64,000 bases of DNA, from contig JAGTQC010000003.1 in assembly GCA_018396535.1 (NCBI GenBank), positions 988-64,987 on the forward strand. The letters are read 5' to 3'. The stretch comes from Candidatus Bathyarchaeota archaeon (GTDB lineage: Archaea > Thermoproteota > CALKCG01 > B24 > DRYS01). How positions within the stretch are numbered: the first letter of the stretch is position 1; every line of letters starts with the position of its first letter. The notes under the pieces are model-generated. The model was not told the origin of the DNA. It did not search any database and saw only the letters and a program-made list of their open reading frames with translations. The position numbers and the translations under genes are program-made. This document shows positions 1 to 64,000 of this stretch, piece after piece.

Positions 1-2
1 TT

Positions 3-941
3 GAGGCTAGGGAGCCTCTAAGATATAGATGGCAGTTATCAGCTCTGATACTATTCATGGCTATCTCTGTTGCTTTATGGTGGTATGCTAGTATAGGAAA
101 CCTGCCAGTCGTATGGGGCTTCATAAACTATCTAATGTATATGTTATGGATGGTATGTAGAGCTAGGGTTGCCGCAGAGTATGGTATACTAGCAGATCCG
201 ATAAACGATAACTACTGGGCTCATAACTGGACGTATACATTTAGACACTGGTTTATCGCAGATCCAGCATCACCATTCTTTGTAAGAGATCTGCAAGCTA
301 GATATCTCGTATTGAGGAGCGATTACCCATGGTACTTCAGTGTAGTTAGATCAACACCCGTAGCTACATTACTACAAAGCTATAAGGTAGCTTCACTCGA
401 AGGTCTGCATGCTAAACATGTACTACTAGGAACTATTATAGCCATAGCATTCTGTATACCTATATCGCTATTCTACTTAACAGCTCTATGGCATAGTTTC
501 GGAGCCTTAAACCTATCGATCTTCAACTATACGGGTGCACCCCATAACTACTATCAGAGGGGCCCCACATATGCATGTATAACCGAGGTAGGAGACTACT
601 ATCGAGGTAGTTTAAGCGCTGGTGGACCTAGAGCCTCACAGTGGATACTATTCTCTATAGGTGCAGCGATAGTATCTATAGTCTATGCTCTACATGCGAA
701 GTATCCATGGTTCCCACTGAATCCTGCAGGAGTAACGATGGGTATGGGTTGGATGATGGTTCCAGTCCTAACACCAGCTATCGTAGCCTACATAGCTAAG
801 GTTATCGTTATGAGGATTGGTGGAGCTAAGCTATACGAGGATGTAGCTATGCCATTCGCTATAGGCTTAACGGTAGCTACAGGTCCAGCCTTAGTGATAA
901 CAGGTCTATACCAGTTAACGACAACCCTAGCTGTAATGTAG
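3..941 (+). CDS. Integral membrane protein of unknown function; the reading frame is open to the window edge, so it is 5'-partial
   Basis: Frame 3 has no stop from nt 3. Translation is strongly hydrophobic with multiple predicted TM segments. A T-rich tract follows the stop at 963-970. Confidence 0.45.
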   Translation, partial: EAREPLRYRWQLSALILFMAISVALWWYASIGNLPVVWGFINYLMYMLWMVCRARVAAEYGILADPINDNYWAHNWTYTFRHWFIADPASPFFVRDLQARYLVLRSDYPWYFSVVRSTPVATLLQSYKVASLEGLHAKHVLLGTIIAIAFCIPISLFYLTALWHSFGALNLSIFNYTGAPHNYYQRGPTYACITEVGDYYRGSLSAGGPRASQWILFSIGAAIVSIVYALHAKYPWFPLNPAGVTMGMGWMMVPVLTPAIVAYIAKVIVMRIGGAKLYEDVAMPFAIGLTVATGPALVITGLYQLTTTLAVM

Positions 942-962
942 CAGGTCGTTAGAATATAGCCT

Positions 963-972
963 TATTTTTCCC
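963..972 (+). terminator. Oligo-T archaeal-type terminator after the membrane protein gene
   Basis: ttattttt then a C-run, about 20 nt downstream of the stop at 941. Confidence 0.35.
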
Positions 973-1096
973 CTCCCTTTCTCTATACTACCATTTAAGC
1001 TTAAACTTTTAAATCCTAGATAAGCCTAGATAACCCTATCCAAAGCTATATTGATCGTCGTACTTCACCCATTTACTTGAAGCTTTAAGTTATGGT

Positions 1097-1108
1097 AATA
1101 TTTAAATC
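1097..1108 (+). promoter_or_regulatory. TATA-box-like element (taatatttaaat) about 33-44 nt upstream of the ATG at 1141
   Basis: AT-rich TATA-like hexamer context in an intergenic region. Spacing is compatible with a short-leader or leaderless archaeal transcript. Confidence 0.3.
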
Positions 1109-1140
1109 GTAGCATCCTATCATCTGTTAGCGTTATAGCT

Positions 1141-2250
1141 ATGTCGGATGTGTTTTGGGTGAATTATAGAGCTACTAGTATGGATATACTTTCTAAGCTG
1201 GAGAGGTTGATAGAGGAATCAGGTGTATTCGAAGATATAGGTTCAGGTGATATAGTCGCTGTGAAGGTTCATCCAGGTTTATACGGTAGTGTAAGGTATC
1301 TTAGACCGGTATATGTGAGGAAGATAGTCGAAGTGATTAAAGCTAGGGGTGGTAAACCGTTTGTAACCGAAACTGTAGGGCATAATCCGATGGGTAGTAG
1401 AGGTACTGCTGAAGGATATATACGTGAGATGATAGCTAACGGTTTCACATCTGAAACCTTAGGTGCACCTATACTCATAGCCGATGGGTTATGGGGTTTA
1501 GACGAGGTTAAGATCGAGATAGATGGGTTAAAGCTTAAAGAGACACGTATAGCTTCTGCTATAGCATACTCAGATTTCCTAGTATCGATAGCTAGAGTTA
1601 AGGCTCATGGATCCGCAGGCTTTGCAGCAGCTATAAAGAATGTAGGTGTAGGATGCGTCAGTCGTGCTGGTAAAAGTAGGATACACTTTTCTTCAGGTCC
1701 ATCGATCAATGTAAAGTTATGCGATGGATGCAGTCTATGCGTTAAATACTGTAAGCTATCTGCTATAAAGCTTAGAAACGGTATACCTGTAATAGACCCC
1801 TCCAGATGTAATCAATGCCTTATATGCGTTAACGTATGTCCAAAGAAGGCTTTAACAGCTGATAGAACGGAACCGCCTGAGACACAGTATCGTATAGCTG
1901 ATTCAGCTCTAGCAGTATCGAAAGCTTTGAATGGTAGGATAGCGTACATAAACGTGGCCGTAGAGATAACGCCTCAATGCGATTGCGGTAGGAGGGTTGA
2001 TACACCTATAGTACCGGATCAAGGTATATTCGCTTCTAGAGATCCTGTAGCTTTGGATAGGCTAGTAGCCGATAAGATAGTAGCAGCTCCAGGTATACCC
2101 GGATCGGCGGCAGAGGATGCGGGAGCTTTAGATCCTGGATCAGATAAGATACTAAAGATAAGAGGTACAGATTGGAGGATACTTCTCGAAGCAGCTGAGA
2201 AAATCGGTTTAGGCTCTCAGAGATACCATGAAGTATTCCTAGATATATGA
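1141..2250 (+). CDS. DUF362-domain protein with an inserted 2x[4Fe-4S] ferredoxin module
   Basis: Two CxxCxxCxxxCP motifs (CDGCSLCVKYCK, CNQCLICVNVCPKK). A K-x-H...G...KN-x-G motif typical of DUF362. A second DUF362 paralog lies at 18594. Confidence 0.65.
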   Translation: MSDVFWVNYRATSMDILSKLERLIEESGVFEDIGSGDIVAVKVHPGLYGSVRYLRPVYVRKIVEVIKARGGKPFVTETVGHNPMGSRGTAEGYIREMIANGFTSETLGAPILIADGLWGLDEVKIEIDGLKLKETRIASAIAYSDFLVSIARVKAHGSAGFAAAIKNVGVGCVSRAGKSRIHFSSGPSINVKLCDGCSLCVKYCKLSAIKLRNGIPVIDPSRCNQCLICVNVCPKKALTADRTEPPETQYRIADSALAVSKALNGRIAYINVAVEITPQCDCGRRVDTPIVPDQGIFASRDPVALDRLVADKIVAAPGIPGSAAEDAGALDPGSDKILKIRGTDWRILLEAAEKIGLGSQRYHEVFLDI

Positions 2251-2295
2251 TAGAGAGTTCGTTTAAATACTAGATATAACACCGAATTATATTCT

Positions 2296-3162
2296 ATGCC
2301 TCTCCTAGAGAGAAGGCGTTTAGGCCGTATAGGCTATGAAGCTAGCATATTGACGCTCGGCGGATGCGGTGTAGGTAAGCTAGATCAGAGGGAAGCAGAT
2401 AAGGCTATAGAGTTAGCTCTAAGTTATGGTGTGAATATAGTCGATGTAGCTCCGAGCTATGGTGAAGCTGAATATAGGTTGGCTAGATGGATTCAGATGT
2501 ACAGGGATAGACTCTTCATAGCGGAGAAAACATTGGAGCGTACGAGGGAGGGGGTTTTAAAGGAGCTTGATAGAAGCCTAGATAGACTCGGTGTAGAGTA
2601 CTTCGATCTATACCAGATGCACGCTTTAGGAGAGCCTACCGATATAGAAAAAGTCTTCAGTCCAGGAGGAGCATTAGAAGCCTTCATAGAAGCTAGGGAT
2701 ACAGGGTTGACGAGATATATAGGTATAACCGGGCATAGGGATATGCGTATACTCTTGAAAGCTCTAAAACTATTCGACTTCGACTCAGTGCTACTACCCG
2801 TGAATATAGCTAGCATGACAGCACCTTCTCCTGAGAACGATTTTAGACCTATCCTCAGAGAAGCTATCGAACGCGATATAGCAGTCATAGCTATAAAGGC
2901 TATAGCTAAAGGTAGATGGAAGGATGAGAGGAGATACTCGACATGGTATGAACCCTTAGATGATCCGTATGATATAGATCTAGCTGTATGGTTTACGCTA
3001 TCCCAAGAGCCTGTAGCTACATACTCCCTTCCATGCGATGTAAGGCTATGGCCCCTAGTACTGGATTCCGCTGTAAGATTTAGAAAGCTATCCATAGAGG
3101 AGCAGGCTGAAGCTATAGAGTATGCGAAGAGGAAGGGTTTAACCCCGCTCTTCCCAGAATAG
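2296..3162 (+). CDS. Aldo/keto reductase family oxidoreductase
   Basis: N-terminal GYEASILTLGG...YGVNIVDVAPSYG and overall TIM-barrel AKR signature. Length 288 aa. Confidence 0.7.
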   Translation: MPLLERRRLGRIGYEASILTLGGCGVGKLDQREADKAIELALSYGVNIVDVAPSYGEAEYRLARWIQMYRDRLFIAEKTLERTREGVLKELDRSLDRLGVEYFDLYQMHALGEPTDIEKVFSPGGALEAFIEARDTGLTRYIGITGHRDMRILLKALKLFDFDSVLLPVNIASMTAPSPENDFRPILREAIERDIAVIAIKAIAKGRWKDERRYSTWYEPLDDPYDIDLAVWFTLSQEPVATYSLPCDVRLWPLVLDSAVRFRKLSIEEQAEAIEYAKRKGLTPLFPE

Positions 3163-3217
3163 TATCTATAGAGCTGAAACCTCTAGAAACGCTCGTTCCA
3201 CGAACACCTATGTAGAT

Positions 3218-4249
3218 CTAGATGGTGCTACTAATGATGAAATCTGATGGTCTACTACCTACAACTAGTCGATAATACTCATATCCACTACTATCTACAA
3301 CCTTTTCAACCTTACCCTCCGCTACTACGATTTCCCCTCTCCTCGCCTGCTCGCAGAACCTACCTCTAAAGGAGACGACCTCCTCTAGAGGCTTAGCATA
3401 ATCGACGCCGTATAGAAACTCAACGTTGGAAACTATATATTTACATGGAGTGAATATGGAATCGCTATCATCATCCACCCTAGCCTTTATCCTAGCGTAG
3501 CCTATACGTTTATATAATCTATCCCCATAGGATTCCCCAACTTCATGTCGATCAGGTATAAACCTTACGAAGAAATCCCTACCTAGAAACTTTCCTTGAT
3601 GAACCTTCCTAGCTTCAATCCTACAGAAATCGTCGAAAGACATCCATGTATCCCTAGATCTAAAATCATACAGTCTCCTAAGATCATCTAAACAATATGG
3701 AGAGAACATACCCTCCCCACTATTTAGTAGATTCTTCAACATATCGTGTATAGTGAAGCAATTCCTCCTACCATAAACTACTACATCTATATCGGAATCA
3801 AAACTATGTAGATCTACAAGTATAGATCCAGATATACCGATACAATCGGTGGGGATGCCTGTAAGATCGTGGAGGATATTTACGAGCGTTAACGCTTGAG
3901 ATTCTACGATATCTATATCGTAACCCTTGGATAACGTCGAAACCTTCTCTACCGGATCGTAGAGTTTAGCTATTAGATGTCTAGGTACACCCTCCATCCA
4001 ATCATCGAATACATGATCATAGTAGATGTAGTGCGGATACCCCATCATTAGGATGAAGTCTCTATCGCTTAGAGAATAGACCTTGCTATACCTTCTCCCG
4101 CATCTAACCCTACCTCCAGATGGCTCCTCGAAATACCTTAGATAAGCTATAACCCTATCAGGCGGATGAATTAACCCCTTAACATCGAATATCAAACCCT
4201 CGACGGTCTCTAGGAAATATCCTTCACGTACATCCATAGATTCAGCCAC
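3218..4249 (-). CDS. Pol-beta-superfamily nucleotidyltransferase (archaeal 'predicted nucleotidyltransferase' family), translationally coupled to the CitG-like gene
   Basis: hG[GS]x9-13DhD motif (GISGSILVDLHSFDSDIDVVVYG). Its start codon abuts the stop of the upstream CitG-like ORF (4249/4250). Confidence 0.6.
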   Translation of the reverse strand: MAESMDVREGYFLETVEGLIFDVKGLIHPPDRVIAYLRYFEEPSGGRVRCGRRYSKVYSLSDRDFILMMGYPHYIYYDHVFDDWMEGVPRHLIAKLYDPVEKVSTLSKGYDIDIVESQALTLVNILHDLTGIPTDCIGISGSILVDLHSFDSDIDVVVYGRRNCFTIHDMLKNLLNSGEGMFSPYCLDDLRRLYDFRSRDTWMSFDDFCRIEARKVHQGKFLGRDFFVRFIPDRHEVGESYGDRLYKRIGYARIKARVDDDSDSIFTPCKYIVSNVEFLYGVDYAKPLEEVVSFRGRFCEQARRGEIVVAEGKVEKVVDSSGYEYYRLVVGSRPSDFIISSTI

Positions 4250-5266
4250 CTAGAATCTCAAACCGTTTAGTAAAGCTATCATAAGCGATGAAGCTGTTAG
4301 ATCTGCAGTCGTACCTGGATTATACTCTCTACCTAAGCTATGAAGCTTCTCATCAAACCTCCATAGAGCATCCCGTCCTCTATCCGTAGTTAAGCCTCCC
4401 AGATCTAGTATCATCCCAGCTTCTATAGATACCCATAAAGTCTCCTTCACACCTACCTCCACAGCCCTTCTTATATCGCTTTCGATTTTAAGCCCTACAC
4501 TCCTAGCGATAAACGTATCTGGAAACATAGATAGAATCCTAAGGAAAGTATGAACTATAGCTGTGTTTATATCTTTAGTCGATTCGAAAGTTTCGATAAG
4601 ATACCTAAACCCGTATTCGAACGATATCTCCATACATGTAACAAGCTCCCTAGCAATATTATCGTATGATGAAGATTCGAGCATAACATCGTATAAGTTT
4701 ATACCATCCCTTAAGATCTTCATCTTCGCGCTACTATCGTATAGATCTGGGGCTCTACCATAGATAACTCTGCCCATCCTACTAGGGGGATTAGCCGTAG
4801 CTATAGCTCTATACACATTGATAGTATCTATAGGTATAGTAGAACGTATCACATTATCGATATTCCTCCTTAAAACATCCTCTTCAAACCCACCTCTCTC
4901 AATATATGTTTTAGTAGAAGCGATGGAGAGAGGTATGAATAGCAGACAGATACCTAGATGTGTATTCCCACCATGATGCGAAGATAAAACATCCATAACA
5001 GCCCTCCTGATAAGCCTCCCAACCCCTAGCTTCGATAACTGTACTCGCCCCCTAGCTGCCATAACACCTCTTAAAGCAGCATCTCTGATAGCCGATCCTA
5101 AAGCGATAGATCCAGCTATGAAATGCTCGAATCGTGTACCATCACGACTCCTACTCCTATGGACGTTACCAGGCTTAGGCCAACCGCTCACCTCTAAAGC
5201 TGAGGCAAGCTCAGCGCAACGCCTAACATACTCTACAAGCTGCTTTACATTCAATGCCCTCGGCAT
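4250..5266 (-). CDS. Triphosphoribosyl-dephospho-CoA synthase (CitG/MdcB) family protein
   Basis: N-terminal ...SGWPKPGNVHRS... and ...HGGNTHLGI... motifs typical of CitG/MdcB ATP:dephospho-CoA triphosphoribosyltransferases. 338 aa. Confidence 0.6.
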   Translation of the reverse strand: MPRALNVKQLVEYVRRCAELASALEVSGWPKPGNVHRSRSRDGTRFEHFIAGSIALGSAIRDAALRGVMAARGRVQLSKLGVGRLIRRAVMDVLSSHHGGNTHLGICLLFIPLSIASTKTYIERGGFEEDVLRRNIDNVIRSTIPIDTINVYRAIATANPPSRMGRVIYGRAPDLYDSSAKMKILRDGINLYDVMLESSSYDNIARELVTCMEISFEYGFRYLIETFESTKDINTAIVHTFLRILSMFPDTFIARSVGLKIESDIRRAVEVGVKETLWVSIEAGMILDLGGLTTDRGRDALWRFDEKLHSLGREYNPGTTADLTASSLMIALLNGLRF

Positions 5267-5631
5267 GACTCGAATATTATCTAGTGGATGTTGAATCTAA
5301 ACTTAGCTTTACCATCTAAATCCTCCTTATGGAAACTTTCACACCATACCCTCAAATACCATGAGGAATGCTATGTAAGGATAGATATAGCCTCTAAGTT
5401 GGTCGATCCAACAGGGTAGCCTAAAATCTTAAACCCTGATGGAGCTTTAAAGGCTAGATTTATATCTGAAATTGAAGTCTTAAGATCCTATACGCTAATG
5501 GAAAGCTAGTGGTTACGAAGAGAAGGGTATATATCTAAAATAGCGGAGATACTAATTGAACAAGTAGAAAGAAAGGCTTCATAGGTAAAGCTTAAACCAA
5601 TTACATGGTAAAATGAGCTAGATAGAGGGAA

Positions 5632-5718
5632 GCCGGGGTAGCCTAGCCCGGTAAGGCGCCGGACTCGAGATCCGGTTCCCCTCATAGGGGATCAGGGGTT
5701 CAAATCCCCTCCCCGGCG
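5632..5718 (+). tRNA. tRNA-Ser (anticodon CGA) with a long variable arm
   Basis: Acceptor stem GCCGGGG/CCCCGGC. Anticodon stem CCGGA/TCCGG with loop CTCGAGA. Variable-arm stem CCCC/GGGG. T-arm GGGGTTCAAATCCCC. No encoded CCA. Confidence 0.85.
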
Positions 5719-5754
5719 CCTACAATCTATCCCCGCTATAACCCATAGACCGAG

Positions 5755-7086
5755 ATGCTTATCTATGCTAGTAGATTACGATTAGCTTATGATATGGTGG
5801 AGAATCTAGCTCTGCTAGGTGGTACGAGAGCGTTAAATAGGATCGAAGAGTTAGACTCAGCTTCCCGCTGGCCTATATTCGGTGATGAAGAGAAGAAAGC
5901 TGTATGCGAGGTATTGGATAGCAGGGATCCATACTCGTATATAGGAAGGTTTGAAGATGAATTCGCATCATATCATAACGTTAAGTTTGCTCTAGCCCAT
6001 AATAATGGGACATCTGCTCTACACTCAGCATACTTCGCCGTCGGTGTGGAGCCTGGGGATGAGGTTATAACACCAGCTTATACATGGCATCTACAAGTAG
6101 CTCCGATCCTAGCTCTCCACGCTATCCCAGTCTTCTGCGATATAGATCCTAGGACGGGTTGTATAGATCCGAGGGATATCGAACATAAGATATCCCATCG
6201 GACTAAAGCTATAGTAGTCGTACATCTGTATGGTGCGGTAGCCCCTATGGATGAAATAATCTCGATAGCAAAGGATCATGATATAGCTGTGATAGAGGAT
6301 TGCTCCCATGCTCACGGCGCCAAGTATAAGGGTAGGAAGGTTGGTACGATAGGCGATATAGGCTGCTTCAGCTTGCAAGCTAGTAAACTTATGACGGGTA
6401 TAGAAGGTGGAGTTATGATAACGAATAACGAGGAGTATTATGAGAGAGCATGTATCTTAGGGCATTATGAGCGTATACCTAGACTTAGGATGGAGAAGTA
6501 TCGTAGATACTATCAGACAGATAGAGATATGGCTCCATCATGTTTCGGGTTTAAATATCGTATTCATCCATTAGCTGCAGCTATAGCTTCTATACAATTG
6601 AAGCATCTAGATGAATGGAATTCTATAAGGAGGAGCAATATGACGTATATAACCAAAGCTTTATCTATCATCGGAGAAGAGTTGGGGTATATATTCGAGC
6701 CGCCATACGAAGCACCCGGGACGGAGCGTCTATGGTACGGCTATGTATGTCAATATCATCCTGATAAAACCGGGGTATCTAAAAGCCGTTTCATAGAGGC
6801 TTTGAAAGCTGAGGGTCTACCTGCATCTGATATGCGTGGATTCCTGCCAGTATACTGGAATCCCATATACGAGGAGAGGAGTGTATGGCGTGAAGGCTAT
6901 CCGTTTGATGCATCTTACGTAAGCCGTAAGATAACGTACGAGAGAGGTATATGTCCAGAAGCTGAAAGAATATGGCTTCGAACCATACGCTTACCTGTAA
7001 TACATCGTAGAGTAAGCATAGAGCTACTCGAAGAATACGTATACGCTATCGAGAAGGTTCTAAGAAACATATCCAGTCTACGTTAA
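5755..7086 (+). CDS. DegT/DnrJ/EryC1/StrS-family PLP-dependent sugar aminotransferase/dehydratase
   Basis: NGTSALH...GDEVITPAYTWHL...DCSHAHGAKY...SFSLQASKLMT motifs. 443 aa. An alternative ATG lies at 5794. Confidence 0.8.
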   Translation: MLIYASRLRLAYDMVENLALLGGTRALNRIEELDSASRWPIFGDEEKKAVCEVLDSRDPYSYIGRFEDEFASYHNVKFALAHNNGTSALHSAYFAVGVEPGDEVITPAYTWHLQVAPILALHAIPVFCDIDPRTGCIDPRDIEHKISHRTKAIVVVHLYGAVAPMDEIISIAKDHDIAVIEDCSHAHGAKYKGRKVGTIGDIGCFSLQASKLMTGIEGGVMITNNEEYYERACILGHYERIPRLRMEKYRRYYQTDRDMAPSCFGFKYRIHPLAAAIASIQLKHLDEWNSIRRSNMTYITKALSIIGEELGYIFEPPYEAPGTERLWYGYVCQYHPDKTGVSKSRFIEALKAEGLPASDMRGFLPVYWNPIYEERSVWREGYPFDASYVSRKITYERGICPEAERIWLRTIRLPVIHRRVSIELLEEYVYAIEKVLRNISSLR

Positions 7087-7180
7087 TCCTAGAATATAAG
7101 CTATCCTTGAGCTAAACATATACGGCTGGCTATTCATAGAGTCAATCTTAAATAGGCTTTAAACAGATTCTTTTTCATCG

Positions 7181-8821
7181 ATGCAGGTAGAGATAGTCCC
7201 CCAACCTAAAACTCTAAGGTTTACAGGTAGATGGATCGAATTTGATGGCTTCGAGAATATCCCCGATTTTCTATCTAGAGAGTTCAATATACCTAAGGGT
7301 AAATGGGTAATAGAGGAGGTTGAAGGTAAAGGTACAGGTCTTAATGTGGGAGGAAACTGTGTAGAGGTATGGGGTGATAGGAACGTATGCTATGCTACTA
7401 TAATACAGCTAACTAGACTTAAACCAGGATACATACCCGAGGTATCTGTAGAGGAGGATTTCAACTTCAACTTTAGATGCTTCCACCTAGATATAGCTAG
7501 GGGAGGTGTTCCTAAACTCGAGTATTTCGAGAAACTTCTAAGACTACTCTTCCTATTGAAATACAATTATCTAGCTGTATACGTGGAGGATCTATTTCCA
7601 TGGAAATCCTATCCCGAGATAGGGGTGGATAGAGGTAGGTTAACATACGAGGAGTGGTCTAGGATAGTATGGTATGGAGCTCAGCTCGGAGTAGATGTCT
7701 TTCCATCGCTAGAGATTCTAGGGCATATGGAGCATATCCTAACGCTGCCGGGTTTCAGAAGGTTTAGTGAATGGCGTAGACCTGAAGAGGGTTGTCTAGA
7801 TGCTTCGAACGAAGAAGCTAGAATTTTCGCTATGACTCTACTCGAGGATGCTCTAGATCAGACTGAATCGAAATATATACATGTAGGTGGAGATGAAACG
7901 TGGGCTCTAGGTAGGGGTAGAAGTCTAGATGCTACTGGTAGGTTTGAAGGGCCTAAGCTATACCTAGAATTCTATAGGGAGGTTGTGGAGAGGGTTAAAC
8001 GTAGAGGGAAGATACCGATACTATGGGGTGATATGATATCTGGGATGTATCTTAGAGAAAAGGAGGCGTTGCTATGGAGGGATCTAGTAGAAGCAGATCT
8101 ATGGAAATCAGTCATAATAGCTAACTGGGATTATAGTCCGGAATCCAAAGAGTATTTCAAACGTAAGATAAAGATATTCTCGGATAGAGGCTTAACACAG
8201 TTTGTTTGCCCAGGGCTTGCTAACTGGAATAGATATTATCCAGATTTCGATATAGCTTTAACAAACCTCAGAAACTTTCTGGATGCAGCTAGAGAGGAGG
8301 GTGTTGATGGATTTATCATAACGGCTTGGGGTGATGATGGAGAGGAATGCCTATTCTCACTCATAGAGCCGTTGATACTAGCAGCTATAGAGTATGGTGA
8401 AGGTGATGGTAGATGGGAGGATAAGTGGTCTGCCTTAATAGGTGAGCATAGGAGTATAGTCGAGGTTAGGAGATCCCTCGGTAGGATGGAGATAGCTGAA
8501 CATCTAAAACCTACGTTATTCCAGCCTAGATCTAAGCTTAAAGATAGAGGGAGCGTCTACGAATACTGGAAGTCTACGGCTAAAACCTTATCGAATCTAA
8601 ACCTGCCTAGAGATCTAGAATTCATAAGGAGATGTATAGAACTAGGTTTAAAGAAGGTAGACGGCTTAGATTCTATCTCAGATTATATCGGTTTATCTAG
8701 TATATACGCAGAGTTATGGCTGAGTGAGAGGAAGCCTAACGGGTTGGAGAGGGTTCTCGGTAGATTCTGGTCTGCAGCTGCCTACCGTGATCTAGAGCTA
8801 CGTTTACGTATAGGTGGATAG
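7181..8821 (+). CDS. GH20-like beta-N-acetylhexosaminidase family glycoside hydrolase
   Basis: FHLDIARG... and HVGGDE catalytic-region motifs typical of the GH20 TIM barrel. 546 aa. Confidence 0.5.
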   Translation: MQVEIVPQPKTLRFTGRWIEFDGFENIPDFLSREFNIPKGKWVIEEVEGKGTGLNVGGNCVEVWGDRNVCYATIIQLTRLKPGYIPEVSVEEDFNFNFRCFHLDIARGGVPKLEYFEKLLRLLFLLKYNYLAVYVEDLFPWKSYPEIGVDRGRLTYEEWSRIVWYGAQLGVDVFPSLEILGHMEHILTLPGFRRFSEWRRPEEGCLDASNEEARIFAMTLLEDALDQTESKYIHVGGDETWALGRGRSLDATGRFEGPKLYLEFYREVVERVKRRGKIPILWGDMISGMYLREKEALLWRDLVEADLWKSVIIANWDYSPESKEYFKRKIKIFSDRGLTQFVCPGLANWNRYYPDFDIALTNLRNFLDAAREEGVDGFIITAWGDDGEECLFSLIEPLILAAIEYGEGDGRWEDKWSALIGEHRSIVEVRRSLGRMEIAEHLKPTLFQPRSKLKDRGSVYEYWKSTAKTLSNLNLPRDLEFIRRCIELGLKKVDGLDSISDYIGLSSIYAELWLSERKPNGLERVLGRFWSAAAYRDLELRLRIGG

Positions 8822-8858
8822 AGGATTGGCATCAGCTAGCTATAGCGAAACTATCGGT

Positions 8859-9857
8859 ATGATACTATGCGGGGGGTTGGGGAAGAGGCTTAGACCGCTT
8901 ACAGACTCCACGCCTAAGCCTCTGATAGAGATAAAGAATGGATACACCATACTAGATAAGCAGATACTCGATATGAAGTATGCAGGTATAAATCACGTGA
9001 TACTTCTAACAGGCTACCTTCACGAGAAGATAGAGGAGAGGTATGGTAGCTATTGGAATGGTATACGCATAGACTACTCCATCGAGGAGGATCCGATAGG
9101 TACCTGGGGTGCTGTATCTGCTGCCCTAGAGAAATTTAGACCTAGATGTAAGATACTTGTATCGAATGGTGATATAGTAACAGATCTAAACATAAGGAGG
9201 ATGATATCCTCCTCTAGGTATCCTGTTGCAATGTTCATCGTTACTATGAAGAGTCCATACGGTATAGTAGAGATTAGCGGTGATAAGATAATAGGATTCC
9301 TAGAGAAGCCGCAGCTACCATACTACATAAACGGAGGCTTCTACATCGTTAACGATAGCTTCGATATACTAGAGTTTATCGGTAGACCCAAATCCTACTC
9401 TGATCTCGAGAAGGATGTATTCCCTAAGCTAGCTAAATCAGGTCTACTAGGATACTATATGGAGCCCTACGATGTATTCTGGAAATCCATAGATACTGTG
9501 AAGGATCTAGAAGAAGTACGTAAAGAATTCGCATATAGGGAGGATAAACCATGGGGGTATGAGAAGCTAATCGAATCATCCCGATCGTACATATATAAGA
9601 AGATACTTATCAAAGAGGGTTATAGGATACCTCTACATAAGCATAGAGCTAGCGAAACAATATACGTCGTCTCAGGTAAGATCAGGGTTGATGTAGACGG
9701 TAGAGAGTTTCAACTAGAGCAGGGTGAAAAGTATACTATAGGAGTCGACTCTGAGCATGCAGTATCAGCTATCGAGACCGCAATGATAGACTCCATACTA
9801 TCTCCAAGTATCGGTGATATCCACTGGCTCGATAACCGATGGATTATAGAGATGTAA
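8859..9857 (+). CDS. Sugar-phosphate nucleotidyltransferase with a C-terminal cupin domain (mannose-1-phosphate guanylyltransferase-like)
   Basis: MILCGGLGKRLRPLT...KPLI NTP-transferase motif. C-terminal cupin HxH region. The longer ORF from 8814 overlaps the GH20 gene, so 8859 is the likelier start. Confidence 0.7.
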   Translation: MILCGGLGKRLRPLTDSTPKPLIEIKNGYTILDKQILDMKYAGINHVILLTGYLHEKIEERYGSYWNGIRIDYSIEEDPIGTWGAVSAALEKFRPRCKILVSNGDIVTDLNIRRMISSSRYPVAMFIVTMKSPYGIVEISGDKIIGFLEKPQLPYYINGGFYIVNDSFDILEFIGRPKSYSDLEKDVFPKLAKSGLLGYYMEPYDVFWKSIDTVKDLEEVRKEFAYREDKPWGYEKLIESSRSYIYKKILIKEGYRIPLHKHRASETIYVVSGKIRVDVDGREFQLEQGEKYTIGVDSEHAVSAIETAMIDSILSPSIGDIHWLDNRWIIEM

Positions 9858-9904
9858 GCATTTATCTAGGTATTGATGCATCCAATATCTCGGTGGGAAA
9901 CCTC

Positions 9905-10450
9905 ATGTCGATGGATATATTCCAAGCTATAACTGGTAGACGTAGTATTAGAACGTTTAAAACGGATCCAGTATCCAGGGAGACTTTAATCAGGATATTA
10001 GAGGCAGCTCAATGGGCCCCATCAGCTGGGAATATGCAGGCTAGAGATTTCATAGTAGTCGAGGATCAGGATGTGAAGGTTAAGCTAGCAGAAGCATCAT
10101 GGGGTCAATACTTTATAGCAGAAGCACCGGTGGTCGTAGTCGTATGTGCAAATTTAGAAAGATCTGCTCAAAGATATGGTGAGAGGGGTAGAACCCTATA
10201 TGCTATACTAGATGCAGCTGCAGCTGTGGAGAATATGCTATTAGCTGCATACGCTTTAGGTCTAGGTACATGTTGGATAGGGGCATTCGATGATGATAGG
10301 GTTAAACGTATACTATCCCTACCAGATCATGTTAAGCCTATAGCGATAATACCCATAGGATATCCGGGTAGGCAGCCTAGACCTACACCTAGGATACCTA
10401 TAAGCCGCATAACCTATAGAGATAGGTACGGAAACCCATACTTCAGCTAG
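9905..10450 (+). CDS. Nitroreductase family protein
   Basis: MSMDIFQAITGRRSIRTF...AAQWAPSAGNMQ... The ORF track start (9839) overlaps the upstream gene, so the internal ATG is the likelier start. Confidence 0.75.
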   Translation: MSMDIFQAITGRRSIRTFKTDPVSRETLIRILEAAQWAPSAGNMQARDFIVVEDQDVKVKLAEASWGQYFIAEAPVVVVVCANLERSAQRYGERGRTLYAILDAAAAVENMLLAAYALGLGTCWIGAFDDDRVKRILSLPDHVKPIAIIPIGYPGRQPRPTPRIPISRITYRDRYGNPYFS

Positions 10451-10460
10451 ATCCTCCAAA

Positions 10461-10472
10461 CAGTTTTTTTCT
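10461..10472 (+). terminator. Oligo-T terminator (T7 run) just after the nitroreductase stop
   Basis: cagtttttttctc lies 11 nt after the stop. Archaeal termination typically occurs at oligo-T tracts. Confidence 0.45.
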
Positions 10473-10636
10473 CAAGATAATTCATTCTAATCCTAGTATA
10501 CCTCACACCATCTACATAGGTATCTGAAGAGTAACCTATAAAAGTTGGTAAGGATTCGATAAGATCATATCTCCTCAAAACGCATCTGAACTCTATTCGG
10601 ATAGACCTGATCGATAACTGTTAAAAGTACGGATAG

Positions 10637-11467
10637 CTATAGGTATGCAGGGCTGCATCTAACACCTTTATCCCTACATATCCTTTCTACTCGTCTTCTC
10701 ACATCCATCCACCATTCACTACTCCTTCTAGTTAGTAGAGGAAGTTTATCGATAGGGTAATTTCCATATTCCTCTAAAGCCATCCTCATCGAGTCTAAAA
10801 CCCACCTTCTCAAGTTAAGCTTATCGTATATGATCTCGCATCCTATACGTTTAGCATTATCCACTACTAGCTCTATACATCTATAATCATCATTTAGATA
10901 GGGTATTATAGGTCCTAGAAATATCCATGTATCTACACCTAGATTAGATACGGTTTCTAAGGCTGAGATTCTTCTCGATGGTGGTGGAGCCTTAGGCTCT
11001 ATTATTTTCGCAATATCTTCATCCATAGTTGTTATAGTTACTCCTACATCGAATAAGCTAGGCTTAATCAAATCTACATCTCTAACGATAAGATCAGATT
11101 TAGTCTGTATAGTTACATGGATATCACCTACGTCGGATAGAACTTCTACACATTGTCTAGTCAACATATACCTAGATTCTAAAGGCTGATAGGGGTCTGT
11201 AACGGTACCTATACCTATAACACCCTTAAACCTACCAGATCTAACCTCCTTCGCTAAGATTCTATGGATATTACGCTTAACTTTAACAAACCTACCCCAT
11301 GATAGAGCTTCAACCCTACCTCTAAGCATAGATCTACCATAACAGTATATACATCCATGCTCGCATCCTACATATGGGTTTAGAGCATAATCTACATCTG
11401 GAAGCCTACTAGGGATTAGTGCATATCTACACTCGACTACCGATACCCTTAGATAGTTATAATCCAA
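10637..11467 (-). CDS. Radical SAM protein of the SPL/DNA-repair-photolyase-like family (COG1533-like)
   Basis: CEHGCIYC CxxxCxxC cluster near the N-terminus. Size and architecture are typical of SplB-like rSAM proteins. Confidence 0.65.
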   Translation of the reverse strand: MDYNYLRVSVVECRYALIPSRLPDVDYALNPYVGCEHGCIYCYGRSMLRGRVEALSWGRFVKVKRNIHRILAKEVRSGRFKGVIGIGTVTDPYQPLESRYMLTRQCVEVLSDVGDIHVTIQTKSDLIVRDVDLIKPSLFDVGVTITTMDEDIAKIIEPKAPPPSRRISALETVSNLGVDTWIFLGPIIPYLNDDYRCIELVVDNAKRIGCEIIYDKLNLRRWVLDSMRMALEEYGNYPIDKLPLLTRRSSEWWMDVRRRVERICRDKGVRCSPAYL

Positions 11468-11561
11468 ACCCTATATAGTATAATTACGGTAAAACTGAGA
11501 TCCTCATAAAGATTGATATCAGATATACAGCGTGAAGAGATGTTAAATAAAGGATTCTAGC

Positions 11562-12080
11562 TCAATGTTTAAACGGATATCTAACACCATACCTATCTAG
11601 GTAGAATAACTCCTCCAAAGGCTTCCTAGGTCTAGGTGGTGGGGTTTCGTCAGGTACTCCAACTGTTAATATTATTATGACGGATAGCTCCTTAGGTATA
11701 CCTAGTACATCCTTAACTTTATCCTCATCGAAGGCACCTATCCAGCATACACCTAACCCTTCTTCGTATGCTTCGAGAGTCATGAAGCTAGCAGCTATAA
11801 ACGGATCCTGTTTATACCATCTAGAGATATTTGGATCACCTAGTACTACTATCACGAATGATGCATCAGCTACGAAGCCCTGCCCTCTACAAGCATCTAC
11901 AAGCTTCTTCTTCATATCACTATCCTTAACCACTATGAAGCTCCAAGGCTGCCTATTACCAGCTGAAGGTGCAAGTCTACCAGCCTCCATTATCCTGAGA
12001 ACCTTATCCTCATTTACTTCGACACCAACCTTATACCTTCTTATAGTTCTACGATTCTTAATTACATTGAATACCTCCAA
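11562..12080 (-). CDS. Nitroreductase family protein, a paralog of 9905-10450
   Basis: NRRTIRRYK...APSAGNRQPW... 172 aa. Confidence 0.75.
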   Translation of the reverse strand: MEVFNVIKNRRTIRRYKVGVEVNEDKVLRIMEAGRLAPSAGNRQPWSFIVVKDSDMKKKLVDACRGQGFVADASFVIVVLGDPNISRWYKQDPFIAASFMTLEAYEEGLGVCWIGAFDEDKVKDVLGIPKELSVIIILTVGVPDETPPPRPRKPLEELFYLDRYGVRYPFKH

Positions 12081-12163
12081 CTATACCACCTAAATCAAGG
12101 CTACCAGATCTAAGATATATTAATATTGTTATGTAAACTAGGAAGATAGCTTGGTGGCCTCCG

Positions 12164-13264
12164 TTGTATAAGTATACTATCCCTGATCGTATGAAGGCCG
12201 CTATCCTGGAAGCACCGTTCACGATAAAGCTGAAATCTATACCTACACCTAAACCTAGGATTGATGAAGTTCTTCTAAAGGTAGCTGCATGCGGTATATG
12301 CGGGAGTGATGTAAGATACTTCATGGGGGAGAACCCATGGTCGCTACATACTTTAGGAATCGAGGAGCCTATCCCTCAGAACACCATACTCGGACATGAG
12401 GTTTCAGGTCTAGTTGTAGATGTTGGCTCACCAGAATTCGAGGATATGATAGGATCTAGGGTTGGCGTTATAGCTTTCAAATCATGTGGGAGGTGTTACT
12501 ACTGTCTTAGAGGTCTCCATAACCTCTGTGGCGATATGCTTCATATAGGTCATGACGGACGGTGGAGGGATAGAGAATACATACCTGGAGGATATGCAGA
12601 GTATATGCCTCTATGGTGGGATAAAGCCCATCCCATACCAGATAGGATAAGCTTTGAAGAAGCTACTCAATTAGACGGTCTAGCCGTAGCAGTGCATGCA
12701 GTTGGTAGAGCAGATATTAAACCTAGCGATACGGTTGCGGTATTAGGAGCTGGACCGATAGGGCTTATGATTCTGCAGGTAGCTAGAGCTATGGGTGCAT
12801 GCAGGATTATAGCTGTAGATGTTAGGAGTAAGCCGTTAGAGGTAGCTAGAGATCTAGGCGCAGACTCTACCATAGACGTATCTAGAGCTGGTATATACGA
12901 TAGCCTCTTAAAGGAGACTGGAGGTATAGGTATAGATGTAATCTTCGATACCGTATGCTCAGAATCCACGATTACTCAATGTTTGAAATCTCTAGCTAGA
13001 AGGGGTAGGCTAATACTTGTAGCGTTGAATCGTTTAGATATCAAATTGAATCTTCTAGATTTGAGCGGGGAGAGGATTATAACATCATCATCTAACAATC
13101 TATATCATGAATATACGGTTGCTGTTAATCTACTCTCATCAGGTAGGGTTCGAGTTAAACCATTCATAACGCATATATTCAGGTTAGATGAAGTCGAGAA
13201 GGCATTCCATGTAGCTATCCATAAGGATGAGTATGAAGCTATAAAGATCATACTAAAACCGTAG
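12164..13264 (+). CDS. Zinc-dependent medium-chain alcohol/polyol dehydrogenase (threonine/sorbitol dehydrogenase-like)
   Basis: GICGSDVRYF, GHEVSGLVVDVG, a structural-zinc Cys cluster (CGRCYYC), and a GAGPIGL Rossmann motif. Confidence 0.8.
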   Translation: MYKYTIPDRMKAAILEAPFTIKLKSIPTPKPRIDEVLLKVAACGICGSDVRYFMGENPWSLHTLGIEEPIPQNTILGHEVSGLVVDVGSPEFEDMIGSRVGVIAFKSCGRCYYCLRGLHNLCGDMLHIGHDGRWRDREYIPGGYAEYMPLWWDKAHPIPDRISFEEATQLDGLAVAVHAVGRADIKPSDTVAVLGAGPIGLMILQVARAMGACRIIAVDVRSKPLEVARDLGADSTIDVSRAGIYDSLLKETGGIGIDVIFDTVCSESTITQCLKSLARRGRLILVALNRLDIKLNLLDLSGERIITSSSNNLYHEYTVAVNLLSSGRVRVKPFITHIFRLDEVEKAFHVAIHKDEYEAIKIILKP

Positions 13265-13420
13265 TCTACCACTAGGTTAACTATACATCCAGTCTTAGAT
13301 TCCACGTATCTTTAAATCTAATCTACATAGTATAGGCTAGGATAGCTTCATCCTTTACATTAAGATTCATATAGCGTTTAATTCTAGTAGAGACTGTTAG
13401 CGTAAAGGTGTAGAAGCTAG

Positions 13421-14617
13421 TTGGCTGCTATGGATGTATCCACCCTATTCTCGCTCATAGGTTTATTCATAATAATAGGGTTTATAGCTGATATAGCCTT
13501 TAAGAAGATAGGTATACCTGATCTAATAGTTCTCGTAGGTTTAGGATTACTGGTAGGTCCTATACTAGGTTTGATAGATGTAGACTATATCAGGGGATCT
13601 ATGCATCTAATATCGACTTTGGCTATAGCTATAATACTATTCGATGGAGGTTTAAGCTTCGATATTAGATCCGTAATATCTGGTGCTTCTAGAGCTGTTA
13701 TCCTAGCTCTATTAGGCTTCATCTTATCTACGATATCGGTGACACTATTCTCTATCTTAATCCTGAACTGGGATATACATAGTGGAGTACTGCTCGGAGT
13801 CATAGTTAGCGATACGAGTTCAGCTGTAACTATTCCCATCGTAACTAGGCTATCAACACTGAACGGTAGGATAGCATCTATGCTAACTCTCGAATCGGTG
13901 TTAACCGATGTATTAGTCGTAGTCGTGGGTCTAACGCTTATTAGGATACCTGTGAATCTAGCTAGTGAATCGATTATATGGATGTTGGTTAGAGAAACCG
14001 TATCATGCTTCTCCATCGGTTGCTTCTCAGGTATAATCGCAGGCTTAATATGGTCTAAAATACTCGAAGCAGCTTACAGGGAGGCTTATAGGGATATTCT
14101 AACATTATCAGTAGCTCTACTACTATACGGCTTTGTCGAGATCCTAGGAGGAAGTGGACCTATATCCGCTCTCTCCTTCGGGCTAACCCTAGGAAATACA
14201 AGGCTGTTAAAAACTTGTTCAAGAAGCGAGGCTAGCATAGGCGTGGATGTTAGAACCTTCCAATCCCAGATATCCTTCCTAGTAAGGACATTCCTATTTG
14301 TATCTATAGGTGTAGTCTCAGTATTCGACGATATAGTGATAGTAGTCATCGGGCTAGCCATATCGATAATCCTCATCATCACGAGATACTTAGCTGTCAG
14401 AGTATCGTTATTCAAAGCTCCTCTAATCGTTAAGCTTAAAACACGAATTCTAACATTCATGGTGGGTAGGGGTTTAGCAGCAGCATCTATAGCGAGTTTA
14501 GCATCGTACTATCGTATACCTCATAGCGGTGAGATGTATAGTTTAACAGTATCAATTATACTGTTCACGGTGATACTCTCTTCTATAGGAGCTATGATAG
14601 AGAAGCTTTCATCTTAG
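13421..14617 (+). CDS. Cation:proton (Na+/H+) antiporter, CPA1/NhaP-like
   Basis: Multi-TM protein with an N-terminal ...IIIGFIADIAFKKIGIPDLIVLVGLGLLVGP... motif characteristic of Na+/H+ exchangers. Confidence 0.65.
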   Translation: MAAMDVSTLFSLIGLFIIIGFIADIAFKKIGIPDLIVLVGLGLLVGPILGLIDVDYIRGSMHLISTLAIAIILFDGGLSFDIRSVISGASRAVILALLGFILSTISVTLFSILILNWDIHSGVLLGVIVSDTSSAVTIPIVTRLSTLNGRIASMLTLESVLTDVLVVVVGLTLIRIPVNLASESIIWMLVRETVSCFSIGCFSGIIAGLIWSKILEAAYREAYRDILTLSVALLLYGFVEILGGSGPISALSFGLTLGNTRLLKTCSRSEASIGVDVRTFQSQISFLVRTFLFVSIGVVSVFDDIVIVVIGLAISIILIITRYLAVRVSLFKAPLIVKLKTRILTFMVGRGLAAASIASLASYYRIPHSGEMYSLTVSIILFTVILSSIGAMIEKLSS

Positions 14618-15706
14618 ATCAGCTCTACCTGCCATATACTTATCCATAACCTCGCTAGGTATATTAACATCAACCTCCCTATGCCTAGTAGCAGACTCGT
14701 AGAAAGCGTCTATAACATACTGCTCTACGACTATACATACCGGATCTATAGGTGACGGTAGCCCTTTCTCTACAGCTTCGATAAACCTATACATCTTCTC
14801 ACGCCAAGCCTCCTCCCCCTTCTTAGGTAGGATAACTTGCGAAGTGAGCATATACCCGTTTTCATCTCTATACAATCTAAGAGGGTTAAGCTTCAAGCCA
14901 CCCATACTACCCATGAAGAATGTTTCGCCAAGGTTATCGTTATGCATAGCCCATGCAACCTTTACTAGAAGTATACCTCCCCCGTCAAATCTTACAATCC
15001 CCATAAAGAAATCTTCGACTTCGAATGCATCTGGATTCCACTTCCATCCCCCCTCGACTACAGCCTCTCTACGTCTCCCTATAGCTGAAGCTGTATATCC
15101 GTATACGCTAACTGGTATAGGTGATAGGAGTATGTAGAATGCATTATCTAGAGCATAGCATCCTAGATCTAAAAGTACACCACCACGGGAAATATCCCTT
15201 CTAGTAAAGCTTTCACCAGGTATAGCTCTCCTCCTCTCTCCCCCTACTATACTCTCTCCATAATAGAACTCTCCTAGTAACCCGTTTACGACGAATCGTC
15301 TAGCAGCTATTATTTCTGGATCGAACCTTGTCTGGAACCCCACCATAAGTATTCTCCCACTCTCCTCAGCTGCTTTAAGCATATTGAAAGCTTCAATACC
15401 AGACGTAGCCATAGGCTTCTCTACGAGGACATCTACTCCATGTCTGAGAGCGTATATCGTCGGCTCAGCGTGGGATGAGTGGGGTGTACATACACTTACA
15501 GCATCGAGTTCGACGGAATCTATAAGATCCTTATAGTTTGTGAAAACATTCTCTCTGGGTATACCGAATTTTTCAGCAAAACTCAAAGCTCTCTCCTCTA
15601 TAATATCGCATACACCGGTAAGCTCAACTCCTAGCTCCTTATAGAATCTTGCATGTGTAGCAGCTATACCCCCAGCTCCTATAATACCTACTCTAACCCT
15701 GCTCAT
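14609..15706 (-). CDS. Gfo/Idh/MocA family NAD(P)-dependent oxidoreductase (ThuB-like)
   Basis: VGIIGAGGIA N-terminal Rossmann motif and an EKP motif. 365 aa. Confidence 0.8.
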   Translation of the reverse strand: MSRVRVGIIGAGGIAATHARFYKELGVELTGVCDIIEERALSFAEKFGIPRENVFTNYKDLIDSVELDAVSVCTPHSSHAEPTIYALRHGVDVLVEKPMATSGIEAFNMLKAAEESGRILMVGFQTRFDPEIIAARRFVVNGLLGEFYYGESIVGGERRRAIPGESFTRRDISRGGVLLDLGCYALDNAFYILLSPIPVSVYGYTASAIGRRREAVVEGGWKWNPDAFEVEDFFMGIVRFDGGGILLVKVAWAMHNDNLGETFFMGSMGGLKLNPLRLYRDENGYMLTSQVILPKKGEEAWREKMYRFIEAVEKGLPSPIDPVCIVVEQYVIDAFYESATRHREVDVNIPSEVMDKYMAGRADLR

Positions 15707-15900
15707 AACCTATCGATTGATAAAGATCGAGCTCATATAAGTCATGAATATATATTCTACAACGGAATATCATAGCCTACTGTATAGTGATTAAGATTTA
15801 GTGGTTGAATCATATCCGCATCCCGATCTCCCGTATTTAAGCGTATACTCAGTAGTTAATCCTTAAATCCTCCGCACCATACATCATACCGTAGACCACT

Positions 15901-17757
15901 ATGAGCCTCCCATCTAGACCTATAGTGGATTCTATCATCGATCTTAAAAACCTAGATTTCAGTATCGGCTTCTTAAACTGGTTTGCAACTTCTGATAGGA
16001 TTGGCGGTAGTACATTTATCTTAGACCCTAATGGTGGTGTAAGAGTTATCTGTCGTGAGGGTGGATGGAGGCTCGAGTATAAGCCTCTACTCAGAGTTTC
16101 TGAAGGAGAGCGTTTTACATTAGAAGTGGAATCCTCTTGTAGACTTAAGAAAACTAGATTCTGTGGTAGGACTGGGGAGTTGGATTTCCTATCGACTAGG
16201 ATCGATATTCTAGATGAGAATAGAAACCCTGTTAGAGTAGTCTTCGATAGATGGATCTTCGGTGATTCAGGTGAACCATTCATACGTACAGATCTAGGTC
16301 TATGGAGATGCGGGGATATAAGGCTTGTAGGATCTAAAAGCTTGAAACGTAGAATAAGCTTCTTCCAGGTACCTAGGGGTGGGAGGTATCTATCTATAGT
16401 TATCGAAGGTAGAGGTGAGGGGGAGAGTTATGTAAAGCGTATCGAGCTTAAACGCGGTATCCCTATGAATATAGAGTCTACCCGTCAACCAGTCTACTTT
16501 AGAGATGCACCTAGAGCCATAGTATACAAAAGGATTAGCTTAGGAAATTATGCTGCTAAATTCCTAAGGATGGGCGACCTCGACGGTGATGGTAATATCG
16601 AATTCGTATTCGCTCAGAACGAGAGGATAGGTCCAGGTGACATATATAAGCATATAACATGTCTCACCGCTATAGATATGGATGGCAGGATCCTATGGCA
16701 GATAGGCTCTCCTTCACTCGAAAACTTTGAAGTTACCTCCGATCTACCAGTCTCTATATACGATATCAACGAGGATGGTAGATGCGAGGTTATATGCTGT
16801 ATGAACTTCAAGATAATGATTCTCGACGGTTTGACTGGAAAGGTTATACGTATGGCCGATACTCCAGAATCATGTACTGGTGGAGGTTATGTCGAGGGGC
16901 CTGAAACTTTATTCGGGAGGATCAGCGGAGATTGCATAGTCGTATGTAATCTAAGAGGTTTAGATAGCGATAGAGATTTCCTTCTTAAAGATCGATACAA
17001 TAATGTATGGGCATATAACGATAAGCTGGAGATGATATGGCATTATAGTGGTAAGCTTATACATTCACCCCTAGTCTACGATATCGATGGCGATGGGAGG
17101 ATGGAGGTATTCGTAGGGGATGCTCTCCTAGATCACGATGGCTCTCCCATATGGCATATAGATATATACGATCATTGTGACAGCGCAATAGTATATAGGC
17201 ATAGAGATAGACTTATATTAGCCGTAGCATATCAGAATGGAGGCTTCCACTTCCTAGATGCTGAGACTGGTGATATAATCAAGGAGTATTACCTAGGCCA
17301 TGCTCAGACTCTTTCACTAGGATATATAGGTGTCGGAGGGGAGAGGCTAATATGTGGGCATACCTTCTGGGGCGGGTTAAACCAATTCATCTTTAATCTA
17401 GATGGAGAGATAGTCTACGCTATATTCGATGGAGTATACGGATGGATACCTGTAAACTGGATTGGGGATGGATCAGAGCTCCTAGCTTCACCTAGAGGTC
17501 TATACGATTGTTATGGTAATATGGTGGTCGAATTCCCAGATCCGCATGTAGGTAGTATATGGGGTTCTAAAGTATTCGCATATGATATCTGCGGTGATGC
17601 TAGAGAGGAAGTTATCGTATGGGATGAGAGGTATCTATCCATCTATACACAGATGGGCGGAGCTAAGCCTAGATATAGGTTTGATAGAAAAATATATAAT
17701 CAAACATTCTATGGTAATGGAAACTTTGTAGGATATAGAATGGAGCTACCATACTAA
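15901..17757 (+). CDS. FG-GAP/Ca-binding repeat beta-propeller protein, possibly polysaccharide lyase family 11 (rhamnogalacturonan lyase)-like; no signal peptide
   Basis: Repeated DxDGDG-type motifs ([47 protein letters not shown]) spaced as propeller blades. 618 aa. Confidence 0.4.
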
Positions 17758-18485
17758 AGCTTCTCTAATGGATCTACCCTACCGAATACTGGAGGCCCCC
17801 TCCTAACAGGCTTAGCCCAGAGTATAGCGTTGTATATAACCCTTCTAACGTTAGGATCGTAGTATATCGGGTAGGTTTCATGTCCAGGGCTGAAGTAGAA
17901 TATCCGACCCATACCTCTATAGAAGCAGCATCCGCTTCGAAAAACTTCGCCACCCTTAAACCAGCTTATGAATACGAGTTGATCTGGAGGAGGTATATCG
18001 AAGGGTTCACCGTACATTTCGCTATGCTCCACTTCAAAGTATTCGCCTAAACCATCAGCTATCGGATGCCATGGAGCTACAACCCAAACCCTCTCCCTTT
18101 CACCAGCTTCCCTCCATTTCAAACGACAACTTGTACCCATAAGCCGTCTAAATATCTTAGATAGATGAGCTGAATGGAGGACTATAAGACCCATACCCTC
18201 GGATACAACCCTACGGTATACTCTATCTACGACTTCATCAGCAACCTTCTCATGTGCTCGATGACCCCACCATACAAGTACATCAGTCGATCTAAGCCTA
18301 TCCTCTGTTAACCCATGTTCAGGTTCTTCGAGAGTAGCTACACTAACTTCTAGATTCTCCATTCCTCTAAGATATTCTGCGATAGCTTCATGTATCCCCT
18401 TAGGGTATATCCTAGCTACCTCTGGATCCTCCCTCTCATGGATGTACTCATTCCATACAGTAACCCTGATCATATGCATAATCAA
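17754..18485 (-). CDS. ThuA-like (class-I glutamine-amidotransferase-fold) protein
   Basis: [11 protein letters not shown]...VLVWWGH...GLIVLHSA pattern typical of the ThuA family. 243 aa. Confidence 0.5.
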
Positions 18486-18593
18486 CCCCCTAGAGACTGT
18501 ATTGATTCTTAATTCATAAATAAATACTTAATCGAGGAATGATATCTAGGAGCTGAATATTTTTCTACCTATTCAACGGTTTTATATGATGAG

Positions 18594-20081
18594 ATGTGCG
18601 ATAGATATAGGAATAGGGTGTTGGAGCATATAGATAGGAGGAGATTCTTCTTCATAGGATTGCTAAGCCTAATATGGCTCATCCTTAGAAGCGGTACTAA
18701 ACCTTCAAGAATAACATATCCCTGTCAAAGGGTAGCTCTAGCGAACGTTCAGCTATGGCTCATATTGTACATGGCTCCAATCATATATGCATTTCACGGT
18801 TTAAATCTATCATCTCTTAAAAACTTTTTCAAACGTAAGAAGCTATTCACCATAGCTCTAGCCTCATGTATAATTATAGCAAGCTTTACTACAATCTGGT
18901 TTATCTTAGAACGTAGTCGTGAAGTATCTGTGGAACTATCTATAGAAGGGAGGTTAGCATCTAGAAGCCCGTCATCCGATATATTCGTTATCGTAGGTAC
19001 TAATGGTTATGATGGAGGATTCCGTAAGCTTATCGAACTTATGTCAACCTATGGTATTAGATTTTATAGATCTGATACTGTAGGAGAGCTTAAGGGTCCG
19101 GATGGGTTGATAGCTCGCGATGACGTCGTTATAGTGAAGGTTAATTCTCAATGGGATGAGAGAGGTGGGACAAATACTGATCTTCTAAAAGCTGTTATAG
19201 AAGCTATAGTAGGTCATCCAGATGGATTTATAGGTGAGATAGTCGTAGCGGATAATGGTCAAGCACAGTATGGACCGTACGGTTTTGGAGGAAGTTTAAA
19301 CTGGGATCGTAACAATGCTGAAGATAGGGCGCAGTCTGTACAGAAGGTTGTAGATCTGTTCTCTAACAGATATAGGGTATCCACCTACCTCTGGGATTCT
19401 ATAACACTTAGAAGAGTTAAAGAGTATATCGAAGGGGATATGGAGGATGGATACGTTGTCTACGATAATCCTGATCCTAAAACTGGTATAATCGTATCCT
19501 ATCCTAAGTTCAAGACGAAGTTTGGTACATATATAAGCTTCAAGTATGGATTATGGGATCCGGAATCTAAGAGCTACCGTCAAGATAAGCTTAAGGTAAT
19601 CAATATACCTGTACTTAAGACGCACTCCATATATGGGGTTACCGCATGTGTAAAGCACTATATGGGTATCCCATCTGATAGGCTTACACAGCATAACCCG
19701 CATATATCCGTAGGATCGGGTGGTATGGGTACGCTCATGGCTGAGACTAGATTCCCCACATTGAATATACTCGATGCCATATGGATCAATCCGCATCCTA
19801 GAAGCGGTCCTAGAACACCTTACAATTCTGCGGTTAGAGTTGGGGTTATAGCAGCTAGCCTTGACCCTGTAGCGCTAGACTACTGGGCTTCGAAGAATAT
19901 ACTCATGAAAACTGCTAGTATTCTAGGTTATAGAGATCTATCATCTATGGATCCAGATAATACTTCACCAGGATCATTCGGTTCATGGCTTAGATTATCG
20001 ATGGAAGCTCTTAGAACAGCAGGATACCAGGTTGTAATGGGGGATGAATATATAAACGTATACGTGTACAGATACAGGTAG
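18594..20081 (+). CDS. DUF362-domain protein with an N-terminal twin-arginine (Tat)-like signal and TM segment; probably exported
   Basis: DRRRFFFIGLLSLIWLIL Tat-like signal. A C-terminal LKTHSIYGVTACVKHYMG DUF362 motif, comparable to KAHGSAGFAAAIKNVG in the 1141 gene. Confidence 0.45.
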   Translation: MCDRYRNRVLEHIDRRRFFFIGLLSLIWLILRSGTKPSRITYPCQRVALANVQLWLILYMAPIIYAFHGLNLSSLKNFFKRKKLFTIALASCIIIASFTTIWFILERSREVSVELSIEGRLASRSPSSDIFVIVGTNGYDGGFRKLIELMSTYGIRFYRSDTVGELKGPDGLIARDDVVIVKVNSQWDERGGTNTDLLKAVIEAIVGHPDGFIGEIVVADNGQAQYGPYGFGGSLNWDRNNAEDRAQSVQKVVDLFSNRYRVSTYLWDSITLRRVKEYIEGDMEDGYVVYDNPDPKTGIIVSYPKFKTKFGTYISFKYGLWDPESKSYRQDKLKVINIPVLKTHSIYGVTACVKHYMGIPSDRLTQHNPHISVGSGGMGTLMAETRFPTLNILDAIWINPHPRSGPRTPYNSAVRVGVIAASLDPVALDYWASKNILMKTASILGYRDLSSMDPDNTSPGSFGSWLRLSMEALRTAGYQVVMGDEYINVYVYRYR

Positions 20082-20084
20082 CCG

Positions 20085-20552
20085 CTAGTATTCTGGTACG
20101 AATACTAGAGCAGCTACTGCAGATCCATATAACCCTGCGGGTACTCTTAAAACCTCTATCCTATAGCCTACATCCCTTAAGGCAACGCCTCTAACCTTAC
20201 ACATCTCGTTCAACCTAGCTTGTAGATTCTTCCTCAATTGCTCCTCATCCATATTACCGTGTACCTCAGCTACTAATCCGTAATCACTCCCCTCTATAAA
20301 CCCCCACGCTATCCCAGCTCCTAGCAATTCTCCCGGATCCCCCTCTATGTGAGCCATAACGGTGAACGTTATAGCTCCAGCCTCTATATTGTAGTAGTCT
20401 ATCATCACAGAGCCTCTAGGTATGATCGAACTAACCGGGACGAGGTTACATTGAGCTATACCTGCATTAATTAATGCCTGATCGAAAGCATTAAGTTTAG
20501 ATATAGCACTTAACGCCTTGCCACCTGTTACGAAGAACTTTTTAGGTAGGAT
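20085..20552 (-). CDS. pdaD: Pyruvoyl-dependent arginine decarboxylase (PdaD) proenzyme; start codon is non-canonical or unresolved
   Basis: I extended the track ORF (20085..20408, GTG start) upstream in frame. This recovers ILPKKFFVTGG...LNAFDQALINAGIAQCNLVPVSSIIP, including the Ser-Ser self-cleavage site. An in-frame TGA sits immediately upstream of the ATC at 20552. A GAGGTGGTG SD-like element lies 7 nt upstream. Confidence 0.6.
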   Translation of the reverse strand: MLPKKFFVTGGKALSAISKLNAFDQALINAGIAQCNLVPVSSIIPRGSVMIDYYNIEAGAITFTVMAHIEGDPGELLGAGIAWGFIEGSDYGLVAEVHGNMDEEQLRKNLQARLNEMCKVRGVALRDVGYRIEVLRVPAGLYGSAVAALVFVPEY

Positions 20553-20775
20553 TCAACACCACCTCTCTACTAAGTTTCAGAGCAAAACAATTATAGGTAG
20601 AATAAAAACGTTTTGTGCTTATTTAGATGTATACACTAATTCTATCTCCTTCTCTAGATTCTCAAGCCCCCTCTCTAATCTTCTAAACAAAGTTTAACTA
20701 TCCATAGGCTAATCTTAAACATCTAATAATATACACTATCGAGTGATACACCTTTATACATAGTGGTGCTCCAGC

Positions 20776-21651
20776 TTGACCCTTAACGATCTAGGTAAGC
20801 TTAGATATAGGTTTGAATGGATTAGAATACCCGTATTTACGGTAGAATGTCTGAGAAAGTCTCTGAGAGAATCTAGGATTACGCTAGATCTAGGTCTATC
20901 CTGGATCGAATGTAAAATCCTCGATAATTATCTGCATATAGGTGAACTACGTATAGATATATCTAGCATAGACGAGTTAAGGGATGAGCGTGCTATATAC
21001 ATCCTAGAAGATAATGTATTCAAGCCTATAGCATTTTGGGGTGGTAATCACTTCTATAAACTCGTATCTATCAAGTATGATACTGCACCTACGCTGGAGA
21101 TAGATGGGATACATATGCATAGAGTATCCGGTATAACCCCATGGAGCGATGCGAAACTTAAAGCTTCGTATCTAAGGATACGAAGAGGGATGAGGGTCTT
21201 AGATATAGGTACTGGTCTAGGCTATACAGCTATATGGTGTAGACGTATGGGTGCTTCGGTCTATACTGTGGAGAAGGATCCATGGGTTCTCAGGATTGCA
21301 TCCTATAATCCTTGGAGTAGATTCCTAGAGGATCCAGGTATATGTATACTACTCCTAGATGCGTGTAAACTCGTAGAGATTCTACCAGACTCAGTCTTTC
21401 ATAGAATACTCCATGATCCTCCTAGGTTTAGCTTAGCTGGAGAGTTATACAGCCTAGAATTCTATAGAGAGCTTTACAGGATACTAAGACCTGGAGGCCT
21501 ACTCTTACACTATACTGGTAGACCAGGTACGATTCAAGGTCGTAGACTTGTAAACGGTATCTCTCGTAGATTGCATGATGCTGGATTCGAAGATTTAGAA
21601 TGGATAGATGATGTTCAAGGCTTTAGATGTCTTAAACCTAGTCTCTCATAG
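20776..21651 (+). CDS. Class-I SAM-dependent methyltransferase with a D-P-P-(R)-F amino-methyltransferase-like motif and an N-terminal domain of unknown function
   Basis: VLDIGTGLGYTAI (motif I), HDPPRF (motif IV-like). 291 aa. Confidence 0.55.
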   Translation: MTLNDLGKLRYRFEWIRIPVFTVECLRKSLRESRITLDLGLSWIECKILDNYLHIGELRIDISSIDELRDERAIYILEDNVFKPIAFWGGNHFYKLVSIKYDTAPTLEIDGIHMHRVSGITPWSDAKLKASYLRIRRGMRVLDIGTGLGYTAIWCRRMGASVYTVEKDPWVLRIASYNPWSRFLEDPGICILLLDACKLVEILPDSVFHRILHDPPRFSLAGELYSLEFYRELYRILRPGGLLLHYTGRPGTIQGRRLVNGISRRLHDAGFEDLEWIDDVQGFRCLKPSLS

Positions 21652-23137
21652 CTTCTATCCTAAAGTTTGTGATACCCATCCGTCTACCAGCTCTCTCTAA
21701 TCTACGTAGACATTTACGTGTAAGTTTACCAACTTCATCTTCATCTACATAGATTACAGCTTCATCCCCTTGTATCTCGACTCTACACCTATCTACATAT
21801 CTATTCAGAACGTTTTCTAGAATGGATGATGTCTCCGATATCTCCCTACGCTTAATAGGTACAACAAACGTCCTCTCTCCGAAGACGTATATCTCGTATT
21901 CAACCTCTCCTGTGAGGTAATCCTTAACCTGGACTACAGGTCTAGCTAGATCGGAATCTCGTAGACCATGAGGTATCTTAACTATAGTCTCCAGAGAGTA
22001 GACCTTTGTAACGATACCATTCTCTAGGAATATAACCGTATCTATTATGGATGGTATCATACCTAGTTCAACTCTACCCACAAATCTTTGGATAGCATCT
22101 ATAGGGGAGGTAGCGTGGACAACCCCTATCATACCTACGCCAGCTAGCCTTAGATCTGCATATAGCTTGAAATCGTTTGTACCCCTCATCTCATCGAAAA
22201 CCGTATAATCCGGTCTACTTAGTAGGAGTACATCGTATATCTCATCAGGGTTTGAAACATTCTTAGAGTATTGAGTTATAGCTTCTGGAAGCTGTAGATC
22301 TCTAGGAGATTCTATAGTCTTAACGATCTTCCCTAGGCTTAGATAGTATTCGGCTAAGGCTTGAGCGAAGGTGGATTTACCCATACCCGGAGCTCCAGCT
22401 ATTAGAATACCTTCTGCTTGTGTTTCAAGTCTACTTACAAGCTTAGATGGCAGCTTATAATCCTTGAGCGTAAGTTTAACTATAGGTTTAACAGCCGTGA
22501 TCTCTAAACCATCGCTGAACGGTGGGTAAGTTACGACTATCCTATATGGCCCCATCTGGAATATCTTAGATCCATCCCTATCTATCTCTAAATATGCCTC
22601 TCCACTCCGCACCCTATCCATAAACCCCTCCACCAACGCTTCGAGATCTTCCCTACTCAAGATAACCTCTTCAAGAGTTTCAAAACGCCAATTACCTGGT
22701 GTACCGCGTTTAAGTCTAGGTTGAACCCCCTCCTTAAGATGAACGGACATGACATTCTCCTTGAAGAAGTCTTCGAGTTTAAGTTTAGAAGATGGAGGCA
22801 TATACATACATTTTACGTTTAAAGCCTCGGCTATACTAGCTAACGCTAGATCGCATGTAACTATCGTCGCATCTATCCTTAAAGCTTCTCCTATAAGAGC
22901 TTCAGGTGTTTCACTCTGTACAGGTAGTATGTTTAGCGATATACCCCTCTCTCTAAGAAGCTTCACAGATTCTTCTAGATTTTGGAGAAGCCATTTATCA
23001 CCGCTTAGAAATCTTTCACGTATCTTCCTTAGAACGATATCTGGTATTAATACCTCGGAATCAGGCATCTCCTCTAAGGCAAGCTTCCTAATGAAGCCAT
23101 TTCTCAACGCTGATAGATCTACTATAAACTTTGGCAA
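21638..23137 (-). CDS. PIN-domain / P-loop ATPase (PilT-like) / KH-domain protein (archaeal PINc-ATPase family)
   Basis: N-terminal PIN-like acidic residues. Walker A GAPGMGKST. C-terminal KH-like region. 499 aa. Confidence 0.65.
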   Translation of the reverse strand: MPKFIVDLSALRNGFIRKLALEEMPDSEVLIPDIVLRKIRERFLSGDKWLLQNLEESVKLLRERGISLNILPVQSETPEALIGEALRIDATIVTCDLALASIAEALNVKCMYMPPSSKLKLEDFFKENVMSVHLKEGVQPRLKRGTPGNWRFETLEEVILSREDLEALVEGFMDRVRSGEAYLEIDRDGSKIFQMGPYRIVVTYPPFSDGLEITAVKPIVKLTLKDYKLPSKLVSRLETQAEGILIAGAPGMGKSTFAQALAEYYLSLGKIVKTIESPRDLQLPEAITQYSKNVSNPDEIYDVLLLSRPDYTVFDEMRGTNDFKLYADLRLAGVGMIGVVHATSPIDAIQRFVGRVELGMIPSIIDTVIFLENGIVTKVYSLETIVKIPHGLRDSDLARPVVQVKDYLTGEVEYEIYVFGERTFVVPIKRREISETSSILENVLNRYVDRCRVEIQGDEAVIYVDEDEVGKLTRKCLRRLERAGRRMGITNFRIEAMRD

Positions 23138-23187
23138 GTCCCGGTTTTCTCCAAGCTATAACGGTAGTAGCTTTATATAAACATTGT

Positions 23188-24087
23188 CTAGGATAATAGG
23201 TGGCTATACCTCATAGCTGAGTCTGGTGCTAACGTTACGATAATGCCCTCCCTAAGTTCTTCAGCAATCTTTAAAGCTATACATAGATTCGCACCAGTGG
23301 AGAGACCGCCCATAATACCCTCAAATCTTATAGCATACCTCATATACTTCAACGCATCTTCAAATCCAACACTCTCCACTCTATCGATAAACCTACGGTA
23401 TCTTTCGTATATCCCAGGTATTCCGTTATGTGAAAGCCCCTCTATCCTCTCTCCTACCGAGCCTGGGCCATCGAGGATAGCAGCTCCTCTAGGCACTACT
23501 CCTACGATCTTTACGTTACTCAGCTTCTCTTTAAGATACATAGCTACCCCAGATATCGTCCCGCATGTACCTATACCCATAACGAAGGCATCAAGATACC
23601 CCCCAGTCTGCATATAGATTTCTCTAGCTGTCGTTTCATAGTGAGCTTTCACATTAGCTTCATTATCATATTGATTAAGGAATACCCCTCCCTCCCTATA
23701 CGCTATCTCCCTAGCAGTCTCTAGAGCTTTTCTATACCCACCAGATACTTCGACAACCTCTGCACCTAGAGCTTTAATCAATCCTATCTTAACAGGTGAA
23801 GCCTCCTCCTCTACGACTAATATCGCTTTATAACCCAGCCTCGATGCAACCCAAGCTACAGATAATGCTGTATTACCACTCGATGCCTCCACGATAACAC
23901 CGCCCGGCTTAAGTTTCCCCTGCCTCTCCGCCTCTCTAACCATATAGATAGCTATCCTATCCTTATGGCTACCAGTAGGATTCATATACTCTAACTTAAC
24001 TAGTACCCTAGCCATACCATCTCTTCTAAGCTTCTTAAGCTCTACTATCGGAGTACCCCCTACTAGGGATAGTATATCCCGATACAT
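23188..24087 (-). CDS. Cysteine synthase / O-phosphoserine sulfhydrylase family (PLP-dependent, fold type II)
   Basis: NPTGSHKDR PLP-lysine motif, SSGNT, and a GIGTCGT glycine loop. Confidence 0.8.
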   Translation of the reverse strand: MYRDILSLVGGTPIVELKKLRRDGMARVLVKLEYMNPTGSHKDRIAIYMVREAERQGKLKPGGVIVEASSGNTALSVAWVASRLGYKAILVVEEEASPVKIGLIKALGAEVVEVSGGYRKALETAREIAYREGGVFLNQYDNEANVKAHYETTAREIYMQTGGYLDAFVMGIGTCGTISGVAMYLKEKLSNVKIVGVVPRGAAILDGPGSVGERIEGLSHNGIPGIYERYRRFIDRVESVGFEDALKYMRYAIRFEGIMGGLSTGANLCIALKIAEELREGIIVTLAPDSAMRYSHLLS

Positions 24088-24353
24088 TCTATACCAGCCG
24101 CTTCTAGCTCTGCTAGGTGAAAGATTTAACCTCTCCTTTATCAGATCGCTATGTTAGATAAAAACTCTTCTAATAACTCCATCTTATAGAGCGTTATACG
24201 AGTCTAGCTCTATATGTAAGGATTTAACGATTCACCCCCTAAGACTATAATCACCGTTAAAGTTCTCATAATATGTCTGAATCTACGATGCAGTTCCGTC
24301 TGGATTGTAAGGAAATACATTTCTACTAGTTATCTTATTCTATATGTTTAGCT

Positions 24354-25424
24354 ATGCTATTCTTCATATTTACCACAGGCATATGTAATCTTAGATGCGA
24401 TTATTGTGGTGGAAGTTTCTCTGAAAGAATGGTTCCGGCTAAACCTGTATATGATATGGGTTCTCTCCTCAAGTTTCTCGAAGATACATATCCCGTATCC
24501 ATAGCATTCTATGGTGGGGAGCCTTTACTGAACGCTAAATTCATATCAGCGTTTATGGATAGGTTTGATGCTGAAAGATATATAATTCAAACTAATGGTC
24601 TACTAATTGATAGACTAGACCCTGCATATTGGCGTAGAATGGATACGATTCTGTTATCCATAGATGGTGTAGAGTATGTTACAGATAAGCATAGGGGTAT
24701 CGGCGTATATGATACAGTAGTTAGATCCGCTCGTAAGCTTAGGCTTATAGGCTTCGAGGGGGATCTTGTAGCGAGAATGACTGCTACAGAAGATACCGAT
24801 ATATATAGGGATGTATATCACCTTGTAGAGTTAAACCTATTCGATCATATCCATTGGCAGCTTAATGTCGTATGGTCTCCTCCATGGTCTAACTTCGAAG
24901 AATGGTGTAGAAGCTACCTAGATGGTTTAGTAAGGTTATTGGATCTATGGGTATATAAGATGGAGGATGAGGGGAGGGTTCTAGGGATAGCCCCCTTCCA
25001 GGGGTGTTTGAAACGTATCCTTCTAGGAGGATCCGCTCCTCCATGTGGTGCTGGTGTAGATGCATATGCGATATCTACAGATGGCTCTATCCTCGCATGC
25101 CCTATAGCGGTAGATGTAGAATGGGGTAGGTTAGGAGATATACGCTTAGATAGGTTCGGTGAATTGAAGAAAGCTCCAGAGATAGGTGAACCATGTACAT
25201 CTTGCATAGAGTTTAGGGTATGTGGAGGTAGATGTCTATACGCCTATATGGAGAGGCTGTGGGGTCTGGAAGGTTTCCGTAAGGTATGTAGTATAACACT
25301 ATCTATGATATCGCTTTTAAAGAGTCGTCTAGATACTATTATAGACTCTCTAGAATCTCACGGTCTATCATTAGATGATATAACCTACCCGCTGTTCAAT
25401 AATAGCGTAGAGATAATACCTTAA
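24354..25424 (+). CDS. Radical SAM enzyme with a C-terminal SPASM/twitch auxiliary-cluster domain (peptide or protein-modifying maturase-like)
   Basis: CNLRCDYC CxxxCxxC. GGEPLL. C-terminal Cys cluster CGAG...CP...CTSC...CGGRC. Confidence 0.7.
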   Translation: MLFFIFTTGICNLRCDYCGGSFSERMVPAKPVYDMGSLLKFLEDTYPVSIAFYGGEPLLNAKFISAFMDRFDAERYIIQTNGLLIDRLDPAYWRRMDTILLSIDGVEYVTDKHRGIGVYDTVVRSARKLRLIGFEGDLVARMTATEDTDIYRDVYHLVELNLFDHIHWQLNVVWSPPWSNFEEWCRSYLDGLVRLLDLWVYKMEDEGRVLGIAPFQGCLKRILLGGSAPPCGAGVDAYAISTDGSILACPIAVDVEWGRLGDIRLDRFGELKKAPEIGEPCTSCIEFRVCGGRCLYAYMERLWGLEGFRKVCSITLSMISLLKSRLDTIIDSLESHGLSLDDITYPLFNNSVEIIP

Positions 25425-25479
25425 AGTCAAAGTTAATAACTGAACTACCTATACATATAGCCATGTAGGTGTACTCGGA

Positions 25480-26508
25480 TTGAAGGCTGCAATTCTATAT
25501 GCTCCATACGATATTAGAATCGAAGATATACCTAGACCAGAGGCGGGTTACGGAGAGGTTCTAGTTAGGATAAGAGCAGTAGGTATATGCGGATCAGATG
25601 TACATTTCTACACTACTGGTAAGTGTAGTGGCTTTGTAGTTAAGGAGCCATTAATACTTGGACATGAATGCTCAGGTGAAGTAGTAGATGTAGGTGATGG
25701 TGTAGATAACGTTAAAGTCGGTGATAGAGTTGCTGTGGAGCCAGGCTTCCCATGCGGTAGATGCTACTACTGTAGGATAGGCCGGTATAATCTATGCCCA
25801 GATGTCATTTTCTATGGGGCTCCTCCCATACATGGAGCATTTAGAGAGTACTCCATAGCTAAAGCGTCATTCGTCTATAGGATAGGTGGAGGTATGAGTT
25901 TCGAGGAAGCCGCTTTGATAGAGCCTCTAGCCGTAGGTATGCAAGCTGTAAAACGTAGTGGTATGGAGAGCGGATCTATCGCAGCTGTATTCGGATGCGG
26001 CCCTGTCGGTCTACTAACGATCCAGGCAGCTCTAGTTTCAGGTGCAGCATCGATTATAGCTATAGATCCAGTTGATTATCGAGCTAAGCTTGCTGAGGAG
26101 CTTGGTGCATCATATATCGTAAACCCTATAGAGACTGATGTGGTAGACTATGTAAGGAAATTAACTAATGGTATGGGTGTAGATGTCGTATTCGAAGCAT
26201 CTGGTAATCCTAAAGCTTTCAACGATGCATTGAAGGTTGTACGGCGTGGAGGAGTTGTAGTTCAGATAGGTATGTTTGGGGAGTATATAACGTTCGATCC
26301 TGCTCTTATAATAGATAAGGAGGTGGATATACGCGGAGTTTTCCGCTACGCCAACGTATACGAGCAGGCGATTAGACTTGCTTTATCTGGTCGTATTAAG
26401 CTTAAACCTCTAATAACGCATATATTCCCATTGGATAGAATTAAGGAAGCCTTCGATACCATAATAGAGAGAAGAGGGAATCCTGTGAAAGTTATAGTTA
26501 AACCATGA
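25480..26508 (+). CDS. Zinc-dependent alcohol/polyol dehydrogenase (a paralog of 12164-13264)
   Basis: GICGSDVHFY, GHECSGEVVDVG, CGRCYYC, GCGPVGL. Confidence 0.8.
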   Translation: MKAAILYAPYDIRIEDIPRPEAGYGEVLVRIRAVGICGSDVHFYTTGKCSGFVVKEPLILGHECSGEVVDVGDGVDNVKVGDRVAVEPGFPCGRCYYCRIGRYNLCPDVIFYGAPPIHGAFREYSIAKASFVYRIGGGMSFEEAALIEPLAVGMQAVKRSGMESGSIAAVFGCGPVGLLTIQAALVSGAASIIAIDPVDYRAKLAEELGASYIVNPIETDVVDYVRKLTNGMGVDVVFEASGNPKAFNDALKVVRRGGVVVQIGMFGEYITFDPALIIDKEVDIRGVFRYANVYEQAIRLALSGRIKLKPLITHIFPLDRIKEAFDTIIERRGNPVKVIVKP

Positions 26509-26527
26509 ATACAACTTCTCATAAGCT

Positions 26528-28087
26528 ATGTCTAGAATATTCTATTCTAGCGATATACGGCGTATAGAAGTTAATGCTAGATTCCTAGGCTTATCTGAGC
26601 TTCAGATGATGGAGTCAGCTGGTAGAGCTGTAGCAGACTATATATCCAGTAGGTTTAAGCCTTGTAGAGTTGCTGTATACTGTGGTCTAGGCGGAAATGG
26701 TGGTGATGGATTAGTAGCAGCTAGGTATCTAGCTTCTCGTGGATTCGATGTTAAGGTAGTGCTAGTCGGTTATCCAGATAGAATCTCTCATAGAGGTACA
26801 CGGGAGAACTGGTTTCTCGTATCACGTCTAAATACGATAGATACATACATAGCTTCTGATAGCTTATCCATACCTAAGATAGAAGCTGAAGTATATATCG
26901 ATGCACTATTAGGCGTCGGCGTTAGAGGTGAGGTTAAACCTCCGATATCCGAAGCTATAGGAGTACTCAACGGTATGAAAGGCTTTAAGATATCTATAGA
27001 CGTACCGTCCGGTCTCGATTCTGATACAGGTGAAATACTAGGTTGCGCAGTTAAAGCCGATACTACGATTACTATACACGGTGTTAAGCCAGGTCTAAGA
27101 CTTAGACCAGATTACGTAGGTGAAATAGTAGTCGTAGATGTAGGTATCCCCCGTGAAACCGAGTTATACGCTGGACCAGGGGATCTTAGAATTGTCATTA
27201 AGCCTAGGAAGACGAAATCTCATAAGGGCGACTATGGTAGAGTCCTCGTGATAGGAGGAAGTGAAGTATTCACAGGTGCACCCACCCTAACAGCTTTAGC
27301 AGCTTTCGAAGTAGGTGTAGATCTAGTAGTAGTTGCAGCCCCTGAAGTTACTGGCTTAGTCATATCCTCCTATACGCCAAACCTTATAGTGGTTAAACTT
27401 CCTGGAGGCCACTTAAAGAAGAGCCACCTCGACGTTCTTAAAGAGTGGATAAATCGATGTGATTCAGTAGCTATAGGTCCAGGATTAGGTCTCAAAGAAG
27501 AGACTATAGCGGCTGTCCAGCTTATCGTAAGCGAGGTAGTGGAAGCTAGGAAGCCTATAGTAATAGATGCTGATGCTTTGAAAGCTCTACCTAGAGAGTC
27601 TAAGTTTAAGAGGTTAGCTGTTTTAACACCTCATCAAGGTGAGTTCCGCATCCTTACAGGAGTAACTCTTCCAGAAAGACTAGTGGATAGAGGTGTGGTA
27701 GTATCCGAGTGGGCTGAGAAGTTTGAGGCGGTAATCCTACTTAAGGGCCCGGTTGATATAATCTCTGATGGGAAGAATATAAGATACAACTTTACGGGAA
27801 ACCCTGCTATGACGGTAGGGGGTACTGGAGATGTTCTTACAGGATTAGTAGCCGGCTTCCTAGCTCAAGGCTTCTCACCGTTTGATGCAGGGTTAGCGGC
27901 AGCATTCCTTAACGGGGCAGCTGGGGATCTAGCTGTAGAATCTAAGCCGTATATAGTAGCTACAGATCTACTCGATCACATAAAGGCTGTGATAAGCTAT
28001 ATCCTAAACGATGAGATTGAGACCCTCTCCTCTAAGATACTAGCTAAAAAAGATTTAAGAAGGATTATCAAGGAGATCGAAGGCTAG
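26528..28087 (+). CDS. nnr: Bifunctional NAD(P)H-hydrate repair enzyme Nnr (YjeF-N epimerase + ADP-dependent dehydratase)
   Basis: YCGLGGNGGDGLVAARYL (YjeF-N). C-terminal carbohydrate-kinase-like GPGLG...GTGDVL motifs. 519 aa. Confidence 0.8.
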   Translation: MSRIFYSSDIRRIEVNARFLGLSELQMMESAGRAVADYISSRFKPCRVAVYCGLGGNGGDGLVAARYLASRGFDVKVVLVGYPDRISHRGTRENWFLVSRLNTIDTYIASDSLSIPKIEAEVYIDALLGVGVRGEVKPPISEAIGVLNGMKGFKISIDVPSGLDSDTGEILGCAVKADTTITIHGVKPGLRLRPDYVGEIVVVDVGIPRETELYAGPGDLRIVIKPRKTKSHKGDYGRVLVIGGSEVFTGAPTLTALAAFEVGVDLVVVAAPEVTGLVISSYTPNLIVVKLPGGHLKKSHLDVLKEWINRCDSVAIGPGLGLKEETIAAVQLIVSEVVEARKPIVIDADALKALPRESKFKRLAVLTPHQGEFRILTGVTLPERLVDRGVVVSEWAEKFEAVILLKGPVDIISDGKNIRYNFTGNPAMTVGGTGDVLTGLVAGFLAQGFSPFDAGLAAAFLNGAAGDLAVESKPYIVATDLLDHIKAVISYILNDEIETLSSKILAKKDLRRIIKEIEG

Positions 28088-28518
28088 AGTGTATATTCTT
28101 CGATCCAATATGATTCTCCACTTCTAAGCATCTCTCTCTTAAATAGTGGTACCTCTCTCTTATACCTTTCTACAGCCTCTATTAGTGTTTCGAAAACTTC
28201 TCTACGATGGCTTCCAGCTACGGCTACGTAAACTAGTACTTCGCCTACTTTGAATTCTCCTACGAAGTGGTGGATTTCGACTGCTACTATACCCTCCCTC
28301 CCCTCTAGTTCCCTACATATCTTCTCCAATCTATCTTCAGCCATCTCTTCATAAGCTTCTACTTCAAGCCTTTCTACATCACCCTTTACACCTATTCCGC
28401 GTACAATCCCTATGAATACAGCTATAGCTCCAATCTTATACGAATCGCTTCTACTATACAATCCAGATAGAATATCATCCAGGTTTATCTCCCCCTTCCT
28501 ATGTATATGCTTCTTCAT
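28084..28518 (-). CDS. moaE: Molybdopterin synthase catalytic subunit MoaE
   Basis: Size (144 aa) and a conserved ...GAIAVFIGIVRG...VAVAGSHRREVFE... core typical of MoaE. Confidence 0.65.
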   Translation of the reverse strand: MKKHIHRKGEINLDDILSGLYSRSDSYKIGAIAVFIGIVRGIGVKGDVERLEVEAYEEMAEDRLEKICRELEGREGIVAVEIHHFVGEFKVGEVLVYVAVAGSHRREVFETLIEAVERYKREVPLFKREMLRSGESYWIEEYTL

Positions 28519-28575
28519 AGACTGATCGTTACATCCATGTCATAGTTGCGTAGACATAAACTTTATACGTGATGG

Positions 28576-29184
28576 ATGGTATTCTTATCGTTTGTGTCGA
28601 TAAGTGTAGAAGGGTTTATCGAATTAGGCTATCTAGGAGTTTTCGTTATAGCATTTCTCTTAAACCTAGCTCCATTCACAAATCCCACTAACCCCCTCCT
28701 AGTCCTCCTCATAATACAGGTAACACCTGCATTAAATCCTATAGTCGTAGGCATACTAGTCGCATTAGGTGCTACAGCTTCTAAGATCTTACATTACGTA
28801 GTAGCATACTATACCGCTAGGAAGGTTAAAGTGAGAGTATTCGAAAATAGTATACTTCTGAATAGATTCGGCTTTCTAGCAGCCTTCATAGCGGCGGTAA
28901 CACCGCTCCCAGATGATTGGGCTGCTATACCGTTAGCCATCGTCGGTTTCAATATAGTGAAATTCACGTTAGGCTTTCTGATAGGAAAGCTTACGACTTG
29001 TATAACCGCTGGTATTCTAGGTGAGAGGATCTTATGGTTATTAGAGGAGTCTATGGGTGTATGGGGATCTATAATATCATTTGTAGGAACGATTATATTG
29101 ATAGTGGCTGCTCTAGTATGGAGGGATAGGATAGAGAAGATTGTCTTGATAGTTTTTAGAAAGCTTAAACTTATTAAAAGTTAA
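28576..29184 (+). CDS. DedA/YqaA (VTT-domain)-like small membrane protein
   Basis: Four to five TM helices. A PLPDDWAAIPLAIVG motif resembles the VTT/DedA re-entrant loop. Confidence 0.4.
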   Translation: MVFLSFVSISVEGFIELGYLGVFVIAFLLNLAPFTNPTNPLLVLLIIQVTPALNPIVVGILVALGATASKILHYVVAYYTARKVKVRVFENSILLNRFGFLAAFIAAVTPLPDDWAAIPLAIVGFNIVKFTLGFLIGKLTTCITAGILGERILWLLEESMGVWGSIISFVGTIILIVAALVWRDRIEKIVLIVFRKLKLIKS

Positions 29185-29242
29185 TCTTAACTATTTTTAA
29201 AGCATAAGATTTAAATATTTGTTAGCTAACATACTATTTAAC

Positions 29243-29662
29243 ATGGTTTCAAAGGAATTACTAGATCTACTGAACAAGGCTATAGCTGGAGAATTACAGG
29301 CTTCTATCCAGTATATGTGGCAGCATGTATTGTGGAAGGGTGTTAAAGCATTCGCAGTGCAGGGTGAACTTGAGAAGATAGCTATCGAAGAGATGAAGCA
29401 TGCTGAGGCTATCGCTGAAAGACTGGTGTATCTCGGGGGTACGCCTACGACTATCCCTGCTCCTATATCGATAGGTGCTACTCTTAGAGAGATGATTAAT
29501 TTCGATAGAGAAGCTGAGGAGAGCACTATAAGCTTGTATAAAGTGATAGTGAGGAAGGCTGAGGAGGAGGGTGATATAACGACGAGTGAATTATTCAGGG
29601 ATATACTGAAGGATGAGGAGAGACATCACGACTTCTTTGTAAGTATACTCGAAGAATTATAA
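29243..29662 (+). CDS. Ferritin-like / bacterioferritin-family di-iron protein
   Basis: ELQASIQYMWQH...EEMKHAEAIAERL...DEERHHDFF EXXH-type ferroxidase motifs. The track ORF starts at 29219, but the second ATG gives a typical N-terminus. Confidence 0.6.
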   Translation: MVSKELLDLLNKAIAGELQASIQYMWQHVLWKGVKAFAVQGELEKIAIEEMKHAEAIAERLVYLGGTPTTIPAPISIGATLREMINFDREAEESTISLYKVIVRKAEEEGDITTSELFRDILKDEERHHDFFVSILEEL

Positions 29663-29702
29663 CATTATTTATTCACTATTTCAATTATTTGGTGGTGTAG
29701 TT

Positions 29703-29975
29703 TTGTATATAAGAGTATTACCAGGTTTAGGTCAAGTTATAGATGAGTATAATAGATATAGATCTCCAGAAGTTACTGCGAAAATAGAGTATATCGGGGA
29801 AGACTACATCGATATATTGTTTAAAGGCTCGTTCTGCTATACATGTGGCTTCTATGATTATTTTGAAGATTTCATAATCGAAGCTAGAGAGTTTGGTATA
29901 ATTTTATCCTTGGAAAGAATTGTTGAAATAGGTGGAGGTGCTATAGTTAGGTTTAAAGTAGAAGGGGGAGTGTAG
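29703..29975 (+). CDS. Small conserved hypothetical protein (90 aa, TTG start) immediately upstream of the flavodiiron gene
   Basis: ORF with a CYTCGFYDYF motif. Its stop lies 5 nt before the FprA start. A GGGGGAG SD-like motif precedes the downstream gene. Confidence 0.3.
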   Translation: MYIRVLPGLGQVIDEYNRYRSPEVTAKIEYIGEDYIDILFKGSFCYTCGFYDYFEDFIIEAREFGIILSLERIVEIGGGAIVRFKVEGGV

Positions 29976-29979
29976 ACCT

Positions 29980-31182
29980 ATGGCGAAGTATATCGTAGAG
30001 AGGATTCTAGATAACCTGTACCTTTTAAGAATTAATGATGATAGAGTAAAGTTTTTCGAAGCTTTATGGTATATCCCAGAGGGTATAACATATAATGCAT
30101 ACCTATTGACATCTGAAGAAGGTGTTATACTTTTCGATGGATGGAAGAACTGTTATGCTGAAGAATTCGTAGATGCTGTTAGAGAAGTATCCGATCCGGA
30201 GGATATAAGGTACATAGTGGTACACCATGTAGAGCAGGATCATAGCGGTTCTATTCAGAGAATTCTCGAAGCTAATAGCGGTGTAGCAGAAGTCCTATGT
30301 CATCCACTTGCTACTAAGATGCTTCAATCGCTTTATACTACTCCGTTTAGATTCAGGGTGGTTAGGGATGGAGAAGAATTACTTTTAGGTGGTAGAACAT
30401 TGAAGTTTATCTATACTCCATGGCTGCATTGGCCTGAAACTATGGTTAGCTATATCGTAGAGGATGGTGTATTGATTTCATGTGATATCTTTGGAGGCTT
30501 CTCCATACCTTTAATGATATTCGATGATGAAAACGATCTAACAGACTACCTTAAATATGTTCGTAAATATGTGGTAGACATCGTCGGATACTACAGTGAT
30601 TATATACTTAAAGCCTTGGATAAGATGAAGAATTCAGGTATATCCCCTAAGATTATAGCCCCTGCTCACGGGCTTATCTTTCGTAGAAACCCTAGGATTA
30701 TAATGGATTATTATGAGAGGATAGCTAGAGGACTACCTGAGAAAGGTAAGGTGACTATAGTATACAACTCGATGTATGGCTCTGTGTATGAAGCTATCTC
30801 CTACGCTGTCGGATATCTTGAGAAGATGGGTGTTAGGCCTATCGTATTCAGGTTTACCGATTCAGAACACCCGCCTATAGGCGATATACTATCCGAGATA
30901 GTGGATTCAGATGCTCTGATAATAGGGGTCTCTATCTATGAGAACGATCTATTCCCATATATGAGCTATCTACTCGAACTTATGGCTAGGAAGATTCGGG
31001 TAGGTAAACCCATACTATTGATATCATCTTACGGTTGGAGTAGGGTTGCGTCAGCTAAGGTTTCCGAGAAACTAGCTAAAACAAGTTTCGAGATGGTGGG
31101 GGTCGTAGAGTTTCAAGGTCGACCGAGTATAGATGATTTGAGGAAGATTGGTGACGGTATTACTAGGTTACTTAGAGGCTAG
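29980..31182 (+). CDS. Flavodiiron protein (FprA-type; metallo-beta-lactamase + flavodoxin domains)
   Basis: HHVEQDHSG di-iron MBL motif. A C-terminal flavodoxin-like domain. 400 aa. Confidence 0.75.
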   Translation: MAKYIVERILDNLYLLRINDDRVKFFEALWYIPEGITYNAYLLTSEEGVILFDGWKNCYAEEFVDAVREVSDPEDIRYIVVHHVEQDHSGSIQRILEANSGVAEVLCHPLATKMLQSLYTTPFRFRVVRDGEELLLGGRTLKFIYTPWLHWPETMVSYIVEDGVLISCDIFGGFSIPLMIFDDENDLTDYLKYVRKYVVDIVGYYSDYILKALDKMKNSGISPKIIAPAHGLIFRRNPRIIMDYYERIARGLPEKGKVTIVYNSMYGSVYEAISYAVGYLEKMGVRPIVFRFTDSEHPPIGDILSEIVDSDALIIGVSIYENDLFPYMSYLLELMARKIRVGKPILLISSYGWSRVASAKVSEKLAKTSFEMVGVVEFQGRPSIDDLRKIGDGITRLLRG

Positions 31183-31227
31183 ATTATAATCCGTAATAAT
31201 CTCCCTCCTCTAACGTGGTGTTAAATA

Positions 31228-31938
31228 TTGGTTTGGCTCCTAGCTAGAATCGATCCCCCAATTGTATGTCGTATAGTTAGAAGGCTGAATAGGTTCGTAG
31301 TCTTAGTCTCAGTGGATGGAAAGCTTGTTAAAGCCTACCTAAATAATACTGGTAGGCTTAGAGATTATCTTATCGAGGGTAGGTTAGCATACGCTTCTAC
31401 CGCTCCTCCTAATCGAAGAACAACCTATAATCTCTTCGCTATAGATGAGGATGGCTTAGCAGCTTTAATCGATACCCGTCTTCAAACAGTGTTCTTCGAG
31501 GAAGCCTTGAATAGAGGGTTGATACCATGGCTTAGCGGGTTTAGGATAGTTAAAAGGAATGTTCGCCTCTATTCCTCGCTGATAGACTATCTACTTAAAC
31601 TCGAAGAGAAGGATGTGTATATGGAGGTTAAAAGCGCGGTTATGAGGATTGATAGATCCGTAGCTTCATATCCAGATTGCCCATCGATTAGAGGTAGGAA
31701 GCATGTGGAGGATCTTATATCTGCTTCATCTAGAGGTTTAAACTGTGTTATCCTCTTCCTAGCCTCCCTACCCTATGTAGATACATTTAAACCTAATAGT
31801 AGTGTGGACCCGAAGCTAACGGATCTATTGAAACTAGCTATTAGAGCAGGTGTTCTCGTTAAGGCTGTATCCATGTATTATGATCCATCGGATTCATCTA
31901 TATATCTAGATAACCCTGAGCTTAGAGTAGAATTATAA
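31228..31938 (+). CDS. sfsA: SfsA (sugar fermentation stimulation protein) family nuclease-fold protein
   Basis: RRLNRFVVLVSVDGKLVKAYLNNTGRL matches the SfsA N-terminal signature (KRYKRF...DG...HCPNTG). TTG start. Confidence 0.55.
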   Translation: MVWLLARIDPPIVCRIVRRLNRFVVLVSVDGKLVKAYLNNTGRLRDYLIEGRLAYASTAPPNRRTTYNLFAIDEDGLAALIDTRLQTVFFEEALNRGLIPWLSGFRIVKRNVRLYSSLIDYLLKLEEKDVYMEVKSAVMRIDRSVASYPDCPSIRGRKHVEDLISASSRGLNCVILFLASLPYVDTFKPNSSVDPKLTDLLKLAIRAGVLVKAVSMYYDPSDSSIYLDNPELRVEL

Positions 31939-31949
31939 ATCAGGGTATA

Positions 31950-32588
31950 GTGGCTGTGATAGAGCAGCTCCTGGATAGGGTAAGGTATTTAATCGGGAGT
32001 AGTGTAGGGGAGAGAGTTAGACTTAGGATGGAGGAGTTTAGAAGACTGGGTAGGTATGGGTCTGATAAGGATCTATTCTTGGAGCTATGCTTCTGTATAC
32101 TCACTGCCAGATTTAGTGCTGAAAGATGTATACGTATACAGGAGAGGATGGGTGAGGGGTTTATAACGCTACCGGAGGATTATCTAGCTAGAGAGTTGAA
32201 GAAGCTCGGTCATAGGTATCCATATATCAGAGCTAGGTATATAGTTGAAGCTAGACGGCATATACATAAACTTAGATGGCTTATAGACTCCTTCGATAAC
32301 GGTGTAGAAGCTAGATCCTGGCTTATCGAGAATATCAAGGGTCTAGGATATAAGGAGGCCAGCCATTTCTTAAGGAATGTAGGGTTTGATGATGTAGCTA
32401 TAATCGATTTCCATATACTAAACCTCCTAGCTAGGTATGGTATAATAGAGAAGCCTAAGACTTTAACTCCTAGAAGGTACCGTGAGATAGAATCTATACT
32501 TAGAGTTATAGCTTCAAAGCTGAATGTAACATTGGGTGAGCTAGACCTATACTTGTGGTATATAGAAACGGGAAAAATACTTAAGTAA
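31950..32588 (+). CDS. ogg: N-glycosylase/DNA lyase (archaeal Ogg2-type 8-oxoguanine DNA glycosylase, HhH-GPD)
   Basis: Size (~212 aa), LFLELCFCILTARFSAE..., and a GLGYKEASHFLRNVG HhH-GPD motif with an FDDVAIIDFH catalytic region. Confidence 0.6.
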   Translation: MAVIEQLLDRVRYLIGSSVGERVRLRMEEFRRLGRYGSDKDLFLELCFCILTARFSAERCIRIQERMGEGFITLPEDYLARELKKLGHRYPYIRARYIVEARRHIHKLRWLIDSFDNGVEARSWLIENIKGLGYKEASHFLRNVGFDDVAIIDFHILNLLARYGIIEKPKTLTPRRYREIESILRVIASKLNVTLGELDLYLWYIETGKILK

Positions 32589-32611
32589 TTTATGGAATCG
32601 AGTAATCCTCC

Positions 32612-33268
32612 CTATTTAAGTTCGTATGCAAATATTATATCATTCCTTCGAGGTATACCGAATCTACCTACCTCCTCGTGAGCGAGATCACGAGTGTATA
32701 GTATCTTACCACCGAGCATATACTCCGCTATGAAGGCTGGTATATTATCATTTTCATGGGATACTATAAGTCTCTTAACATTATTTTCGTAAGCTATCTG
32801 CTTCAGCTTATCTATCATAAGTCTGAATAATCCTGTGCCTTGGTATCTTGGGTGAACGCTCATCTTCCAGTATTGTATAGAGATATTCTCCTCTGGATCC
32901 ATGGTGAAGAGGAAATCTAGGAATCCAGCTGGCTCTCCATCTATGTAAATGCATAGTGTCTTTACGTTATACTCTTTATGCTTATATGGGTAGAAGTCTG
33001 GTGGAATCCACTCCCTGGATAGATCGATACTCTCGGCTGGAGGGTATCCGAGGATATCCCATAGCGTCTCAAATACACTTCTCTTCTTCGGATCTTGCTT
33101 CATCTTATCTGTAATCTCGATTTGTATATCTCCGCTTATCTCGGGTCTAGATATATGGTGTGCTCCGATGATAGCTACTCTGGCACACCTATAGCATAGA
33201 TATTCTCCATCTATAGCGCATCTATACTGTGCTATCCTACCACATCTTGTGCATATAGGTATCTCCAT
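32612..33268 (-). CDS. GNAT-family N-acetyltransferase with an N-terminal C4 zinc-ribbon
   Basis: CTRCG...CYRC zinc ribbon. C-terminal HPRYQGTGLFRLM acetyl-CoA binding motif. Confidence 0.55.
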   Translation of the reverse strand: MEIPICTRCGRIAQYRCAIDGEYLCYRCARVAIIGAHHISRPEISGDIQIEITDKMKQDPKKRSVFETLWDILGYPPAESIDLSREWIPPDFYPYKHKEYNVKTLCIYIDGEPAGFLDFLFTMDPEENISIQYWKMSVHPRYQGTGLFRLMIDKLKQIAYENNVKRLIVSHENDNIPAFIAEYMLGGKILYTRDLAHEEVGRFGIPRRNDIIFAYELK

Positions 33269-33397
33269 ACATGATACACCTCGAAGATTAGGATCAAAGG
33301 ATAGCTGAACTCGAGTGGTATAAGTTTTCTCTATCCAGTTATATCAGGAGAAAATTCTAAGCTAGCAACATAATATATATATAGATGGTTTAGCGGC

Positions 33398-34030
33398 ATG
33401 AATATCCTTAATGTAGTGAAGGTAGTTGTAGGTCCTCTAGCAACGAACTGTTATATAGTATGGTGTGAATCTACACGTGAATCCTGTATAATAGATCCAG
33501 GTTTCGAAGGGGAGGTTATAATCGAGAGGGTTGAAGATCTAGATTTACATGTGACTACGCTATTATGTACTCATGCACATTTCGATCATATAGGAGCTGC
33601 AAGCTTCATTAGGGATAGGTTTGAAGCAAAACTATGTATTCATGAAGCTGATACACCCTACCTAGATACATATTCTAGGATGGCTGAAGATTTCGGTTTC
33701 AATAGGGTAGATACACCTAGTCCAGATATACTTCTAAAGGATGGCGTTATCCTACGTATAGGTGAATCGAAGTTGAAAATTATACATACGCCTGGGCATA
33801 CGCCTGGAAGCTGCTCTATAATCTCTGAAGGTAGAGTATTTACTGGTGATACATTATTCTCGGGTAGTACTGGTAGATGGGATCTACCAGGTGGTAGTTT
33901 CTACTATCTCAAACTTTCGTTAAAGCGGTTGATGATGTTACCTACCGATACGCTGATCCTACCTGGTCACGGGCCATATACTACGATATGGAGGGAGAGA
34001 ATGTATAATCCATTGATAAGGTGTCTATGA
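33398..34030 (+). CDS. MBL-fold metallo-hydrolase (glyoxalase II-like)
   Basis: THAHFDHIGA HxHxDH motif. HTPGHTPG. 210 aa. Confidence 0.75.
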   Translation: MNILNVVKVVVGPLATNCYIVWCESTRESCIIDPGFEGEVIIERVEDLDLHVTTLLCTHAHFDHIGAASFIRDRFEAKLCIHEADTPYLDTYSRMAEDFGFNRVDTPSPDILLKDGVILRIGESKLKIIHTPGHTPGSCSIISEGRVFTGDTLFSGSTGRWDLPGGSFYYLKLSLKRLMMLPTDTLILPGHGPYTTIWRERMYNPLIRCL

Positions 34031-34081
34031 GCATCGGTGGTTTACCCTTGTAGGGATGTTAAACTTTAAGATGGTTATTGT

Positions 34082-34378
34082 ATGTGTATAGTAGTGTTGT
34101 GGGGTATGCCTCGTTATATACTGAGGGTTTGTATGCCTGCTAGGGATTGGCATAGAGTATCTGATTTCGTATCCGATATAAAGAATTCCAGGGTTATAAA
34201 ACGTATAGTGACGAGAATATTTCCTGATAGACCTGATTTAGATGCGTTAGAATTGGTTCTTTTAATCGAGTGTTCGAAGAGTTATGTGTTGGAGATCGAG
34301 AGGGAGCTGGCATCTAGGACTTGCGGTACCATAGGCTTCTTCGTGATATATCCTCTAACCGATAACTCGATGGCTTAA
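34082..34378 (+). CDS. Small hypothetical protein (98 aa) upstream of the GH127 gene; coding status uncertain
   Basis: ORF only. No recognisable motif. Confidence 0.2.
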   Translation: MCIVVLWGMPRYILRVCMPARDWHRVSDFVSDIKNSRVIKRIVTRIFPDRPDLDALELVLLIECSKSYVLEIERELASRTCGTIGFFVIYPLTDNSMA

Positions 34379-34398
34379 CTCTTGGAGAAACTAATTAT

Positions 34399-36303
34399 AT
34401 GTGTAGGTGGATAAGTATGCCCTATAATACCGTTATCATAGATACATCATCTAGTCCGTATGCTAAGCTTCACCCTATACCTATCGAAGAAGTACGTCTT
34501 GAAGATGGATTTTGGGCTCCTAGGCTTAAGATTCTTAGAGAGGTTACCATTCCATCTCAGTACAGTCTACTTGAGAGTACTGGGCGTATCGATAACTTTA
34601 GACGTGCAGCAGGGAAGGTATCTAAACCGTTTTCAGGCTTGATCTTCAACGATAGCGATGTATATAAGTGGATAGAAGCTGTAGCATTCCTTCTCGCATA
34701 TGGTTTCGATGAGAATCTCTACAAGCTCTCCAGATCTGTTGTAGAGGAGGTTGTAGCTGCTCAGGATGATGATGGTTATCTCAATACATACTTCATGTTT
34801 GAATTTAAGAATATGAGATGGCGTAACCTTAGAGATAGCCATGAGTTATACTGTGCTGGCCATCTTATGCAAGCTGGGGTAGCATACTATAGATCTACCG
34901 GTAGGAGGGATCTTCTCGATTCTGCTATAAGGTTTGCGGATAACATATACGATACATTCGTAGCTAAAGGCTTCCGATGCGTAGATGGTCATCCTGAAGT
35001 TGAGATGGCTTTAGTAGAATTATACCGTACGATCAGGGATAGTAGGTATCTAGATCTAGCATGCTTCTTCATAGATAATCGAGGTCTAGGTCTTATAGGT
35101 GGAAGTCCATACCATATAGATCACAAACCGTTTAGAGAGCTTTCAGAGATAGTGGGGCATGCGGTACGTGCACTCTACTTGAATTGTGGAGCTACAGATG
35201 TATACATGGAGATAGGGGATGATAGGATTTGGGAAGCGTTACAGCGTCTATGGCGTAGTATGGTGTATCGTAAGATGTATATAACGGGGGGTGTCGGATC
35301 CAGGTATGAGGGTGAAGCCTTCGGTGATGATTATGAGCTTCCAAATTATAGAGCATATTCTGAAACTTGTGCTGCGATAGCTAGCTTCATGTGGAATTGG
35401 AGGATGCTTAACGCTAGTATGGATGCATGCTATACGGATATTATGGAGCTTGCATTGTATAACGCTATCCTATCAGGTATATCGTTGGATGGTAGATCAT
35501 ACTTCTATGTAAACCCGTTAGCGGATAGGGGTCGTCATAGGAGGCAGGATTGGTTTACATGTGCATGCTGCCCACCTAATATAGCTAGGCTTATAGCTTC
35601 GATCCCAGGGTATATCTATTCTAAATCCGTAGATGGGTTATGGGTTAACCTGTATATTCAGAGTACGGTTTCTACTAATCTAGAATGTGGTAGAGTTAGG
35701 TTGAAGCAGGTTACCGATTACCCATGGGATGGTAGGGTGAAGCTTATTGTCGAGCCGGAGAGGGAGGATGAATTCTCCATATACATACGTATACCTGGAT
35801 GGTGTCGTAACTTTAGCGTAGAGGTTGATAGGGAGAGGATCGATGCTAAGGTTAGGCCGCCGTCATATCTAGAGGTTAGACGGGTATGGAGGTATGGGGA
35901 TTACATAAGTTTGTATATGGATATGCCTGTAGAGCTTATGGTTTCTCATCCATGGGTTACCGAGAATAGTAGTAGAGTCTCTATAGTGAGAGGTCCGTTA
36001 GTATATTGTGTAGAGCAGGTTGATAATGAGGGGTTTGATATATGGGATCTAGCTATCGATCGTAGTATAAGATTCGAGTTGAAGCTATGTGAGGATTTTT
36101 TAGGACGTATAGTGAGGATAGTGGGGGATGGGTATACCTTAGAGTTTGAAGGTGGAGAGATGCTCTATACCAATATAGATAATCTACGTTATAGGGTTAG
36201 AAGGGTTAGGTTTAATGCTATACCCTACTATGCTTGGGCGAATAGGGGTCCTGGATCTATGATCGTATGGATCCGTTTAATCGATGGGTATTTGAAAGTA
36301 TAG
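34399..36303 (+). CDS. Glycoside hydrolase family 127 (DUF1680) beta-L-arabinofuranosidase-like
   Basis: CACCPPN zinc/catalytic cysteine motif characteristic of GH127 (HypBA1-type). 634 aa. Confidence 0.75.
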   Translation: MCRWISMPYNTVIIDTSSSPYAKLHPIPIEEVRLEDGFWAPRLKILREVTIPSQYSLLESTGRIDNFRRAAGKVSKPFSGLIFNDSDVYKWIEAVAFLLAYGFDENLYKLSRSVVEEVVAAQDDDGYLNTYFMFEFKNMRWRNLRDSHELYCAGHLMQAGVAYYRSTGRRDLLDSAIRFADNIYDTFVAKGFRCVDGHPEVEMALVELYRTIRDSRYLDLACFFIDNRGLGLIGGSPYHIDHKPFRELSEIVGHAVRALYLNCGATDVYMEIGDDRIWEALQRLWRSMVYRKMYITGGVGSRYEGEAFGDDYELPNYRAYSETCAAIASFMWNWRMLNASMDACYTDIMELALYNAILSGISLDGRSYFYVNPLADRGRHRRQDWFTCACCPPNIARLIASIPGYIYSKSVDGLWVNLYIQSTVSTNLECGRVRLKQVTDYPWDGRVKLIVEPEREDEFSIYIRIPGWCRNFSVEVDRERIDAKVRPPSYLEVRRVWRYGDYISLYMDMPVELMVSHPWVTENSSRVSIVRGPLVYCVEQVDNEGFDIWDLAIDRSIRFELKLCEDFLGRIVRIVGDGYTLEFEGGEMLYTNIDNLRYRVRRVRFNAIPYYAWANRGPGSMIVWIRLIDGYLKV

Positions 36304-36308
36304 TCTTG

Positions 36309-37712
36309 TTATCTGAAGTGTTTAGCCATCTCCTCGTTCTCGCTTATGGATAGTAGAGCGTTTATTACGCCTTCAGCCTGCCTGGTATTCTTTGTTCTAA
36401 CATCTACTATCACCCAGTTGAATAGCGTATCTCTCCCACCTTCTAGATATGCTTCGAGAGCCCACTCCATCCTAAGGAGTCTGGGGTAGATTACGTAGTT
36501 CATTATACGTTTAGGTAGCTTCTTTACTCCAATCCTATGTACACCCTTTCCATCTATCTCTACAGGTATCTCTACAGCTACGTTATCTGGTATACCCTCT
36601 ACTACTCCTTGATTCGTAACGTTAACCTGGTAGACCCCCCTTATATCGTTTACTATAGAGTCTATGATAGGTACTATCGATTCTCTACTCTTCCTAGGTT
36701 GTAGTAGTTGAGTTAGCGGTGTCGTTTCATCTTTTATAGCGGATATAGCTTTATTCAGCCATTCTTCATGTCTATCTAGGTAGATCTTCCATCCGATCTC
36801 TGAATCTGGTCCACCGGTAGGTCCGAACCATCTCTTCTTAACTCTCAGATTCCAGTGGTATTTCCATGTTCCTCCACGTACTGTATCACCTACAGGGTAT
36901 AATCCGTAGCATCTATACATATCTACTGCAGCTGGAGACATCTGTATATCGAATGGGCTTCTCTGCTTTCTACGCCATATCCTCCAGTACCTCTCTGAAT
37001 CCTTCTCTATCCATTCATCTATGAGTGGGTATGCATCCCTATCATCATACCTAAACTTTGTAAGCCAGATTACATGGTTGAATCCTATACACTCGAACTC
37101 GACCTTCTCCGGATCTAATCCTATCGTCTCCGCTATCTCGGAGTAGCCTAGATGCCCATGGCATAAGCCTACAACCTTAACCTTTGTCTCCCTGGAGAGT
37201 AGTGTTGTTCCCTCGAATACAGGGTTTGCTAGTAGGAATAGCCATGCATCTCTGCTTAGATCCTCTACATCTCTAGCTATATCCATCATGAGTTTGAACT
37301 GGTAGTAGCCCCATATCGTATGGTAGTCTGATACCATATTCCACTCGACGCTGTTTATACCTCTATAGTAGCCGTATTCTTCGCATATACTCCGCATCCT
37401 CTCGTAGTATCCATGCCCGCGGGCTAGGGCTGTATTTATAACGAAATCTGCATCCTCTATGGATTCCCTCCTATCAAGCGTCTTCTCGAATTTGAATTCA
37501 GCTTTAACTTCGGATGCATATCTCCTTGCGAAATCGTATACGAGGTTTAGCCTCTCCTCGTTTATATCCATGAAGGAGATCGTGCTCCCGTAGAGGCTGG
37601 GTGTGAGGCATAGGTCGCGGATTAGGGTTGCAGACCAAGCTATACTACCAGCGCCTATTACAGAAATCTTTATATCTATCATAGATTCCACCGAACGATA
37701 TAGATCATCCAC
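36309..37712 (-). CDS. Glycoside hydrolase family 4 (NAD+/Mn2+-dependent alpha-glucosidase/galactosidase or 6-phospho-glycosidase family)
   Basis: N-terminal ISVIGAGSIAW Rossmann motif and a VGLCHGH motif typical of GH4. 467 aa. Confidence 0.75.
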   Translation of the reverse strand: MDDLYRSVESMIDIKISVIGAGSIAWSATLIRDLCLTPSLYGSTISFMDINEERLNLVYDFARRYASEVKAEFKFEKTLDRRESIEDADFVINTALARGHGYYERMRSICEEYGYYRGINSVEWNMVSDYHTIWGYYQFKLMMDIARDVEDLSRDAWLFLLANPVFEGTTLLSRETKVKVVGLCHGHLGYSEIAETIGLDPEKVEFECIGFNHVIWLTKFRYDDRDAYPLIDEWIEKDSERYWRIWRRKQRSPFDIQMSPAAVDMYRCYGLYPVGDTVRGGTWKYHWNLRVKKRWFGPTGGPDSEIGWKIYLDRHEEWLNKAISAIKDETTPLTQLLQPRKSRESIVPIIDSIVNDIRGVYQVNVTNQGVVEGIPDNVAVEIPVEIDGKGVHRIGVKKLPKRIMNYVIYPRLLRMEWALEAYLEGGRDTLFNWVIVDVRTKNTRQAEGVINALLSISENEEMAKHFR

Positions 37713-37772
37713 TAATCCTCTTAAGCTTTACGTATATGGTCTAGGATCTGCTAGGTTTATTATCGTATTAGG

Positions 37773-38162
37773 TTAGCCTATTAGGCGGTCTATTATAGTC
37801 TTAACCTTCTCTATCTTCTTCAACATATGCTCCAGATACTCTATACCTTCATCTGTTATAGTGTATATCCTTTTAGCTGGGCCTCCATCATCTGTCTCCC
37901 ATCTAGAGTGTAGTAAGCCGTGTGCTTCTAGTTTACGTAGTAACCCGTATACGAGTGGTTTAGGTACATCTAGATTATACTTCTCCTTTAGGAGTGAGTG
38001 TATTTCGCTTCCATGCATAGACTTCTCCTTAACTAGTTTGAGTATAGCTATGTGGAGTAGTCCACGTATAGGTCCGAGATGTATCGGGGGGTGGTGTGGA
38101 TGGGGTAGCCTATGCTCGCATCCATGTGGATGTTTAGGGTGTATGTGTGGATCTATACACAT
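37773..38162 (-). CDS. PadR-family winged-helix transcriptional regulator with a His-rich N-terminal extension
   Basis: LLHIAILKLVKEKSMHGSEI...YGLLRKLEAHGLL PadR core. N-terminal HIHPKHPHGCEHRLPHPHHPPIH. Confidence 0.75.
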   Translation of the reverse strand: MCIDPHIHPKHPHGCEHRLPHPHHPPIHLGPIRGLLHIAILKLVKEKSMHGSEIHSLLKEKYNLDVPKPLVYGLLRKLEAHGLLHSRWETDDGGPAKRIYTITDEGIEYLEHMLKKIEKVKTIIDRLIG

Positions 38163-38168
38163 GTCTAC

Positions 38169-38202
38169 TCAGATATCTAGGTATATCAGATATCTAGATA
38201 TA
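38169..38202. promoter_or_regulatory. Two direct copies of TCAGATATCTAG(G/A)TATA, each with an AGATATCT palindrome, in the divergent PadR/GH51 intergenic region; candidate PadR operator
   Basis: Copies at 38169-38185 and 38186-38202, 7 nt upstream of the PadR ATG. Confidence 0.4.
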
Positions 38203-38260
38203 AGTGTTTACCATCATCGAGGATAGAGATTGTTTCTAAAGATTTAAGTCTAGTAGATGG

Positions 38261-39814
38261 GTGTTAACTCTCTCTTCTAGGGGGTTATGGATGGGGTGTT
38301 GTAGGTTAGTCGTAGGGTTGGATGAACGTGTAAGCGATATAGATCCTAATATCTTTGGGCATTTTATCGAGCATCTTGGGCGTTGTATATATCATGGTAT
38401 ATGGGTTGGTAGAGGTTCTGATATACCTAATATTGATGGTTTGAGGATGGATGTAGTAGAGGCTTTCAGATCTATCGGTGTGCCTATTATTAGATGGCCT
38501 GGCGGCTGTTTCGCGGATACGTATCACTGGATGGATGGTGTTGGTCCTGTGGAGCGTAGGCCTAGGAGGGTTAATATATGGTGGGGTGGTGAGGAGACTA
38601 ACGAGTTTGGGACGGATGAGTTTATTAAGTTATGTAGGCTTGTAGGTGCTGAGCCGTATATATGCGTGAATGTTGGCTCCGGTAGTCCTGAGGAGGCTGC
38701 TGCTTGGCTTGAATACTGTAACTATACTGGTGGTAGTAGGTATGCGAGGCTTAGGGTTGAGAATGGTTATCCAGAGCCGTATAGGGTTAGGTATTGGGGT
38801 GTTGGTAATGAGAGTTGGGGTTGTGGCGGATCGTTTGATCCTGTATACTATGCTTGGGAGTATCGTAGGTTTGCTACATTTCTTAAACAGACTGATCCAT
38901 CGGTTAAACTAGTAGCTTGCGGGCATACATCTACCGATTGGAATCTACGCTTAATGGAGTCTTTGAGGAATTTCATCCATCTAATCGATTACCTATCTAT
39001 ACACTACTACTTCTTCCGTAATCATCAACGTTATGGTGGTGATGTTGATTTCACAGATGAGCAGTATCTGAATCTTTTATTCGATATTCAGCATCTAGAG
39101 TATGAGATTAAGCAGGCTATATCTATAGTAGACTTCTTCTCCGAGGGTAGGAAGGATGTATGGATAGCTGTGGATGAGTGGGGTGTATGGCATCCTCAAG
39201 CTACTACCGAGAATGGATTATACCAGCAGAATACTCTTAGAGATGCTATACTAGCAGCATCCATCCTCAACCTATTCATCAAATATTCGAGGAGGGTTAG
39301 GATGGCTAATATAGCTCAAGCTGTTAACGTACTACAGAGTATATGTTTAACTAGGGGTAGGGATACGGTTCTAACACCTACATACCATGTTTTCAAATTG
39401 TATAAGCCTCATATAGCTGGTATAGCTTTGGGAACGAGGGTTGAATCCCCCGTCATAAAGGAGCCATCTAGAGATGATTTCGTAGGTCTCCGCGGTGTTC
39501 GTAGAAGGCTTGAATCTCTGAAAGCTATAGATGCATCAGCATCTATAGATCTAAATAGTAGTAGACTAGTTATAACTATAGTGAATAGAAGTCTAGATGA
39601 AGATATCGATATAGAAGTGGTAGTTAACGGAGGATACAGGATAGCTGAGAGTGAATACGCATACATAACATCTAAAAGTGTAAGATCCTACAACGATTTC
39701 GATACACCTAACAATATACGTATAACCGAGGAATCCATAGATATCAAGAGTAACAGATTCACCCTAAACCTTCAGAAACATTCGATAAATAGGCTAATAC
39801 TAAAGCTAAGCTGA
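38261..39814 (+). CDS. abfA: GH51 alpha-L-arabinofuranosidase
   Basis: NIFGHFIEHLGRCIYHGIWVG...WPGGCFAD...WGVGNESWGCGG motifs typical of GH51. 517 aa. Confidence 0.8.
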   Translation: MLTLSSRGLWMGCCRLVVGLDERVSDIDPNIFGHFIEHLGRCIYHGIWVGRGSDIPNIDGLRMDVVEAFRSIGVPIIRWPGGCFADTYHWMDGVGPVERRPRRVNIWWGGEETNEFGTDEFIKLCRLVGAEPYICVNVGSGSPEEAAAWLEYCNYTGGSRYARLRVENGYPEPYRVRYWGVGNESWGCGGSFDPVYYAWEYRRFATFLKQTDPSVKLVACGHTSTDWNLRLMESLRNFIHLIDYLSIHYYFFRNHQRYGGDVDFTDEQYLNLLFDIQHLEYEIKQAISIVDFFSEGRKDVWIAVDEWGVWHPQATTENGLYQQNTLRDAILAASILNLFIKYSRRVRMANIAQAVNVLQSICLTRGRDTVLTPTYHVFKLYKPHIAGIALGTRVESPVIKEPSRDDFVGLRGVRRRLESLKAIDASASIDLNSSRLVITIVNRSLDEDIDIEVVVNGGYRIAESEYAYITSKSVRSYNDFDTPNNIRITEESIDIKSNRFTLNLQKHSINRLILKLS

Positions 39815-39883
39815 TGGTTGAAATCCATATAGAATGTTATGGAAAAACTAGGAGGGGGTATACCAGATACCTATATACATAGA

Positions 39884-39956
39884 AGCCGGGGAGGGGATTC
39901 GAACCCCTGTGATGCGGGTCTGCAGCCCGCCGCCTACGCCTCTCAGCCACCCCGGC
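39884..39956 (-). tRNA. tRNA-Cys (anticodon GCA)
   Basis: Minus-strand sequence GCCGGGG...GCGGG-CTGCAGA-CCCGC...AGGGGTTCGAATCCCCT-CCCCGGC-T. 73 nt, no encoded CCA. Confidence 0.8.
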
Positions 39957-40055
39957 TCTACTATAGGAGGATAGGTGCTCGACTTCTATTAAGGTTTAAC
40001 TCTATAACCAGGCTTAGCTTTTTATACAGTGAAGCTTCAACTTATGGCTATCTAG

Positions 40056-40889
40056 GTGGTGTATATGAAGCTAATCTTCGGCGCTATGAACGATCCATCT
40101 AAGGATATAGTAGAGGAGGTTAGATCTATAGCGTTACTCGGCTTCGACTATATAGATCTTACAGTAGAGGGTCCTAGAGCTTCTACTAGAGATATCATGG
40201 ATAGGTTGAGAGAGTTGAGGGATGAGATATCTAGATTAGATCTGGATATAGTAGGTCATACAGCATGGTTTCTAGAATTAGCCCATCCATATGAACGTAT
40301 ACGTAGAGTTTTCCTAGAGGAAGCTTTAGAAGCTTTAGATATACTAGCTAAGCTAGATGTCGATAAGGTTACGTTCCACCCATTTCTTCTAGCTTCAAGC
40401 TTGTATCGTAGACAACCTTATAGATCTAAACTTCTAGAATACCTCATATCATCCCTTAGGGAGGTTAGTATTAGAGCAGACGATAACGGTATGAAGGTTA
40501 TGATAGAGAATATGGATGGTGGTAGGATGTGGCGTATAGATGAGTATGCTAGGATTATTAGCGAAGTAGATGTATACTTCCATCTAGATGTAGCTCATGC
40601 AAACCTGGATGTAGAATCGCTTAATCTACGATCATTTCTAGATAGATTCAAGCCTGGTGATAGACTCCTCCATATACATATATCCGATAATGTAGGAGGA
40701 TCAGCATCTAAGGGTTGGGATCTACATCTACCGATAGGTGTAGGATCGATAGATTGGGAGGAGGTATTCAGAATACTAAAGGATTACGGTTATAGTGGAA
40801 CTATAACGCTAGAAGTATTCTCTAAGGATAGGGATTATCTTAGGATGAGTCTAGATAAGGTTAGGAATCTATCATCGAGGATAGCTTAG
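40056..40889 (+). CDS. Sugar-phosphate isomerase/epimerase (xylose-isomerase-like TIM barrel) family protein
   Basis: His/Glu/Asp metal-ligand pattern spaced as in AP-endonuclease-2/xylose-isomerase-like TIM barrels. 277 aa. Confidence 0.6.
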   Translation: MVYMKLIFGAMNDPSKDIVEEVRSIALLGFDYIDLTVEGPRASTRDIMDRLRELRDEISRLDLDIVGHTAWFLELAHPYERIRRVFLEEALEALDILAKLDVDKVTFHPFLLASSLYRRQPYRSKLLEYLISSLREVSIRADDNGMKVMIENMDGGRMWRIDEYARIISEVDVYFHLDVAHANLDVESLNLRSFLDRFKPGDRLLHIHISDNVGGSASKGWDLHLPIGVGSIDWEEVFRILKDYGYSGTITLEVFSKDRDYLRMSLDKVRNLSSRIA

Positions 40890-41526
40890 ATAGCTTATAG
40901 GCTATCCTAGTAATCCTAGATGATATAGTGGAAGCTCTACCTACAGGTCTACAAAGCTTCATAGATATAGCTTCGATTATATCCTTTAGATTAACGCTAT
41001 CGCATTCGATTATGGTATATGAATCACCTATCGTATCCGGTATATGGCTATCACTACTACCGAGCTTAGCCGCTCCTAAAACCTCTGCTAGCCTAGAATT
41101 CCTAGTATAAGCTACCCTATATGGTCTTAGAGAAGCGTTTAAAACTTCTACACAATCGATCCTGGATAGCCTAGTATATCTGGAATCACCTATCCTCATA
41201 GGGTTTGGATGAGCTAATACGACTATACCTCCAAGCCTATGTATATAGTCTATGAAGCTTTGAGCATAGGTTCTCCCATGCACACATACATCTGTAACAC
41301 CTAAACCTATCATATGCCCGATTTCAGTCTCCACTTCTAATCCAGGTATAGCGATAATCCTACCGTAAATCCTCTCTACTAATCCAGATCTAGGTGCTAT
41401 ACCGTGATCAGTAATAGCTACACCATCCAACCCCTTCATCCTAGTATAAGCTATCAAGCTAGATATACCTATAGATGAATCCCTAGATCTAACCGTATGT
41501 ACGTGTAGATCTAATTTAATTCTCAG
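40861..41526 (-). CDS. PHP-domain metal-dependent phosphoesterase; start codon is non-canonical or unresolved, and it overlaps the metG stop
   Basis: Extending the frame upstream gives ...LRIKLDLHVHTVRS... (PHP motif I) immediately after an in-frame TAG. No ATG/GTG/TTG precedes the TTG at 41457. Candidate CTG at 41524-41526 or ATT at 41518-41520. GGTGA lies 6 nt upstream of the CTG. Confidence 0.55.
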   Translation of the reverse strand: MRIKLDLHVHTVRSRDSSIGISSLIAYTRMKGLDGVAITDHGIAPRSGLVERIYGRIIAIPGLEVETEIGHMIGLGVTDVCVHGRTYAQSFIDYIHRLGGIVVLAHPNPMRIGDSRYTRLSRIDCVEVLNASLRPYRVAYTRNSRLAEVLGAAKLGSSDSHIPDTIGDSYTIIECDSVNLKDIIEAISMKLCRPVGRASTISSRITRIAYKLSKLSSMIDS

Positions 41527-43186
41527 CTAGCTTCACCCTAAGCTTAGCCTCCTCCTCCTCTACATCTACCTTAGATATCTTCTCAAAGAATATCTTCGGC
41601 TTCCCTATCCTAGCACCGGGTTTGAACTCCATGTACACCTCATCCCACCTAACCATCTCATCTAAACCGAGGATTCTTCTAAGCTCGATCGCAGTGTATG
41701 GTAGATACATGAATAATAGTACACTAAGCTTATAGATTATCTGTAAAGCTACGTATATAGTCCTAGCAGCTTCATCCCTAGAAACCCTCCAAGGCTCCCT
41801 TTCGTTAAGTAATCTATTCCCGAGAGCGGATAATTCTAGTATATGGGAGAGCCCCTCCTTAAACCTGAAGCTCTCTAAGCTTGATTCGACTTCTCTAACC
41901 AATCTATCAGCCTCCTCTAGATACATCCTATCCTCATCCATCAGAATCTTTGGATCAGGTACCTCGCTGTTAAACAATCTATATGTTAGAGTTAGCGTTC
42001 TATACAAGAAGTTAGCTAGATTACCTATAAGTTCATCATTAACTTTAGACATGAAATCGATCCATCTAAAATCGCTATCCCTAAACTCAGGTGCTATCCT
42101 AGCAGCGTAGAATCTAATCATATCTGGATGAAACTTCTCGAGCATCTCATGCAGCCATACAACCCATCCTCGACTAGTAGATAGCTTACGCCCTTCTAAA
42201 GTTACAAATTCATTAACTACCACATTCTCAGGTAGTATATAGCCTCCGTGAGCTATTAGTAGAGCTGGGAATAGTATGGTATGGAAGAATAGGTTATCCT
42301 TACCTATGAAGCAATACAGTTCTGTACTACTATCTAACCAGAAGCGTTTCCAAGAATCGGATTCCCCCTTCTCCATAGCCCAATCCTTAGTAGCTGAGAT
42401 GTATCCTAGGAGATTCTCAGCCCAGTTATATATAACCTGCTTCTCAGCACCTGGGAACGGTGCTGGAGGACCCCAATCGTAATCTCTAGTTATATCCTTA
42501 TCCTTTAATCCCTCTCTTTTAAGCCAGTCTATAGTCTTATTATATGTAGCCCGTCTCCAATTCTTCTTAGGCTCTACATACCTTAATACATCCTCTGTTA
42601 AAGCTGAAAGTTTTAGAAACCAGTGTATAGTCCTCTGTTCTATAGGTTTAGCTCCGCATATACTACATCTAGGGTTTAATAGCTCCCATGCCTCGTACCA
42701 TCTACCACATACCTCGCATACATCTCCATACTGATCCTCCGCTCCACAATATGGGCATACACCTTTAACAAACCTATCTGGTAGAGGCCTTCTACAATTA
42801 GGACAGTATAATTGTGTAATCTCCTTAGGATATACGTAGCCTTTACGGTATAGATTCTCATAGAATTCTCTAACAGTATCATAGTGTATAGGTTTAGATG
42901 TTCTAGAGTATATATCGAAGCTTATAGCTAGTTTTTCGAAGACGGTCTTCTGTATATCGTAATACTTATCGCATAATTCTCTAGGTGTTAAACCCTGTTT
43001 TAAAGCTTCTAGGATTACAGAGGCGGCATTTTCATCGGTTCCGCAGACGAAGAGGACTTCATCACCCTTCATCCTTCTAAACCTAGCATATATATCTGCT
43101 GGGAGGTATGCTCCAGCTAGATGGCCGAAATGTCTTGGAGCGTATACATACGGGAGAGCCGCTGTTATTAGTATACGCTTACCCAG
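41516..43186 (-). CDS. metG: Methionyl-tRNA synthetase; true start lies upstream of the first ATG, probably CTG at 43184-43186
   Basis: KLSTS (KMSKS) and a zinc knuckle CPYCG...CEVCG. The essential HIGH-region KRILITAALPYVYAPRHFGH lies upstream of the ATG at 43072, directly after an in-frame TGA. GGAGGTG lies 8 nt upstream of the CTG. Confidence 0.8.
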   Translation of the reverse strand: MGKRILITAALPYVYAPRHFGHLAGAYLPADIYARFRRMKGDEVLFVCGTDENAASVILEALKQGLTPRELCDKYYDIQKTVFEKLAISFDIYSRTSKPIHYDTVREFYENLYRKGYVYPKEITQLYCPNCRRPLPDRFVKGVCPYCGAEDQYGDVCEVCGRWYEAWELLNPRCSICGAKPIEQRTIHWFLKLSALTEDVLRYVEPKKNWRRATYNKTIDWLKREGLKDKDITRDYDWGPPAPFPGAEKQVIYNWAENLLGYISATKDWAMEKGESDSWKRFWLDSSTELYCFIGKDNLFFHTILFPALLIAHGGYILPENVVVNEFVTLEGRKLSTSRGWVVWLHEMLEKFHPDMIRFYAARIAPEFRDSDFRWIDFMSKVNDELIGNLANFLYRTLTLTYRLFNSEVPDPKILMDEDRMYLEEADRLVREVESSLESFRFKEGLSHILELSALGNRLLNEREPWRVSRDEAARTIYVALQIIYKLSVLLFMYLPYTAIELRRILGLDEMVRWDEVYMEFKPGARIGKPKIFFEKISKVDVEEEEAKLRVKLAEN

Positions 43187-43286
43187 TTCTCAGACACCTC
43201 CACTCCTCTTCTAGCATCTACATCTAAGTTATCGTTAAGCCTATAGGATTCAAGTAAATATTTCCCGCTATTAATCTGAATACGCC

Positions 43287-43706
43287 TTACATTCTATCCT
43301 TAGTAAGTCTTTCCATACTCTGCTTGAGCATGCATCTAATCGTAGATGGATCTACTCGTTCACCCTTTGCTTTCTTAATTAGAGCCCATAAACCTATAAC
43401 TCCAAGCCCCATAGCATCGCTTAGAAACGGTTCTGGAAACAATATTAGGAGCCATGCTAGGAGTAGCAGGTTATCCTCTAGACCTGGTTTTAAATTTTCC
43501 CTATTAATTTCGATCCTCCTCATTAAGGTTCTAGCTTCGATTAGAAGATGTCTCCTCCTCTCTAAAGGTAGATTCTCCAGGTTCAATGCTTCATAGATTA
43601 ACCTGTAAGGCTCTACCTTTAGATATGTATCTACAGCTCTATGAAACTTATCTATACTTTTAAGCTTCTTCTCTAGATTTAATATAGCTTTATCTATGCT
43701 ATCCAT
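43287..43706 (-). CDS. Hypothetical protein with one predicted TM helix
   Basis: ORF only. No recognisable motif. Confidence 0.3.
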   Translation of the reverse strand: MDSIDKAILNLEKKLKSIDKFHRAVDTYLKVEPYRLIYEALNLENLPLERRRHLLIEARTLMRRIEINRENLKPGLEDNLLLLAWLLILFPEPFLSDAMGLGVIGLWALIKKAKGERVDPSTIRCMLKQSMERLTKDRM

Positions 43707-43837
43707 CTTATCTTCGATCTCCTTCTATCAGATATTAAGCATTATACTCGCTCTACATATAAAAGCGGTCTTAAGATTGATTCTCAACTATACACTACTT
43801 CTAGACTATAGTATTATACTAAACGATAACGAGTAGC

Positions 43838-44311
43838 TTGATCAACGGAGGAATGTTTATTAAAATATGTAGCATACATTCTATACCAGTTATGAGTGGA
43901 TTCAAATTCGATTATGAATCTATGCTTGATGAAGCTTATAGTAGACTCCCATCTAAATTAAAATCTACAGGTAGGTTTGAAGTTCCACGTCCTAGAGTAG
44001 AGGCAGCTGGTAAGAGGACTATAATCCTAAATTTCAAACAGATAGCGGAAGCTATGAATAGAGATGAGAAGGAGTTAGCTAATTACCTAGTTAGGGAGCT
44101 TGGTACAGCCCCCTCGTTTGAAGGTGATAATCTCGTACTACAGGGTAGGTTTAGCCAGCAGAGTGTGGAGAGAGCTATCAACACATATATAAGGGATTAT
44201 GTAGTGTGTCCTGTATGTAAGAGGCCAGATACAGTTTTAGTTAAAGAGAAAAAATTCCTATTCCTAGTATGTCAAGCATGTGGTGCTAGATCATCTGTTA
44301 GACCATACTAA
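43838..44311 (+). CDS. eif2b: Translation initiation factor aIF2 beta subunit
   Basis: C-terminal C4 zinc ribbon CPVCKRPDT...CQACG and a conserved N-terminal aIF2-beta core. 157 aa; the true start may be internal. Confidence 0.7.
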   Translation: MINGGMFIKICSIHSIPVMSGFKFDYESMLDEAYSRLPSKLKSTGRFEVPRPRVEAAGKRTIILNFKQIAEAMNRDEKELANYLVRELGTAPSFEGDNLVLQGRFSQQSVERAINTYIRDYVVCPVCKRPDTVLVKEKKFLFLVCQACGARSSVRPY

Positions 44312-44829
44312 TACTCTATCCCCTTCCTAGCTGGTATACCTAGATAGAATGGATGCTTAACCTCGATCATCTCTGTAACAAGATCTGCTCTCTCTATAAG
44401 CTCTCTAGGAGCATTTCTCCCTGTTAAGACTACTACTGTTTCATCTGGTACTGCATCTAGGAGGGATATAATATCTTCAACTTTAAGTAAGCCTGCAGCT
44501 GCTGCGAGGTTTACTTCATCTAGAATTAATACTCTAGGCCTCCTCTCCAGAGCCTTCCACGCGAATTCTAAGCCAGCTTTAGCTAGCTCGTAATCTATCG
44601 AGGTAGGTTTACTTAGATCTATAAACTCCTCTCTGCCAAACTGATATATCTCGTATTCAGGTGAAAGCCTATCCTTAATCCTATACTCACCTACATCCTT
44701 TCTACCTTTAAGAAATTGCAATATAATGACCTTATACCCATGGCCTACTGCTCTTAAGGCTAAGCCGAATGCTGTTAGGCTTTTCCCCTCACCACTTCCA
44801 GTATATAGATGAATATTACCCTTACTCAT
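44308..44829 (-). CDS. cobO: Cob(I)yrinic acid a,c-diamide adenosyltransferase (CobA/CobO/BtuR family)
   Basis: IHLYTGSGEGKSLTAFGLALRAVG P-loop and size (173 aa) typical of CobA-type ATP:corrinoid adenosyltransferases. Confidence 0.7.
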   Translation of the reverse strand: MSKGNIHLYTGSGEGKSLTAFGLALRAVGHGYKVIILQFLKGRKDVGEYRIKDRLSPEYEIYQFGREEFIDLSKPTSIDYELAKAGLEFAWKALERRPRVLILDEVNLAAAAGLLKVEDIISLLDAVPDETVVVLTGRNAPRELIERADLVTEMIEVKHPFYLGIPARKGIEY

Positions 44830-45015
44830 AGCGTTACCTTAAACCTAAATTAGATTTGAGATGAGGTTAAAAATTTACTTCAGTCTACATAGATTATAGA
44901 TAGTGCTCATATATTTAGTTATATAATTTGGCCATCTTTAAACATGATTCAGCAATTTTTAAATCTCAGATCTTCCAGGGTATCATAACCTATATCCTAC
45001 TAGGGAATCAAAACT

Positions 45016-45027
45016 GTACAGCTGTAC
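45016..45027. promoter_or_regulatory. Perfect 12-nt palindrome GTACAGCTGTAC about 10 nt upstream of the MFS transporter start; candidate regulator binding site
   Basis: Exact inverted repeat in the 5' region of 45037. Confidence 0.25.
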
Positions 45028-45036
45028 TGGTGAGGT

Positions 45037-46224
45037 ATGGTGAAGGGGCTTCATCCACGTAACGTTCTACTCATAGTTACTCTATCTCATACTATGCAGC
45101 ATATATTCGTAGGATCATCCATCCTCTTCCCTCTTATAATTTCAGAGTTGAACCTAGATTACACTACGTTCGGTGTAATCATAGCTTTAGCATCATCGAT
45201 CGGAGGTCTATCACAAATGATGTTTAGTATAGCTAGCCGTAGAGTATCTAGGCATATACTCCTAGGATCTGGTAATATGGCTCTATCGATAGGTATGATT
45301 ATCACAGGTTTATCGAAAGGTATCTCAGATCTCGCTTTTGCAAGGCTCCTCTCGAACATAGGTACTGCCCCTCAGCATCCTATAGGTACTGCGATAATAA
45401 GTGAGAAATTCGATAGTAGGTCTACTGGTAAAGCGTTAGGCTTCCATTACGGTATAGCGTATATAGGTAATATAGTTGGGCCTATTCTGATGACGGTATC
45501 AGCTATAGCTTTAGGTTGGAGGATGACATTTCTCATATTCTCTATACCAGCTCTCATAGTAGGTTTAACTATCGTATGGTATCTAGGTAAGGATCCAAGT
45601 ATATCTGGTAGAGGTATAAGGGATAGGCATGCGGTTAAGGATCTAAAGTCTGATCTAACTTCTATCTTAAGGGTTAGAGGTATACCCTTTGTACTGGCTT
45701 CTCAGATAGCGATATCCGGTGGAGTAGATATAGGGATATTAACTACATATATACCTATCTTCCTCGCAGATTTTATAAGAATTGATGTATACGAGAGGAG
45801 CCTCATATATGCTATAGGCCTTCTTGGTGGATCCATAGGGCCACTTCTCCTTGGAAGATATGGAGATATAGCTGGCTACCTAAGGATAGCTCCCACAGCC
45901 GCTGGGATAGCTTCTATCCTAGTTTATTCTATGGTGATGCATAAGTCTAGCAGCATACTTCTAGCATTACACATATTTCTTCTTATGTTCACAGGCTTCT
46001 CCCTACCGACCTTGCTACAATCCTACATAGTTAGATCTGTATATGGGTATGATAGGGATCTAGTTGTAGGATTATTCTTTACTGTAAATTTCATCTCTAA
46101 TTCTATATGGGCTGCTGTGATAGGATATATCGTAGATGTATACTCATCATTCGATCCAGCTCTCATACTAATGGGTTCACTTGGCTTAATAGGGATGCTT
46201 ATCCTACTAGTCCAAATTAATTAG
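45037..46224 (+). CDS. MFS-type transporter
   Basis: About 12 predicted TM helices and an overall MFS-like layout. 395 aa. Confidence 0.65.
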   Translation: MVKGLHPRNVLLIVTLSHTMQHIFVGSSILFPLIISELNLDYTTFGVIIALASSIGGLSQMMFSIASRRVSRHILLGSGNMALSIGMIITGLSKGISDLAFARLLSNIGTAPQHPIGTAIISEKFDSRSTGKALGFHYGIAYIGNIVGPILMTVSAIALGWRMTFLIFSIPALIVGLTIVWYLGKDPSISGRGIRDRHAVKDLKSDLTSILRVRGIPFVLASQIAISGGVDIGILTTYIPIFLADFIRIDVYERSLIYAIGLLGGSIGPLLLGRYGDIAGYLRIAPTAAGIASILVYSMVMHKSSSILLALHIFLLMFTGFSLPTLLQSYIVRSVYGYDRDLVVGLFFTVNFISNSIWAAVIGYIVDVYSSFDPALILMGSLGLIGMLILLVQIN

Positions 46225-46324
46225 ATAAGTCTTGATTATATTAGGATCCCCGTCTTTAAAAATAGTTATATCCCTACGTAGAGTTTAAATATATGGTATC
46301 TAAACCTTGAAATGCTAAGAAGGT

Positions 46325-47140
46325 TTGAATCTCGAGGTAGTCGAAAAAACGGAAGATTCATTAGCGTTAATCATACATAGTTTACCCTTAGGTCTAATTA
46401 ACGCTATAAGGAGGATAATGATAGCTGAAGTTCCATCGATGGCTATAGATGACGTATTGATAGTAGAGAATAGCTCTTTCATATACGATGAAGTTTTAGC
46501 TCATAGACTTGGACTTATACCGCTTATAACCGATTTAGACTCGTTTGTTAAACCTGAAGACTGTGATTGTGGAGAACCCTTAGGTTGTGGTCGATGCAGG
46601 GCGGTCCTACTGCTAGATGTGGAAGCTAAAGACTCTATAAGGGTTGTATATTCTTCAGATCTAAAACCAGACCCATCTAATCCTACAGTTAGACCTGTGA
46701 ATCCAGATATACCTATAGCTAAGCTTGCCCCAGGCCAGAGGATCAAATTAGAAGCTTACGCCAGACTGGGTGTAGGTTTGCAGCATGCTAAATGGCAGCC
46801 TGTGACTGTATGCTATCACAGATATATAGCTTCTATCACTATCCATAGAGATAGATGTGATGGATGCGGTAGATGCGTGGATGTATGTTATCGAAAAGTT
46901 CTAGCCCTAATAAATGGTATAGTTAGTCCAGTTAATATACTTGAATGTACTTTATGTAATGATTGTGTAACTTCATGTCCTAGAGCAGCTATAGAGGTTA
47001 GGCCTGAGAAAGACTCCTTCTACTTAAAATTTGAAACTACGGGTTCGCTCCCCCCTCAAAGGATATTCGAAGAGGCGCTTAAAATCCTTAGAGCTAAAGC
47101 CTCAGAGTTCGTATCTAAGCTTGGAGGTGTAGAAAGGTGA
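46325..47140 (+). CDS. rpoD: DNA-directed RNA polymerase subunit D (Rpo3) with a 4Fe-4S ferredoxin-like insertion
   Basis: LINAIRRIMIAEVPSMAID. CDGCGRCVDVC and CTLCNDCVTSC cluster motifs. TTG start. Confidence 0.85.
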   Translation: MNLEVVEKTEDSLALIIHSLPLGLINAIRRIMIAEVPSMAIDDVLIVENSSFIYDEVLAHRLGLIPLITDLDSFVKPEDCDCGEPLGCGRCRAVLLLDVEAKDSIRVVYSSDLKPDPSNPTVRPVNPDIPIAKLAPGQRIKLEAYARLGVGLQHAKWQPVTVCYHRYIASITIHRDRCDGCGRCVDVCYRKVLALINGIVSPVNILECTLCNDCVTSCPRAAIEVRPEKDSFYLKFETTGSLPPQRIFEEALKILRAKASEFVSKLGGVER

Positions 47141-47493
47141 AATTAGGTAAATCTAATCCAATTCTAATAGAGACTATAAAAATCCTTAGGAATACAGCTA
47201 AATCCCGTAAGAAGCGTGTATGGGATGCTATAGCGAATAAGCTAGAAAAGCCTGGTGATATCAGGATCGTAAACGTCTCTAAACTCGATAAGTATCTTAA
47301 CGATGGTGATATAGCTGTAGTCCCAGGTAAGGTTCTAGGTGGGGGTTCTATCAGTAAGAGAGTTACCGTAGCAGCTTTAGCGTTTTCCGCAAAGGCTAAG
47401 AGTAAGATAGAATCTGCAGGTGGTAGGTGTATAAGCTTGAGGAAGCTAATCGAAGAGAATCCTGATGGATCATATGTTAAGATTATCGGGTGA
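47137..47493 (+). CDS. rpl18e: Ribosomal protein L18e
   Basis: Position in the rpoD-L18e-L13-S9-rpoN operon. Basic 118-aa protein. GTG start overlapping the rpoD stop. Confidence 0.75.
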   Translation: MKLGKSNPILIETIKILRNTAKSRKKRVWDAIANKLEKPGDIRIVNVSKLDKYLNDGDIAVVPGKVLGGGSISKRVTVAALAFSAKAKSKIESAGGRCISLRKLIEENPDGSYVKIIG

Positions 47494-47499
47494 TATAGC

Positions 47500-47952
47500 A
47501 TGTCTAATACCATTACAGATTCTATAATCATAGATGCATCCAACCATATATTAGGTAGACTTGCAAGCTTCATAGCTAAGAAACTTCTTCAGGGTTACCG
47601 AGTATTCGTGGTTAACGCTGAAAAAGCCGTAGTATCTTGTACATCTCGGCAATCTATCGTAGAAGAGTGGAAGAGTTTTATAGAGGTTGGCCGTTATAGA
47701 GCAGGGCCACTCCATTATAGGAGACCCGATAGAATACTACGTAGAGTTGTGAGGGGGATGCTCCCCTATAGAACTGAAAAGGGGCGTAGAGCTTATAAAC
47801 GATTAAAGGTATACATAGGTTTCCCTGAAGAATTGAAGGGTTGCAGTATACTGGAAGTACCAGAAGCTAAATCAGATAAGCTTAGATGTAGGTTTATAAC
47901 TCTTGCAGAATTAGCTGAGAGTATAGGTTGGAAATGTGGTGGTGAGGATTGA
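47500..47952 (+). CDS. rpl13: Ribosomal protein L13
   Basis: IIDASNHILGRLAS...VVNAEKAV. Confidence 0.85.
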   Translation: MSNTITDSIIIDASNHILGRLASFIAKKLLQGYRVFVVNAEKAVVSCTSRQSIVEEWKSFIEVGRYRAGPLHYRRPDRILRRVVRGMLPYRTEKGRRAYKRLKVYIGFPEELKGCSILEVPEAKSDKLRCRFITLAELAESIGWKCGGED

Positions 47953-48380
47953 GTAGAGCTAGAGTAGTTCGTAAGGGTTTAGTAACAGTTGGATGGAGGA
48001 AAACTGCTATTGCTAGAGCGTATATAAGAAGTGGTGGGGGTATAGTGAGAATTAATAATAAGCCGATACAGCTTCTAGAACCTGAAGAAGCACGTATACT
48101 GGCTGAGGAACCTCTCTTGATAGCTAATCTTGTAAATCCAGATATAACGAAATCTATAGATATAGATGTTAACGTCAGTGGTGGAGGGGTAATGAGTCAA
48201 GCTCAAGCTGTCAGAATGGCTATTGCAAGAGCTCTGGTTGAATGGAGCAAAGATAAAAAGCTTGAATCAATATTTAAGGATTATGATCGTACGATGCTTG
48301 TAGGCGACCCTCGTCAAACAGAACCTAAGAAATTCGGAGGGCCGGGTCCTAGAAGAAGGAGGCAAAAGAGTTATAGATAA
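47949..48380 (+). CDS. rps9: Ribosomal protein S9
   Basis: C-terminal ...GGPGPRRRRQKSYR. TTG start overlapping the L13 stop. Confidence 0.85.
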   Translation: MSRARVVRKGLVTVGWRKTAIARAYIRSGGGIVRINNKPIQLLEPEEARILAEEPLLIANLVNPDITKSIDIDVNVSGGGVMSQAQAVRMAIARALVEWSKDKKLESIFKDYDRTMLVGDPRQTEPKKFGGPGPRRRRQKSYR

Positions 48381-48383
48381 GGG

Positions 48384-48605
48384 GTGTTTACATTGGGTAT
48401 GGTCCCTATAAGATGTTTTAGTTGTGGAAAACTTCTAGCAGATAAGTGGAATTTGTTTAAATCAAGAGTCGCAAATGGTGAAGATCCAGCTAAGGTTCTA
48501 GATGATCTAGGTATAAAACGTTACTGCTGTAGAACTGTTATGCTTTCTACAGTAGAATTTATAGATGATGTAATAAAGTACGCTATATATAGGAGGCGAG
48601 AGTAA
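48384..48605 (+). CDS. rpoN: DNA-directed RNA polymerase subunit N (Rpo10)
   Basis: PIRCFSCGK...RYCCR zinc-binding motif. 73 aa; the true start is probably the internal Met. Confidence 0.8.
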
Positions 48606-49867
48606 TGCCTGATTATACGATTATAGAGGATATTAGAGCTCGTAAAGTATTCGATAGTAGAGGTAATCCAACAGTAGAAGTTGAGATCTACACGCGGGGT
48701 GGTGGAGTCGGTAGAGTATCGGCACCTGCAGGTGCTAGTACAGGTAAGTGGGAGGTTATAGCCTATCCGCCTGGAGGTGTGGACGAAGCTTTAAAGATAC
48801 TAAAGGATGAGATAGCTCCTAGGCTTATAGGTATGGATTCAGAGAAGCAGGAAGAGATTGATGCTATACTTAAAGAGATAGATGGCTCTCCACGTTTATC
48901 ACATATAGGCGGGAATACAGCGTATGCTATATCTATAGCTAATGCTCTAGCAGCAGCTTCATCGTATGATCTACCTCTATTCATGTATCTAGGTGGAAGA
49001 AACGCTAGGTATATGCCATATCCCGTAGGTAATATACTGGGTGGAGGTAAGCACGCAGGTGCAGGATGTCCAGATATACAGGAATTTCTATCGATACCAC
49101 TAGGTGCTAAGAATTTTATGGAAGCTGCTCAAGCTAACATTCTCGCTCATAAGAATCTACGCAATATTCTCGAGAGGGAAAATATTCCATTCTTCGGTGG
49201 CAAAGGTGATGAAGGAGCTTGGGCTCCTGCTGTGAGTGATGATAAGGCTTTCGAATATGTAGCTGAAGCTATAGAAAAAACCTCTGATGAAATAGGATTT
49301 GAAGTAAGATTTGGTGTCGACGTGGCTTCCTCATCATTCTGGAGAGAAGAGGAGGATGTATATTTCTATAAACATGGAGGGAAAAAGCTTACGACAGGCG
49401 AACAGATAGACTTCATAGTAGATAAGATAAAAAGCTATAGGCTTATATACGTAGAGGATCCACTTCATGAAGAAGATTTTGAAGGGTTTAGAGAGCTTAC
49501 ATCTAAGGTAAGAGGATGTTTCATAGTCGGTGACGATCTATTCGTGACTAATATAGAGAGACTTAAGAAAGGTGTGAGTCTGGGAGCAGCTAATGCTCTC
49601 ATAATCAAGCCTAACCAAGTTGGTACGATATCAGATACCATAGCTACAGTTGAATACGCTCATGAAAACCTTTATACAACAGTATTCTCCCATAGGTCTG
49701 GAGAGACTGAATCTGTAGTACTGGCACATCTAGCTGTCGGCTTAAGATGCCCCTTCGTAAAGCTTGGTGTTGTAGGTGGCGAGCGTATAGCTAAGATTAA
49801 TGAGCTCATACGTATAGAGGAGTATCTAGGATCTGAAGCTAGAATGGCTAAGGTTAGGTTCAGGTGA
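48605..49867 (+). CDS. eno: Enolase
   Basis: VFDSRGNPTVEVE..., SHRSGETE, KPNQVGT motifs. 420 aa. Confidence 0.9.
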   Translation: MPDYTIIEDIRARKVFDSRGNPTVEVEIYTRGGGVGRVSAPAGASTGKWEVIAYPPGGVDEALKILKDEIAPRLIGMDSEKQEEIDAILKEIDGSPRLSHIGGNTAYAISIANALAAASSYDLPLFMYLGGRNARYMPYPVGNILGGGKHAGAGCPDIQEFLSIPLGAKNFMEAAQANILAHKNLRNILERENIPFFGGKGDEGAWAPAVSDDKAFEYVAEAIEKTSDEIGFEVRFGVDVASSSFWREEEDVYFYKHGGKKLTTGEQIDFIVDKIKSYRLIYVEDPLHEEDFEGFRELTSKVRGCFIVGDDLFVTNIERLKKGVSLGAANALIIKPNQVGTISDTIATVEYAHENLYTTVFSHRSGETESVVLAHLAVGLRCPFVKLGVVGGERIAKINELIRIEEYLGSEARMAKVRFR

Positions 49868-49874
49868 TAGTATT

Positions 49875-50498
49875 ATGAGTAGTAGTGAAGTACCTAGTGG
49901 TGGAGGGGGTATCCTACTTCCGCTAGATCTAGCGTTATCATCAGGTATACATATAGGGTCTATGGTTAAAACGAAGCATATGGAACCATTCATATACAAA
50001 GTTAGAAGTGATGGCGTAAATATAATCAATATGGTAAAGATTATGGAGAGAATACAGATTGCCGCAAAATTCCTAGCTAGGTTTGTCCCGTCTGAAGTTT
50101 ATATAGTATCATCTAGAGTTCATGCACGTAAACCTGTATTAAAGTTCTGTGAAGTTACAGGATTTAAGCCGATAGTTGGGCGCTTCTTACCTGGCACCTT
50201 CACTAATCCAAGTTTAGCTACATATGTGGAACCTAAGGTCGTCTTAGTAGTTGATCCTAGAGTAGATGAGCAAGCTGTAGTAGAAGCTTCTAAAGTAGGA
50301 ATACCTGTGATTTCACTAGTGGATACGGATAACTCTCTCTCTAATGTAGATCTAGCTATACCATGTAATAATAAGGGTAGAAAAGCGCTAGCTATGGTAT
50401 TCTGGCTGCTAGCACGTGAAGTTTTAAGAGTCACAGGTACTCTATCACCAAGTGAGGATTTAAACATACCAGTGAAAGAATTTGAAGAGGAGGTATAA
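49875..50498 (+). CDS. rps2: Ribosomal protein S2
   Basis: LLAAGVHIG-like GIHIGS. Conserved C-terminal region. Operon position after eno. Confidence 0.85.
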   Translation: MSSSEVPSGGGGILLPLDLALSSGIHIGSMVKTKHMEPFIYKVRSDGVNIINMVKIMERIQIAAKFLARFVPSEVYIVSSRVHARKPVLKFCEVTGFKPIVGRFLPGTFTNPSLATYVEPKVVLVVDPRVDEQAVVEASKVGIPVISLVDTDNSLSNVDLAIPCNNKGRKALAMVFWLLAREVLRVTGTLSPSEDLNIPVKEFEEEV

Positions 50499-52806
50499 CT
50501 CTGAAGATATCATAGGTTTCCTGGTTAGAGTTAAAGGCATAGTTCAAGGTGTAGGTTTTCGTCCATTTATATATCGTTTAGCACATAGATATAATCTTAA
50601 GGGCTACGTTAAGAATCTTAAGAATGGAGATGTAGAGATATACATCGAGGGTGTTAGCTCATCCATCTGCAAATTTATGGATGATCTAATTAGGGAGAAG
50701 CCGCCGATAACCGTTATAGATTGTATTGAAACATTTGAAGTAGAACCTAGAGGAGAGGAGACTTTCAGAATAGAAAAAAGTGGTGAAGAAGGTAGGAGCA
50801 AAGGTTCGATTATACCTCCAGATATAGCTATATGTGATTCATGTTTGAAGGAACTTAGGGCACCATCCAATAGACGTTATAAATACTTCTTTATAACGTG
50901 TACAGATTGTGGCCCCAGATTCACGATAATAGAGAGGCTTCCGTACGACCGTATAAATACTTCGATGAAGATATTCGACATGTGTAGTGAATGTTTTAAC
51001 GAATATACGAACCCGTTAGATAGGAGATTTCATGCTCAAACTATAGCATGCTCTCGATGTGGTCCCAAAGTATATCTTACGGATAATCATGGAGTTAAAG
51101 TGGAATGTGCAGATCCTATACTGGAGGCTAGTAGGCTTATAGATGAAGGCCTCATAATAGCTGTGAAAGGCTATGGTGGTTTCCATATAGCTACAGCTAC
51201 TACGATAGATGAACCTATTAGGAGGCTTAGAGAAAGGAAGGGTAGGAAGAATAAACCATTCGCTATAATGGCTAGGGATATTAAGACTATAGAAGGCTTC
51301 GCTGAACTAACAGATATCGAAAGGAAGCTTCTAGAAAGCTATATGCACCCAATAGTCCTGTTGAAAAAGAACAAAGATTACTACCTATCAGATCTTATAG
51401 CTCCAAACTTGCATCTTATTGGTGTAATGTTGCCGTACACTGGATTACATATACTTTTATTTGAGGGTACGAAAGAACCAGCCCTGGTTATGACAAGTGG
51501 TAATGTATCTGGTCAACCTATAGTTAAGGATGATGACGAAGCTATATCCAAACTTGGTAAGCTAGTAGATTATATATTATTCCATGATCGACCTATAGTA
51601 CAAAGATGCGACGATTCCGTGGTCAAGATAGTAGATGGTGAGCCATTGATTGTTAGAAGGTCCAGGGGGTACACACCTATGCCCATCAGACTTAAATACA
51701 ATGCCAATCTAGATATACTCGCACTAGGATGTGAGGAAAACGTTGTAGCATGTATAATCAGAGGTAACGAAGCATACCTTACACAGCATATAGGAGATAT
51801 GGACGATATAGAATCTTTGGTCTTCCTTAAAAAATCCATAGAACATTTCATAAACCTATTGTCGGTCAATCCTAAAATTATAGTATGTGATCTTAATCCG
51901 CGTTTTGCTACGACGAGATTAGCCTTTGATATGGCTAGAGTAATGCATATACCCGTAATTCAAATCCAACATCATGCAGCTCACGCATATAGCCTATTGG
52001 CAGAGTCAGGGTTAGATGAAGCTATTATAGTAGCTGCTGATGGCTTCGGCTATGGTTTAGATAGAGCTGCCTGGGGTGGTGAGATTATTCATATATCTAA
52101 GGATGGATGGACAAGGATAGGCCATTTAGAGGAGCATCCCATGGTAGGTGGTGATCTAGCTACTCGTTATCCTGTAAGAATGGTTATAGGTATACTTAAG
52201 GATGATCCTAGAATAGAGGAATGGGTTAAATCTAGGATATACATGCTGCCACACGGCGAGAGGGAGTTAGATGTAATATTCAATCAGCTAGAGAAAGGTG
52301 TATATACACGTACAACTAGTTGTGGTAGGTTATTGGATGCTGTGTCAACTCTACTTGGTATATGCTTCGAAAGGACCTATGAAGGTGAGCCAGCTATGAA
52401 GCTTGAATCAGCAGCTCAAGGAGGAGAAGATATCTTGCACTTAAACCCATTATATAACGGCGATGTCATCATCACTAAGGCATTAATAGAATCAATTTTC
52501 GATAACCTCGATAGGGTCAGTAGGAAGGATTTAGCCTATTCAGCTCACATCTACATAGCTAGAAGCTTCGCGCATTATGTTGTTGATAAAGCATTAGAGC
52601 TAGGTGTAAAGCATGTAGGATTCACGGGTGGTGTAGCCTACAATGGTATTATAATTAGAGAGTTTAGAAGGATTGTGGAGAGTGAAGGGTTAAACTTCGT
52701 GAAGCATAAACTAGTACCAGCTGGTGATGGAGGGATATCACTTGGTCAATCATACTATGCATTACTCAGTTCATCTGCGAGGATAATCCATATACCGTCC
52801 AGTTAA
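50482..52806 (+). CDS. hypF: [NiFe]-hydrogenase maturation carbamoyltransferase HypF
   Basis: Acylphosphatase domain (VQGVGFRPF). Two CxxC-x18-CxxC zinc fingers. YrdC-like and Kae1/YgjD-like carbamoyltransferase domains. 774 aa; TTG start overlapping the S2 stop. Confidence 0.85.
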   Translation: MKRRYNSEDIIGFLVRVKGIVQGVGFRPFIYRLAHRYNLKGYVKNLKNGDVEIYIEGVSSSICKFMDDLIREKPPITVIDCIETFEVEPRGEETFRIEKSGEEGRSKGSIIPPDIAICDSCLKELRAPSNRRYKYFFITCTDCGPRFTIIERLPYDRINTSMKIFDMCSECFNEYTNPLDRRFHAQTIACSRCGPKVYLTDNHGVKVECADPILEASRLIDEGLIIAVKGYGGFHIATATTIDEPIRRLRERKGRKNKPFAIMARDIKTIEGFAELTDIERKLLESYMHPIVLLKKNKDYYLSDLIAPNLHLIGVMLPYTGLHILLFEGTKEPALVMTSGNVSGQPIVKDDDEAISKLGKLVDYILFHDRPIVQRCDDSVVKIVDGEPLIVRRSRGYTPMPIRLKYNANLDILALGCEENVVACIIRGNEAYLTQHIGDMDDIESLVFLKKSIEHFINLLSVNPKIIVCDLNPRFATTRLAFDMARVMHIPVIQIQHHAAHAYSLLAESGLDEAIIVAADGFGYGLDRAAWGGEIIHISKDGWTRIGHLEEHPMVGGDLATRYPVRMVIGILKDDPRIEEWVKSRIYMLPHGERELDVIFNQLEKGVYTRTTSCGRLLDAVSTLLGICFERTYEGEPAMKLESAAQGGEDILHLNPLYNGDVIITKALIESIFDNLDRVSRKDLAYSAHIYIARSFAHYVVDKALELGVKHVGFTGGVAYNGIIIREFRRIVESEGLNFVKHKLVPAGDGGISLGQSYYALLSSSARIIHIPSS

Positions 52807-53280
52807 CTGTGAAATACGAATCTGATTCCTCGTTATAATACTTCTTCACTTTAGGATTGTAATAAGCTAGATTTGGATGATATATCAAAATCATGTGAAC
52901 CAGATCATCCACTCCAGTTTTTATGACAGCTCCATGCATACGGCTATAATTTTAGAGCTAGTACAACTATAGGTTCATCATTAACTGCTCCTTTAGACAT
53001 AATACATAACCTTCTAAGATCATACATGTGCAGTGTATTGACTAAAATTAACTAAAATTATATGTTTTCATCTAGAAATATAAAGCTAAAACTCGTAAAC
53101 GATTTACCTTTGATATCTCCTCGATAATCAGAGTCTATCCTACCTATCATTAATATATTCGCATTGAGAAATTCCCCCTTATAGATTATACTTCTTATGC
53201 GAATATGAATTAACTTCGATTATTGGATATATTTATAATATATTGTTATATACGATAGAGTTCAGTTCATCAAGCATTAA

Positions 53281-54276
53281 TTATAATATATCATATGGTA
53301 TCTTAAGTTTTCTACGAATATTTTCAGAATCCTTCTCTATTCGTGATGACAGAGCCTTCTCTAAGAGCTCTCTAAATTTGGGATAACTCATTTCCTGTTC
53401 TTTAATCCATTCTTTAGAAAATGTACCTGAAATTATCTCTTCCAAGCTCTTAACCATAGGTTCATATATTTTATCGATGTACCTATCTATACGGGATAGC
53501 TGTCCATATTGGCTGGTTTTAGAGTGGAGTATGAGCTGTCCTAATAAGCCTAGTTTACATACTTGTCGAAAAACTTCTATAAGCTCGCCAGAAGCTATAA
53601 GCTCTGTTAATACAGCTTCAACACTATATCCTTTAGACACGAGTATTTCGTAGGCTCTTAAGAAAGCTGAGATTATTACAGGCATAACGGCTTGTTCGGT
53701 GAATAAATCGAGTTCGGTTTCTTCTTCAAAGCTCGATTCTATAACTCCTGCACGTGTAAACCCTAAAGCTTTAGCTAAAGCTAGAATTCTAGACCATGCA
53801 GCTCCAGTTACATCCTGTCTAATAGCTACAAAGGCGGGGGCTCCATATCCTAGTTCATATAGTCTTCTTACGCCAACCCCTATCATTCTAGGAGCTAGTA
53901 ACCCTACATCTATGTCATTACGTGGAATTATTAATCCATACCTTATGGAGAAGCCATGAGCAAATACTATCATGCACCCAGTCTTTATATTAGGCTCTAT
54001 ATCCGAGTAATACACTATCCTCTGAACTTCATCTGGTATGAGAATGCAAATTATATCCGACTGTCTAGTAGCATCGCTTATATCGTATACATAGAACCCA
54101 TCAGATAACGCCCTATCCCAATACTCATCTTTAATATTCCCTACGATAACGTTTAAGCCACTATCCCTCAAATTCATAGCCCATGCTCTTCCCTGATTAC
54201 CGTATCCTAGGATTCCGATAGTTAGGTTATTTAACACGGATAGCGTTGCATCCTCATCATAGAATATCCGAGTCAA
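53281..54276 (-). CDS. ilvC: Ketol-acid reductoisomerase (class I)
   Basis: IGILGYGNQGRAWAMNLRDSG NADPH motif and overall KARI architecture. 331 aa. Confidence 0.85.
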   Translation of the reverse strand: MTRIFYDEDATLSVLNNLTIGILGYGNQGRAWAMNLRDSGLNVIVGNIKDEYWDRALSDGFYVYDISDATRQSDIICILIPDEVQRIVYYSDIEPNIKTGCMIVFAHGFSIRYGLIIPRNDIDVGLLAPRMIGVGVRRLYELGYGAPAFVAIRQDVTGAAWSRILALAKALGFTRAGVIESSFEEETELDLFTEQAVMPVIISAFLRAYEILVSKGYSVEAVLTELIASGELIEVFRQVCKLGLLGQLILHSKTSQYGQLSRIDRYIDKIYEPMVKSLEEIISGTFSKEWIKEQEMSYPKFRELLEKALSSRIEKDSENIRRKLKIPYDIL

Positions 54277-54361
54277 ATTATCACCAGTATCCCCTCAAAA
54301 CATACTTCAATATTTAAAATTAACTGTGTAGATCATACATAAGACTTAACTATATAGAGGT

Positions 54362-55210
54362 TTGAATCCTAATACGATGGTGTACGTGACTAAAGCTGAT
54401 GGTAGTAGGCAACCATTCGATTTAAGTAAGGTGTATAGAACATGTTTGAAGATGAATATACCAAGAGAGTATATCGATGCTATATGCAGGAAAGTGGAGG
54501 AGAAGGTTTACGATGGTATAGCGACAAAGGATATATTAAGAATAATCCGAGATGAAGCTAGTGTATTCGATTCATCATACTCGTGGATATCTGATCTAAG
54601 ATCTGCTATATCTAGACTTAGATCTAAGCCTGATTTCGAGCAGTATGCGCGTCTCATCTTGGAGTCTTTAGGATTTCAAGTTGCTCCAAACCAGATCATA
54701 AGAGGCGAATGTGTAGAGTATGAATTAGACGGATTATTACTCAAAGATGGTCAGATCTATATCCTAGAAGTTAAACATCATACAAATCCCCACGAGAAAG
54801 TGGATCTAACAGTGGTACTTAAGGTTAGAGCTATAGTAGAGGATTTACTATTGGGTTATGAAAAGAGAATAAATCAGATTAAGATATCGGGAGGATATAT
54901 CGTCACCAACGCAAAGTTTACTGATCATGCAATGAGATACGCTAAGTGTAAAGGTATAAACCTTCTAGGATGGGGTACATATGAGGATATAGAGAGGATT
55001 ATATTAGAGAATAGGCTTCATCCAATAACTATCATAAGCGATCTTGATGGATTGGAGCTGCAAACCCTAGCCGATATGGGTCTTGTAACACTTAAACAGA
55101 TCATAATGTTCACTCCAGATAAATTATCGGTTATAACAGGTATAGGAATCGATAGATGTCAGGAAATACTAGCGAAGGCATACGAATTCTTCAAGAAGCT
55201 TGGAAGTTAG
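54362..55210 (+). CDS. ATP-cone domain protein fused to a restriction-endonuclease-like (PD-(D/E)xK-like) core and a C-terminal helix-hairpin-helix
   Basis: N-terminal VTKADGSRQPFDLSKV...ICRKVEE ATP-cone-like region. ECVEYELDGLLL...ILEVKHH nuclease-fold-like motif. C-terminal LSVITGIGIDRCQEIL HhH. Confidence 0.45.
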   Translation: MNPNTMVYVTKADGSRQPFDLSKVYRTCLKMNIPREYIDAICRKVEEKVYDGIATKDILRIIRDEASVFDSSYSWISDLRSAISRLRSKPDFEQYARLILESLGFQVAPNQIIRGECVEYELDGLLLKDGQIYILEVKHHTNPHEKVDLTVVLKVRAIVEDLLLGYEKRINQIKISGGYIVTNAKFTDHAMRYAKCKGINLLGWGTYEDIERIILENRLHPITIISDLDGLELQTLADMGLVTLKQIIMFTPDKLSVITGIGIDRCQEILAKAYEFFKKLGS

Positions 55211-56265
55211 CATATCCTAGGTACTGGGTCGCCTAACGGTGGAGGTATAATTCTCTTGCCACCGATTAAAGTCTCCATAGCTACACCTTCAAATTCGTCT
55301 GTAGCTTCACCTATTATAGCAGCATCTTTTCCTTCGTCAGTTTCTCTTAAAACTTCTAAGATCTCTTCAGCCATCTCTGCTACTACAGCTAGGACAACCT
55401 TACCCTCATTTCCTATCTCCAGTGGATCTATACCGAGCATTTCACATGCAGCTCTCACACCCTCCCTTATAGGTATATCTTCTTCTTTAATCAGTATACC
55501 TACATGCGATTTCTCACTCCACTCATTGAGTAGGTTAGCTAAACCGCCTCTTGTAGGATCCTTCATAGATACTACACCTCCTACTGATAACACTTTCTCT
55601 ATCATCCTATTTAGAGGTCTGACATCAGATTTTATACTACTCTCAAATCCATACCCTTCTCTACAGCTTAGTATAGCTACCCCATGATCCCCTATAGTCC
55701 CTGATACTATTATCTTATCCCCAGGTCTAATATTGGAATCTAGAAGCCATCTAGCTTCAATCCCTCCTCTGAACCTACGTACAACATCTATGTTATAATC
55801 TAGGTATTGGCTCCTTACACCTATTCCAGAACAATTTATTATGCATCCATCTAATGATCCTTTCTCAACAACTTTAGTATCGCCTGTGACTACATATACA
55901 TCAGCTTCTCTACATGTAGAGGCTATACTCTGCATAATTCTATCTAGATCATAGATAGGAAATCCCTCCTCTAATACGAGAGCTAGCGATAAAGCTATAG
56001 GTTTACCCCCCATGACAGATATATCGTTAACTGTACCTGAAACAGCTAGCCTGCCTATATCCCCACCTGGAAAGAATAATGGTTTGACGGTGTAGGAATC
56101 AGATTTAAAAACCACGTCATTAACTACAGCAGAATCATCTAAAGCGTGCAGCCCTACTTCGAAGTTATCTCTAGGCAGGATGGATAATATGTGCTCCTTA
56201 ATAAGCCTGTGCATAAGATACCCACCAGCTCCATGAGCCATAACTATCCTATCAGATTTATCCAT
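55207..56265 (-). CDS. hypE: Hydrogenase maturation protein HypE (PurM-like), C-terminal PRIC
   Basis: MAHGAGG N-terminus, AIR-synthase-related fold, conserved C-terminal ...PRIC cysteine. Confidence 0.8.
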   Translation of the reverse strand: MDKSDRIVMAHGAGGYLMHRLIKEHILSILPRDNFEVGLHALDDSAVVNDVVFKSDSYTVKPLFFPGGDIGRLAVSGTVNDISVMGGKPIALSLALVLEEGFPIYDLDRIMQSIASTCREADVYVVTGDTKVVEKGSLDGCIINCSGIGVRSQYLDYNIDVVRRFRGGIEARWLLDSNIRPGDKIIVSGTIGDHGVAILSCREGYGFESSIKSDVRPLNRMIEKVLSVGGVVSMKDPTRGGLANLLNEWSEKSHVGILIKEEDIPIREGVRAACEMLGIDPLEIGNEGKVVLAVVAEMAEEILEVLRETDEGKDAAIIGEATDEFEGVAMETLIGGKRIIPPPLGDPVPRIC

Positions 56266-56339
56266 AGCATCCTCAATACAGGAATTGATTTACCTAACGT
56301 TTAATAAACCCTACTCTTGAATATGGGAAAGATGACCTT

Positions 56340-57260
56340 ATGACAGAAGCTGTTGCTCCAGGTAAAATAATAATATGTGGAGAGCATTTCGTAGTATATG
56401 GTGAACCAGCTATAGTAGCCGCAGTAGATCTTAAAGCATATGCCTATGCTTCATTTGTAGATGAACTAGGTATACATATATACTCTAGTAGAGTATCCGA
56501 AGTCTCGTTACGGCCTATACATGAGGTTATAAAGCTTCTTTTAGAATCTAGGAATGTAAGGTTAGATAATAGGGGTATAGCAGTATCGATTAATTCAGAA
56601 ATACCGATTTCTGCTGGTTTAGGTTCTTCCGCAGCTGTGGCTATAGCGTCAATCTTAGCAGTATCAAAGCTCTTAGGGCTTAAGCTTAAGAAAAGAGAAG
56701 TTATATCATTAGGCGTTAGGGCAGAAGAGTTTATTCATGGTAGACCTTCAGGTATAGATCCAACTATATCCACTTACGGAGGAATACTCCTATTTAAGCG
56801 TGGAGGAAGGGTTAGACGGATAAAACCCACTAAGCCTATGGAGTTTGTGATAGCCGATTCAGGTATAAAGAGATCTACAGGTATTATGGTTCGTAAGGTA
56901 GGTGAGCTTTCTTCAAAGTACCCAGAGGTATTTCTAGGATTACGGTATACGATGCGTAAGATTGTGAGAAGAGCTATGAAAGCTATAGTCGAAGGGGAAA
57001 TCGAAATACTGGGAGATATGCTTAACCTAAACCACGGGCTCTTATCTGCTATAGGTGTATCGAATAGTAAGTTGGAGAGACTTGTATATGTGGCTAGAGA
57101 GGTTGGAGCTTTAGGTTCGAAGATTACCGGTGCTGGTGGAGGTGGATGTATTATAGCTCTAGCTAAACCTGGAGAATCAGATAGGATTGCTTCATCTCTT
57201 ATAGATGCTGGTGCTGAAGCAGTATATAAGGCTAGGATAGCAGAGGTAGGTGCTATGTGA
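56340..57260 (+). CDS. mvk: Mevalonate kinase
   Basis: APGKIIICGEHFVVYG N-terminal motif. GLGSSAA GHMP-kinase motif. Confidence 0.8.
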   Translation: MTEAVAPGKIIICGEHFVVYGEPAIVAAVDLKAYAYASFVDELGIHIYSSRVSEVSLRPIHEVIKLLLESRNVRLDNRGIAVSINSEIPISAGLGSSAAVAIASILAVSKLLGLKLKKREVISLGVRAEEFIHGRPSGIDPTISTYGGILLFKRGGRVRRIKPTKPMEFVIADSGIKRSTGIMVRKVGELSSKYPEVFLGLRYTMRKIVRRAMKAIVEGEIEILGDMLNLNHGLLSAIGVSNSKLERLVYVAREVGALGSKITGAGGGGCIIALAKPGESDRIASSLIDAGAEAVYKARIAEVGAM

Positions 57261-58039
57261 TGATAGTCGTTAAGTTAGGTGGAAGCGTTATAACCGATAA
57301 GAGTAAGCCCTTATCGTTTAATGAAGATGTCTCCAGAAGGTTAGCTGATGAAATACTATCTACGGGCTTAAAGGATGTGATATTGGTTCATGGAGGGGGA
57401 TCTTTTGGGCATTACATAGCTTCAACTTACGGTTTAAACAAAGTGGTTAAACCCATATCTCAAGCTACACCAGGTCTTCTGGAAACCCATATGAGTATGC
57501 GTAGACTTACGGATAGGTTAGTAAGTGTATTTTCTAGTAAGGGTCTTCGTATATACCCAATCTCTGCTTCCAGCATAATGGTAGCTAGGAGAGGACGTAT
57601 AGATTCAATCTATCTAGAACCTATAAAGCTATCGTTTAAGATAGGATTAATACCTTTGTTACATGGTGATGTAGTCTTTGATTACGAAGATGGCTTCTCT
57701 ATCGTATCTGGGGATCAAGTAGCAGTTAGGTTAGCTTTAGAATTCAAAGCACATAAAGTTATCTTCGTGGTAGATGTAGATGGAGTCTATGACAGGGATC
57801 CGAGATCTGAAGGAGCCTCTCTTATAAGAGAGCTTAAGATAGAATTTCTAGAAGAAATATTTCCAGTATATAGTGGATCCATAGACGTGACGGGTGGAAT
57901 GATTTCTAAGCTTAGAGAAGCCTCGATTCTAATAGAGAAGGGTATAGAAGTATATATAATCAATGGTTTGAAACCGGGTCGTTTATATAGAGCGATTATG
58001 GGGTTTGATGTAGAAGGTACACGTCTAATCGGAGGGTAA
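57257..58039 (+). CDS. ipk: Isopentenyl phosphate kinase (amino-acid-kinase fold)
   Basis: VKLGGSVITDK...VHGGGSFGH. Position between mvk and fni. Confidence 0.75.
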   Translation: MMIVVKLGGSVITDKSKPLSFNEDVSRRLADEILSTGLKDVILVHGGGSFGHYIASTYGLNKVVKPISQATPGLLETHMSMRRLTDRLVSVFSSKGLRIYPISASSIMVARRGRIDSIYLEPIKLSFKIGLIPLLHGDVVFDYEDGFSIVSGDQVAVRLALEFKAHKVIFVVDVDGVYDRDPRSEGASLIRELKIEFLEEIFPVYSGSIDVTGGMISKLREASILIEKGIEVYIINGLKPGRLYRAIMGFDVEGTRLIGG

Positions 58040-58047
58040 GATGGTAT

Positions 58048-59118
58048 TTGAATATAGAAGTGAGAAAAAATGAGCATATAGAAATATGTCTCACTAAGCC
58101 GGTCGAAGCTGAGAGAGAGACTACATGGCTCGAATACGTATACCTCCCTCATAGAAGCCTACCTGAAGTAGATCCAAGAGATATAGATCTAGAAATAGAT
58201 TTCCTAGGCTTCAAATTCTCCGCACCCATAATGGTTTCAGCTATAACCGGTGGCAGTAATCTAGGATTCAAGATTAACGCGAATATAGCAGAAACCGTGG
58301 AGAAGCTTCGATTAGGTATGTGTGTAGGTAGTCAGAGGATACTACTAGAGAAACCAGAGTCTATATACAGCTTTAAGATAGTTAGAGATAAGGCTCCTAC
58401 AGCATTCATATCTGCTAATATCGGTTTTCAAGAGTTGAGGAGATATGGTGTAGATAGATTGGTGGAACTGATAGAATCTATAAGGGCTGACGCTCTAACT
58501 ATACATTTAAACCCTCTACAAGAGCTACTGCAAGTCGAAAGTGAACCTATGTTTAGAGGGCTATTATCCGCGATGAAAGATATAGTGAAAGAGCTTAAAA
58601 TACCGGTTATCGTTAAGGAAACAGGTGCAGGTATAATTCGTGAAGATGCGGCTAGATTAGAGGAGATAGGCGTGAAAGCTATAGATGTTGCTGGTTTAGG
58701 TGGTACAAGCTGGTCTAGGGTGGAATATTATCGTGCGATAAGATGGCATGATGATATAAAGGTGGAAGTATCTAAAGCCTTTTGGGATTGGGGTATACCT
58801 ACCGCTGCTAGTATACTTGAAGTTAAATCCGCAACTAGAAACATTAAGTTAGTAGCTTCTGGTGGGTTAAGATCAGGAGTAGATATGGCTAAAGCAATAT
58901 GTCTCGGTGCCGATATGTGCGCAATAGCTCTACCCATACTTAAGCCAGCGCTTAAAAGTGCCCAGGAAGTAGAGAAAACTCTAAAGACGTTTATCGAAGG
59001 ATTGAGGATAGCTATGGTACTTACAGGCGTATCAAAGATAGATGATCTTAAGAAGATTAAACCTATAATTGTAGGTAGGCTAGCAGAGTGGGTGAATAAA
59101 AGGGGGTTGAATAGTTGA
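58048..59118 (+). CDS. fni: Isopentenyl-diphosphate delta-isomerase type 2 (FMN-dependent)
   Basis: KNEHIEICL N-terminus. FMN-binding TIM barrel with ...VKETGAG...ASGGLRSG... Confidence 0.85.
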   Translation: MNIEVRKNEHIEICLTKPVEAERETTWLEYVYLPHRSLPEVDPRDIDLEIDFLGFKFSAPIMVSAITGGSNLGFKINANIAETVEKLRLGMCVGSQRILLEKPESIYSFKIVRDKAPTAFISANIGFQELRRYGVDRLVELIESIRADALTIHLNPLQELLQVESEPMFRGLLSAMKDIVKELKIPVIVKETGAGIIREDAARLEEIGVKAIDVAGLGGTSWSRVEYYRAIRWHDDIKVEVSKAFWDWGIPTAASILEVKSATRNIKLVASGGLRSGVDMAKAICLGADMCAIALPILKPALKSAQEVEKTLKTFIEGLRIAMVLTGVSKIDDLKKIKPIIVGRLAEWVNKRGLNS

Positions 59119-60116
59119 GCAATCTTTTAGATGAGATAAAAGCATGTTGCGAGGTGGTAGATAGGTATATATTTGAGCTTCTAGAATCCGATAAAGATAT
59201 ACCTGTTCTCTACGAATCTAGTATCCATTTATTTAGAGCTGGTGGGAAGCGTGTAAGGCCTTTCCTAACTATGAAGTCATGTGAAGCTGTAGGAGGGGAC
59301 CCGTACATATCTATACCGTTCGCTTCAGCTATCGAAATTCTTCATACCTTCACGTTGATTCATGATGATATAATGGATGAAAGCGATACCAGGAGGGGGG
59401 TTCCTACAGTGCATACAATCTGGGGTATACCTCAAGCTATAACATCTGGAGACTATCTTTTTGCAAAGGTATTTCAAGCTATATGTAGATTCAAGGATAT
59501 CGAGAAGGTAGGCTATGATAAGATCACGAAGATAGCTGCTATGATAGCTGAAGCTATGATAGATATAGCTAAGGGTCAAACTCTAGATATGCTTCTACAA
59601 TCTAGGATGGATGTTTCAGAGGAGGAATGCCTTGAGATGATAAGATTGAAGACAGCTAGACTCTTCCAGGTATCTGCAGAGATAGGTGCTCTCATAGGTA
59701 GATGTAGTAGTGAAGAGTTCGAAGCCTTATCTAGATATGGTTTAAAAGCTGGTCTGGCATTTCAGATAGTGGACGATATATTAGGGCTGATAGGTAGTGA
59801 GGAAGAGTTAGGTAAACCAGTAGGTAGCGATCTTAGGGAGGGTAAAAAGACTTTGATAATAGTGTATAGCCTTAAGAATCTCCCACCTAAGAGTAAAGGT
59901 ATCGTTACCAGGGTTCTCGGTAGAAGGGATGCATCAGATAGTGATGTAAGAAGAGCGATCGATACACTCATACGTTATGGATGCATAGACTATGCTAGGA
60001 GTATAGCTCTAAAATTTAGGGATGAAGCTATAGAGGCTATATCTAGAATCAAGCCTAGCCCTAGTAAGAGGAGTCTTGAGGAGTTAGCAAAGCTATTCGT
60101 AGATAGGAGATTATAA
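59115..60116 (+). CDS. idsA: Geranylgeranyl diphosphate synthase (short-chain trans-polyprenyl synthase)
   Basis: First DDxxD (IHDDIMDESD) and second aspartate-rich (FQIVDDILG) motifs. Confidence 0.8.
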   Translation: MSNLLDEIKACCEVVDRYIFELLESDKDIPVLYESSIHLFRAGGKRVRPFLTMKSCEAVGGDPYISIPFASAIEILHTFTLIHDDIMDESDTRRGVPTVHTIWGIPQAITSGDYLFAKVFQAICRFKDIEKVGYDKITKIAAMIAEAMIDIAKGQTLDMLLQSRMDVSEEECLEMIRLKTARLFQVSAEIGALIGRCSSEEFEALSRYGLKAGLAFQIVDDILGLIGSEEELGKPVGSDLREGKKTLIIVYSLKNLPPKSKGIVTRVLGRRDASDSDVRRAIDTLIRYGCIDYARSIALKFRDEAIEAISRIKPSPSKRSLEELAKLFVDRRL

Positions 60117-60136
60117 TATTTGAAGGTTGATTCTCT

Positions 60137-61897
60137 ATGAGTATGGATCTTAGAGTCTTCCGAGAGGAAGTATTCAAATACGCATTGATAAACGCAGTAA
60201 AGTATAATGGTAAAGCTAGGGTTGAACCTGTGGTATCTAAATTTCTAGGTGAACATAGAGAGCTACGTAATAGGGCTAGAGAAGTAATATCTATGGTGGA
60301 GGAGGTGGTTAAGGAGGTTAATAGTCTTACATTAGCAGAACAGAAGCGTATATTGGAGGAGAAATTCCCAGAACTCTTGATGGAAGAGGAGCCTAAGAAG
60401 AGAGAATTCAAATTGCCTCCCCTACCTAATGTTGAGAAGTACTCGGTCATAGTTACAAGGTATGCTCCAAACCCGGATTTCGTACTGCATTTTGGTCAAG
60501 CTAGAGCTATATATTTAAGCCATGATTATGCTAGGATGTATAATGGTATATTCATACTTAGATTTGAGGATACGGATCCGAGAGTGAAGAAACCTAAAAT
60601 AGAATTCTACGATGCTATAAGGGAGGATTTAATCTGGTTAGGATGTAAATGGGATAAGGAGTATATCCAAAGTAAACGTCTAGAAATCTACTATAGCATA
60701 GCTAAGAAGCTTATCGATATAGGTGGAGCATATGTATGTACGTGCAATCCGGATATATTCCGCTCGTTTATCCACTCATCTAATCCATGTCCATGTAGGG
60801 ATCTCGCAGTAGAGTATCAAGCTGAAAGATTCGATAAGATGCTTGAAGGAATATACGAGGAGGGAGAAGCTGTACTTCGGGTTAAAACTGATTTATCCCA
60901 TCCCAACCCATCTGTGAGGGATTGGGTTGCATTAAGAATAATAGATACTAAAGTACATCCCCATCCCATAGTTGGTGATAAATATCATGTATGGCCGACT
61001 TACAATTTCGCAGCTGGTGTAGATGATCATCTAATGGAGATATCCCATATAATAAGAGGGAAGGAGTTCCTAGTCAGCGTGGAGAAGCAGATGTATATGT
61101 ATAGATGGTTAGGTTGGGATTATCCTGAACATATACACTACGGTAAATGGATGATGATCGGAGCCGGTACCATGTCTAAATCTAAGATGCTTAGAGATAT
61201 CCAGCTAGGATTGTATAAGAGTTGGGATGACCCACGTTTACCGACGCTAGCTGCTCTAAGACGTAGAGGTATACAACCTGAATCTATACATAGGATGATA
61301 TTAGAGCTTGGTGTAAAGCTATCTGAGGTAAGGTTTAGTTGGGAGAATCTATATGCGTATAATAGGAAGATAATCGATCCGATAGCTAGGAGATTCTTCT
61401 ATGTAGCTGATCCAATAAGATTGAGGATCAAATCGATCCCCTTAACAGAGGTTACCGCTAGGATACCATTCCATCCGAATAAGGAGGATATGGGGTATAG
61501 GGAGATAAAGGTGAAGGTTAAGGATGGTGTAGTCGAATTGTATATATCGAAGAGTGATACCGTTATCCTAGCTACGGGTAATGTTGTGAGACTTATAGGT
61601 TTATTCAATATTAACCCCATAAGCGTATCGGATAAGATAGTGGAGGCGGTATGGCATAGTAGAAGTTATGAGGAAGCTGCAAAGCTTAGAGCTAGACTCA
61701 TACACTGGGTTCCGATAGAGGAGAATGTAGCGATTAGAGTTGTTATGCCAGATGCATCGGAATCTAGTGGGTATGGGGAGAAATTATGTGAAACGATAAG
61801 TTTAGGTGAAGTTATCCAATTTGAAAGATTTGGTTTTGCTAAGTTTGATTCGAAGCTACCAGATGGTACTATGGTATTCTATTATACGCATGATTAA
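60137..61897 (+). CDS. gltX: Glutamyl-tRNA synthetase (archaeal type)
   Basis: HFGQARA (HIGH-like). MSKS at GTMSKSK. Archaeal-type C-terminal anticodon-binding domain. 586 aa. Confidence 0.85.
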   Translation: MSMDLRVFREEVFKYALINAVKYNGKARVEPVVSKFLGEHRELRNRAREVISMVEEVVKEVNSLTLAEQKRILEEKFPELLMEEEPKKREFKLPPLPNVEKYSVIVTRYAPNPDFVLHFGQARAIYLSHDYARMYNGIFILRFEDTDPRVKKPKIEFYDAIREDLIWLGCKWDKEYIQSKRLEIYYSIAKKLIDIGGAYVCTCNPDIFRSFIHSSNPCPCRDLAVEYQAERFDKMLEGIYEEGEAVLRVKTDLSHPNPSVRDWVALRIIDTKVHPHPIVGDKYHVWPTYNFAAGVDDHLMEISHIIRGKEFLVSVEKQMYMYRWLGWDYPEHIHYGKWMMIGAGTMSKSKMLRDIQLGLYKSWDDPRLPTLAALRRRGIQPESIHRMILELGVKLSEVRFSWENLYAYNRKIIDPIARRFFYVADPIRLRIKSIPLTEVTARIPFHPNKEDMGYREIKVKVKDGVVELYISKSDTVILATGNVVRLIGLFNINPISVSDKIVEAVWHSRSYEEAAKLRARLIHWVPIEENVAIRVVMPDASESSGYGEKLCETISLGEVIQFERFGFAKFDSKLPDGTMVFYYTHD

Positions 61898-62568
61898 CTT
61901 ATAAAACGGTCTAGACATGGTATTTTAGCTCTTAGCTTATCTAGGATTAATCTAAATTCTGTATCTGTTAGATTAAAGATCTCTCTCAATTCATCTAATA
62001 GTAGGTCCATCTCTTTACCTCTAGAGAGTATGATACGCTCAGCAAGCCTCCTCTCTATATATGTATCGCAGAGTATGCGTAGCAGTTCATCTAGATAACG
62101 ATATATCTCCCTCTTTAAGGCTAATAAGCTAGCCTCCACCATCCTCAACCTAGTTAGATCCCTATCCACTAATTCGGATAGTATAGATATCCTCTCTATA
62201 GCTTCCCTACAATCTTCTATACGCTTAATATTCTCGAGTTCTCCCTTCATGCCTTCCACTTCTCCACATATAGATTCTTCCAAACTTCTAATCGATATAT
62301 CGAATACTCCATCTGTAAATCCTAGATCTATGGAGAATCCTGTTTTGAGATAGTAGTATTTTCTAGGTGGACCTATACTACTATTCCTTTTAAAACTGGA
62401 TATTAATCCATAGCGTTCGAGTATATTTAGATGCTTAAGTATGGCTGGCTCACTCAGGTTTAATTCTCTAGCTAACTCTAGAAGATACTTCGGACCAACG
62501 GCTAGCGATCTCAAGATTCTAAGCCTAGTTTGGTTACCCAATACTTCTAGTAGCTCCTCGATACTCAT
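61894..62568 (-). CDS. ArsR/TrmB-like winged-helix transcriptional regulator with a C-terminal coiled-coil extension
   Basis: N-terminal LGNQTRLRILRSLAVGPKYLLELARELNLSEPAILKHLNILERYGLI HTH. Confidence 0.55.
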   Translation of the reverse strand: MSIEELLEVLGNQTRLRILRSLAVGPKYLLELARELNLSEPAILKHLNILERYGLISSFKRNSSIGPPRKYYYLKTGFSIDLGFTDGVFDISIRSLEESICGEVEGMKGELENIKRIEDCREAIERISILSELVDRDLTRLRMVEASLLALKREIYRYLDELLRILCDTYIERRLAERIILSRGKEMDLLLDELREIFNLTDTEFRLILDKLRAKIPCLDRFIS

Positions 62569-62657
62569 AACTCTAAATCCTAGTATAGTCTAGAGAAACA
62601 TTTAAATATTAACCTTTAGTTAATAACTTGGTGGAAGAAAGGAGGTGGGGTGTAGAA

Positions 62658-64000
62658 ATGTCAGCTACTCAGAAATCTAGAGAGCTACAGCTTAGAGTTG
62701 CGGAAGCGTATGCTAGAGATGTAGGGAGGGGTATAGTACGTATAGATCCTAAGGCTATGGAGGAGATAGGTCTATCTACCGGTGATGCTGTCGAGATTAT
62801 CGGTAAGAAGAGGACTGCAGCTATATGTTGGCCTACACACCCGGAGGATTATGGTAAGGGTATTATAAGAATGGATGGGTATACTAGAGCTAATGCTGAT
62901 GTATCTATAGATGATAAGGTTAGGGTTAGGAAGGTTGAGCCTAGGAGACTCTCTAAGGTAGTCTTAGCTCCTACAGAGCCGTTAAGGATTATGGGTGGTG
63001 AGGTTTATCTATCAAGAGTTCTAGAGGGTAGGGTTTTAGCTAAGAATGATACGATCCCGGTAGGTATAATGGGGCGTGAGATATCGTTTATAGTAGTTGG
63101 TATGGAGCCGTCTGCTAGGGTTGGTATAGTATCTAGGAATACTAGTATAGTTATATCGGATAGGCCGCCTAGAACATCTACATCGGGTATACCGAGGGTA
63201 ACATACGAGGATATAGGTGGTTTATCAGAGCAGATACAAAAGCTTAGAGAGATGATAGAGCTTCCGTTAAGGCATCCAGAGCTATTCGAGAGGCTAGGTG
63301 TAGAACCTCCTAAAGGTGTACTACTCTACGGTCCTCCAGGTACTGGTAAGACATTGCTAGCTAAGGCTGTAGCTAATGAGAGTGATGCATACTTCATAAG
63401 TATAAGTGGACCTGAAATTATGAGTAAGTTTTACGGTGAATCTGAAGCTAGGCTTAGAGAGATATTCAAGGAAGCTGAAGAGAATGCTCCAGCTATAATA
63501 TTCATCGATGAGATAGATTCCATAGCTCCTAAGAGGGAGGAGGTTACCGGGGAGGTTGAGAGGAGGGTTGTAGCACAGCTACTAGCATTAATGGATGGAT
63601 TGAAGAGTAGGGGTAAGGTTGTGGTTATAGGTGCTACCAACAGGCCTAACGCTCTAGATCCAGCTCTACGTAGACCTGGAAGATTCGATAGAGAGATAGA
63701 AGTCGGTGTACCAGATGAGAAGGGTAGGTTAGAGATACTACAGATACATACTAGGAATATGCCGTTAGCTGAGGATGTGGATTTGAAGAAGCTTGCGAGT
63801 ATTACTCATGGATTCGTAGGAGCTGATCTAGCAGCTTTATGTAAGGAGGCTGCTATGAGAGCTCTAAGACGAATCCTACCTGAGATAGATCTCGAAGCTG
63901 ATGAGATACCAGCTGAAATCCTAGAGAAGCTTAAGGTTACTATGAACGATTTCCTCGAAGCTTTAAACGAGATAGAGCCGTCAGCTATGAGGGAGGTATA
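62658..64000 (+). CDS. cdc48: CDC48/VAT-type AAA+ ATPase, 3'-partial; it continues beyond the window and so is absent from the ORF track
   Basis: N-domain (double-psi barrel). First AAA module GPPGTGKT...IIFIDEID...second region. A perfect SD GGAGGTG at 62641-62647, 10 nt upstream of the ATG. Confidence 0.85.

Follow-up and report, generated by a model that had tools for sequence, protein, structure and literature searches.

What does a gene of the CitG superfamily, followed directly by a gene for a pol-beta nucleotidyltransferase, do in a Bathyarchaeia genome? The initial annotation of this locus had proposed a prosthetic-group synthesis and transfer system of the kind that serves citrate lyase and malonate decarboxylase or, alternatively, a novel nucleotide-derived cofactor pathway. 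Judging from the gene neighbourhoods of its relatives, we consider it very probable that the pair belongs to methanopterin-type cofactor metabolism, and we lean towards seeing in it a two-gene operon for late steps in the synthesis of a methanopterin-type C1 carrier, be it tetrahydromethanopterin (H4MPT) or a lineage-specific variant. Methanogenesis, anaerobic methane oxidation, the archaeal Wood-Ljungdahl pathway and bacterial formaldehyde oxidation all use H4MPT as their C1 carrier. To our knowledge, the enzymes that attach the alpha-ribosyl-5-phosphate and the hydroxyglutarate head group of methanopterin have never been identified.

The gene pair and its products

The window (the whole 64-kb stretch of DNA that was analysed) contains both ORFs at the coordinates and lengths (338 and 343 aa) initially given to them, as confirmed by ORF call. 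Their strand, left unstated at that time, is the minus strand, and transcription runs from the CitG-like gene (5266..4250) to the nucleotidyltransferase gene (4249..3218), the product of which is called NT-A below. Both ORFs have 100%-identical database proteins in Bathyarchaeia MAGs as well as thousands of homologues, and they are therefore real genes and not chance ORFs. The features of the pair are the following:

5266..4250, minus strand: CitG-superfamily gene, 338 aa, matching Pfam CitG over its full length
4238..4252, minus strand: CitG/NT-A junction with TAG stop, SD-like GGTGG and spacer, read from the sequence
4237..3218 (4249..3218 from GTG), minus strand: NT-A, pol-beta nucleotidyltransferase, from ORF call and junction alignment
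3944..4237, minus strand: N-terminal small beta-barrel domain of NT-A, residues ~5-102
3545..3952, minus strand: pol-beta nucleotidyltransferase core of NT-A, residues ~100-235
3785-3829, minus strand: catalytic G141-S142 ... S152-D153-x-D155 motif of NT-A
3230..3520, minus strand: C-terminal OB-fold domain of NT-A, residues ~244-340
3353-3373, minus strand: S-F-R-G-R-F-C block in the OB fold (R295, R297), subfamily-specific

The two genes had been described as translationally coupled, with a stop and a start codon sharing nucleotides. The coupling is indeed tight, but the codons do not overlap, as the TAG (4252..4250) abuts the GTG (4249..4247). Alignment of 24 co-directional loci places the start conserved among relatives at an ATG (4237), 12 nt downstream of the GTG (4249); an SD-like GGTGG (4250..4246) overlaps the CitG stop codon, and the junction has a 12-nt spacer to this ATG. 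NT-A thus probably comprises 339 aa, as compared to 343 aa if the GTG were used (residue numbers are counted here from the GTG at 4249). The junction of the closest relative (L007) has the same layout, and gaps of 9-30 nt are found in the other 22 co-directional loci. An Rfam scan of positions 2000-7000 detected no riboswitch or structured RNA near the pair, returning one tRNA alone. Ahead of the CitG-like gene there is a 12-codon uORF that has a perfect SD; relatives do not share it, and it probably arose by chance.

The membership of the 338-aa ORF in the CitG family is borne out by its match to Pfam CitG (PF01874; E=6e-59, 200 bits with a cutoff of 27), which extends over profile positions 2-283 of 284. 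This agreement holds at the level of the family and not of the equivalogs: among the NCBIfam CitG/MdcB models (TIGR03125 CitG, TIGR03132 MdcB, NF002315 and NF007503, with cutoffs of 270-480 bits, at least 272), the highest-scoring reaches 34.6 bits where 280 are required, with ~100 C-terminal residues and no more aligned. Over 65 aa, 32% of the residues are identical to E. coli CitG. PDB entry 3h9p, a 'putative' synthase, aligns along the whole chain (E=2e-15) and has the motifs N.H.G..LL..PL, FPD..I and NPGT.ADLTASS in common with the ORF. Judged by these scores, the protein is a distant member of the CitG superfamily and clearly not CitG or MdcB at the equivalog level.

The second ORF was rightly taken for a pol-beta nucleotidyltransferase, having the hG[GS] and DxD motifs and the alpha-beta palm fold of a minimal NTase core. 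The reported GSx(n)DxD motif is present as G141-S142 ... S152-D153-I-D155; all of 105 NT-A sequences have these residues, and in 108 paralogue sequences their conservation is at least 80%. An AF2 model (pLDDT 93, pTM 0.90) most closely matches Pol X, poly(A)/U polymerases, SSB, RPA, MCM-N and aaRS anticodon-binding domains, and the N-terminal barrel weakly resembles KOW/Sm folds. We found no solved or Pfam-described counterpart of the three-domain architecture (SH3-like barrel, NTase and OB fold), and none of the 2216 NT-A homologues has a dedicated Pfam or NCBIfam family. Conservation is spread over all three domains: G25, H28 and P29 of the barrel are invariant family-wide, with K24 subfamily-specific, P268, Y271 and E315 of the OB fold are conserved family-wide, and alignment adds the conserved acidic residues E212 and E300 in NT-A, which are, together with E315, candidates for the third catalytic carboxylate that the superfamily has on a neighbouring strand. 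Five basic residues (K24, R197, R229, R295 and R297) are fixed in NT-A and missing from its paralogues, a pattern that would fit a polyanionic substrate.

Genomic neighbourhoods

The two genes are conserved as neighbours. In 65 of the 74 assessable species-representative genomes (88%), CitG lies no more than ~3 kb upstream of NT-A in one of two architectures, co-directional with gaps of 3-30 nt (24 loci, Methanomethylicia and Culexarchaeum included) or divergent (41 loci). Counted over all loci, a CitG homologue stands beside NT-A in 65-67 of 80, a figure that comes mostly from Bathyarchaeia and is to a large extent due to shared ancestry rather than to independent events. Since no CitG turned up in the 8-10 kb around NT-A at any of the Asgard, Korarchaeota-type and bacterial loci that were examined, tight linkage is confined to Bathyarchaeia, Methanomethylicia and Culexarchaeia. 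In 54 of 80 loci, NT-A is coupled to an ECF S-component gene as well, which hints at the salvage of an imported precursor.

In the window the pair stands alone, as Pfam searches of about 50 ORFs detected no other H4MPT genes there. Related loci present recurrent neighbourhoods or fusions with H4MPT biosynthesis genes across unrelated lineages, with about seven independent settings in which NT-A or CitG has an H4MPT-linked context, and an H4MPT or methanofuran gene is located within 10 kb in 34 of the 44 loci of at least 15 kb. In L006 and L025, the pair is, by predicted gene content, inside an H4MPT biosynthesis cluster (MptH/MptG/MptE/DmrX-like, DUF447), where genes for an MptH-like protein (Pterin_bind/DUF4346), a GHMP RFAP-synthase-like protein, PTPS, DUF1464, a DmrX-like flavoprotein with Fer4, an MptE-like protein and DUF447 accompany CitG and NT-A. 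In L004 and ~30 more loci, MCH-FwdCABD adjoins CitG. Near NT-A we also found MptD, DUF447, MptA-type GCHY-1, an MptH-like protein and DUF1464 (Helarchaeota, L089); CODH/ACS, MCH, Fwd and FTR (L090); FTR-Fwd together with a complete ECF transporter (L091); and Fae-Hps (L092). Moreover, an HPPK-NT-A fusion is conserved in at least 17 bacterial-type protein clusters, in an operon with an AfpA-DmrB-like flavoprotein and a DUF6513 pterin-binding protein. In relatives, the pair supposed to have no cognate target in sight is thus found amid genes for H4MPT biosynthesis and utilisation, with NT-A itself fused to HPPK.

Previous work is in keeping with this context. CitG homologues (orf7) are members of methylotroph H4MPT gene islands (for example mch-orf5-orf7), a methanogen (Methanobacterium) also has a CitG homologue, and H4MPT-linked genes are known from Bathyarchaeota and Thorarchaeota. 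In the full-text literature searched, neither archaeal CitG homologues nor orf7 nor NT-A have been given a function. A molybdopterin-nucleotide transferase, an idea arising from MobB and FwdB/D neighbours, was set aside, as both HPPK, the fusion partner, and the biosynthetic genes nearby are of the 6-hydroxymethylpterin (folate/methanopterin) branch. The alternative of a nucleotide-derived cofactor pathway was the closer of the two initial readings, except for its novelty: the product is most likely a C1 carrier of the methanopterin type, already known as a molecule but with some biosynthetic steps still orphan.

Proposed role in late methanopterin synthesis and competing explanations

Methanopterin contains an alpha-(1->5)-linked ribofuranosyl-5-phosphate that is esterified to hydroxyglutarate. 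CitG starts from beta-ATP and, by inversion, makes an alpha-glycoside, whereas the usual products of PRPP-dependent transferases are beta. In the scheme that we propose, the CitG-like enzyme would use ATP as ribosyl donor, displacing adenine, and would transfer alpha-ribosyl-5-triphosphate to the free 5-OH of the 1-(4-aminophenyl)-1-deoxyribitol moiety of a dihydropterin intermediate, the same chemistry that CitG performs on the 2'-OH of dephospho-CoA. The 5''-triphosphate of this product would then serve as the 'NTP' of NT-A, which would transfer the phosphoribosyl-intermediate to the hydroxyl of (S)-2-hydroxyglutarate or another head group with release of PPi. This second step would create the phosphodiester of methanopterin, and in function NT-A would correspond to CitX/MdcG, which act on a serine hydroxyl. 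We see an even chance that the CitG-like enzyme installs the alpha-ribosyl phosphate; the use of its product by NT-A in forming the head-group phosphodiester is more tentative, and we hold it with less than even confidence.

Several observations count against this scheme, beside the isolation of the pair in the window, the confined linkage and the ECF coupling described above. The published scheme of White from 1996 reportedly has PRPP donate the ribosyl group, with hydroxyglutarate condensed afterwards in an ATP-dependent step of its own. The hosts of the HPPK fusions are bacteria with a pterin cofactor of undescribed structure. DUF447 (OrfY/MyfA), a neighbour of the pair, is needed for methylofuran maturation in Methylobacillus and is assigned in methylotrophs to methylofuran and not to H4MPT synthesis. 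Named NT-A members that were sampled come from Bathyarchaeia, Methanomethylicia, Culexarchaeia, Baldrarchaeia, Korarchaeota, Hel-, Thor- and Wukongarchaeota and one Acidobacteria MAG, and no cultured methanogen is among them; if NT-A is absent from methanogens, it is not a universal hydroxyglutarate-coupling enzyme. Finally, most genomes encode 2-3 catalytically intact NT paralogues, which a simple two-step scheme leaves unexplained.

The paralogues, in suggesting several related substrates, also speak for the most serious competitor, in which the genes belong to the methanopterin/C1-cofactor regulon, with CitG acting independently and NT-A not consuming its product. NT-A might possibly activate a small acid as an NDP-ester (the role of CofC in F420 synthesis, where the acid is phospholactate or PEP), nucleotidylate a pterin intermediate, or trap or remodel an ECF-imported precursor in a salvage route. 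This separation of functions would suit the Asgard, Korarchaeota-type and bacterial loci that have NT-A without a nearby CitG, the fusion of NT-A to an early pterin-branch enzyme (HPPK), and the ECF S-component that is translationally coupled in most Bathyarchaeia, with a full ECF module in L091. We nevertheless judge it unlikely, as the two genes are adjacent in 88% of assessable loci, form a co-transcribed pair with gaps of 3-30 nt in three archaeal classes, and follow a CitG-then-NTase order that mirrors the logic of CitG/CitX and MdcB/MdcG; non-adjacency in other phyla is compatible with a CitG gene elsewhere in those genomes. Moreover, we know of no nucleotide moiety in the structure of methanopterin. 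Service to methanofuran or another C1-pathway cofactor instead of methanopterin would agree with the formylmethanofuran dehydrogenase subunits that are the commonest neighbours in Bathyarchaeia, with DUF447 directly upstream of CitG in some loci and with the ATP-grasp ligase gene near NT-A in L090. This appears distinctly improbable, given that the biosynthetic neighbours (MptA/D/E/G/H-like, DmrX/DmrB-like) are pterin-specific, like the fusion partner HPPK, and that H4MPT is the cofactor used by MCH, Fae and CODH/ACS. As far as we know, methanofuran has neither ribose nor phosphodiester, and therefore offers no obvious role for CitG-type or NTase chemistry.

Clear CitG-family membership and a nucleotidyltransferase encoded immediately downstream, like in cit and mdc operons, also recall a CitG/CitX-type system that would place triphosphoribosyl-dephospho-CoA or a similar ribosylated nucleotide on an unidentified acceptor protein, and the neighbouring enzyme complexes (Fwd, CODH/ACS) are rich in cofactors. 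However, the CitG-like ORF is far under all CitG/MdcB equivalog cutoffs. The reported lack of citrate-lyase and malonate-decarboxylase subunits in the window is borne out by Pfam searches of its about 50 ORFs, and tblastn with E. coli queries found no CitC/D/E/F/X homologue in the window and 93 related loci (1.5 Mb in total). NT-A is, as stated initially, much larger than CitX/MdcG and is in addition unrelated in sequence: NT-A and 41 relatives gave no match to the CitX (PF03802) or MdcG Pfam models at E values up to 1, with E. coli CitX as control matching PF03802 at 1e-53, and hhalign of the NT-A profile against CitX returned a probability of 0.3%. The canonical CitG/CitX system was consequently rejected. 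Nowhere in the neighbourhood clusters near NT-A did a small ACP-like gene recur. The initial two-enzyme logic of synthesis and transfer stays plausible, but the protein acceptor finds no support; with pterin-biosynthesis genes as recurrent partners and HPPK as fusion partner, we regard any such prosthetic-group system as very improbable. The structural matches of NT-A, which are nucleic-acid enzymes and binders, and the weak KOW/Sm resemblance of its barrel would be accounted for by an RNA- or DNA-directed nucleotidyltransferase (tailing, repair or tRNA-modifying) with a nucleic acid bound to its OB fold. Such an enzyme would make the CitG neighbourhood incidental, and we give this explanation hardly any credence.

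The methanopterin scheme can also be widened to an unrecognised late module composed of the CitG-like enzyme, NT-A, one or two NT paralogues and the coupled ECF-type membrane protein, in which ATP, and not PRPP, would donate the alpha-ribosyl phosphate as a triphosphate and a new three-domain nucleotidyltransferase family would install head groups. We find this version rather doubtful; if true, the diversification of the paralogues would imply novel methanopterin variants, or their salvage or remodelling, in Bathyarchaeia, Asgard archaea and some Acidobacteria. The simpler two-gene scheme is economical, as a single ATP would be the source of the ribose and of the activated phosphate alike, and the CitG/CitX logic would be re-used on a small molecule. 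It offers specific, clonable candidates for the ribosyl-phosphate and head-group steps of methanopterin synthesis. If correct, it would revise the textbook PRPP-dependent scheme, explain CitG homologues in organisms without citrate lyase, correct the misannotation of thousands of archaeal genes labelled 'triphosphoribosyl-dephospho-CoA synthase' and assign a role to the unannotated nucleotidyltransferases of a large family (>2000 clusters). For uncultured Bathyarchaeia and Asgard archaea, H4MPT-dependent metabolism would gain markers and possibly inhibitor targets.

Comparison with known systems

The pol-beta NTases (NTP_transf_2, Polbeta; Pol X, CutA, GLD-2, CD-NTases and MenT) have the core fold and the hG[GS]...DxD motif in common with NT-A. 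They differ from it in their nucleic-acid or toxin-antitoxin context, as opposed to cofactor biosynthesis, and in having no counterpart of its three-domain architecture. In the case of F420, CofC/CofD carry out a nucleotide-activated transfer of a phospholactyl or enolpyruvyl group to a ribityl hydroxyl. As in the step proposed for NT-A, a hydroxy-acid is joined to an archaeal cofactor via a phosphodiester with the help of a nucleotidyltransferase step, and CofC/CofD are the conceptual model for an NT-A that acts separately from CitG. However, CofC is MobA-like (GT-A fold) and not pol-beta, has no sequence similarity to NT-A, and belongs to a route that needs no CitG-type enzyme.

The holo-ACP synthases CitX/MdcG occupy the same operon position relative to the CitG-type gene as NT-A. 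In their reaction, as in the one proposed for NT-A, a hydroxyl attacks the alpha-phosphate of a 5''-triphosphoribosyl compound and PPi is released. Differently from NT-A, for which a small hydroxy-acid is proposed as acceptor, they act on a protein serine; they have about half its size, the barrel and OB domains being extra in NT-A. CitG/MdcB (ATP:dephospho-CoA 5''-triphosphoribosyl transferase, EC 2.4.2.52) and the CitG-like ORF are members of the same PF01874 superfamily, have a C-terminal (N/S)PG..ADL motif in common and are encoded directly upstream of a transferase gene. The chemistry proposed for the ORF is also that of CitG/MdcB, with ATP as donor, adenine as leaving group and a 5-triphosphate alpha-glycoside as product. 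The acceptor of CitG/MdcB is dephospho-CoA, whereas that proposed for the ORF is the ribitol of a pterin intermediate, and the ORF lacks their cit/mdc context, in line with its low equivalog scores.

The methylotroph orf7 is, like the CitG-like gene, a CitG-family gene amid H4MPT genes, a likeness taken from published descriptions. Unlike the archaeal pair, it is bacterial and appears in the island gene lists without an NT-A-type NTase, in hosts that make dephospho-H4MPT (dH4MPT), which is devoid of the phosphate and hydroxyglutarate. This distribution fits the role proposed for NT-A. By this analogy, orf7 and the CitG-like gene probably have the same role in the pathway, namely the alpha-ribosylation of the ribitol.

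The gene pair in its window

The CitG-like gene and the neighbouring pol-beta nucleotidyltransferase gene, whose product is here called NT-A, encode proteins that are each 100% identical to Candidatus Bathyarchaeia MAG proteins, with homologues in the thousands by database search.

Features of the window
1141-2250 (+) and 18594-20081 (+): two DUF362-domain proteins, one with a 2x[4Fe-4S] insert
4237/4249..3218 (-): NT-A; residues numbered from the GTG at 4249
5266..4250 (-): CitG-like protein, 338 aa
5277-5315 (-): 12-codon uORF (MVKLSLDSTSTR and stop), with a perfect Shine-Dalgarno sequence, AAGGAGGA, 5 nt upstream
5632-5720 (+): tRNA-Ser (anticodon CGA; Rfam 62 bits, also found by ARAGORN)
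5755-9857 (+) and 34399-39814: carbohydrate genes
56340-60116 (+): compact isoprenoid operon

The initial annotation of a coupled pair is confirmed with minor corrections: the genes were said to share nucleotides, which is inaccurate, the TAG stop (4252..4250) directly abutting the GTG (4249). Relatives conserve as NT-A start the ATG at 4237, 12 nt downstream, and the GGTGG preceding this ATG, which resembles a Shine-Dalgarno sequence, overlaps the CitG stop codon. As had been noted, citrate-lyase and malonate-decarboxylase subunits are lacking: Pfam searches with some 50 ORFs spanning the 64 kb found none, nor any other recognisable methanopterin genes; the pair stands apart from other pathway genes.

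Upstream, a TATA-like TTTAGA lies about 30-35 nt from the CitG ATG. The uORF ends 10 nt ahead of the CitG-like start and, since it is not conserved among 23 related loci, is probably a chance feature. The tRNA occupies the 488-nt gap between the CitG-like gene and a divergent DegT-type aminotransferase. The carbohydrate genes around the pair appear to have no relation to it. Those to one side encode a DegT/EryC1 aminotransferase, a GH20 hexosaminidase-like protein and a mannose-1-P guanylyltransferase-like NTP-transferase with cupin, those farther off GH127, GH4 and an alpha-L-arabinofuranosidase. The isoprenoid operon encodes a GHMP kinase (mevalonate-kinase-like), an amino-acid-kinase-fold protein (isopentenyl-phosphate-kinase-like), an FMN-dependent dehydrogenase (type 2 IDI-like) and a polyprenyl synthase, a context that rules out this GHMP kinase as RFAP synthase. 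Another DUF362 gene lies close to the NTase of a related locus (L092).

The two protein families

By its sequence, the CitG-like protein is not an orthologue of CitG/MdcB. None of the four NCBIfam equivalog models exceeds 35 bits (cutoffs 272-477), and all align with its C-terminal third only; identity to E. coli CitG is 32% over 65 residues, around the common (N/S)PG..ADL motif. The one relative of solved structure is 3h9p (E=2e-15), a "putative" synthase from structural genomics. At L003 (8757-10000), one of three near-identical assemblies of that organism (GCA_038840715.1) has the CitG-like gene split into two ORFs (165 and 215 aa), reflecting either a strain frameshift/pseudogene or an assembly error.

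NT-A has three domains, namely a small N-terminal beta-barrel, a pol-beta core (residues about 100-235) and a C-terminal OB fold (about 244-340) matching SSB, RPA and MCM-N. Sequence, profile and fold searches of the PDB up to April 2026 found no full-length analogue. No relationship to CitX was detected (hhalign probability 0.3%), and no member searched matched the CitX or MdcG families. The family includes paralogues, present as 2-3 neighbouring copies that are pairwise 25-37% identical, all with intact G-S...D-x-D motifs; the window carries a single copy within its 64 kb. Among the residues common to all are the catalytic motif and G25, H28, P29, Y241, P268, Y271 and E315. The subfamily of the window also fixes K24, R197, R229, R295 and R297, the last two within an S-F-R-G-R-F-C block that the paralogues lack.

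Linkage and neighbourhoods in related genomes

A scan of one genome per species gave at least 594 loci. The 80 best of these (L007-L086), mostly from Bathyarchaeia but also from Methanomethylicia, Culexarchaeum and Baldrarchaeota, were analysed. After ORF clustering, 65 of 74 assessable loci have a CitG-family gene no more than about 3 kb upstream of NT-A (6 of the 15 loci without one have less than 1.5 kb of upstream sequence), and tblastn finds CitG in 67/80; as the loci are phylogenetically clustered, these counts overstate the number of independent events. The linkage is kept in two architectures and three archaeal classes. Type I, seen in 24 loci (among them the window and those of Methanomethylicia and Culexarchaeum), has CitG followed co-directionally by NT-A with gaps of 3-30 nt; type II (41 loci) has CitG divergent from NT-A, with a gene for an ECF-type S-component upstream of NT-A and tightly coupled to it in 37 of the 41. 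The Asgard, Korarchaeota-type and bacterial loci examined have no CitG gene next to NT-A. Full Bathyarchaeia type II synteny (MCH-Fwd-CitG, then ECF-S-NT-A-NT-NT; 48-49% identity to the window protein) is also seen on two contigs assigned to "Candidatus Acidoferrum" and "Acidiferrales bacterium" (L077, L078). These are probably archaeal contigs placed in the wrong bin and do not belong to the genuine bacterial clade around protein clusters P0542/P0260.

Neighbourhoods of NT-A family members
L006/L025 (Bathyarchaeia): MptH-like pterin-binding protein, GHMP-fold RFAP-synthase-like protein, PTPS, DUF1464, flavoprotein+Fer4 (DmrX-like), MptE-like, DUF447, CitG, NT-A
L004 and about 30 other loci: CitG abutted by MCH and FwdC/A/B/D
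L089 (Helarchaeota): NT-A, directly followed by a 359-aa gene of no known family, among DHNA (MptD), DUF447, GCHY-1 (MptA-type), MptH-like and DUF1464
L090 (Korarchaeota-type): NT-A between CODH/ACS+CooC and paralogue-MCH-Fwd-FTR-ATP-grasp
L091: complete ECF transporter and FTR-Fwd
L092: CooT/CooC and Fae-Hps
L087 5626-9086 and a second genome: HPPK-NTase operon; flavoprotein PF02441, 175-177 aa
L004 9255-10004; 54 of L007-L086: ECF S-component-like membrane protein (Pfam ECF-ribofla_trS, 6e-9)
L004 11029-13136; L006 11018-12067; position +1 in 63 and +2 in 38 of L007-L086: NT paralogues

Among loci spanning at least 15 kb, 34/44 have an H4MPT or methanofuran gene within 10 kb, and E. coli CitC/D/E/F/X queries matched nothing in the 1.5 Mb made up by the window and 93 loci. 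Fusions of NT-A with an entire HPPK domain (PF01288, 3e-40) occur in at least 17 protein clusters. In two bacterial-type genomes such a fusion is the first gene of an operon whose other members encode a flavoprotein (AfpA/DmrB-like) and a pterin-binding protein (DUF6513/DUF4346). This operon suggests that Acidobacteria-like bacteria have a pterin cofactor pathway not yet characterised; MTHFR, DUF5981 and LarA-like genes precede it in one genome.

A putative role in methanopterin side-chain assembly

The methanopterin side chain is aminophenyl-ribitol-(5->1)-alpha-ribofuranosyl-5-phosphate esterified to (S)-2-hydroxyglutarate, and we know of no enzymes assigned to the addition of the ribosyl phosphate and hydroxyglutarate. 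White's 1996 scheme reportedly employs PRPP, followed by an ATP-dependent condensation. Inversion by PRPP transferases normally gives the beta product; CitG converts beta-ATP to an alpha-glycoside with a 5-triphosphate, and with CitX/MdcG a hydroxyl attacks the alpha-phosphate, releasing PPi. Entirely from comparative genomics, we infer that the pair acts in this assembly: the CitG-like enzyme would yield the correct alpha anomer and leave a ready-activated triphosphate, which NT-A could couple to hydroxyglutarate. Genomic context is what was observed; every catalytic step is inferred. The scheme fits the ATP requirement, the order of the genes in the operon, the additional basic residues in NT-A and the finding that, for methylotrophs making the dephospho form, the listed islands include orf7 but no NT-A-type gene.

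CitG homologues such as orf7 are long-known, unassigned members of methylotroph H4MPT islands, in the order mch-orf5-orf7 in Methylosinus and, annotated as CitG, in Methylomonas; a Methanobacterium genome also lists one. M. extorquens makes dephospho-H4MPT, lacking the phosphate and alpha-hydroxyglutarate. H4MPT-linked genes are known to occur in Bathyarchaeota and Thorarchaeota, and AfpA, DmrB and DmrX are flavoprotein dihydromethanopterin reductases. The searchable literature yielded no functional assignment for orf7 or an NT-A-type NTase.

The initial annotation proposed a protein acceptor with no target in sight; the neighbourhoods and the HPPK fusion replace this reading with methanopterin side-chain assembly. 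Fwd and DUF447 neighbours, the latter (OrfY) having been assigned to methylofuran maturation, leave a small chance that methanofuran is the target instead. NT-A cannot be the universal hydroxyglutarate-coupling enzyme if cultured methanogens encode no NT-family member. A salvage/remodelling or CofC-like role is also allowed, given the one or two extra NT paralogues that most loci carry convergent to NT-A, catalytic motifs intact, and the ECF component. The latter is encoded in 54/80 loci, translationally coupled to the NTase or, as in several type I loci, ahead of CitG, and L091 (4496-7741) has a whole module (S, two ATPases, CbiQ-type T); no S-component gene adjoins the pair in the window. 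This component suggests that the pathway of NT-A and CitG is linked to the import of a vitamin-like precursor.

With side-chain assembly as the preferred reading, the pair should be of real interest to archaeal-cofactor specialists. The two-enzyme "synthesise-then-transfer" logic first proposed remains plausible: it would be that of the CitG/CitX system, but applied to a small-molecule cofactor and with a structurally novel NTase family.

Follow-up and report, generated by a model that had tools for sequence, protein, structure and literature searches.

The rhamnogalacturonan lyases of polysaccharide lyase family PL11, represented by YesW and YesX of Bacillus subtilis and 4cag of B. licheniformis, are eight-bladed FG-GAP β-propellers with DxDGDG-type Ca loops; they cut the Rha-GalA bonds of rhamnogalacturonan I by β-elimination. 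The PL22 oligogalacturonate lyase (Ogl) is a cytoplasmic, Mn2+-dependent, seven-bladed β-propeller whose metal sits on His and Gln ligands, and it acts on imported pectic oligosaccharides. Gfo/Idh/MocA oxidoreductases are found with a ThuA-family protein in the rhizobial thuEFGKAB operon (ThuAB, a trehalose 3-dehydrogenase), and with eliminases in the Dgp and AL/BT systems, where the eliminase is either a TIM barrel (DgpBC, AL1) or of the DUF1080 type (AL2). PF06439 (DUF1080) is the family of AL2, a 3-keto-α-glucoside lyase and hydratase (bioRxiv 10.1101/2024.03.25.586180). In YesW, the active-site metal ligands are His363, His399, Asp401 and Glu422; Arg452 and Lys535 of PL11 bind the substrate carboxylate and are catalytic, and Tyr595 stacks (PMC8787155).

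Organization of the Locus

The window, the whole 64,000-nucleotide stretch of DNA that was analyzed, comes from a Bathyarchaeia MAG. Three genes reported in a preliminary description were recovered at exactly the coordinates given there, and profile searches confirmed all of the family calls: a Gfo/Idh/MocA NAD(P)-dependent oxidoreductase (14609..15706, minus strand; 365 aa; Pfam GFO_IDH_MocA, 5.6e-31, plus the C3 domain), an RGL11_C/FG-GAP propeller protein (15901–17757, plus strand) and a ThuA-family protein (17754..18485, minus strand). A DUF362 protein of 495 aa, identified by Pfam and carrying hydrophobic N-terminal segments, is encoded next (18594..20081, plus strand). The gene order is thus Gfo←, →propeller, ←ThuA, →DUF362, a strand arrangement absent from the preliminary description. 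The propeller and ThuA genes are convergent and overlap by 4 bp, and the propeller and Gfo genes are divergent, with 194 bp between them (15707..15900). Because the strands alternate, a single transcript shared by Gfo, propeller and ThuA is impossible, and the co-transcription expected of them is ruled out. The divergent intergenic region is AT-rich, with TATA-like stretches ahead of both genes as putative promoter elements, and is the sole site where Gfo and propeller could share regulation.

As in ThuAB, the ThuA-family and Gfo/Idh/MocA genes lie less than 3 kb apart. Unlike in ThuAB, they are neither adjacent nor co-transcribed, being separated by a gene on the opposite strand, and there is no thuEFGK-type ABC transporter in the scanned window ORFs; no SBP/ABC genes were found among the scanned ORFs from 8.8 to 24 kb or among the other scanned window ORFs. 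The preliminary description had also drawn in a TIM barrel at 40056 (40056–40889, plus strand). Its family is confirmed (AP_endonuc_2, Pfam 2.8e-39; best solved relative MJ1311), but the gene is 22 kb away from the trio, within a separate GH127/GH4/GH51 cluster (34399–39814). The glycosidases of the window are GH127, GH51, GH4 and GH20; GH28, PL1 and GH105 were not found in it. No eliminase gene, whether of the DgpBC/AL1 TIM-barrel or the AL2 DUF1080 type, occurs within 20 kb of Gfo, which sets the window apart from the Dgp and AL/BT systems.

The Propeller Protein Resembles PL11 Lyases but Appears to Form a Separate Family

The 618-aa protein consists of a CBM-type β-jelly-roll domain (15901..16509, plus strand; aa 1–203) and an eight-bladed FG-GAP β-propeller (16510..17757, plus strand; aa ~204–618). 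The N-terminal domain is a CBM-like β-sandwich with an invariant loop, W118-x-F-G-D-x-G-E-P-F. The propeller matches Pfam RGL11_C (1.4e-14; 54 bits, with the cutoff at 27) and FG-GAP_3, although the RGL11_C match is partial (aa 364–585, corresponding to profile positions 212–443 of 490). The sequence has DxDGDG-type motifs at residues 226, 288 and 394; a further one, near 562, is degenerate. Scanning the sequence revealed no signal peptide and no TM segment; together with the 15 Cys residues, this is consistent with the intracellular location proposed earlier, and a cytoplasmic protein would differ in this respect from PL11.

The proposed resemblance to PL11, and with it the carbohydrate-active type, is borne out by Pfam, sequence search, Foldseek and the CBM-like N-terminal domain. 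Among solved structures, those closest in sequence are of PL11, namely YesW, YesX and 4cag (phmmer/profile, 1e-9 to 1e-19), and the top four Foldseek matches are all PL11 (E ~1e-16), with BamB at 1e-10. In addition to the fold and the Ca loops, both groups have "GDxREE" and "IYT" motifs. However, identity to PL11 is only ~16–23%, the "RGYY" of the lyases is replaced by "KDRY," and the N-terminal domain is CBM-like in the archaeal and DUF1080-like in the bacterial propeller homologues. From these comparisons we read the propeller as belonging to an uncharacterized sister family of PL11, related but distinct, with ~105 clusters at 50% identity. A literature search turned up no paper on this family.

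The YesW residues H363, H399 and D401 correspond to H388, H425 and D427 of the propeller, which are invariant across 30 homologues, so the His-His-Asp metal site of PL11 is kept. The fourth ligand, Glu422, is replaced by Gln446 in the archaeal proteins and by Ser/Asp in the bacterial ones, with an alignment uncertainty of ± one residue there. The substrate-binding residues are different. In place of Arg452 ("GRG"), the alignment shows the family's G-H-A-Q-T loop, whose G-H-A-Q is invariant and which lacks Arg; the residue aligned with Lys535 ("NGTK") is Pro in bacteria and Trp/Gly in archaea; and no equivalent of Tyr595 could be placed. With neither Arg452 nor Lys535 conserved, the protein need not act as a lyase. 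The set H388, H425, H467 and Q469 is, we presume, reminiscent of the metal ligands of PL22 Ogl; no search with the propeller protein gave either a sequence or a profile match to PL22.

The loss of the PL11 Arg and Lys would also fit a reading in which the three genes have no functional relation, being neighbors by descent within a shallow lineage, and the propeller has no catalytic role but binds glycans or serves as a scaffold, in the manner of the Bap1/BamB-type eight-bladed propellers. We consider this unlikely. The invariant residues of the propeller domain (K363-D364-R365, H388, D394/D398/E402, H425, D427, H467, Q469, W520, D536, N600 and Y604) include polar ones (KDR, three His, Asp, Gln, Asn and Tyr) that do not vary from archaea to Planctomycetota despite 30–40% overall identity. 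So dense an invariant polar set is typical of an active site, and its His-His-Asp triad coincides with the catalytic metal site of PL11. A cytoplasmic protein would also be an unlikely matrix component or adhesin.

The Oxidoreductase Is Closest to DgpA

The label "ThuB-like" given to the oxidoreductase was not confirmed by the family models. None of the NCBIfam models reaches its cutoff on this protein: the glycoside and disaccharide 3-dehydrogenase models score 27–37 bits against cutoffs of 650–750, and the BT_2158 and BT_2159 family models are far under theirs. In a PDB sequence search, the closest solved relative was DgpA (7xr9; 6e-42, 36% identity over 272 residues), and the next-best solved Gfo family followed at 2e-22, ~20 orders of magnitude behind. 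Like DgpA and AL3-BT3, the window Gfo has the EKP lysine (K97). Its catalytic motif, D180-L-G-C-Y184, is of the D-x3-Tyr form seen in GFOR, whereas DgpA has D-x3-His, and the C-terminal 90 residues are left unaligned. Homologues at 45–59% identity occur in Thermofilaceae, Caldivirga and Ignisphaera. Judged by these sequence comparisons, the protein is a member of an archaeal clade whose nearest characterized relative is DgpA, a C-/O-glycoside 3-oxidoreductase.

Conservation of the Trio and Its Neighborhoods

A trio of the window type was seen only in the window and at two other loci (L095 and L096), so that the co-conservation anticipated in the preliminary description was not borne out. Half of the close relatives (at least 82% identity) either lack Gfo or have another gene in its place; in these equally close relatives its slot upstream of the propeller gene holds MFS_MOT1 or nothing, with no Gfo pseudogene remnant. 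Sister lineages retain ThuA without Gfo. ThuA itself adjoins the propeller gene only in relatives at least 82% identical, and was found beside it at none of the more distant archaeal loci and none of the 71 bacterial loci.

Beyond the trio, Gfo genes are enriched close to archaeal propellers, with 10 within 3 kb and 1 at 3–10 kb (p = 6e-4; shared ancestry is uncorrected in this comparison, to which 5 of 12 lineages contribute). At L106 and L107, a Gfo from the subfamily of the window Gfo (40% identical to it, with the DxGCY motif in common) is divergently upstream of a 52%-identical propeller. AP_endonuc_2 genes lie within 3 kb of the propeller at four archaeal loci and at L013; the recurrence of both Gfo and TIM-barrel genes near propeller homologues is a likeness to Dgp and AL/BT.

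These observations bear on the oxidative pathway suggested earlier, a single route in which Gfo, assisted by ThuA as in ThuAB, would oxidize a glycoside at C3 and the propeller would eliminate or hydrate the 3-keto-glycoside, giving an archaeal version of Dgp, AL/BT or ThuAB. The DgpA-like Gfo and the Gfo enrichment stand in its favor, as do the recurrence of the complete trio at L095/L096, the AP_endonuc_2 neighbors (the family of the AL1/DgpC eliminases) and an N-terminal domain matching PF06439/DUF1080, a 3-keto-disaccharide-hydrolase family, in 7 of 12 bacterial homologues. The Gfos of the pectin-type cluster described below also count in its favor, being similar to uronate 3-dehydrogenases of the WlbA type and to the glucuronide 3-dehydrogenase P2B11. 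DUF1080 is, however, also a lectin- or CBM66-type module, and comparison of the N-terminal domain of the archaeal propeller proteins shows no DUF1080 likeness. In the propeller, the conserved site matches a uronate lyase family, and we know of no propeller fold among known 3-keto-glycoside eliminases. There is no operon, Gfo is dispensed with in equally close relatives, and the ThuA linkage is confined to one shallow lineage. Separate transcription units, and togetherness only in very close relatives, leave the three-gene oxidative pathway unsupported, and we regard it as improbable; taken as a whole, the earlier interpretation finds support in part only.

A different association is found in four distinct organisms of one archaeal subclade, which have the cluster Gfo1, GH28-propeller, AP_endonuc_2, Gfo2, DHDPS and PL1. 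GH28 and propeller are on the same strand with a gap of 17–41 bp, and the Gfo1 proteins are mutually 71–76% identical. This conserved cluster points to pectin-type substrates. GH28 genes of this subfamily are also found less than 3 kb from the propeller at 4 of 71 bacterial loci, and GH88 is near propeller homologues at two. GH28 is the most informative recurrent neighbor of the family. The neighbors of most homologues are unrelated, as a purely incidental association would predict: the bacterial loci gave 160 Pfam families among 111 neighbors, with a maximum recurrence of 3–4, the archaeal neighbors include toxin-antitoxin, purine, C1-metabolism and ceramidase genes, and what lies just before the propeller gene varies. 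Against a lack of any functional relation, the GH28 and Gfo links recur across domains.

The cluster could also be read as a conventional lyase pathway, in which the propeller yields a 4,5-unsaturated uronate and Gfo acts after glycosidic cleavage rather than before it; where present, the TIM barrel would be a KduI-like isomerase, Gfo a KduD-like reductase and DHDPS a KDG aldolase. The combination of PL1, GH28, propeller, TIM barrel, two Gfo and a DHDPS-family aldolase suits this scheme, archaeal KD(P)G aldolases being of the DHDPS family, and the cluster DHDPS protein has a sub-threshold match to NCBIfam Arch_KDGaldase. The GH88 genes of bacterial neighborhoods fit as well. The scheme seems unlikely. 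The window Gfo is only 27–32% identical to the archaeal-cluster Gfos and of a different subfamily, its nearest characterized relative DgpA oxidizes intact glycosides, neither aldolase nor TIM barrel lies beside the trio, and the literature consulted documents no Gfo-family KduD analogue.

Proposed Function

We favor, with moderate confidence, an explanation in which the locus holds three independently transcribed sugar-metabolism genes in a variable neighborhood and the propeller is most likely a metal-dependent cleaver of acidic, pectin-type oligosaccharides. These would be imported, and the chemistry would probably be β-elimination on a substrate unlike that of canonical PL11. The propeller has retained the PL11 His-His-Asp metal site, added the family-specific invariant residues KDR, His467 and Gln469, and lost the Arg and Lys with which PL11 enzymes grip the carboxylate of galacturonate. 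Gfo may be a DgpA-like sugar or glycoside oxidoreductase that could oxidize a glycoside at C3, or reduce or oxidize the product. We infer that its position beside the propeller reflects a loose, facultative functional link recurring in several archaeal lineages.

A more far-reaching proposal is that the propeller family, which in bacteria is fused to a DUF1080-type domain, adds a new catalytic module to oxidation-elimination glycan breakdown, its substrates being 3-keto- or uronate-type glycosides produced by neighboring Gfo dehydrogenases. We give this proposal a low probability; if true, the Dgp and AL/BT systems would have in this family an archaeal and PVC-type counterpart, and the non-Koshland route would extend to pectin-type substrates and to Archaea.

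The ThuA and DUF362 Genes

The ThuA-like protein passed the profile check as a genuine ThuA-family member, matching at 2.1e-35 over the full length (profile positions 1–209 of 209). Its best solved relative is 1t0b, a Geobacillus ThuA-like protein of unknown function (E 5e-105). Homologues number more than 8000 at E<1e-40, with 70–78% identity across archaeal classes; so widespread and highly conserved a gene would be present here by lineage-specific synteny. The ORF encodes 243 aa from a TTG, and homologues have 241 aa, which makes the ATG at 18479 the probable start. The DUF362 gene, divergent from ThuA, is context only; its synteny with ThuA is kept in all close relatives (L001, L095 and L100).

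Relationship of the Propeller Protein to PL11

The preliminary description likened the 618-aa propeller protein (15901–17757, plus strand) to rhamnogalacturonan lyases of family PL11, and PL11 does rank first by sequence search, family profile and fold. Pfam assigns RGL11_C to residues 364–585 only (1.4e-14; 54 bits against a cutoff of 27), together with FG-GAP_3. The PL11 structures YesW (1.3e-9), 4cag (3e-8) and YesX (7.5e-8) were retrieved by phmmer, and a profile of the propeller family matched PL11 structures at 1.6e-19 to 2e-16. Foldseek returned four PL11 entries at E ~1e-16, with BamB at 1e-10. The AlphaFold model, built with 30 homologues, is confident (pLDDT 88.5, pTM 0.90) and predicts an N-terminal β-sandwich (residues 1 to ~200) followed by the propeller. 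DxDGDG-type motifs occur at residues 226, 288 and 394. The protein has 15 cysteines and neither a signal peptide nor a membrane segment, which makes its earlier description as intracellular a reasonable one.

For the active site, family members were aligned with eight genuine PL11 proteins encoded at the loci examined, using residue roles in YesW numbering as summarized in PMC8787155. The metal-site residues His363, His399 and Asp401 of YesW correspond to H388, H425 and D427, all invariant. The fourth ligand, Glu422, is Gln446 in archaeal propellers. At the position of Arg452 (in "GRG"), the family has an invariant G-H-A-Q loop devoid of arginine; Lys535 (in "NGTK") has no counterpart, "RGYY" is "KDRY", and Tyr595 has no placeable equivalent in the alignment. 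Altogether, K363, D364, R365, H388, H425, D427, H467, Q469, W520, D536, N600 and Y604 are invariant. On this alignment, we read the family as a sister of PL11 whose active site has been remodelled, and not as canonical PL11. The best-supported role for the propeller protein would be that of a cytoplasmic enzyme of this related but distinct family, probably metal-using and acting on imported acidic, pectin-type oligosaccharides; β-elimination would be its most likely chemistry. If enzymatically active, the protein represents an uncharacterized sister family of PL11. A literature search for a characterized member, or for PL11 in Bathyarchaeia, found none. Automated pipelines tag family members "rhamnogalacturonan endolyase" without evidence, and the family is widely mis-annotated.

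When 1.84 billion representatives were searched exhaustively, 105 clusters passed E ≤ 1e-30 (~105 family clusters at 50% identity) and 474 passed E ≤ 1e-10; a single cluster matched the full archaeal architecture. Hosts include Bathyarchaeia, other Thermoproteota-type archaea, Planctomycetota, Acidobacteriota, Armatimonadota, Verrucomicrobiota and Bacteroidota. The first ~200 residues of the window protein lie outside the alignment with bacterial homologues. The N-terminal domain of the latter matches PF06439 (3-keto-disaccharide hydrolase/DUF1080) in 7 of 12 cases, and its profile matches CBM66. Homology with the archaeal N-terminal domain, which when modelled alone reached a pLDDT of 79.7, was discarded (hhalign probability 1.7%). 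At three homologous loci (L109:9920–11798, L126 and L127, e.g., L127:2480–3459), the propeller reading frame is broken into two or three pieces, which may represent pseudogenes or frameshifts introduced by assembly.

The Three-Gene Arrangement Reflects Shallow Synteny

The ORFs lie where they had been placed, and Pfam backs the flanking genes as well as the propeller: the Gfo/Idh/MocA (Gfo) gene (14609–15706, minus strand; GFO_IDH_MocA, 5.6e-31), the ThuA gene (17754–18485, minus strand; ThuA, 2.1e-35 over the whole profile) and the more distant TIM-barrel gene (40056–40889, plus strand; AP_endonuc_2, 2.8e-39). The window comes from a Candidatus Bathyarchaeia MAG, and a 482-aa NCBI fragment matches its propeller protein at 100% identity. 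The name ThuA-like is further borne out by a match of 5e-105 to the Geobacillus ThuA-like protein 1t0b. The listed ThuA ORF has a TTG start and encodes 243 aa, two more than every close homologue (241 aa), which makes the ATG at 18479 the probable start.

Gfo and propeller are divergent, with 194 bp between them, propeller and ThuA are convergent with a 4-bp overlap, and a DUF362 gene then follows on the plus strand, a layout that the preliminary description had not mentioned. Because the strands of Gfo, propeller and ThuA alternate, a single transcript is impossible. Co-transcription and the three-gene operon were discarded on this ground, and three separate transcription units are best supported. 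A bacterial promoter and terminator scan was uninformative, the host being an archaeon. The adjacent DUF362 gene (18594–20081) encodes 495 aa with hydrophobic N-terminal segments and in the close lineage always lies divergently beside ThuA; a second DUF362 gene (1141–2250) encodes 4Fe-4S domains.

The conservation survey took in 36 distinct propeller loci of archaeal type, representing 12 lineages at 75% identity, plus 71 loci from bacteria that belong to the same subfamily; each was viewed over 20 kb or less. The shallow lineage of the window contains four mutually equidistant relatives (82–86% identity). The window order is ADH, Na/H exchanger, Gfo, propeller, ThuA and DUF362. L095/L096 share it, with pseudogene fragments of the Na/H exchanger; L001/L100 have MFS_MOT1 instead of Gfo; and in L011 ADH is followed by the propeller with nothing between. 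Since close relatives differ here and tblastn found no Gfo pseudogene remnant in those that lack the gene, Gfo occupies a variable slot upstream of the propeller (compared at window 13421–15900, L001:6868–10000, L011:5585–5944 and L095:7014–10053). ThuA adjoins the propeller gene only in the shallow lineage; it is absent beside propellers of 69–75% identity (L101, L109 and L127), in all other archaeal lineages and at all 71 bacterial loci. The ThuA family, with >8000 matches at E < 1e-40 and 70–78% identity between archaeal classes, is distributed far more widely than the propeller family. ThuA is best explained as a bystander kept by shallow synteny. The trio is not co-conserved, that synteny accounts for the appearance of a three-gene pathway, and the result for the window is mostly corrective.

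Gfo Genes Recur near Propellers

The window Gfo had been described as ThuB-like. It reached no NCBIfam equivalog; its best sub-threshold matches were an archaeal UDP-GlcNAc 3-dehydrogenase (123 of 450 bits) and IolG. The nearest solved structures are DgpA (7xr9, 6e-42) and DgpA1 (2e-41), with 36% identity over 272 residues, and IolG is the next family (2e-22). DgpA comes from the gut strain PUE and is a C-/O-glycoside 3-oxidoreductase (PMC9939296). The window protein has the EKP lysine and a D-L-G-C-Y motif, and its clade is archaeal (Thermofilaceae, Caldivirga, Ignisphaera and Tardisphaera, 45–59% identity). In Caldivirga maquilingensis (L097:5532–10117), a second Gfo gene directly follows a 56%-identical homologue, and the genes ahead of that homologue encode a TrmB-family sugar regulator and a 793-aa protein lacking a Pfam match.

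Of 36 distinct archaeal loci, 8 (in 5 of 12 lineages) have a Gfo gene no more than 3 kb from the propeller. Counted as individual genes, Gfo density near archaeal propellers reaches 0.57 per 10 kb up to a distance of 3 kb, versus 0.04 at 3–10 kb (10 versus 1 genes; binomial p = 6e-4, ignoring phylogeny). In L106/L107, where the propeller shares only 52% identity, the gene divergently upstream of it is a Gfo of the window type (40% identity, same motif). Among the 71 bacterial loci, GH28 of the subfamily present in the archaeal pectin-type cluster described below occurs within 3 kb in four and a Gfo gene in four others; an unbiased Pfam census of 111 bacterial neighbours gave 160 families, with no dominant partner and no ThuA.

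The preliminary interpretation is partly supported. Two of the findings that the preliminary description had named as refuting its three-gene pathway, no co-transcription and no co-conservation of the genes, were obtained here. Its core idea, an oxidative (3-keto-glycoside) route joining the propeller family with Gfo, is a less likely reading. Three points favor it: the window Gfo is DgpA-like, Gfo and TIM-barrel genes recur near propellers, and bacterial propellers carry a fused DUF1080-type domain, from the family that includes the AL2 lyase and hydratase of 3-keto-glucosides (bioRxiv 10.1101/2024.03.25.586180; PMC9007349). The DgpA-like Gfo would have a loose, facultative link to the propeller, and its recurrence makes an involvement of sugar oxidation at C3 possible.

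Across lineages, the gene found most often directly beside archaeal propellers encodes a ~293-aa protein of the acetamidase/formamidase family (FmdA_AmdA; L116:8950–9831, L118:2480–3361, L108:12012–12614 and L094:4706–5224), which also occurs at two bacterial propeller loci and could be a deacylase. Other archaeal neighbours include ceramidase with phosphodiesterase, purine, toxin-antitoxin and C1-metabolism genes. At L101:2915–12991, a 73%-identical propeller lies beside DUF6259, a radical-SAM/SPASM protein (sulfatase-maturase-like), a sulfatase, GH4 and Gfo, a context that hints at a sulfated glycan.

An Archaeal GH28-Propeller-PL1 Cluster

The clearest conserved context was found in one archaeal subclade, whose propellers are 47–54% identical to the window protein (L009, L110, L111, L112 and L113; e.g., L009:175–10858). 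The order is Gfo1 (minus), GH28 and propeller (both plus, 17–41 bp apart), in some cases AP_endonuc_2 (minus) and Gfo2 (plus), then a DHDPS-family aldolase (plus) and the pectate lyase PL1 (plus); a DHOdh/ferredoxin-like protein is also present. The cluster occurs in four distinct organisms from different metagenomes, with Gfo1 proteins 71–76% identical among themselves. Its GH28 resembles polygalacturonase PglA, α-galacturonidase BT4155 and rhamnogalacturonidases, all below cutoff. Its Gfo proteins are similar to WlbA-type uronate 3-dehydrogenases and, next, to P2B11 glucuronide 3-dehydrogenase. Under a conventional alternative to the oxidative route, the lyase would act first, and the unsaturated uronate would then be handled by the Gfo, the TIM barrel and the DHDPS protein. 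The cluster would be a testable handle on the use of pectin-like polymers by uncultured hot-spring and sediment archaea and, with the corrected view of these "rhamnogalacturonan endolyases", is the most useful outcome of the analysis.

A Separate Sugar Cluster Contains the TIM Barrel

The TIM-barrel gene at 40056, xylose-isomerase-like and cited earlier alongside the trio, belongs instead to a separate cluster with a GH127 β-L-arabinofuranosidase (34399–36303, plus), a GH4 NAD/Mn-dependent glycosidase (36309–37712, minus) and a GH51 α-L-arabinofuranosidase (38261–39814, plus). GH4 enzymes act by C3 oxidation followed by elimination. The cluster (34399–40889) points to degradation, inside the cell, of arabinan or of oligosaccharides from pectic side chains, and the organism looks equipped for the latter. 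A GH20 gene also lies upstream in the window. The best solved relative of the TIM barrel is the uncharacterized MJ1311, and its connection to the trio was discarded, as it is unrelated to the TIM barrels beside archaeal propellers. One weak lead comes from Ca. Poribacteria (L013:1–3039), which has the best bacterial propeller homologue (41% identity). There, a TIM gene ends 3 bp before the propeller; it is similar to the gene at 40056 (38% identity, 7e-56), and no other connection of the latter with the propeller family emerged.

Follow-up and report, generated by a model that had tools for sequence, protein, structure and literature searches.

The window analysed here, a 64,000-nucleotide stretch of DNA from an uncultured hot-spring archaeon of the Bathyarchaeia, carries three minus-strand genes that lack a canonical start codon before their conserved N-terminus. 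They encode a pyruvoyl-dependent arginine decarboxylase (pdaD, positions 20085 to 20552, 155 aa from ATC to TAG), a PHP-family phosphoesterase (40861 to 41526, 221 aa from CTG) and the essential methionyl-tRNA synthetase (metG, 41516 to 43186, 556 aa from CTG). A first-pass annotation had reported that an in-frame stop stands one or two codons ahead of each conserved N-terminus, with no intervening ATG, GTG or TTG, and direct reading of the sequence confirmed this in all three cases. The scan for further such genes that it had proposed was run across the window (62 non-edge ORFs of at least 100 codons) and returned only the same three. For all three proteins the Pfam match begins at profile position 1, with the N-terminal catalytic motifs included: PvlArgDC (PF01862) spans residues 2-152 of PdaD and profile positions 1-161 of 161, PHP (PF02811) spans residues 6-43 of the phosphoesterase, which is also matched by PF13263, and tRNA-synt_1g (PF09334) spans residues 5-398 of MetRS and profile positions 1-391 of 391. 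With domains beginning at residues 2, 6 and 5 respectively, the N-terminal segments missing from truncated forms belong to the domains. The relatives found for the window loci were Bathyarchaeia MAGs. A closely related strain, 95-97% identical to the window, was represented by independent Logan assemblies for pdaD (L005) and for metG and PHP (L012), and five sister species (assemblies including L001-3 and L020-22) were used for the metG and PHP comparison.

In pdaD, an in-frame TGA (20553 to 20555) is immediately followed by the proposed ATC start (20550 to 20552), the frame reading ATC CTA CCT AAA AAG TTC TTC. The encoded protein is 86% identical to P0001, whose N-terminus is MLPKKFF, and its Ser-Ser region aligns to 1N2M. 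Ortholog alignment places the ATC at the position of an ATG in L006 and L009-L011; in L007 and L008 an in-frame TTG immediately precedes the aligned codon. The same-species strain L005 also has ATC, its start region reading TAG AGA GGT GGT GTT GAA ATC. A Shine-Dalgarno (SD) motif, GAGGTG (20560 to 20565), ends 7 nt before the ATC; this spacing had first been given for the 9-mer GAGGTGGTG and holds for the GAGGTG core, but the 9-mer itself ends 4 nt before the ATC. A single-A indel separates the spacer of the window (TTGAATC) from that of L005 (TTGAAATC), making it 7 versus 8 nt long, and the spacer is thus not coding. Further upstream, a block conserved in all relatives contains a TATA-like box, TTTTTATT (20601 to 20608), which from its position approximately 50 nt upstream of the ATC probably acts as the pdaD promoter box, with a predicted leader of ~25 nt. 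In frame, no canonical codon occurs before the GTG at codon 49 (20406 to 20408), which is not the real start because the Ser-Ser self-cleavage site precedes it.

The first 11 nt of the PHP gene lie within the end of metG. An in-frame TAG (41527 to 41529) immediately precedes the proposed CTG start (41524 to 41526), and the frame continues CTG AGA ATT AAA TTA GAT CTA CAC GTA CAT; TAG CTG is also found in L012. The CTG is invariant in the eight assemblies compared (the window, L012, L001-3 and L020-22), where neighbouring Leu codons vary, and it aligns exactly with ATG in 9 other loci (LR[IV]KLDLHVH versus M[RK]LKLDLHVH). The SD motif GGTGA (41533 to 41537) was correctly placed by the first-pass annotation 6 nt before the CTG, and reads AGGTGA in the sister species. 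Of the two start codons that had been offered, CTG and ATT, the former is preferred because the sister species have GTT in place of the ATT. Canonical codons appear in frame only from the TTG at codon 24 (41455 to 41457), which is downstream of the H-x-H metal motif and buried in a stable predicted stem (-18.1 kcal/mol, z -2.07), and is therefore not the real start.

For metG, the in-frame TGA (43190 to 43192, identical in L012) is followed by GAA and then by the proposed CTG start (43184 to 43186), reading CTG GGT AAG CGT ATA CTA ATA ACA. Residues 1-556 of the window MetRS are 85-87% identical to L001-3, and residue 4 aligns with residue 3 of the P. abyssi enzyme (1RQG). The CTG is again invariant across the eight assemblies, with other Leu codons varying synonymously, and aligns with the ATG of nine class-A loci; the start region of L012, GGAGGTGTCTGAGAACTGGG, is identical to that of the window. 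The GGAGGTG motif (43195 to 43201) does lie 8 nt before the CTG as originally described. The claim that this spacing equals that of cdc48 was mistaken, as the cdc48 GGAGGTG is found 10 nt, not 8 nt, before its ATG at 62658. The GTG within the metG motif (43197-43195) is out of frame in the window; the sister species, with a spacer of 9 nt, have it in frame, and this SD-embedded codon could be the true metG start of L001-3 and L020-22. Tolerance of the 1-nt indel (8 versus 9 nt) indicates that the spacer is non-coding. A TATA-like box, AAATATTTAC (43254 to 43263), is conserved in L001-3, L012 and L020-22 and presumably serves as the promoter, predicting a leader of ~46 nt. The first in-frame canonical codon, ATG at codon 39 from the CTG (43070 to 43072), is not the real start, since it lies downstream of the HIGH motif, is ATT in L012 and is held in a stable predicted stem (-19.4 kcal/mol, z -2.36).

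Comparison with the sister strain upstream of the first canonical codon revealed 8 synonymous changes in pdaD, 3 in PHP and 6 in metG, a total of 17, and no non-synonymous change. On the evidence of this substitution pattern, the N-terminal segments are translated in the proposed frame and under purifying selection. It is thus very improbable that the genes are decaying, or that their products begin at the first downstream canonical codon: in such short products PdaD would lose its pyruvoyl-forming Ser-Ser site, the phosphoesterase its H-x-H motif and MetRS its HIGH motif, the skipped segments have changed only synonymously, and the internal metG ATG is not kept in L012. Gene callers do output short proteins of this kind, including the sister-strain pdaD product P0005 (106 aa, truncated), P0162 (330 aa) and many MetRS entries of 516-525 aa. 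However, CTG, ATT and ATA are outside the start-codon set considered by Prodigal (PMC2848648), and standard gene finders truncate pdaD, PHP and metG because no ATG, GTG or TTG stands at their proposed starts.

Sequencing or assembly errors at the three start codons, which the first-pass annotation had put forward as the alternative to non-canonical initiation, have nothing in their favour except the oddity itself, and we consider them the least credible explanation of all. The arrangement recurs in independent assemblies from other runs (L005 and L012), and the CTG codons are shared by five sister species. No split genes were found in the window by comparison with the sister loci, where 90 of 93 ORFs match as a single in-frame alignment, which argues that random indels are absent. 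Three independent errors are thereby refuted. In the suggested comparison with orthologs, more distant orthologs carry ATG (in pdaD, at 9 loci for PHP and at 9 loci for metG), and the sister species keep CTG for metG and PHP.

When measured from GGTG, the aligned SD spacing is 7 nt for pdaD, 7 nt for PHP and 8 nt for metG. Canonical genes of the window (n = 23) mostly have spacings of 4-10 nt with a median of 7-8, placing the three candidates at the modal spacing. SD matches at an aligned spacing of 6-9 are present at 2.2% of window positions for at least 5 nt, 0.48% for at least 6 and 0.09% for at least 7, so that matches exactly at all three homology boundaries are not coincidental. The three start regions are weakly structured in folding predictions, and in PHP and metG the canonical codons further downstream fall in stems.

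Taken with the selection on the N-terminal segments and the homology to ATG, this normal spacing supports non-canonical initiation as originally proposed, and the best reading is that initiation is probably SD-directed at near-cognate codons, CUG in PHP and metG and AUC in pdaD. All three would then be intact, expressed genes whose full-length products start at a near-cognate codon. Pairing of the SD motifs (GAGGTG, GGTGA and GGAGGTG) with the 3' end of 16S rRNA would position the small ribosomal subunit with its P site over the codon that follows GGTG by 7-8 nt, where initiator Met-tRNA would tolerate one mismatch, at the first position for CUG and at the third for AUC. If the initiator Met-tRNA decodes these codons, the proteins should carry Met as their first residue. 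The PHP CTG lies 11 nt inside the end of metG, and ribosomes that terminate there may assist its use through coupling. Initiation at these codons, use of the initiator tRNA and Met as first residue are all inferred from comparative sequence data.

Out-of-frame GTG or TTG codons adjoin all three start sites, and it is conceivable that translation begins at such a codon in or after the SD-like motif and is corrected by programmed frameshifting within the first few codons. GTG GTG TTG (20560-20553) follows the pdaD SD motif out of frame, a GTG precedes metG, most MetRS lineages without a canonical start have a GTG in the +1 frame, and the run of six G in L014 could slip. Programmed frameshifting is known near starts or in recoded genes, as in the bacterial prfB (+1) and the S. 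solfataricus fucA1 (-1), and a canonical start close by in another frame is a feature the window genes have in common with these. In contrast to prfB and fucA1, the window sites have no conserved slippery site or stimulator, and the direction needed differs between close strains: pdaD would require +1 in the window but -1 in strain L005, and for metG the window and L012 would need -1, L001-3 no shift (0) and further lineages +1. The putative sites (TCT CGG, GCT CGG, CCT AAG and TCT AGC) have no slippery motif in common, the out-of-frame GTG codons lack an SD of their own at usable spacing, and in PHP the stretch from the SD to the CTG contains no canonical codon out of frame. The constant +1 frame of the MetRS GTG is an automatic consequence of a 7-nt SD spacing. 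Frameshifting is thus unlikely on these comparisons.

Near-cognate initiation may nevertheless not be the whole story, given the wider MetRS subfamily. Here, 35 distinct start regions have a Leu codon CTN (CTG, CTC or CTA; never CTT or TTR) at the place that ATG takes in other lineages, and an SD-like motif precedes it, with GGTG 6-9 nt (mode 7) away. The SD is present at 35/35 of the distinct CTN starts and absent at 5/6 MetRS ATG starts, as expected if a strong SD compensates for a weak codon. Many lineages (L014-19, L033, L035, L040 and L042) have CTC or CTA as the homologous codon placed by the SD, and in them the stretch from the in-frame stop to the HIGH motif contains no near-cognate codon; the same start sequence recurs over many independent contigs. 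The one-mismatch model fails for such lineages, so a different mechanism might also operate in the window. One form this could take is an SD-anchored start without near-cognate pairing, at any P-site codon or using an elongator Leu-tRNA or unusual initiator at CUN, which would make the window CTG and ATC special cases of a more relaxed or different archaeal mechanism. We regard this as improbable, if somewhat less so than frameshifting: initiation at useful levels on two-mismatch codons is unprecedented, the pdaD AUC and a NurA-like AUU fit ordinary near-cognate initiation, and the Leu is possibly conserved for protein reasons. In addition, a GTG or TTG that is in frame and could be the true start lies a few codons upstream in about half of the CTN lineages (class B). 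There is perhaps a slightly better, though still slim, chance that strong SD motifs in Bathyarchaeia and related Thermoproteota license initiation at non-near-cognate codons, with MetRS as the clearest case. If true, an SD-positioned CUN (CUG, CUC or CUA) replaces AUG in the MetRS of dozens of lineages, implying either start-codon-independent, SD-anchored initiation or initiation by a Leu-decoding tRNA, and this might provide a feedback linking MetRS synthesis to the supply of charged initiator tRNA.

The favoured near-cognate reading has a counterpart in bacteria, where infC, for instance, starts at AUU, and NCBI translation table 11 permits CTG, ATT, ATC and ATA starts. As in the bacterial cases, the window genes have a one-mismatch codon behind an SD, are otherwise ordinary and have relatives with ATG in the orthologous position. 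They differ in that the host is archaeal and its initiation factors (aIF1, aIF2) are of the eukaryotic type, and in that 3/62 window genes are involved, including an essential aminoacyl-tRNA synthetase; autoregulation of the IF3 type is not established here. Documented archaeal starts are AUG, GUG and UUG only, whether the mRNA is leaderless or SD-led (PMC4705826; for S. solfataricus complexes, PMC11698992), and AUU is rejected in vitro by the aIF1 of S. solfataricus (PMC4705826). The SD-led mRNAs of the window genes, with a GGAGGUG-type motif at normal spacing, conform to this, whereas CUG and AUC are outside the accepted archaeal start set. In ribosome profiling of Haloferax volcanii, ~30% of putative alternative initiation sites were near-cognate, although they were set aside as possible false positives (PMC7261190). 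These sites suggest that archaeal ribosomes can pause or initiate at such codons; unlike them, the window codons would be the sole start of conserved genes, one of them essential, on a comparative rather than experimental basis. Eukaryotic initiation at CUG includes a Leu-tRNA/eIF2A-dependent route (PMC4705826). CUG is the preferred non-AUG codon there, and the MetRS CTN pattern recalls Leu initiation, but the eukaryotic process uses scanning without an SD. Archaea are not known to have an eIF2A-like factor or a Leu-initiator. Candidate near-cognate starts are also seen beyond the three window genes: in a fourth gene family from related lineages, ATT is found exactly where a relative has ATG, and an ATT start of MetRS is already annotated by NCBI in related MAGs.

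Direct reading of the minus strand bore out all three arrangements proposed in the first-pass annotation, in which an in-frame stop codon is followed by a non-canonical codon at the head of a conserved N-terminus. In pdaD (pyruvoyl-dependent arginine decarboxylase), TGA (20555-20553) lies in frame directly before ATC (20552-20550), the DNA reading ...GAGGTG GTGTTGA ATC CTA CCT AAA AAG TTC TTC.... The PHP phosphoesterase has TAG (41529-41527) followed by CTG (41526-41524), within ...GGTGA AGCTAG CTG AGA ATT AAA TTA GAT CTA CAC GTA CAT..., and in metG (methionyl-tRNA synthetase, MetRS) a single GAA codon separates TGA (43192-43190) from CTG (43186-43184), within ...GGAGGTG TCTGAGAA CTG GGT AAG CGT ATA CTA ATA ACA GCG GCT CTC CCG TAT.... 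The first in-frame ATG, GTG or TTG occurs at codon 49 of pdaD, codon 24 of PHP and codon 39 of metG counted from CTG, which is past the Ser-Ser self-cleavage site in pdaD, the H-x-H motif in PHP and the HIGH motif in metG. Position 1 of the Pfam profile is reached within 2-6 residues of all three proposed starts, and the MetRS N-terminus can be aligned with that of P. abyssi MetRS (1RQG) from 1RQG residue 3. Of the 62 window ORFs that are non-edge and at least 100 codons long, all but these three have a canonical start near the N-terminus. The comparative evidence supports the earlier interpretation, that pdaD, PHP and metG would be initiated at CTG or ATC behind a Shine-Dalgarno (SD) motif.

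Counted between the final G of GGAGGTG and the start codon, the spacing in 23 canonical window genes whose SD spans 5 nt or more is mostly 4-10 nt, with a median of 7-8, and at the pdaD, PHP and metG sites it is 7, 7 and 8 nt. A chance SD match at a spacing of 6-9 nt is found at 2.2% of window positions for matches of at least 5 nt, 0.48% for at least 6 and 0.09% for at least 7. The 7-nt spacing originally given for pdaD holds for the core GAGGTG, and not for the 9-mer GAGGTGGTG, which ends 4 nt before ATC. The 8-nt spacing claimed for cdc48 was incorrect, as its GGAGGTG lies 10 nt before the ATG; a second motif, GGGTG, is present 5 nt before the same ATG (62641-62660, plus strand). Folding is weak around each of the three proposed starts (-9.6 to -10.9 kcal/mol, z +0.4 to +1.4). 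In both PHP and metG, the first canonical codon is buried in a stable stem (z -2.07 and -2.36, respectively). A hairpin between the metG SD (GGAGG) and CTCTCC at codons 10-12, with two covarying pairs, was predicted by RNAalifold (43150-43201, minus strand). A regulatory role for this hairpin was rejected, its stability being no greater than that of shuffled sequence (z +1.2 to +1.4).

Scanning species-representative genomes with the MetRS protein matched four Bathyarchaeia MAGs, with identities of 85-87% for loci L001-L003 and 63% for L004 (isolate B24). The pdaD loci L006-L011 were retrieved from the same three sister species by protein searches and contig look-ups, and a metagenome scan added 54 loci of the same MetRS subfamily. 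Two Logan assemblies represent a strain that shares 95-97% identity with the window, L005 carrying pdaD, and L012 metG and PHP. The metG start region of L012 is identical to that of the window (GGAGGTGTCTGAGAACTGGGTAAGCG) and the PHP start is the same (TAG CTG AGA ATT AAG CTA), while L012 diverges outside these regions. The pdaD gene of L005 likewise has no canonical start, and its spacer contains one extra A (TTGAAATCC versus TTGAATCC in the window). In the segments ahead of the first canonical codon, metG shows 6 synonymous changes between window and sister strain, PHP 3 and pdaD 8, with no non-synonymous change in any of the three. The internal metG ATG of the window is ATT in L012, where the gene caller gave only a 330-aa fragment. 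Of 93 ORFs in the sister loci that are 150 codons or longer, 90 match the window as a single in-frame alignment and the remaining 3 show no frame break, which indicates that the assembly is free of random indels. A blastp comparison of all stop-to-stop ORFs with the sister loci was dropped in favour of SD- and start-based scans, because at 85% DNA identity non-coding frames align too. Given the same starts in L005 and L012, the purely synonymous change and the absence of frame breaks, the sequencing errors put forward initially as the alternative can, on these comparisons, be considered excluded, as can truncation.

Alignments place the candidate codon of each gene at the ATG position of its orthologues. 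For pdaD, the window and L005 share ATC CTA CCT, which corresponds to ATG CTA CCT in L006 and ATG TTA CCT in L009-L011, with TTG ATC CTA CCT in L007 and L008. For PHP, CTG AGR RTT AAR CTN GAT (window, L012, L001-L003 and L020-L022) corresponds to ATG ARG YTR AAR CTN GAY in nine other loci, or L-R-[IV]-K-L-D-L-H-V-H versus M-[RK]-L-K-L-D-L-H-V-H at the protein level. Either CTG or ATT had been proposed as the PHP start; ATT is replaced by GTT in sister species, leaving CTG as the candidate. In metG, the codon at -7 from the T of TAALPY is CTG in the window clade and ATG in nine loci. For metG and PHP alike, this CTG is unchanged in 8 of 8 clade assemblies, in which other Leu codons of the same segments vary synonymously. 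The spacers between SD and candidate codon tolerate 1-nt indels (7 versus 8 nt in pdaD, 8 versus 9 nt in metG), and are therefore not coding.

Within the SD motifs, or immediately downstream of them, there are out-of-frame GTG or TTG codons from which ribosomes might start and then shift into the gene frame. However, the shift required for pdaD is +1 in the window but -1 in L005, and that for metG is -1 in the window and L012, 0 in L001-L003 and +1 in most other lineages. The sites have no slippery motif in common, and the recurrent +1 frame of the GTG in other lineages follows automatically from the 7-nt SD spacing. Frameshifting is thus an unlikely source of these N-termini, and SD-directed initiation at near-cognate CUG or AUC remains the favoured reading. 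Stop-codon read-through into metG was also rejected: the upstream in-frame sequence TAG AAG AGG AGT GGA GGT GTC TGA holds no canonical start, and all three stop codons are found at the upstream-stop position among relatives. There is no need to invoke a MetRS-PHP fusion by +1 frameshift, since PHP has its own ATG at the corresponding codon in nine relatives.

Of the subfamily's closest MetRS clusters in the database search, approximately one third are recorded as 516-525 aa proteins starting past the HIGH motif. Start classes were read from the DNA of these short-entry loci and of the metagenome loci, comparing the start regions of L013-L062 and L074-L078 with window positions 43184-43201. In class A the -7 codon is ATG and an SD is usually missing; class B carries, within a G-rich SD-like motif, an in-frame GTG or TTG that precedes a Leu codon by a few codons; and class C lacks a canonical start altogether. 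In all class B and C sequences (35 distinct), a Leu codon takes the place of the class A ATG, 6-9 nt downstream of GGTG (mode 7), and is CTG, CTC or CTA, never CTT or TTR. ATG mostly without SD and CTN with SD are thus complementary in the family, as expected if a strong SD compensates for a weak start codon. In L014-L019, L033, L035, L040 and L042 the start-position codon is CTC, a sequence repeated in many independent contigs, and no near-cognate codon precedes the HIGH motif. A one-mismatch model does not explain these lineages, and they are the basis for supposing that a strong SD licenses initiation at codons that are not near-cognate, a reading we consider rather doubtful.

A NurA-like gene upstream of metG (L031-L035, L040 and L054, ~145-170) has ATT, 9 nt after GGAGG, where L030 (~163) has ATG, giving I-F-E-E-E-K versus M-F-E-E-E-K; the ATT loci reach their next canonical codon only 54-73 codons later. 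In addition, NCBI annotates MetRS with an ATT start in at least five related MAGs (for example protein cluster P0127; L074, ATT 401-403). Both cases show that the putative phenomenon extends beyond this window. Public protein collections hold many MetRS entries of 516-525 aa without HIGH (P0150-P0174, P0162) and a 106-aa PdaD (P0005), short at the N-terminus as a result of gene callers disregarding CTG, ATT and ATC as starts. Prodigal leaves ATA, ATT and CTG out of start consideration (PMC2848648). This exposes a systematic annotation error, in which Prodigal-type callers shorten pdaD and PHP as well as MetRS, and such entries can mislead metabolic reconstructions and MAG completeness estimates.

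Bacterial infC starts at AUU, a near-cognate codon, and a like mechanism is proposed for the window genes, here in an archaeal lineage and in several conserved genes. Literature searches turned up no report of Bathyarchaeia using CUG or AUC starts, nor of any archaeal metG with an unusual start. AUG, GUG and UUG are the accepted archaeal start codons, and AUU is rejected in vitro by S. solfataricus aIF1 (PMC4705826). In H. volcanii ribosome profiling, ~30% of putative alternative initiation sites were near-cognate, but these were set aside (PMC7261190). If correct, our reading would provide comparative evidence for CUG, AUC and AUU as sole starts of conserved, even essential, genes in archaea with eukaryote-like initiation factors, widening the accepted codon set. 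The pdaD, PHP and metG mRNAs offer concrete material for testing aIF1/aIF2 fidelity, and the ATG/CTN complementarity of MetRS, together with the CTC and CTA cases, makes testable how far SD pairing overrides codon-anticodon checking.

No counterpart of window positions ~31200-40050 was found in the syntenic sister loci L001-L003, L003 reaching 10 kb beyond metG; synteny picks up again at 40056, and the stretch, which contains tRNA-Cys (39882-39957), may have been inserted or rearranged. The only other tRNA gene in the 64,000 nt is an 89-nt tRNA-Ser (CGA; 5632-5720, plus strand), and an initiator tRNA is not among them. The aIF2-beta gene (43823-44311, plus strand) adjoins metG on the opposite strand. 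An N-terminal extension of aIF2-beta was rejected, the apparent upstream TTG/ATG codons including its TATA box (TTTATTAAA). Its conserved start is a canonical ATG at ~43895, ~31 nt past the TATA box, which suggests a very short leader.

Follow-up and report, generated by a model that had tools for sequence, protein, structure and literature searches.

What does a radical SAM/SPASM enzyme act on when nothing beside its gene looks like a substrate? The question arises in a 64-kb stretch of archaeal DNA (64,000 nucleotides, hereafter the window), which carries an intact gene for a 356-residue radical SAM/SPASM protein (Table 1). An initial annotation had described this open reading frame, its CxxxCxxC motif and a Cys-rich C-terminal region, and all three are present as described. 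Its further claim that no substrate or partner gene lies adjacent also holds. It called the enzyme an orphan and pointed to small ORFs in the upstream spacer as candidate substrates.

Profile searches place the gene in a curated archaeal family that the initial annotation had missed. NCBIfam model TIGR04084 matches the protein end to end (residues 5-356 on profile positions 1-347 of 347) at 415.1 bits, against a cutoff of 225. The model bears the title 'putative peptide-modifying radical SAM enzyme, AF0577 family'. The main Pfam match is to PF04055 (48.6 bits, cutoff 29.5), with a weaker match to PF13353 (Fer4_12), and the combination of this core with the CxxxCxxC motif assigns the protein to the radical SAM superfamily at the sequence level. 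Homologues number 1631 at E<1e-5, with identities of 50-91% among the top 120, and the closest relatives are all archaeal proteins of 345-375 aa. Because the gene belongs to this widespread family, its "orphan" status is a property of the family as a whole: the label is right in that no substrate gene is adjacent, but it does not distinguish this locus. The window's copy is ordinary, and nothing sets it apart from other members. We are highly confident that the gene is an intact, stand-alone TIGR04084 orthologue and that the small ORFs of the spacer arose by chance. In a literature search the term 'TIGR04084' was absent and the listed matches to 'AF0577' were unrelated (accession or catalogue numbers, for example); searches for peptide-modifying radical SAM enzymes in archaea, or for SPASM together with kodakarensis, found only papers on lipid enzymes.

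Table 1. Coordinates of the gene, its motifs, the upstream spacer and the flanking genes, in window positions.
Feature	Position	Strand	Basis or remark
Divergent PLP enzyme	23188..24087	-	cysteine-synthase-like
Divergent intergenic spacer, 266 nt	24088..24353		
Lineage-specific spacer part, about 190 nt	24119..24308	.	alignments with close relatives
18-codon ORF MSESTMQFRLDCKEIHFY plus stop	24273..24329	+	rejected as gene; chance ORF
AAGGAAATACATTTCTAC	24309..24326	+	sole upstream block kept in 75%-identical relatives; candidate BRE/TATA element
Radical SAM/SPASM gene	24354..25424	+	full-length NCBIfam TIGR04084 (rSAM_AF0577) member
AdoMet-binding [4Fe-4S] motif C11-x3-C15-x2-C18	24384..24407	+	read from sequence
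SPASM region, residues 231-312, seven Cys, two predicted auxiliary [4Fe-4S] clusters	25044..25289	+	TIGR04085
Tail Y345-P-x-F-N-N-S/T-x-E353-I-I-P356-COOH, stop codon directly after	25386..25421	+	family alignments
Zn-ADH	25480..26508		Tdh-like
Nnr	26528..28087		two domains

Judged by its motifs, the protein is a three-cluster radical SAM/SPASM enzyme without an N-terminal recognition domain. Its radical SAM motif already begins at residue 11. PF04055 and PF13353 are the sole Pfam matches, with no hit to an RRE or PqqD-like domain, and no neighboring gene is conserved across 85 lineages. C11, C15 and C18 are invariant in two family alignments, with Cys in 317-318 of 324 sequences and gaps from truncated N-termini in the rest. 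Seven further cysteines (PPC231GAG ... AC249P ... C281TSC284 ... C290GGRC294 ... C312) follow the SPASM spacing C-x9-15-G-x4-C ... C-x2-C-x5-6-C-x3-C ... C. TIGR04085 recognizes this SPASM domain at 30.3 bits (cutoff 27); PF13186 was not detected in the Pfam search of the protein. Six of the seven positions are essentially invariant among the 324 sequences; at the seventh, position 312, 219 sequences have Cys and the other 105, which form one clade, have Asp. In our reading of the phmmer alignment to the anaerobic sulfatase-maturating enzyme (anSME) structure 4K37, these cysteines fall on the cluster-binding positions of anSME. The AlphaFold model has a pLDDT of 93.4. Peptide or protein modifiers lead by a wide margin: they account for the five best structural matches of the model and for all the best non-self HMM matches of the protein.

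Upstream, the gene faces a hypervariable divergent intergenic region. The initial annotation had called this 266-nt stretch a leader; the stretch exists, but its role as a leader was an assumption, and only the last ~45 nt are conserved in relatives whose protein is 75% identical. Spacers in close relatives measure 79, 279 or 381 nt and are mostly unalignable; in the L019 and L021 lineages the whole spacer is 79 nt. L019, L020 and L021 lack the lineage-specific part, L018 has it with indels, and L109 carries unrelated sequence in its place; we do not count this part as belonging to the functional unit of the gene. The block AAGGAAATACATTTCTAC, which aligns with AGGGAAATAAACTTATAT in L019 and L021 and ends 27 nt before the ATG, is probably a BRE/TATA promoter element. 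A promoter at this distance would give a 5' UTR no longer than about 10 nt. Other readings of the spacer were rejected. For a mobile element, we found no repeats of it in the window and no inverted repeats; for an ncRNA, the Rfam hits at 24108-24192 were to eukaryotic C/D snoRNA models with E values of 3-7, far below gathering scores. Sigma-70 and terminator scans of the spacer stayed at background level, with models that are not applicable to archaea.

The flanking genes sit where the initial annotation had placed them, although two of its three names are less secure than stated. Both domains of Nnr pass their cutoffs, but the PLP enzyme scores 270 against a curated cutoff of 344 and the Zn-ADH is likewise below its curated cutoff. 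Synteny with these three genes is confined to relatives at least 74% identical. We extended the comparison to the neighbors within 5 kb in about 85 lineages, dereplicated at 85% identity; the metagenomic contigs in this survey were mostly short, the ORF calling was crude, and genes were clustered by BLAST. No neighbor is conserved across the 85 lineages, and the commonest family within 5 kb is a generic ABC ATPase, found in 7. What looked like recurrent neighbors were helicases, ABC ATPases, PhoU and phosphatases, all generic paralogues, or reflected synteny limited to Thermofilaceae, and a ThiN/ThiR-like neighbor, within 10 kb in only 3 independent lineages, was too weak to retain. On the upstream side of family genes the median intergenic gap is 65 nt, on the downstream side 43 nt. 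A class I aminoacyl-tRNA synthetase gene (LeuRS, IleRS, ValRS or CysRS) adjoins the family gene in 4-5 independent lineages, compared with about 0.5 expected by a post hoc estimate.

A further feature of the family lies at its extreme C-terminus. E-[IV]-[IVM]-P closes all 81 full-length members of a dereplicated set, in which Y is invariant at position -12, and the same ending occurs in 320 of 324 unique family sequences. Among full-length representatives of 50% clusters, reaching down to 28% identity, 92 of 96 end in [ED]-x-x-P. At the level of these alignments, the fixed E-x-(I/V)-P-COOH ending of nearly all members is a previously unreported feature. In the AlphaFold model the tail has no secondary structure assigned by DSSP, and the last two 10-residue blocks, which span it, average pLDDT values of 93 and 85. 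The tail type co-varies with the seventh SPASM ligand (Cys or Asp), a co-variation that is confounded by phylogeny; one sister clade has a Cys at tail position -5. A possible functional analogue is the tail of MoaA (GTP 3',8-cyclase), a radical SAM enzyme of the twitch/SPASM class, whose strictly conserved extreme C-terminus is essential for catalysis and has been proposed to enter the active site and close it off (PMC9026282).

Fusions and distant relatives offer further leads. In one distant relative from bacteria the protein is joined to a SET protein-lysine methyltransferase domain, a fusion that weakly favors protein substrates. A true family member, P0267 (353 bits), is fused to an APH-type small-molecule kinase (the fusion is listed as P0267/P0403). 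On two contigs, a 29%-identical relative with the same tail sits between a nucleotide cyclase and a PycTM effector, and this operon hints at nucleotide chemistry in the wider superfamily. A plasmid search with this Pycsar-linked relative returned generic SPASM enzymes only. Identity with a prokaryotic viperin was rejected: the pVip models match only an N-terminal part (residues 8-116, 40.8 bits), and NCBIfam viperin_w_prok scores 33.7 against a cutoff of 180 bits.

Archaea also use radical SAM enzymes in lipid biosynthesis, among them Tes/GDGT-MAS, Gms, Grs and Cds. Tes and Gms have SPASM domains and are often unlinked to substrate genes, and Grs, Gmm and Ted are B12-radical SAM enzymes. Gms is described as longer than 420 aa, with an N-terminal six-helix domain before the radical SAM core and homologues of 467-548 aa (PMC11186832); that description sets it apart from a 356-aa protein with its motif at residue 11. 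Architecture and fold score led us to reject Gms, Tes, Grs, Ted and Gmm. Cds is Saci_1489, and deletion of another radical SAM gene, Saci_0343, gave no calditol phenotype according to a review; that either locus corresponds to the Sulfolobus orthologue of the family is only a candidate match.

Several explanations compete for these observations. The initial annotation had raised a cryptic RiPP system, with a tiny spacer ORF such as MSESTMQFRLDCKEIHFY as precursor. That ORF exists at 24273..24326 with one Cys and a stop at 24327-24329 (18 codons, not the 17 first reported), and relatives of the enzyme include thioether-forming RiPP maturases. It does not behave like a gene, however. In L018, whose protein is 91% identical, its start ATG reads ATC, an ATG within it reads ATA, and the stop TAG stands in place of the Cys codon TGT; it is missing in the 75%-identical L019 and L021 and replaced by unrelated sequence in the 79%-identical L109. 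The only conserved stretch it overlaps, at its 3' end, is the promoter-like AAGGAAATACATTTCTAC block. No Shine-Dalgarno-like motif precedes it, and a 2-nt indel in the L018 alignment falls within a minus-strand 36-aa ORF of the same spacer. ORFs of this kind are expected by chance: among random spacers generated at the same composition with a first-order Markov model, 59% hold one or more ATG ORFs of at least 18 codons (mean 0.83 per spacer, 2 observed). The initial annotation had itself held that a lack of conservation in related genomes would count against the small ORFs, and conservation is lacking. Nor did small ORFs of 15-120 aa within 600 nt of the gene recur across about 85 lineages, apart from out-of-frame translations of neighbors and tRNA genes. 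RiPP maturases of the sacti- or ranthipeptide, PQQ or mycofactocin type fit no better, given that the family has no conserved adjacent precursor and no RRE. CteB (PDB 5WGG) has both an N-terminal RRE and an adjacent precursor gene, whereas our protein has neither, and identity with the ranthipeptide maturase PapB was rejected at 84.3 bits against the NF047865 equivalog cutoff of 340. We regard a precursor in the spacer as extremely improbable. Another reading is a housekeeping anSME that would install formylglycine in a sulfatase encoded elsewhere. In its favor, anSME is the best PDB sequence match (E 9e-12) and the second-best fold match (322 residues aligned), and it likewise lacks an RRE. 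Yet the equivalog models TIGR03942 and NF010321 give 49.2 bits against 349.45 and 37.3 against 441, and identity to anSMEcpe (PDB 4K36/4K37) is 22%. Our protein lacks the second AuxI Cys of anSME (CGMNGTCTC), the invariant E-x-I-P tail belongs to the TIGR04084 side, and TIGR04084 is a separate curated model. A crude motif scan of the 64-kb window turned up no sulfatase-like protein, meaning one of sulfatase size with C/S-x-P-x-R. This assignment, too, is very improbable.

The tail itself could be the substrate or a built-in cofactor precursor, modified in cis or between subunits. MftC and PqqE, which act on C-terminal residues of small peptides, provide a precedent, and the invariant tail length, the fixed Pro-COOH end in >95% of members, the sister-clade Cys and the co-variation with the seventh SPASM ligand would all suit such a role. 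Against this, a conserved housekeeping gene would be a wasteful way to encode a single-turnover enzyme, the tail of the core clade contains no Cys, and a structural or gating role like that in MoaA explains the same data more simply; we consider self-modification most unlikely. A SPASM enzyme acting on a conserved small molecule (nucleotide, cofactor intermediate or polar lipid head group, for example) is harder to set aside. SPASM/twitch enzymes that act on small molecules or lipids include BtrN, AhbD, BlsE, MoaA, Tes and Gms. High conservation without genomic linkage is equally typical of cofactor and nucleotide enzymes, the nucleotide enzymes MoaA and viperin are detectable relatives, and both the kinase fusion in a bona fide member and the cyclase/PycTM setting point the same way. 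In several lineages the gene has enzymes of amino-acid or cofactor metabolism as neighbors: a PLP enzyme, aminotransferases, ThiN, an M20 peptidase and a GATase. The closest structural and HMM matches are nevertheless peptide or protein modifiers, no pathway genes recur beside the gene in 85 lineages, and the known archaeal lipid enzymes differ in architecture. We treat a small-molecule substrate as possible but doubtful.

On balance, we favor a stand-alone TIGR04084 orthologue that would act in trans, its conserved substrate, probably a protein, being encoded at an unlinked site in the genome. By analogy with the nearest neighbors, and given the absence of linkage, we put the chance that the substrate is a protein at about even. 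It would most likely be a segment of a folded protein recognized directly in the barrel, rather than a leader-tagged RiPP precursor; anSME and QhpD recognize their substrates in this direct manner. The C11/C15/C18 cluster would reductively cleave SAM to the 5'-deoxyadenosyl radical, which would abstract a hydrogen atom from the substrate. The two SPASM clusters would then carry an electron away, for a net two-electron oxidation or a cross-link. Predicted ligands are C231, C249 and C294 for AuxI, apparently with one free coordination site as in CteB, and C281, C284, C290 and C312 for AuxII. By analogy with MoaA, the C-terminal tail probably folds back and seals or gates the active site or the cluster region.

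The locus itself carries little weight, being a routine orthologue for which the RiPP idea is refuted. The family is another matter. Named matches come from Thermofilum, Thermoproteus, Vulcanisaeta, Sulfolobales, Acidilobales, Bathyarchaeia, Korarchaeia, Nezhaarchaeales and Nitrososphaerales, and further from Thermoplasmata, Methanogenium, Njord-, Heimdall- and Hodarchaeota and a DPANN archaeon. Sequence conservation is unusually high: identities across TACK and Asgard lineages are 45-60%, with more distant members (about 36-43%) in one methanogen and one DPANN archaeon. Orthologues occur in Sulfolobus acidocaldarius (AAY79790.1 / WP_048054384.1) and Saccharolobus islandicus (ACR40664.1, ADX81400.1), and since these organisms are genetically tractable, the question of function is directly testable. 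The universal E-x-I-P tail is a concrete handle for mutagenesis, and the defense-island relatives are a second lead into the chemistry of the family. We speculate, tentatively, that TIGR04084 enzymes carry out an undescribed pan-archaeal posttranslational modification (a thioether, a C-C cross-link or a C-alpha/C-beta oxidation) on a conserved protein, possibly of the translation apparatus, with the tail as a gate; if so, the gene in the window is one orthologue of that maturase. For a conserved single-gene family that extends from Sulfolobales to Asgard and DPANN archaea, the target is likely to be a conserved piece of archaeal biology.

The gene under study is an uninterrupted frame of 356 codons, and its product carries both features that the initial annotation had read in it: C11-x3-C15-x2-C18, the radical SAM motif, and a C-terminal third rich in Cys. 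The motif starts at residue 11, and there is no N-terminal domain. TIGR04084 (rSAM_AF0577) of NCBIfam matches the protein end to end and, at 415 bits, clears its cutoff of 225. The runner-up models PapB, CbpB, anSME and QhpD all score far under their own cutoffs (84 bits against 340 for PapB), the SPASM model TIGR04085 passes narrowly (30.3 bits against 27), and Pfam gives PF04055 as the main match and PF13353 as a weaker one. Because of this match pattern, we assign the gene by sequence to a family that is curated, archaeal and functionally uncharacterised. The gene adds one more member to a family already known. A literature search did not find the term TIGR04084 in the searched text. The same comparison rules out anSME, an identity considered in the initial annotation: at 49 bits, the score is far below the equivalog cutoff of 349.

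The family is broad. A word-indexed search returned 1631 homologues at E<1e-5, the best 120 of which are 50-91% identical over their full length. Members occur in the Thermoproteota (Thermofilum, Infirmifilum, Thermoproteus, Vulcanisaeta, Caldivirga, Sulfolobales, Acidilobales, Desulfurococcales), elsewhere in TACK (Bathyarchaeia, Korarchaeia, Nezhaarchaeales, Methanomethylicia, Nitrososphaeria, Nitrososphaerales), among euryarchaea (Thermoplasmata, Methanogenium), in Asgard lineages (Njord-, Heimdall- and Hodarchaeota) and in DPANN (Tiddalikarchaeum). Of the cluster Cys, the three in the radical SAM motif and six of the seven in SPASM are all but invariant over 324 unique sequences. The seventh SPASM ligand, C312 here, is Cys in 219 and Asp in 105; Asp marks a Sulfolobales/Acidilobales/Vulcanisaeta clade (locus L095, 8001-9053; proteins P0121-P0200). 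In the alignment, the second Cys of the auxiliary cluster AuxI, present in anSME, is missing from the window protein, so that one coordination site of AuxI seems to be left open, as in CteB. The five best structural matches are all peptide or protein modifiers, and below them rank BlsE (17.7), MoaA (16.0), PqqE (14.9), the lipid enzyme GDGT-MAS (13.2) and BtrN (11.6). The modelled fold is anSME/CteB-like.

The initial annotation missed a hallmark of the family at its C terminus. All 81 dereplicated members end in E-[IV]-[IVM]-P directly before the stop codon and have an invariant Tyr at position -12; the same ending closes 320 of 324 unique sequences. The form [ED]-x-x-P ends 92 of the 96 full-length 50%-cluster representatives, a set that extends to bacteria and down to 28% identity. 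In a sister clade, position -5 is Cys, and the Asp-type clade reads Y-D-P-T-x-D-S-T-E-V-I-P against the usual Y-P-x-F-N-N-T-x-E-I-I-P. Tail type co-varies with Cys or Asp at the seventh SPASM ligand, an association confounded by phylogeny, and the exchange is possibly a ligand switch at the second auxiliary cluster, AuxII. In the structural model, the last two 10-residue blocks, which span the tail, average pLDDT values of 93 and 85, with no secondary structure assigned to the tail. A literature search found no description of the TIGR04084 tail. By analogy with MoaA, whose C-terminal tail is essential (PMC9026282), we propose that this tail acts as a seal or gate for the active site or the cluster region.

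Features in the window, with model scores in bits
Feature	Coordinates	Strand	Remarks
tRNA gene	5632-5718	+	87 nt
Second, unrelated radical SAM gene	10637-11467	-	276 aa; CEHGCIYC at residue 35; best model PA0069 family, 156 vs cutoff 360
ATPase	21638-23137	-	499 aa; NF010335, 587 vs 340; Holliday-junction branch-migration ATPase PINA, 533 vs cutoff 800
PLP enzyme, cysteine-synthase-like, divergent	23188-24087	-	270 vs cutoff 344
Radical SAM/SPASM gene	24354-25424	+	TIGR04084
C-terminal tail	25386-25421		residues 345-356; ends [ED]-x-(I/V)-P-COOH, nearly family- and superfamily-wide (loci L001-L110, proteins P0001-P0432)
Zn-dependent dehydrogenase, threonine-dehydrogenase-like	25480-26508		below model cutoff
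Nnr, bifunctional	26528-28087		both domains above cutoff
Small Cys-containing ORF	34082-34378	+	98 aa; 4 Cys; CMPAR at residues 17-21
tRNA gene	39884-39956	-

The flanking PLP enzyme, Zn-dependent dehydrogenase (ADH) and Nnr are as initially described, the first two below model cutoffs. Their order around the radical SAM gene is kept in the close relatives L018 (91% protein identity), L109 (79%) and L019-L021 (75%). The ATPase keeps its synteny with the PLP gene in close relatives. The spacer between the PLP and radical SAM genes, 266 nt in the window, measures 279, 381 and 79 nt among these relatives. Within it, the small ORF put forward as a RiPP precursor is present at 24273..24326, with 18 codons rather than 17, and it is not conserved. 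In L018, its ATG reads ATC, an internal ATG reads ATA and TAG stands in place of the Cys codon; the same alignment also shows an indel of 2 nt inside a 36-aa minus-strand ORF. About 190 nt of the spacer (24119-24308) are absent from L019 and L021, and the L109 spacer is unalignable and encodes no related peptide. ATG-initiated ORFs of at least 18 codons appear by chance in 59% of random spacers of the same composition. Upstream, the 75%-identical relatives keep a single block, AAGGAAATACATTTCTAC (24309-24326), which ends 27 nt before the ATG. We read it as a probable BRE/TATA promoter, which would leave a leader no longer than about 10 nt.

No copy of the spacer was found elsewhere within the window, and Rfam gave sub-threshold matches only. 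Three eukaryotic C/D-box snoRNA models overlap at 24108-24192 (+), with 14.6-16.3 bits and E of 3.7-6.3, far below gathering scores, in a lineage-specific part of the spacer also found in L018. Inspection by eye revealed no convincing C/D boxes there, and these matches are probably noise. The 98-aa ORF, some 9 kb away from the radical SAM gene and upstream of a GH127-like gene, fits the loose FGly-type pattern C-x-P-x-R, most likely by coincidence; L018 and L019 have ORFs of similar size without a Pfam match at this position. The 87-nt tRNA gene is longer than standard and may contain an intron or a long variable arm.

Family-wide context was drawn from 17 loci of species genomes, 80 from metagenomes found by alignment query and several obtained by exact look-up, dereplicated at 85% identity to 85 lineages; ORF calling was mechanical and most metagenomic contigs are short. 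The commonest neighbour family within 5 kb, a generic ABC ATPase, occurs in 7 of the 85 lineages, and the PLP/ADH/Nnr arrangement is limited to the window's close relatives. The adjoining genes lie close, with a median gap of 65 nt on the upstream and 43 nt on the downstream side, which at most loci is too little for a precursor gene to fit in. When all frames of 15-120 aa within 600 nt were clustered by profile, no conserved small ORF emerged beyond alternative-frame translations of neighbours, tRNA genes and one clade-specific HTH protein. With no neighbour or small ORF conserved, short gaps and no RiPP recognition element (RRE) in the protein, the cryptic-RiPP idea is rejected. The context is typical of a housekeeping enzyme that has its substrate gene at another locus.

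A class I aminoacyl-tRNA synthetase gene lies directly beside the family gene in 4-5 independent lineages, where about 0.5 are expected by chance: LeuRS in L105 (7080-9908) and L103 (1875-4733), IleRS in L064 (3-1268), ValRS in L074 (1-828) and CysRS in L099 (6398-7990). In L110 (3653-6493), IleRS is one gene away. This count was made post hoc and involves different synthetases, so we treat it as a lead only.

What is established is the family membership, the cluster-binding residues, the fold and the lack of an RRE and of linked genes. In the mechanism that we envisage, the C11/C15/C18 cluster would cleave SAM, and the enzyme would abstract a hydrogen atom from its substrate. AuxI would be held by C231, C249 and C294 with an open site, and AuxII by C281, C284 and C290 with C312 or Asp; together they would complete a two-electron oxidation or a cross-link. 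The enzyme would work like anSME, the CteB/PapB-type thioether synthases and the lipid-modifying Gms or Tes, yet it is a member of none of them. A protein substrate is the reading we favour, with little more than even confidence, because all nearest relatives modify proteins or peptides, because the two relatives that lack an RRE, anSME and QhpD, have full-size proteins as substrates, and because one distant bacterial relative carries a fused SET protein-lysine methyltransferase domain. A small-molecule substrate is a serious rival, of lower but appreciable probability. It draws on a true TIGR04084 member fused to an APH-type kinase and on a 29%-identical relative whose gene, in two contigs, has a nucleotide cyclase on one side and a PycTM effector on the other.

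The SET fusion (881 aa, with a TIGR04084-like rSAM/SPASM domain; L106 8001-10646, Pseudodesulfovibrio indicus CP014206.1) is preceded by a second radical SAM gene and adjoins an AAA_13 gene and a CBASS-like cluster (SMODS/DncV-like, E1/E2, JAB, SAVED). The APH fusion, seen in one lineage (P0267/P0403, from MAG contigs of 3-4.5 kb), joins a TIGR04084 domain (353 bits) to an N-terminal homoserine-kinase/CotS-like phosphotransferase, PF01636. The 29%-identical protein, P0372, ends in ...STEIIP and scores 177 bits with TIGR04084, below the cutoff. Its three-gene operon (L107 1927-4262; L108 7065-9478) consists of a Guanylate_cyc-domain protein, the rSAM/SPASM gene and a PycTM 2TM effector, and adjoins Abi_alpha in two independent contigs. 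It is a defence operon of Pycsar-like type in which a radical SAM enzyme is embedded; PADLOC gave no match for the cyclase, and among the papers listed by a literature search none connects Pycsar with radical SAM.

What TIGR04084 does is a question for the whole family, and it is testable since Sulfolobus and Saccharolobus carry orthologues. The S. acidocaldarius orthologue is AAY79790.1 / Q4JBN9 (L105 6001-7053). According to a review, Zeng et al. 2018 deleted the radical SAM gene Saci_0343 with no calditol phenotype (PMC13459092). If Saci_0343 is the TIGR04084 orthologue, the family would be non-essential in Sulfolobus and a mutant would already exist.
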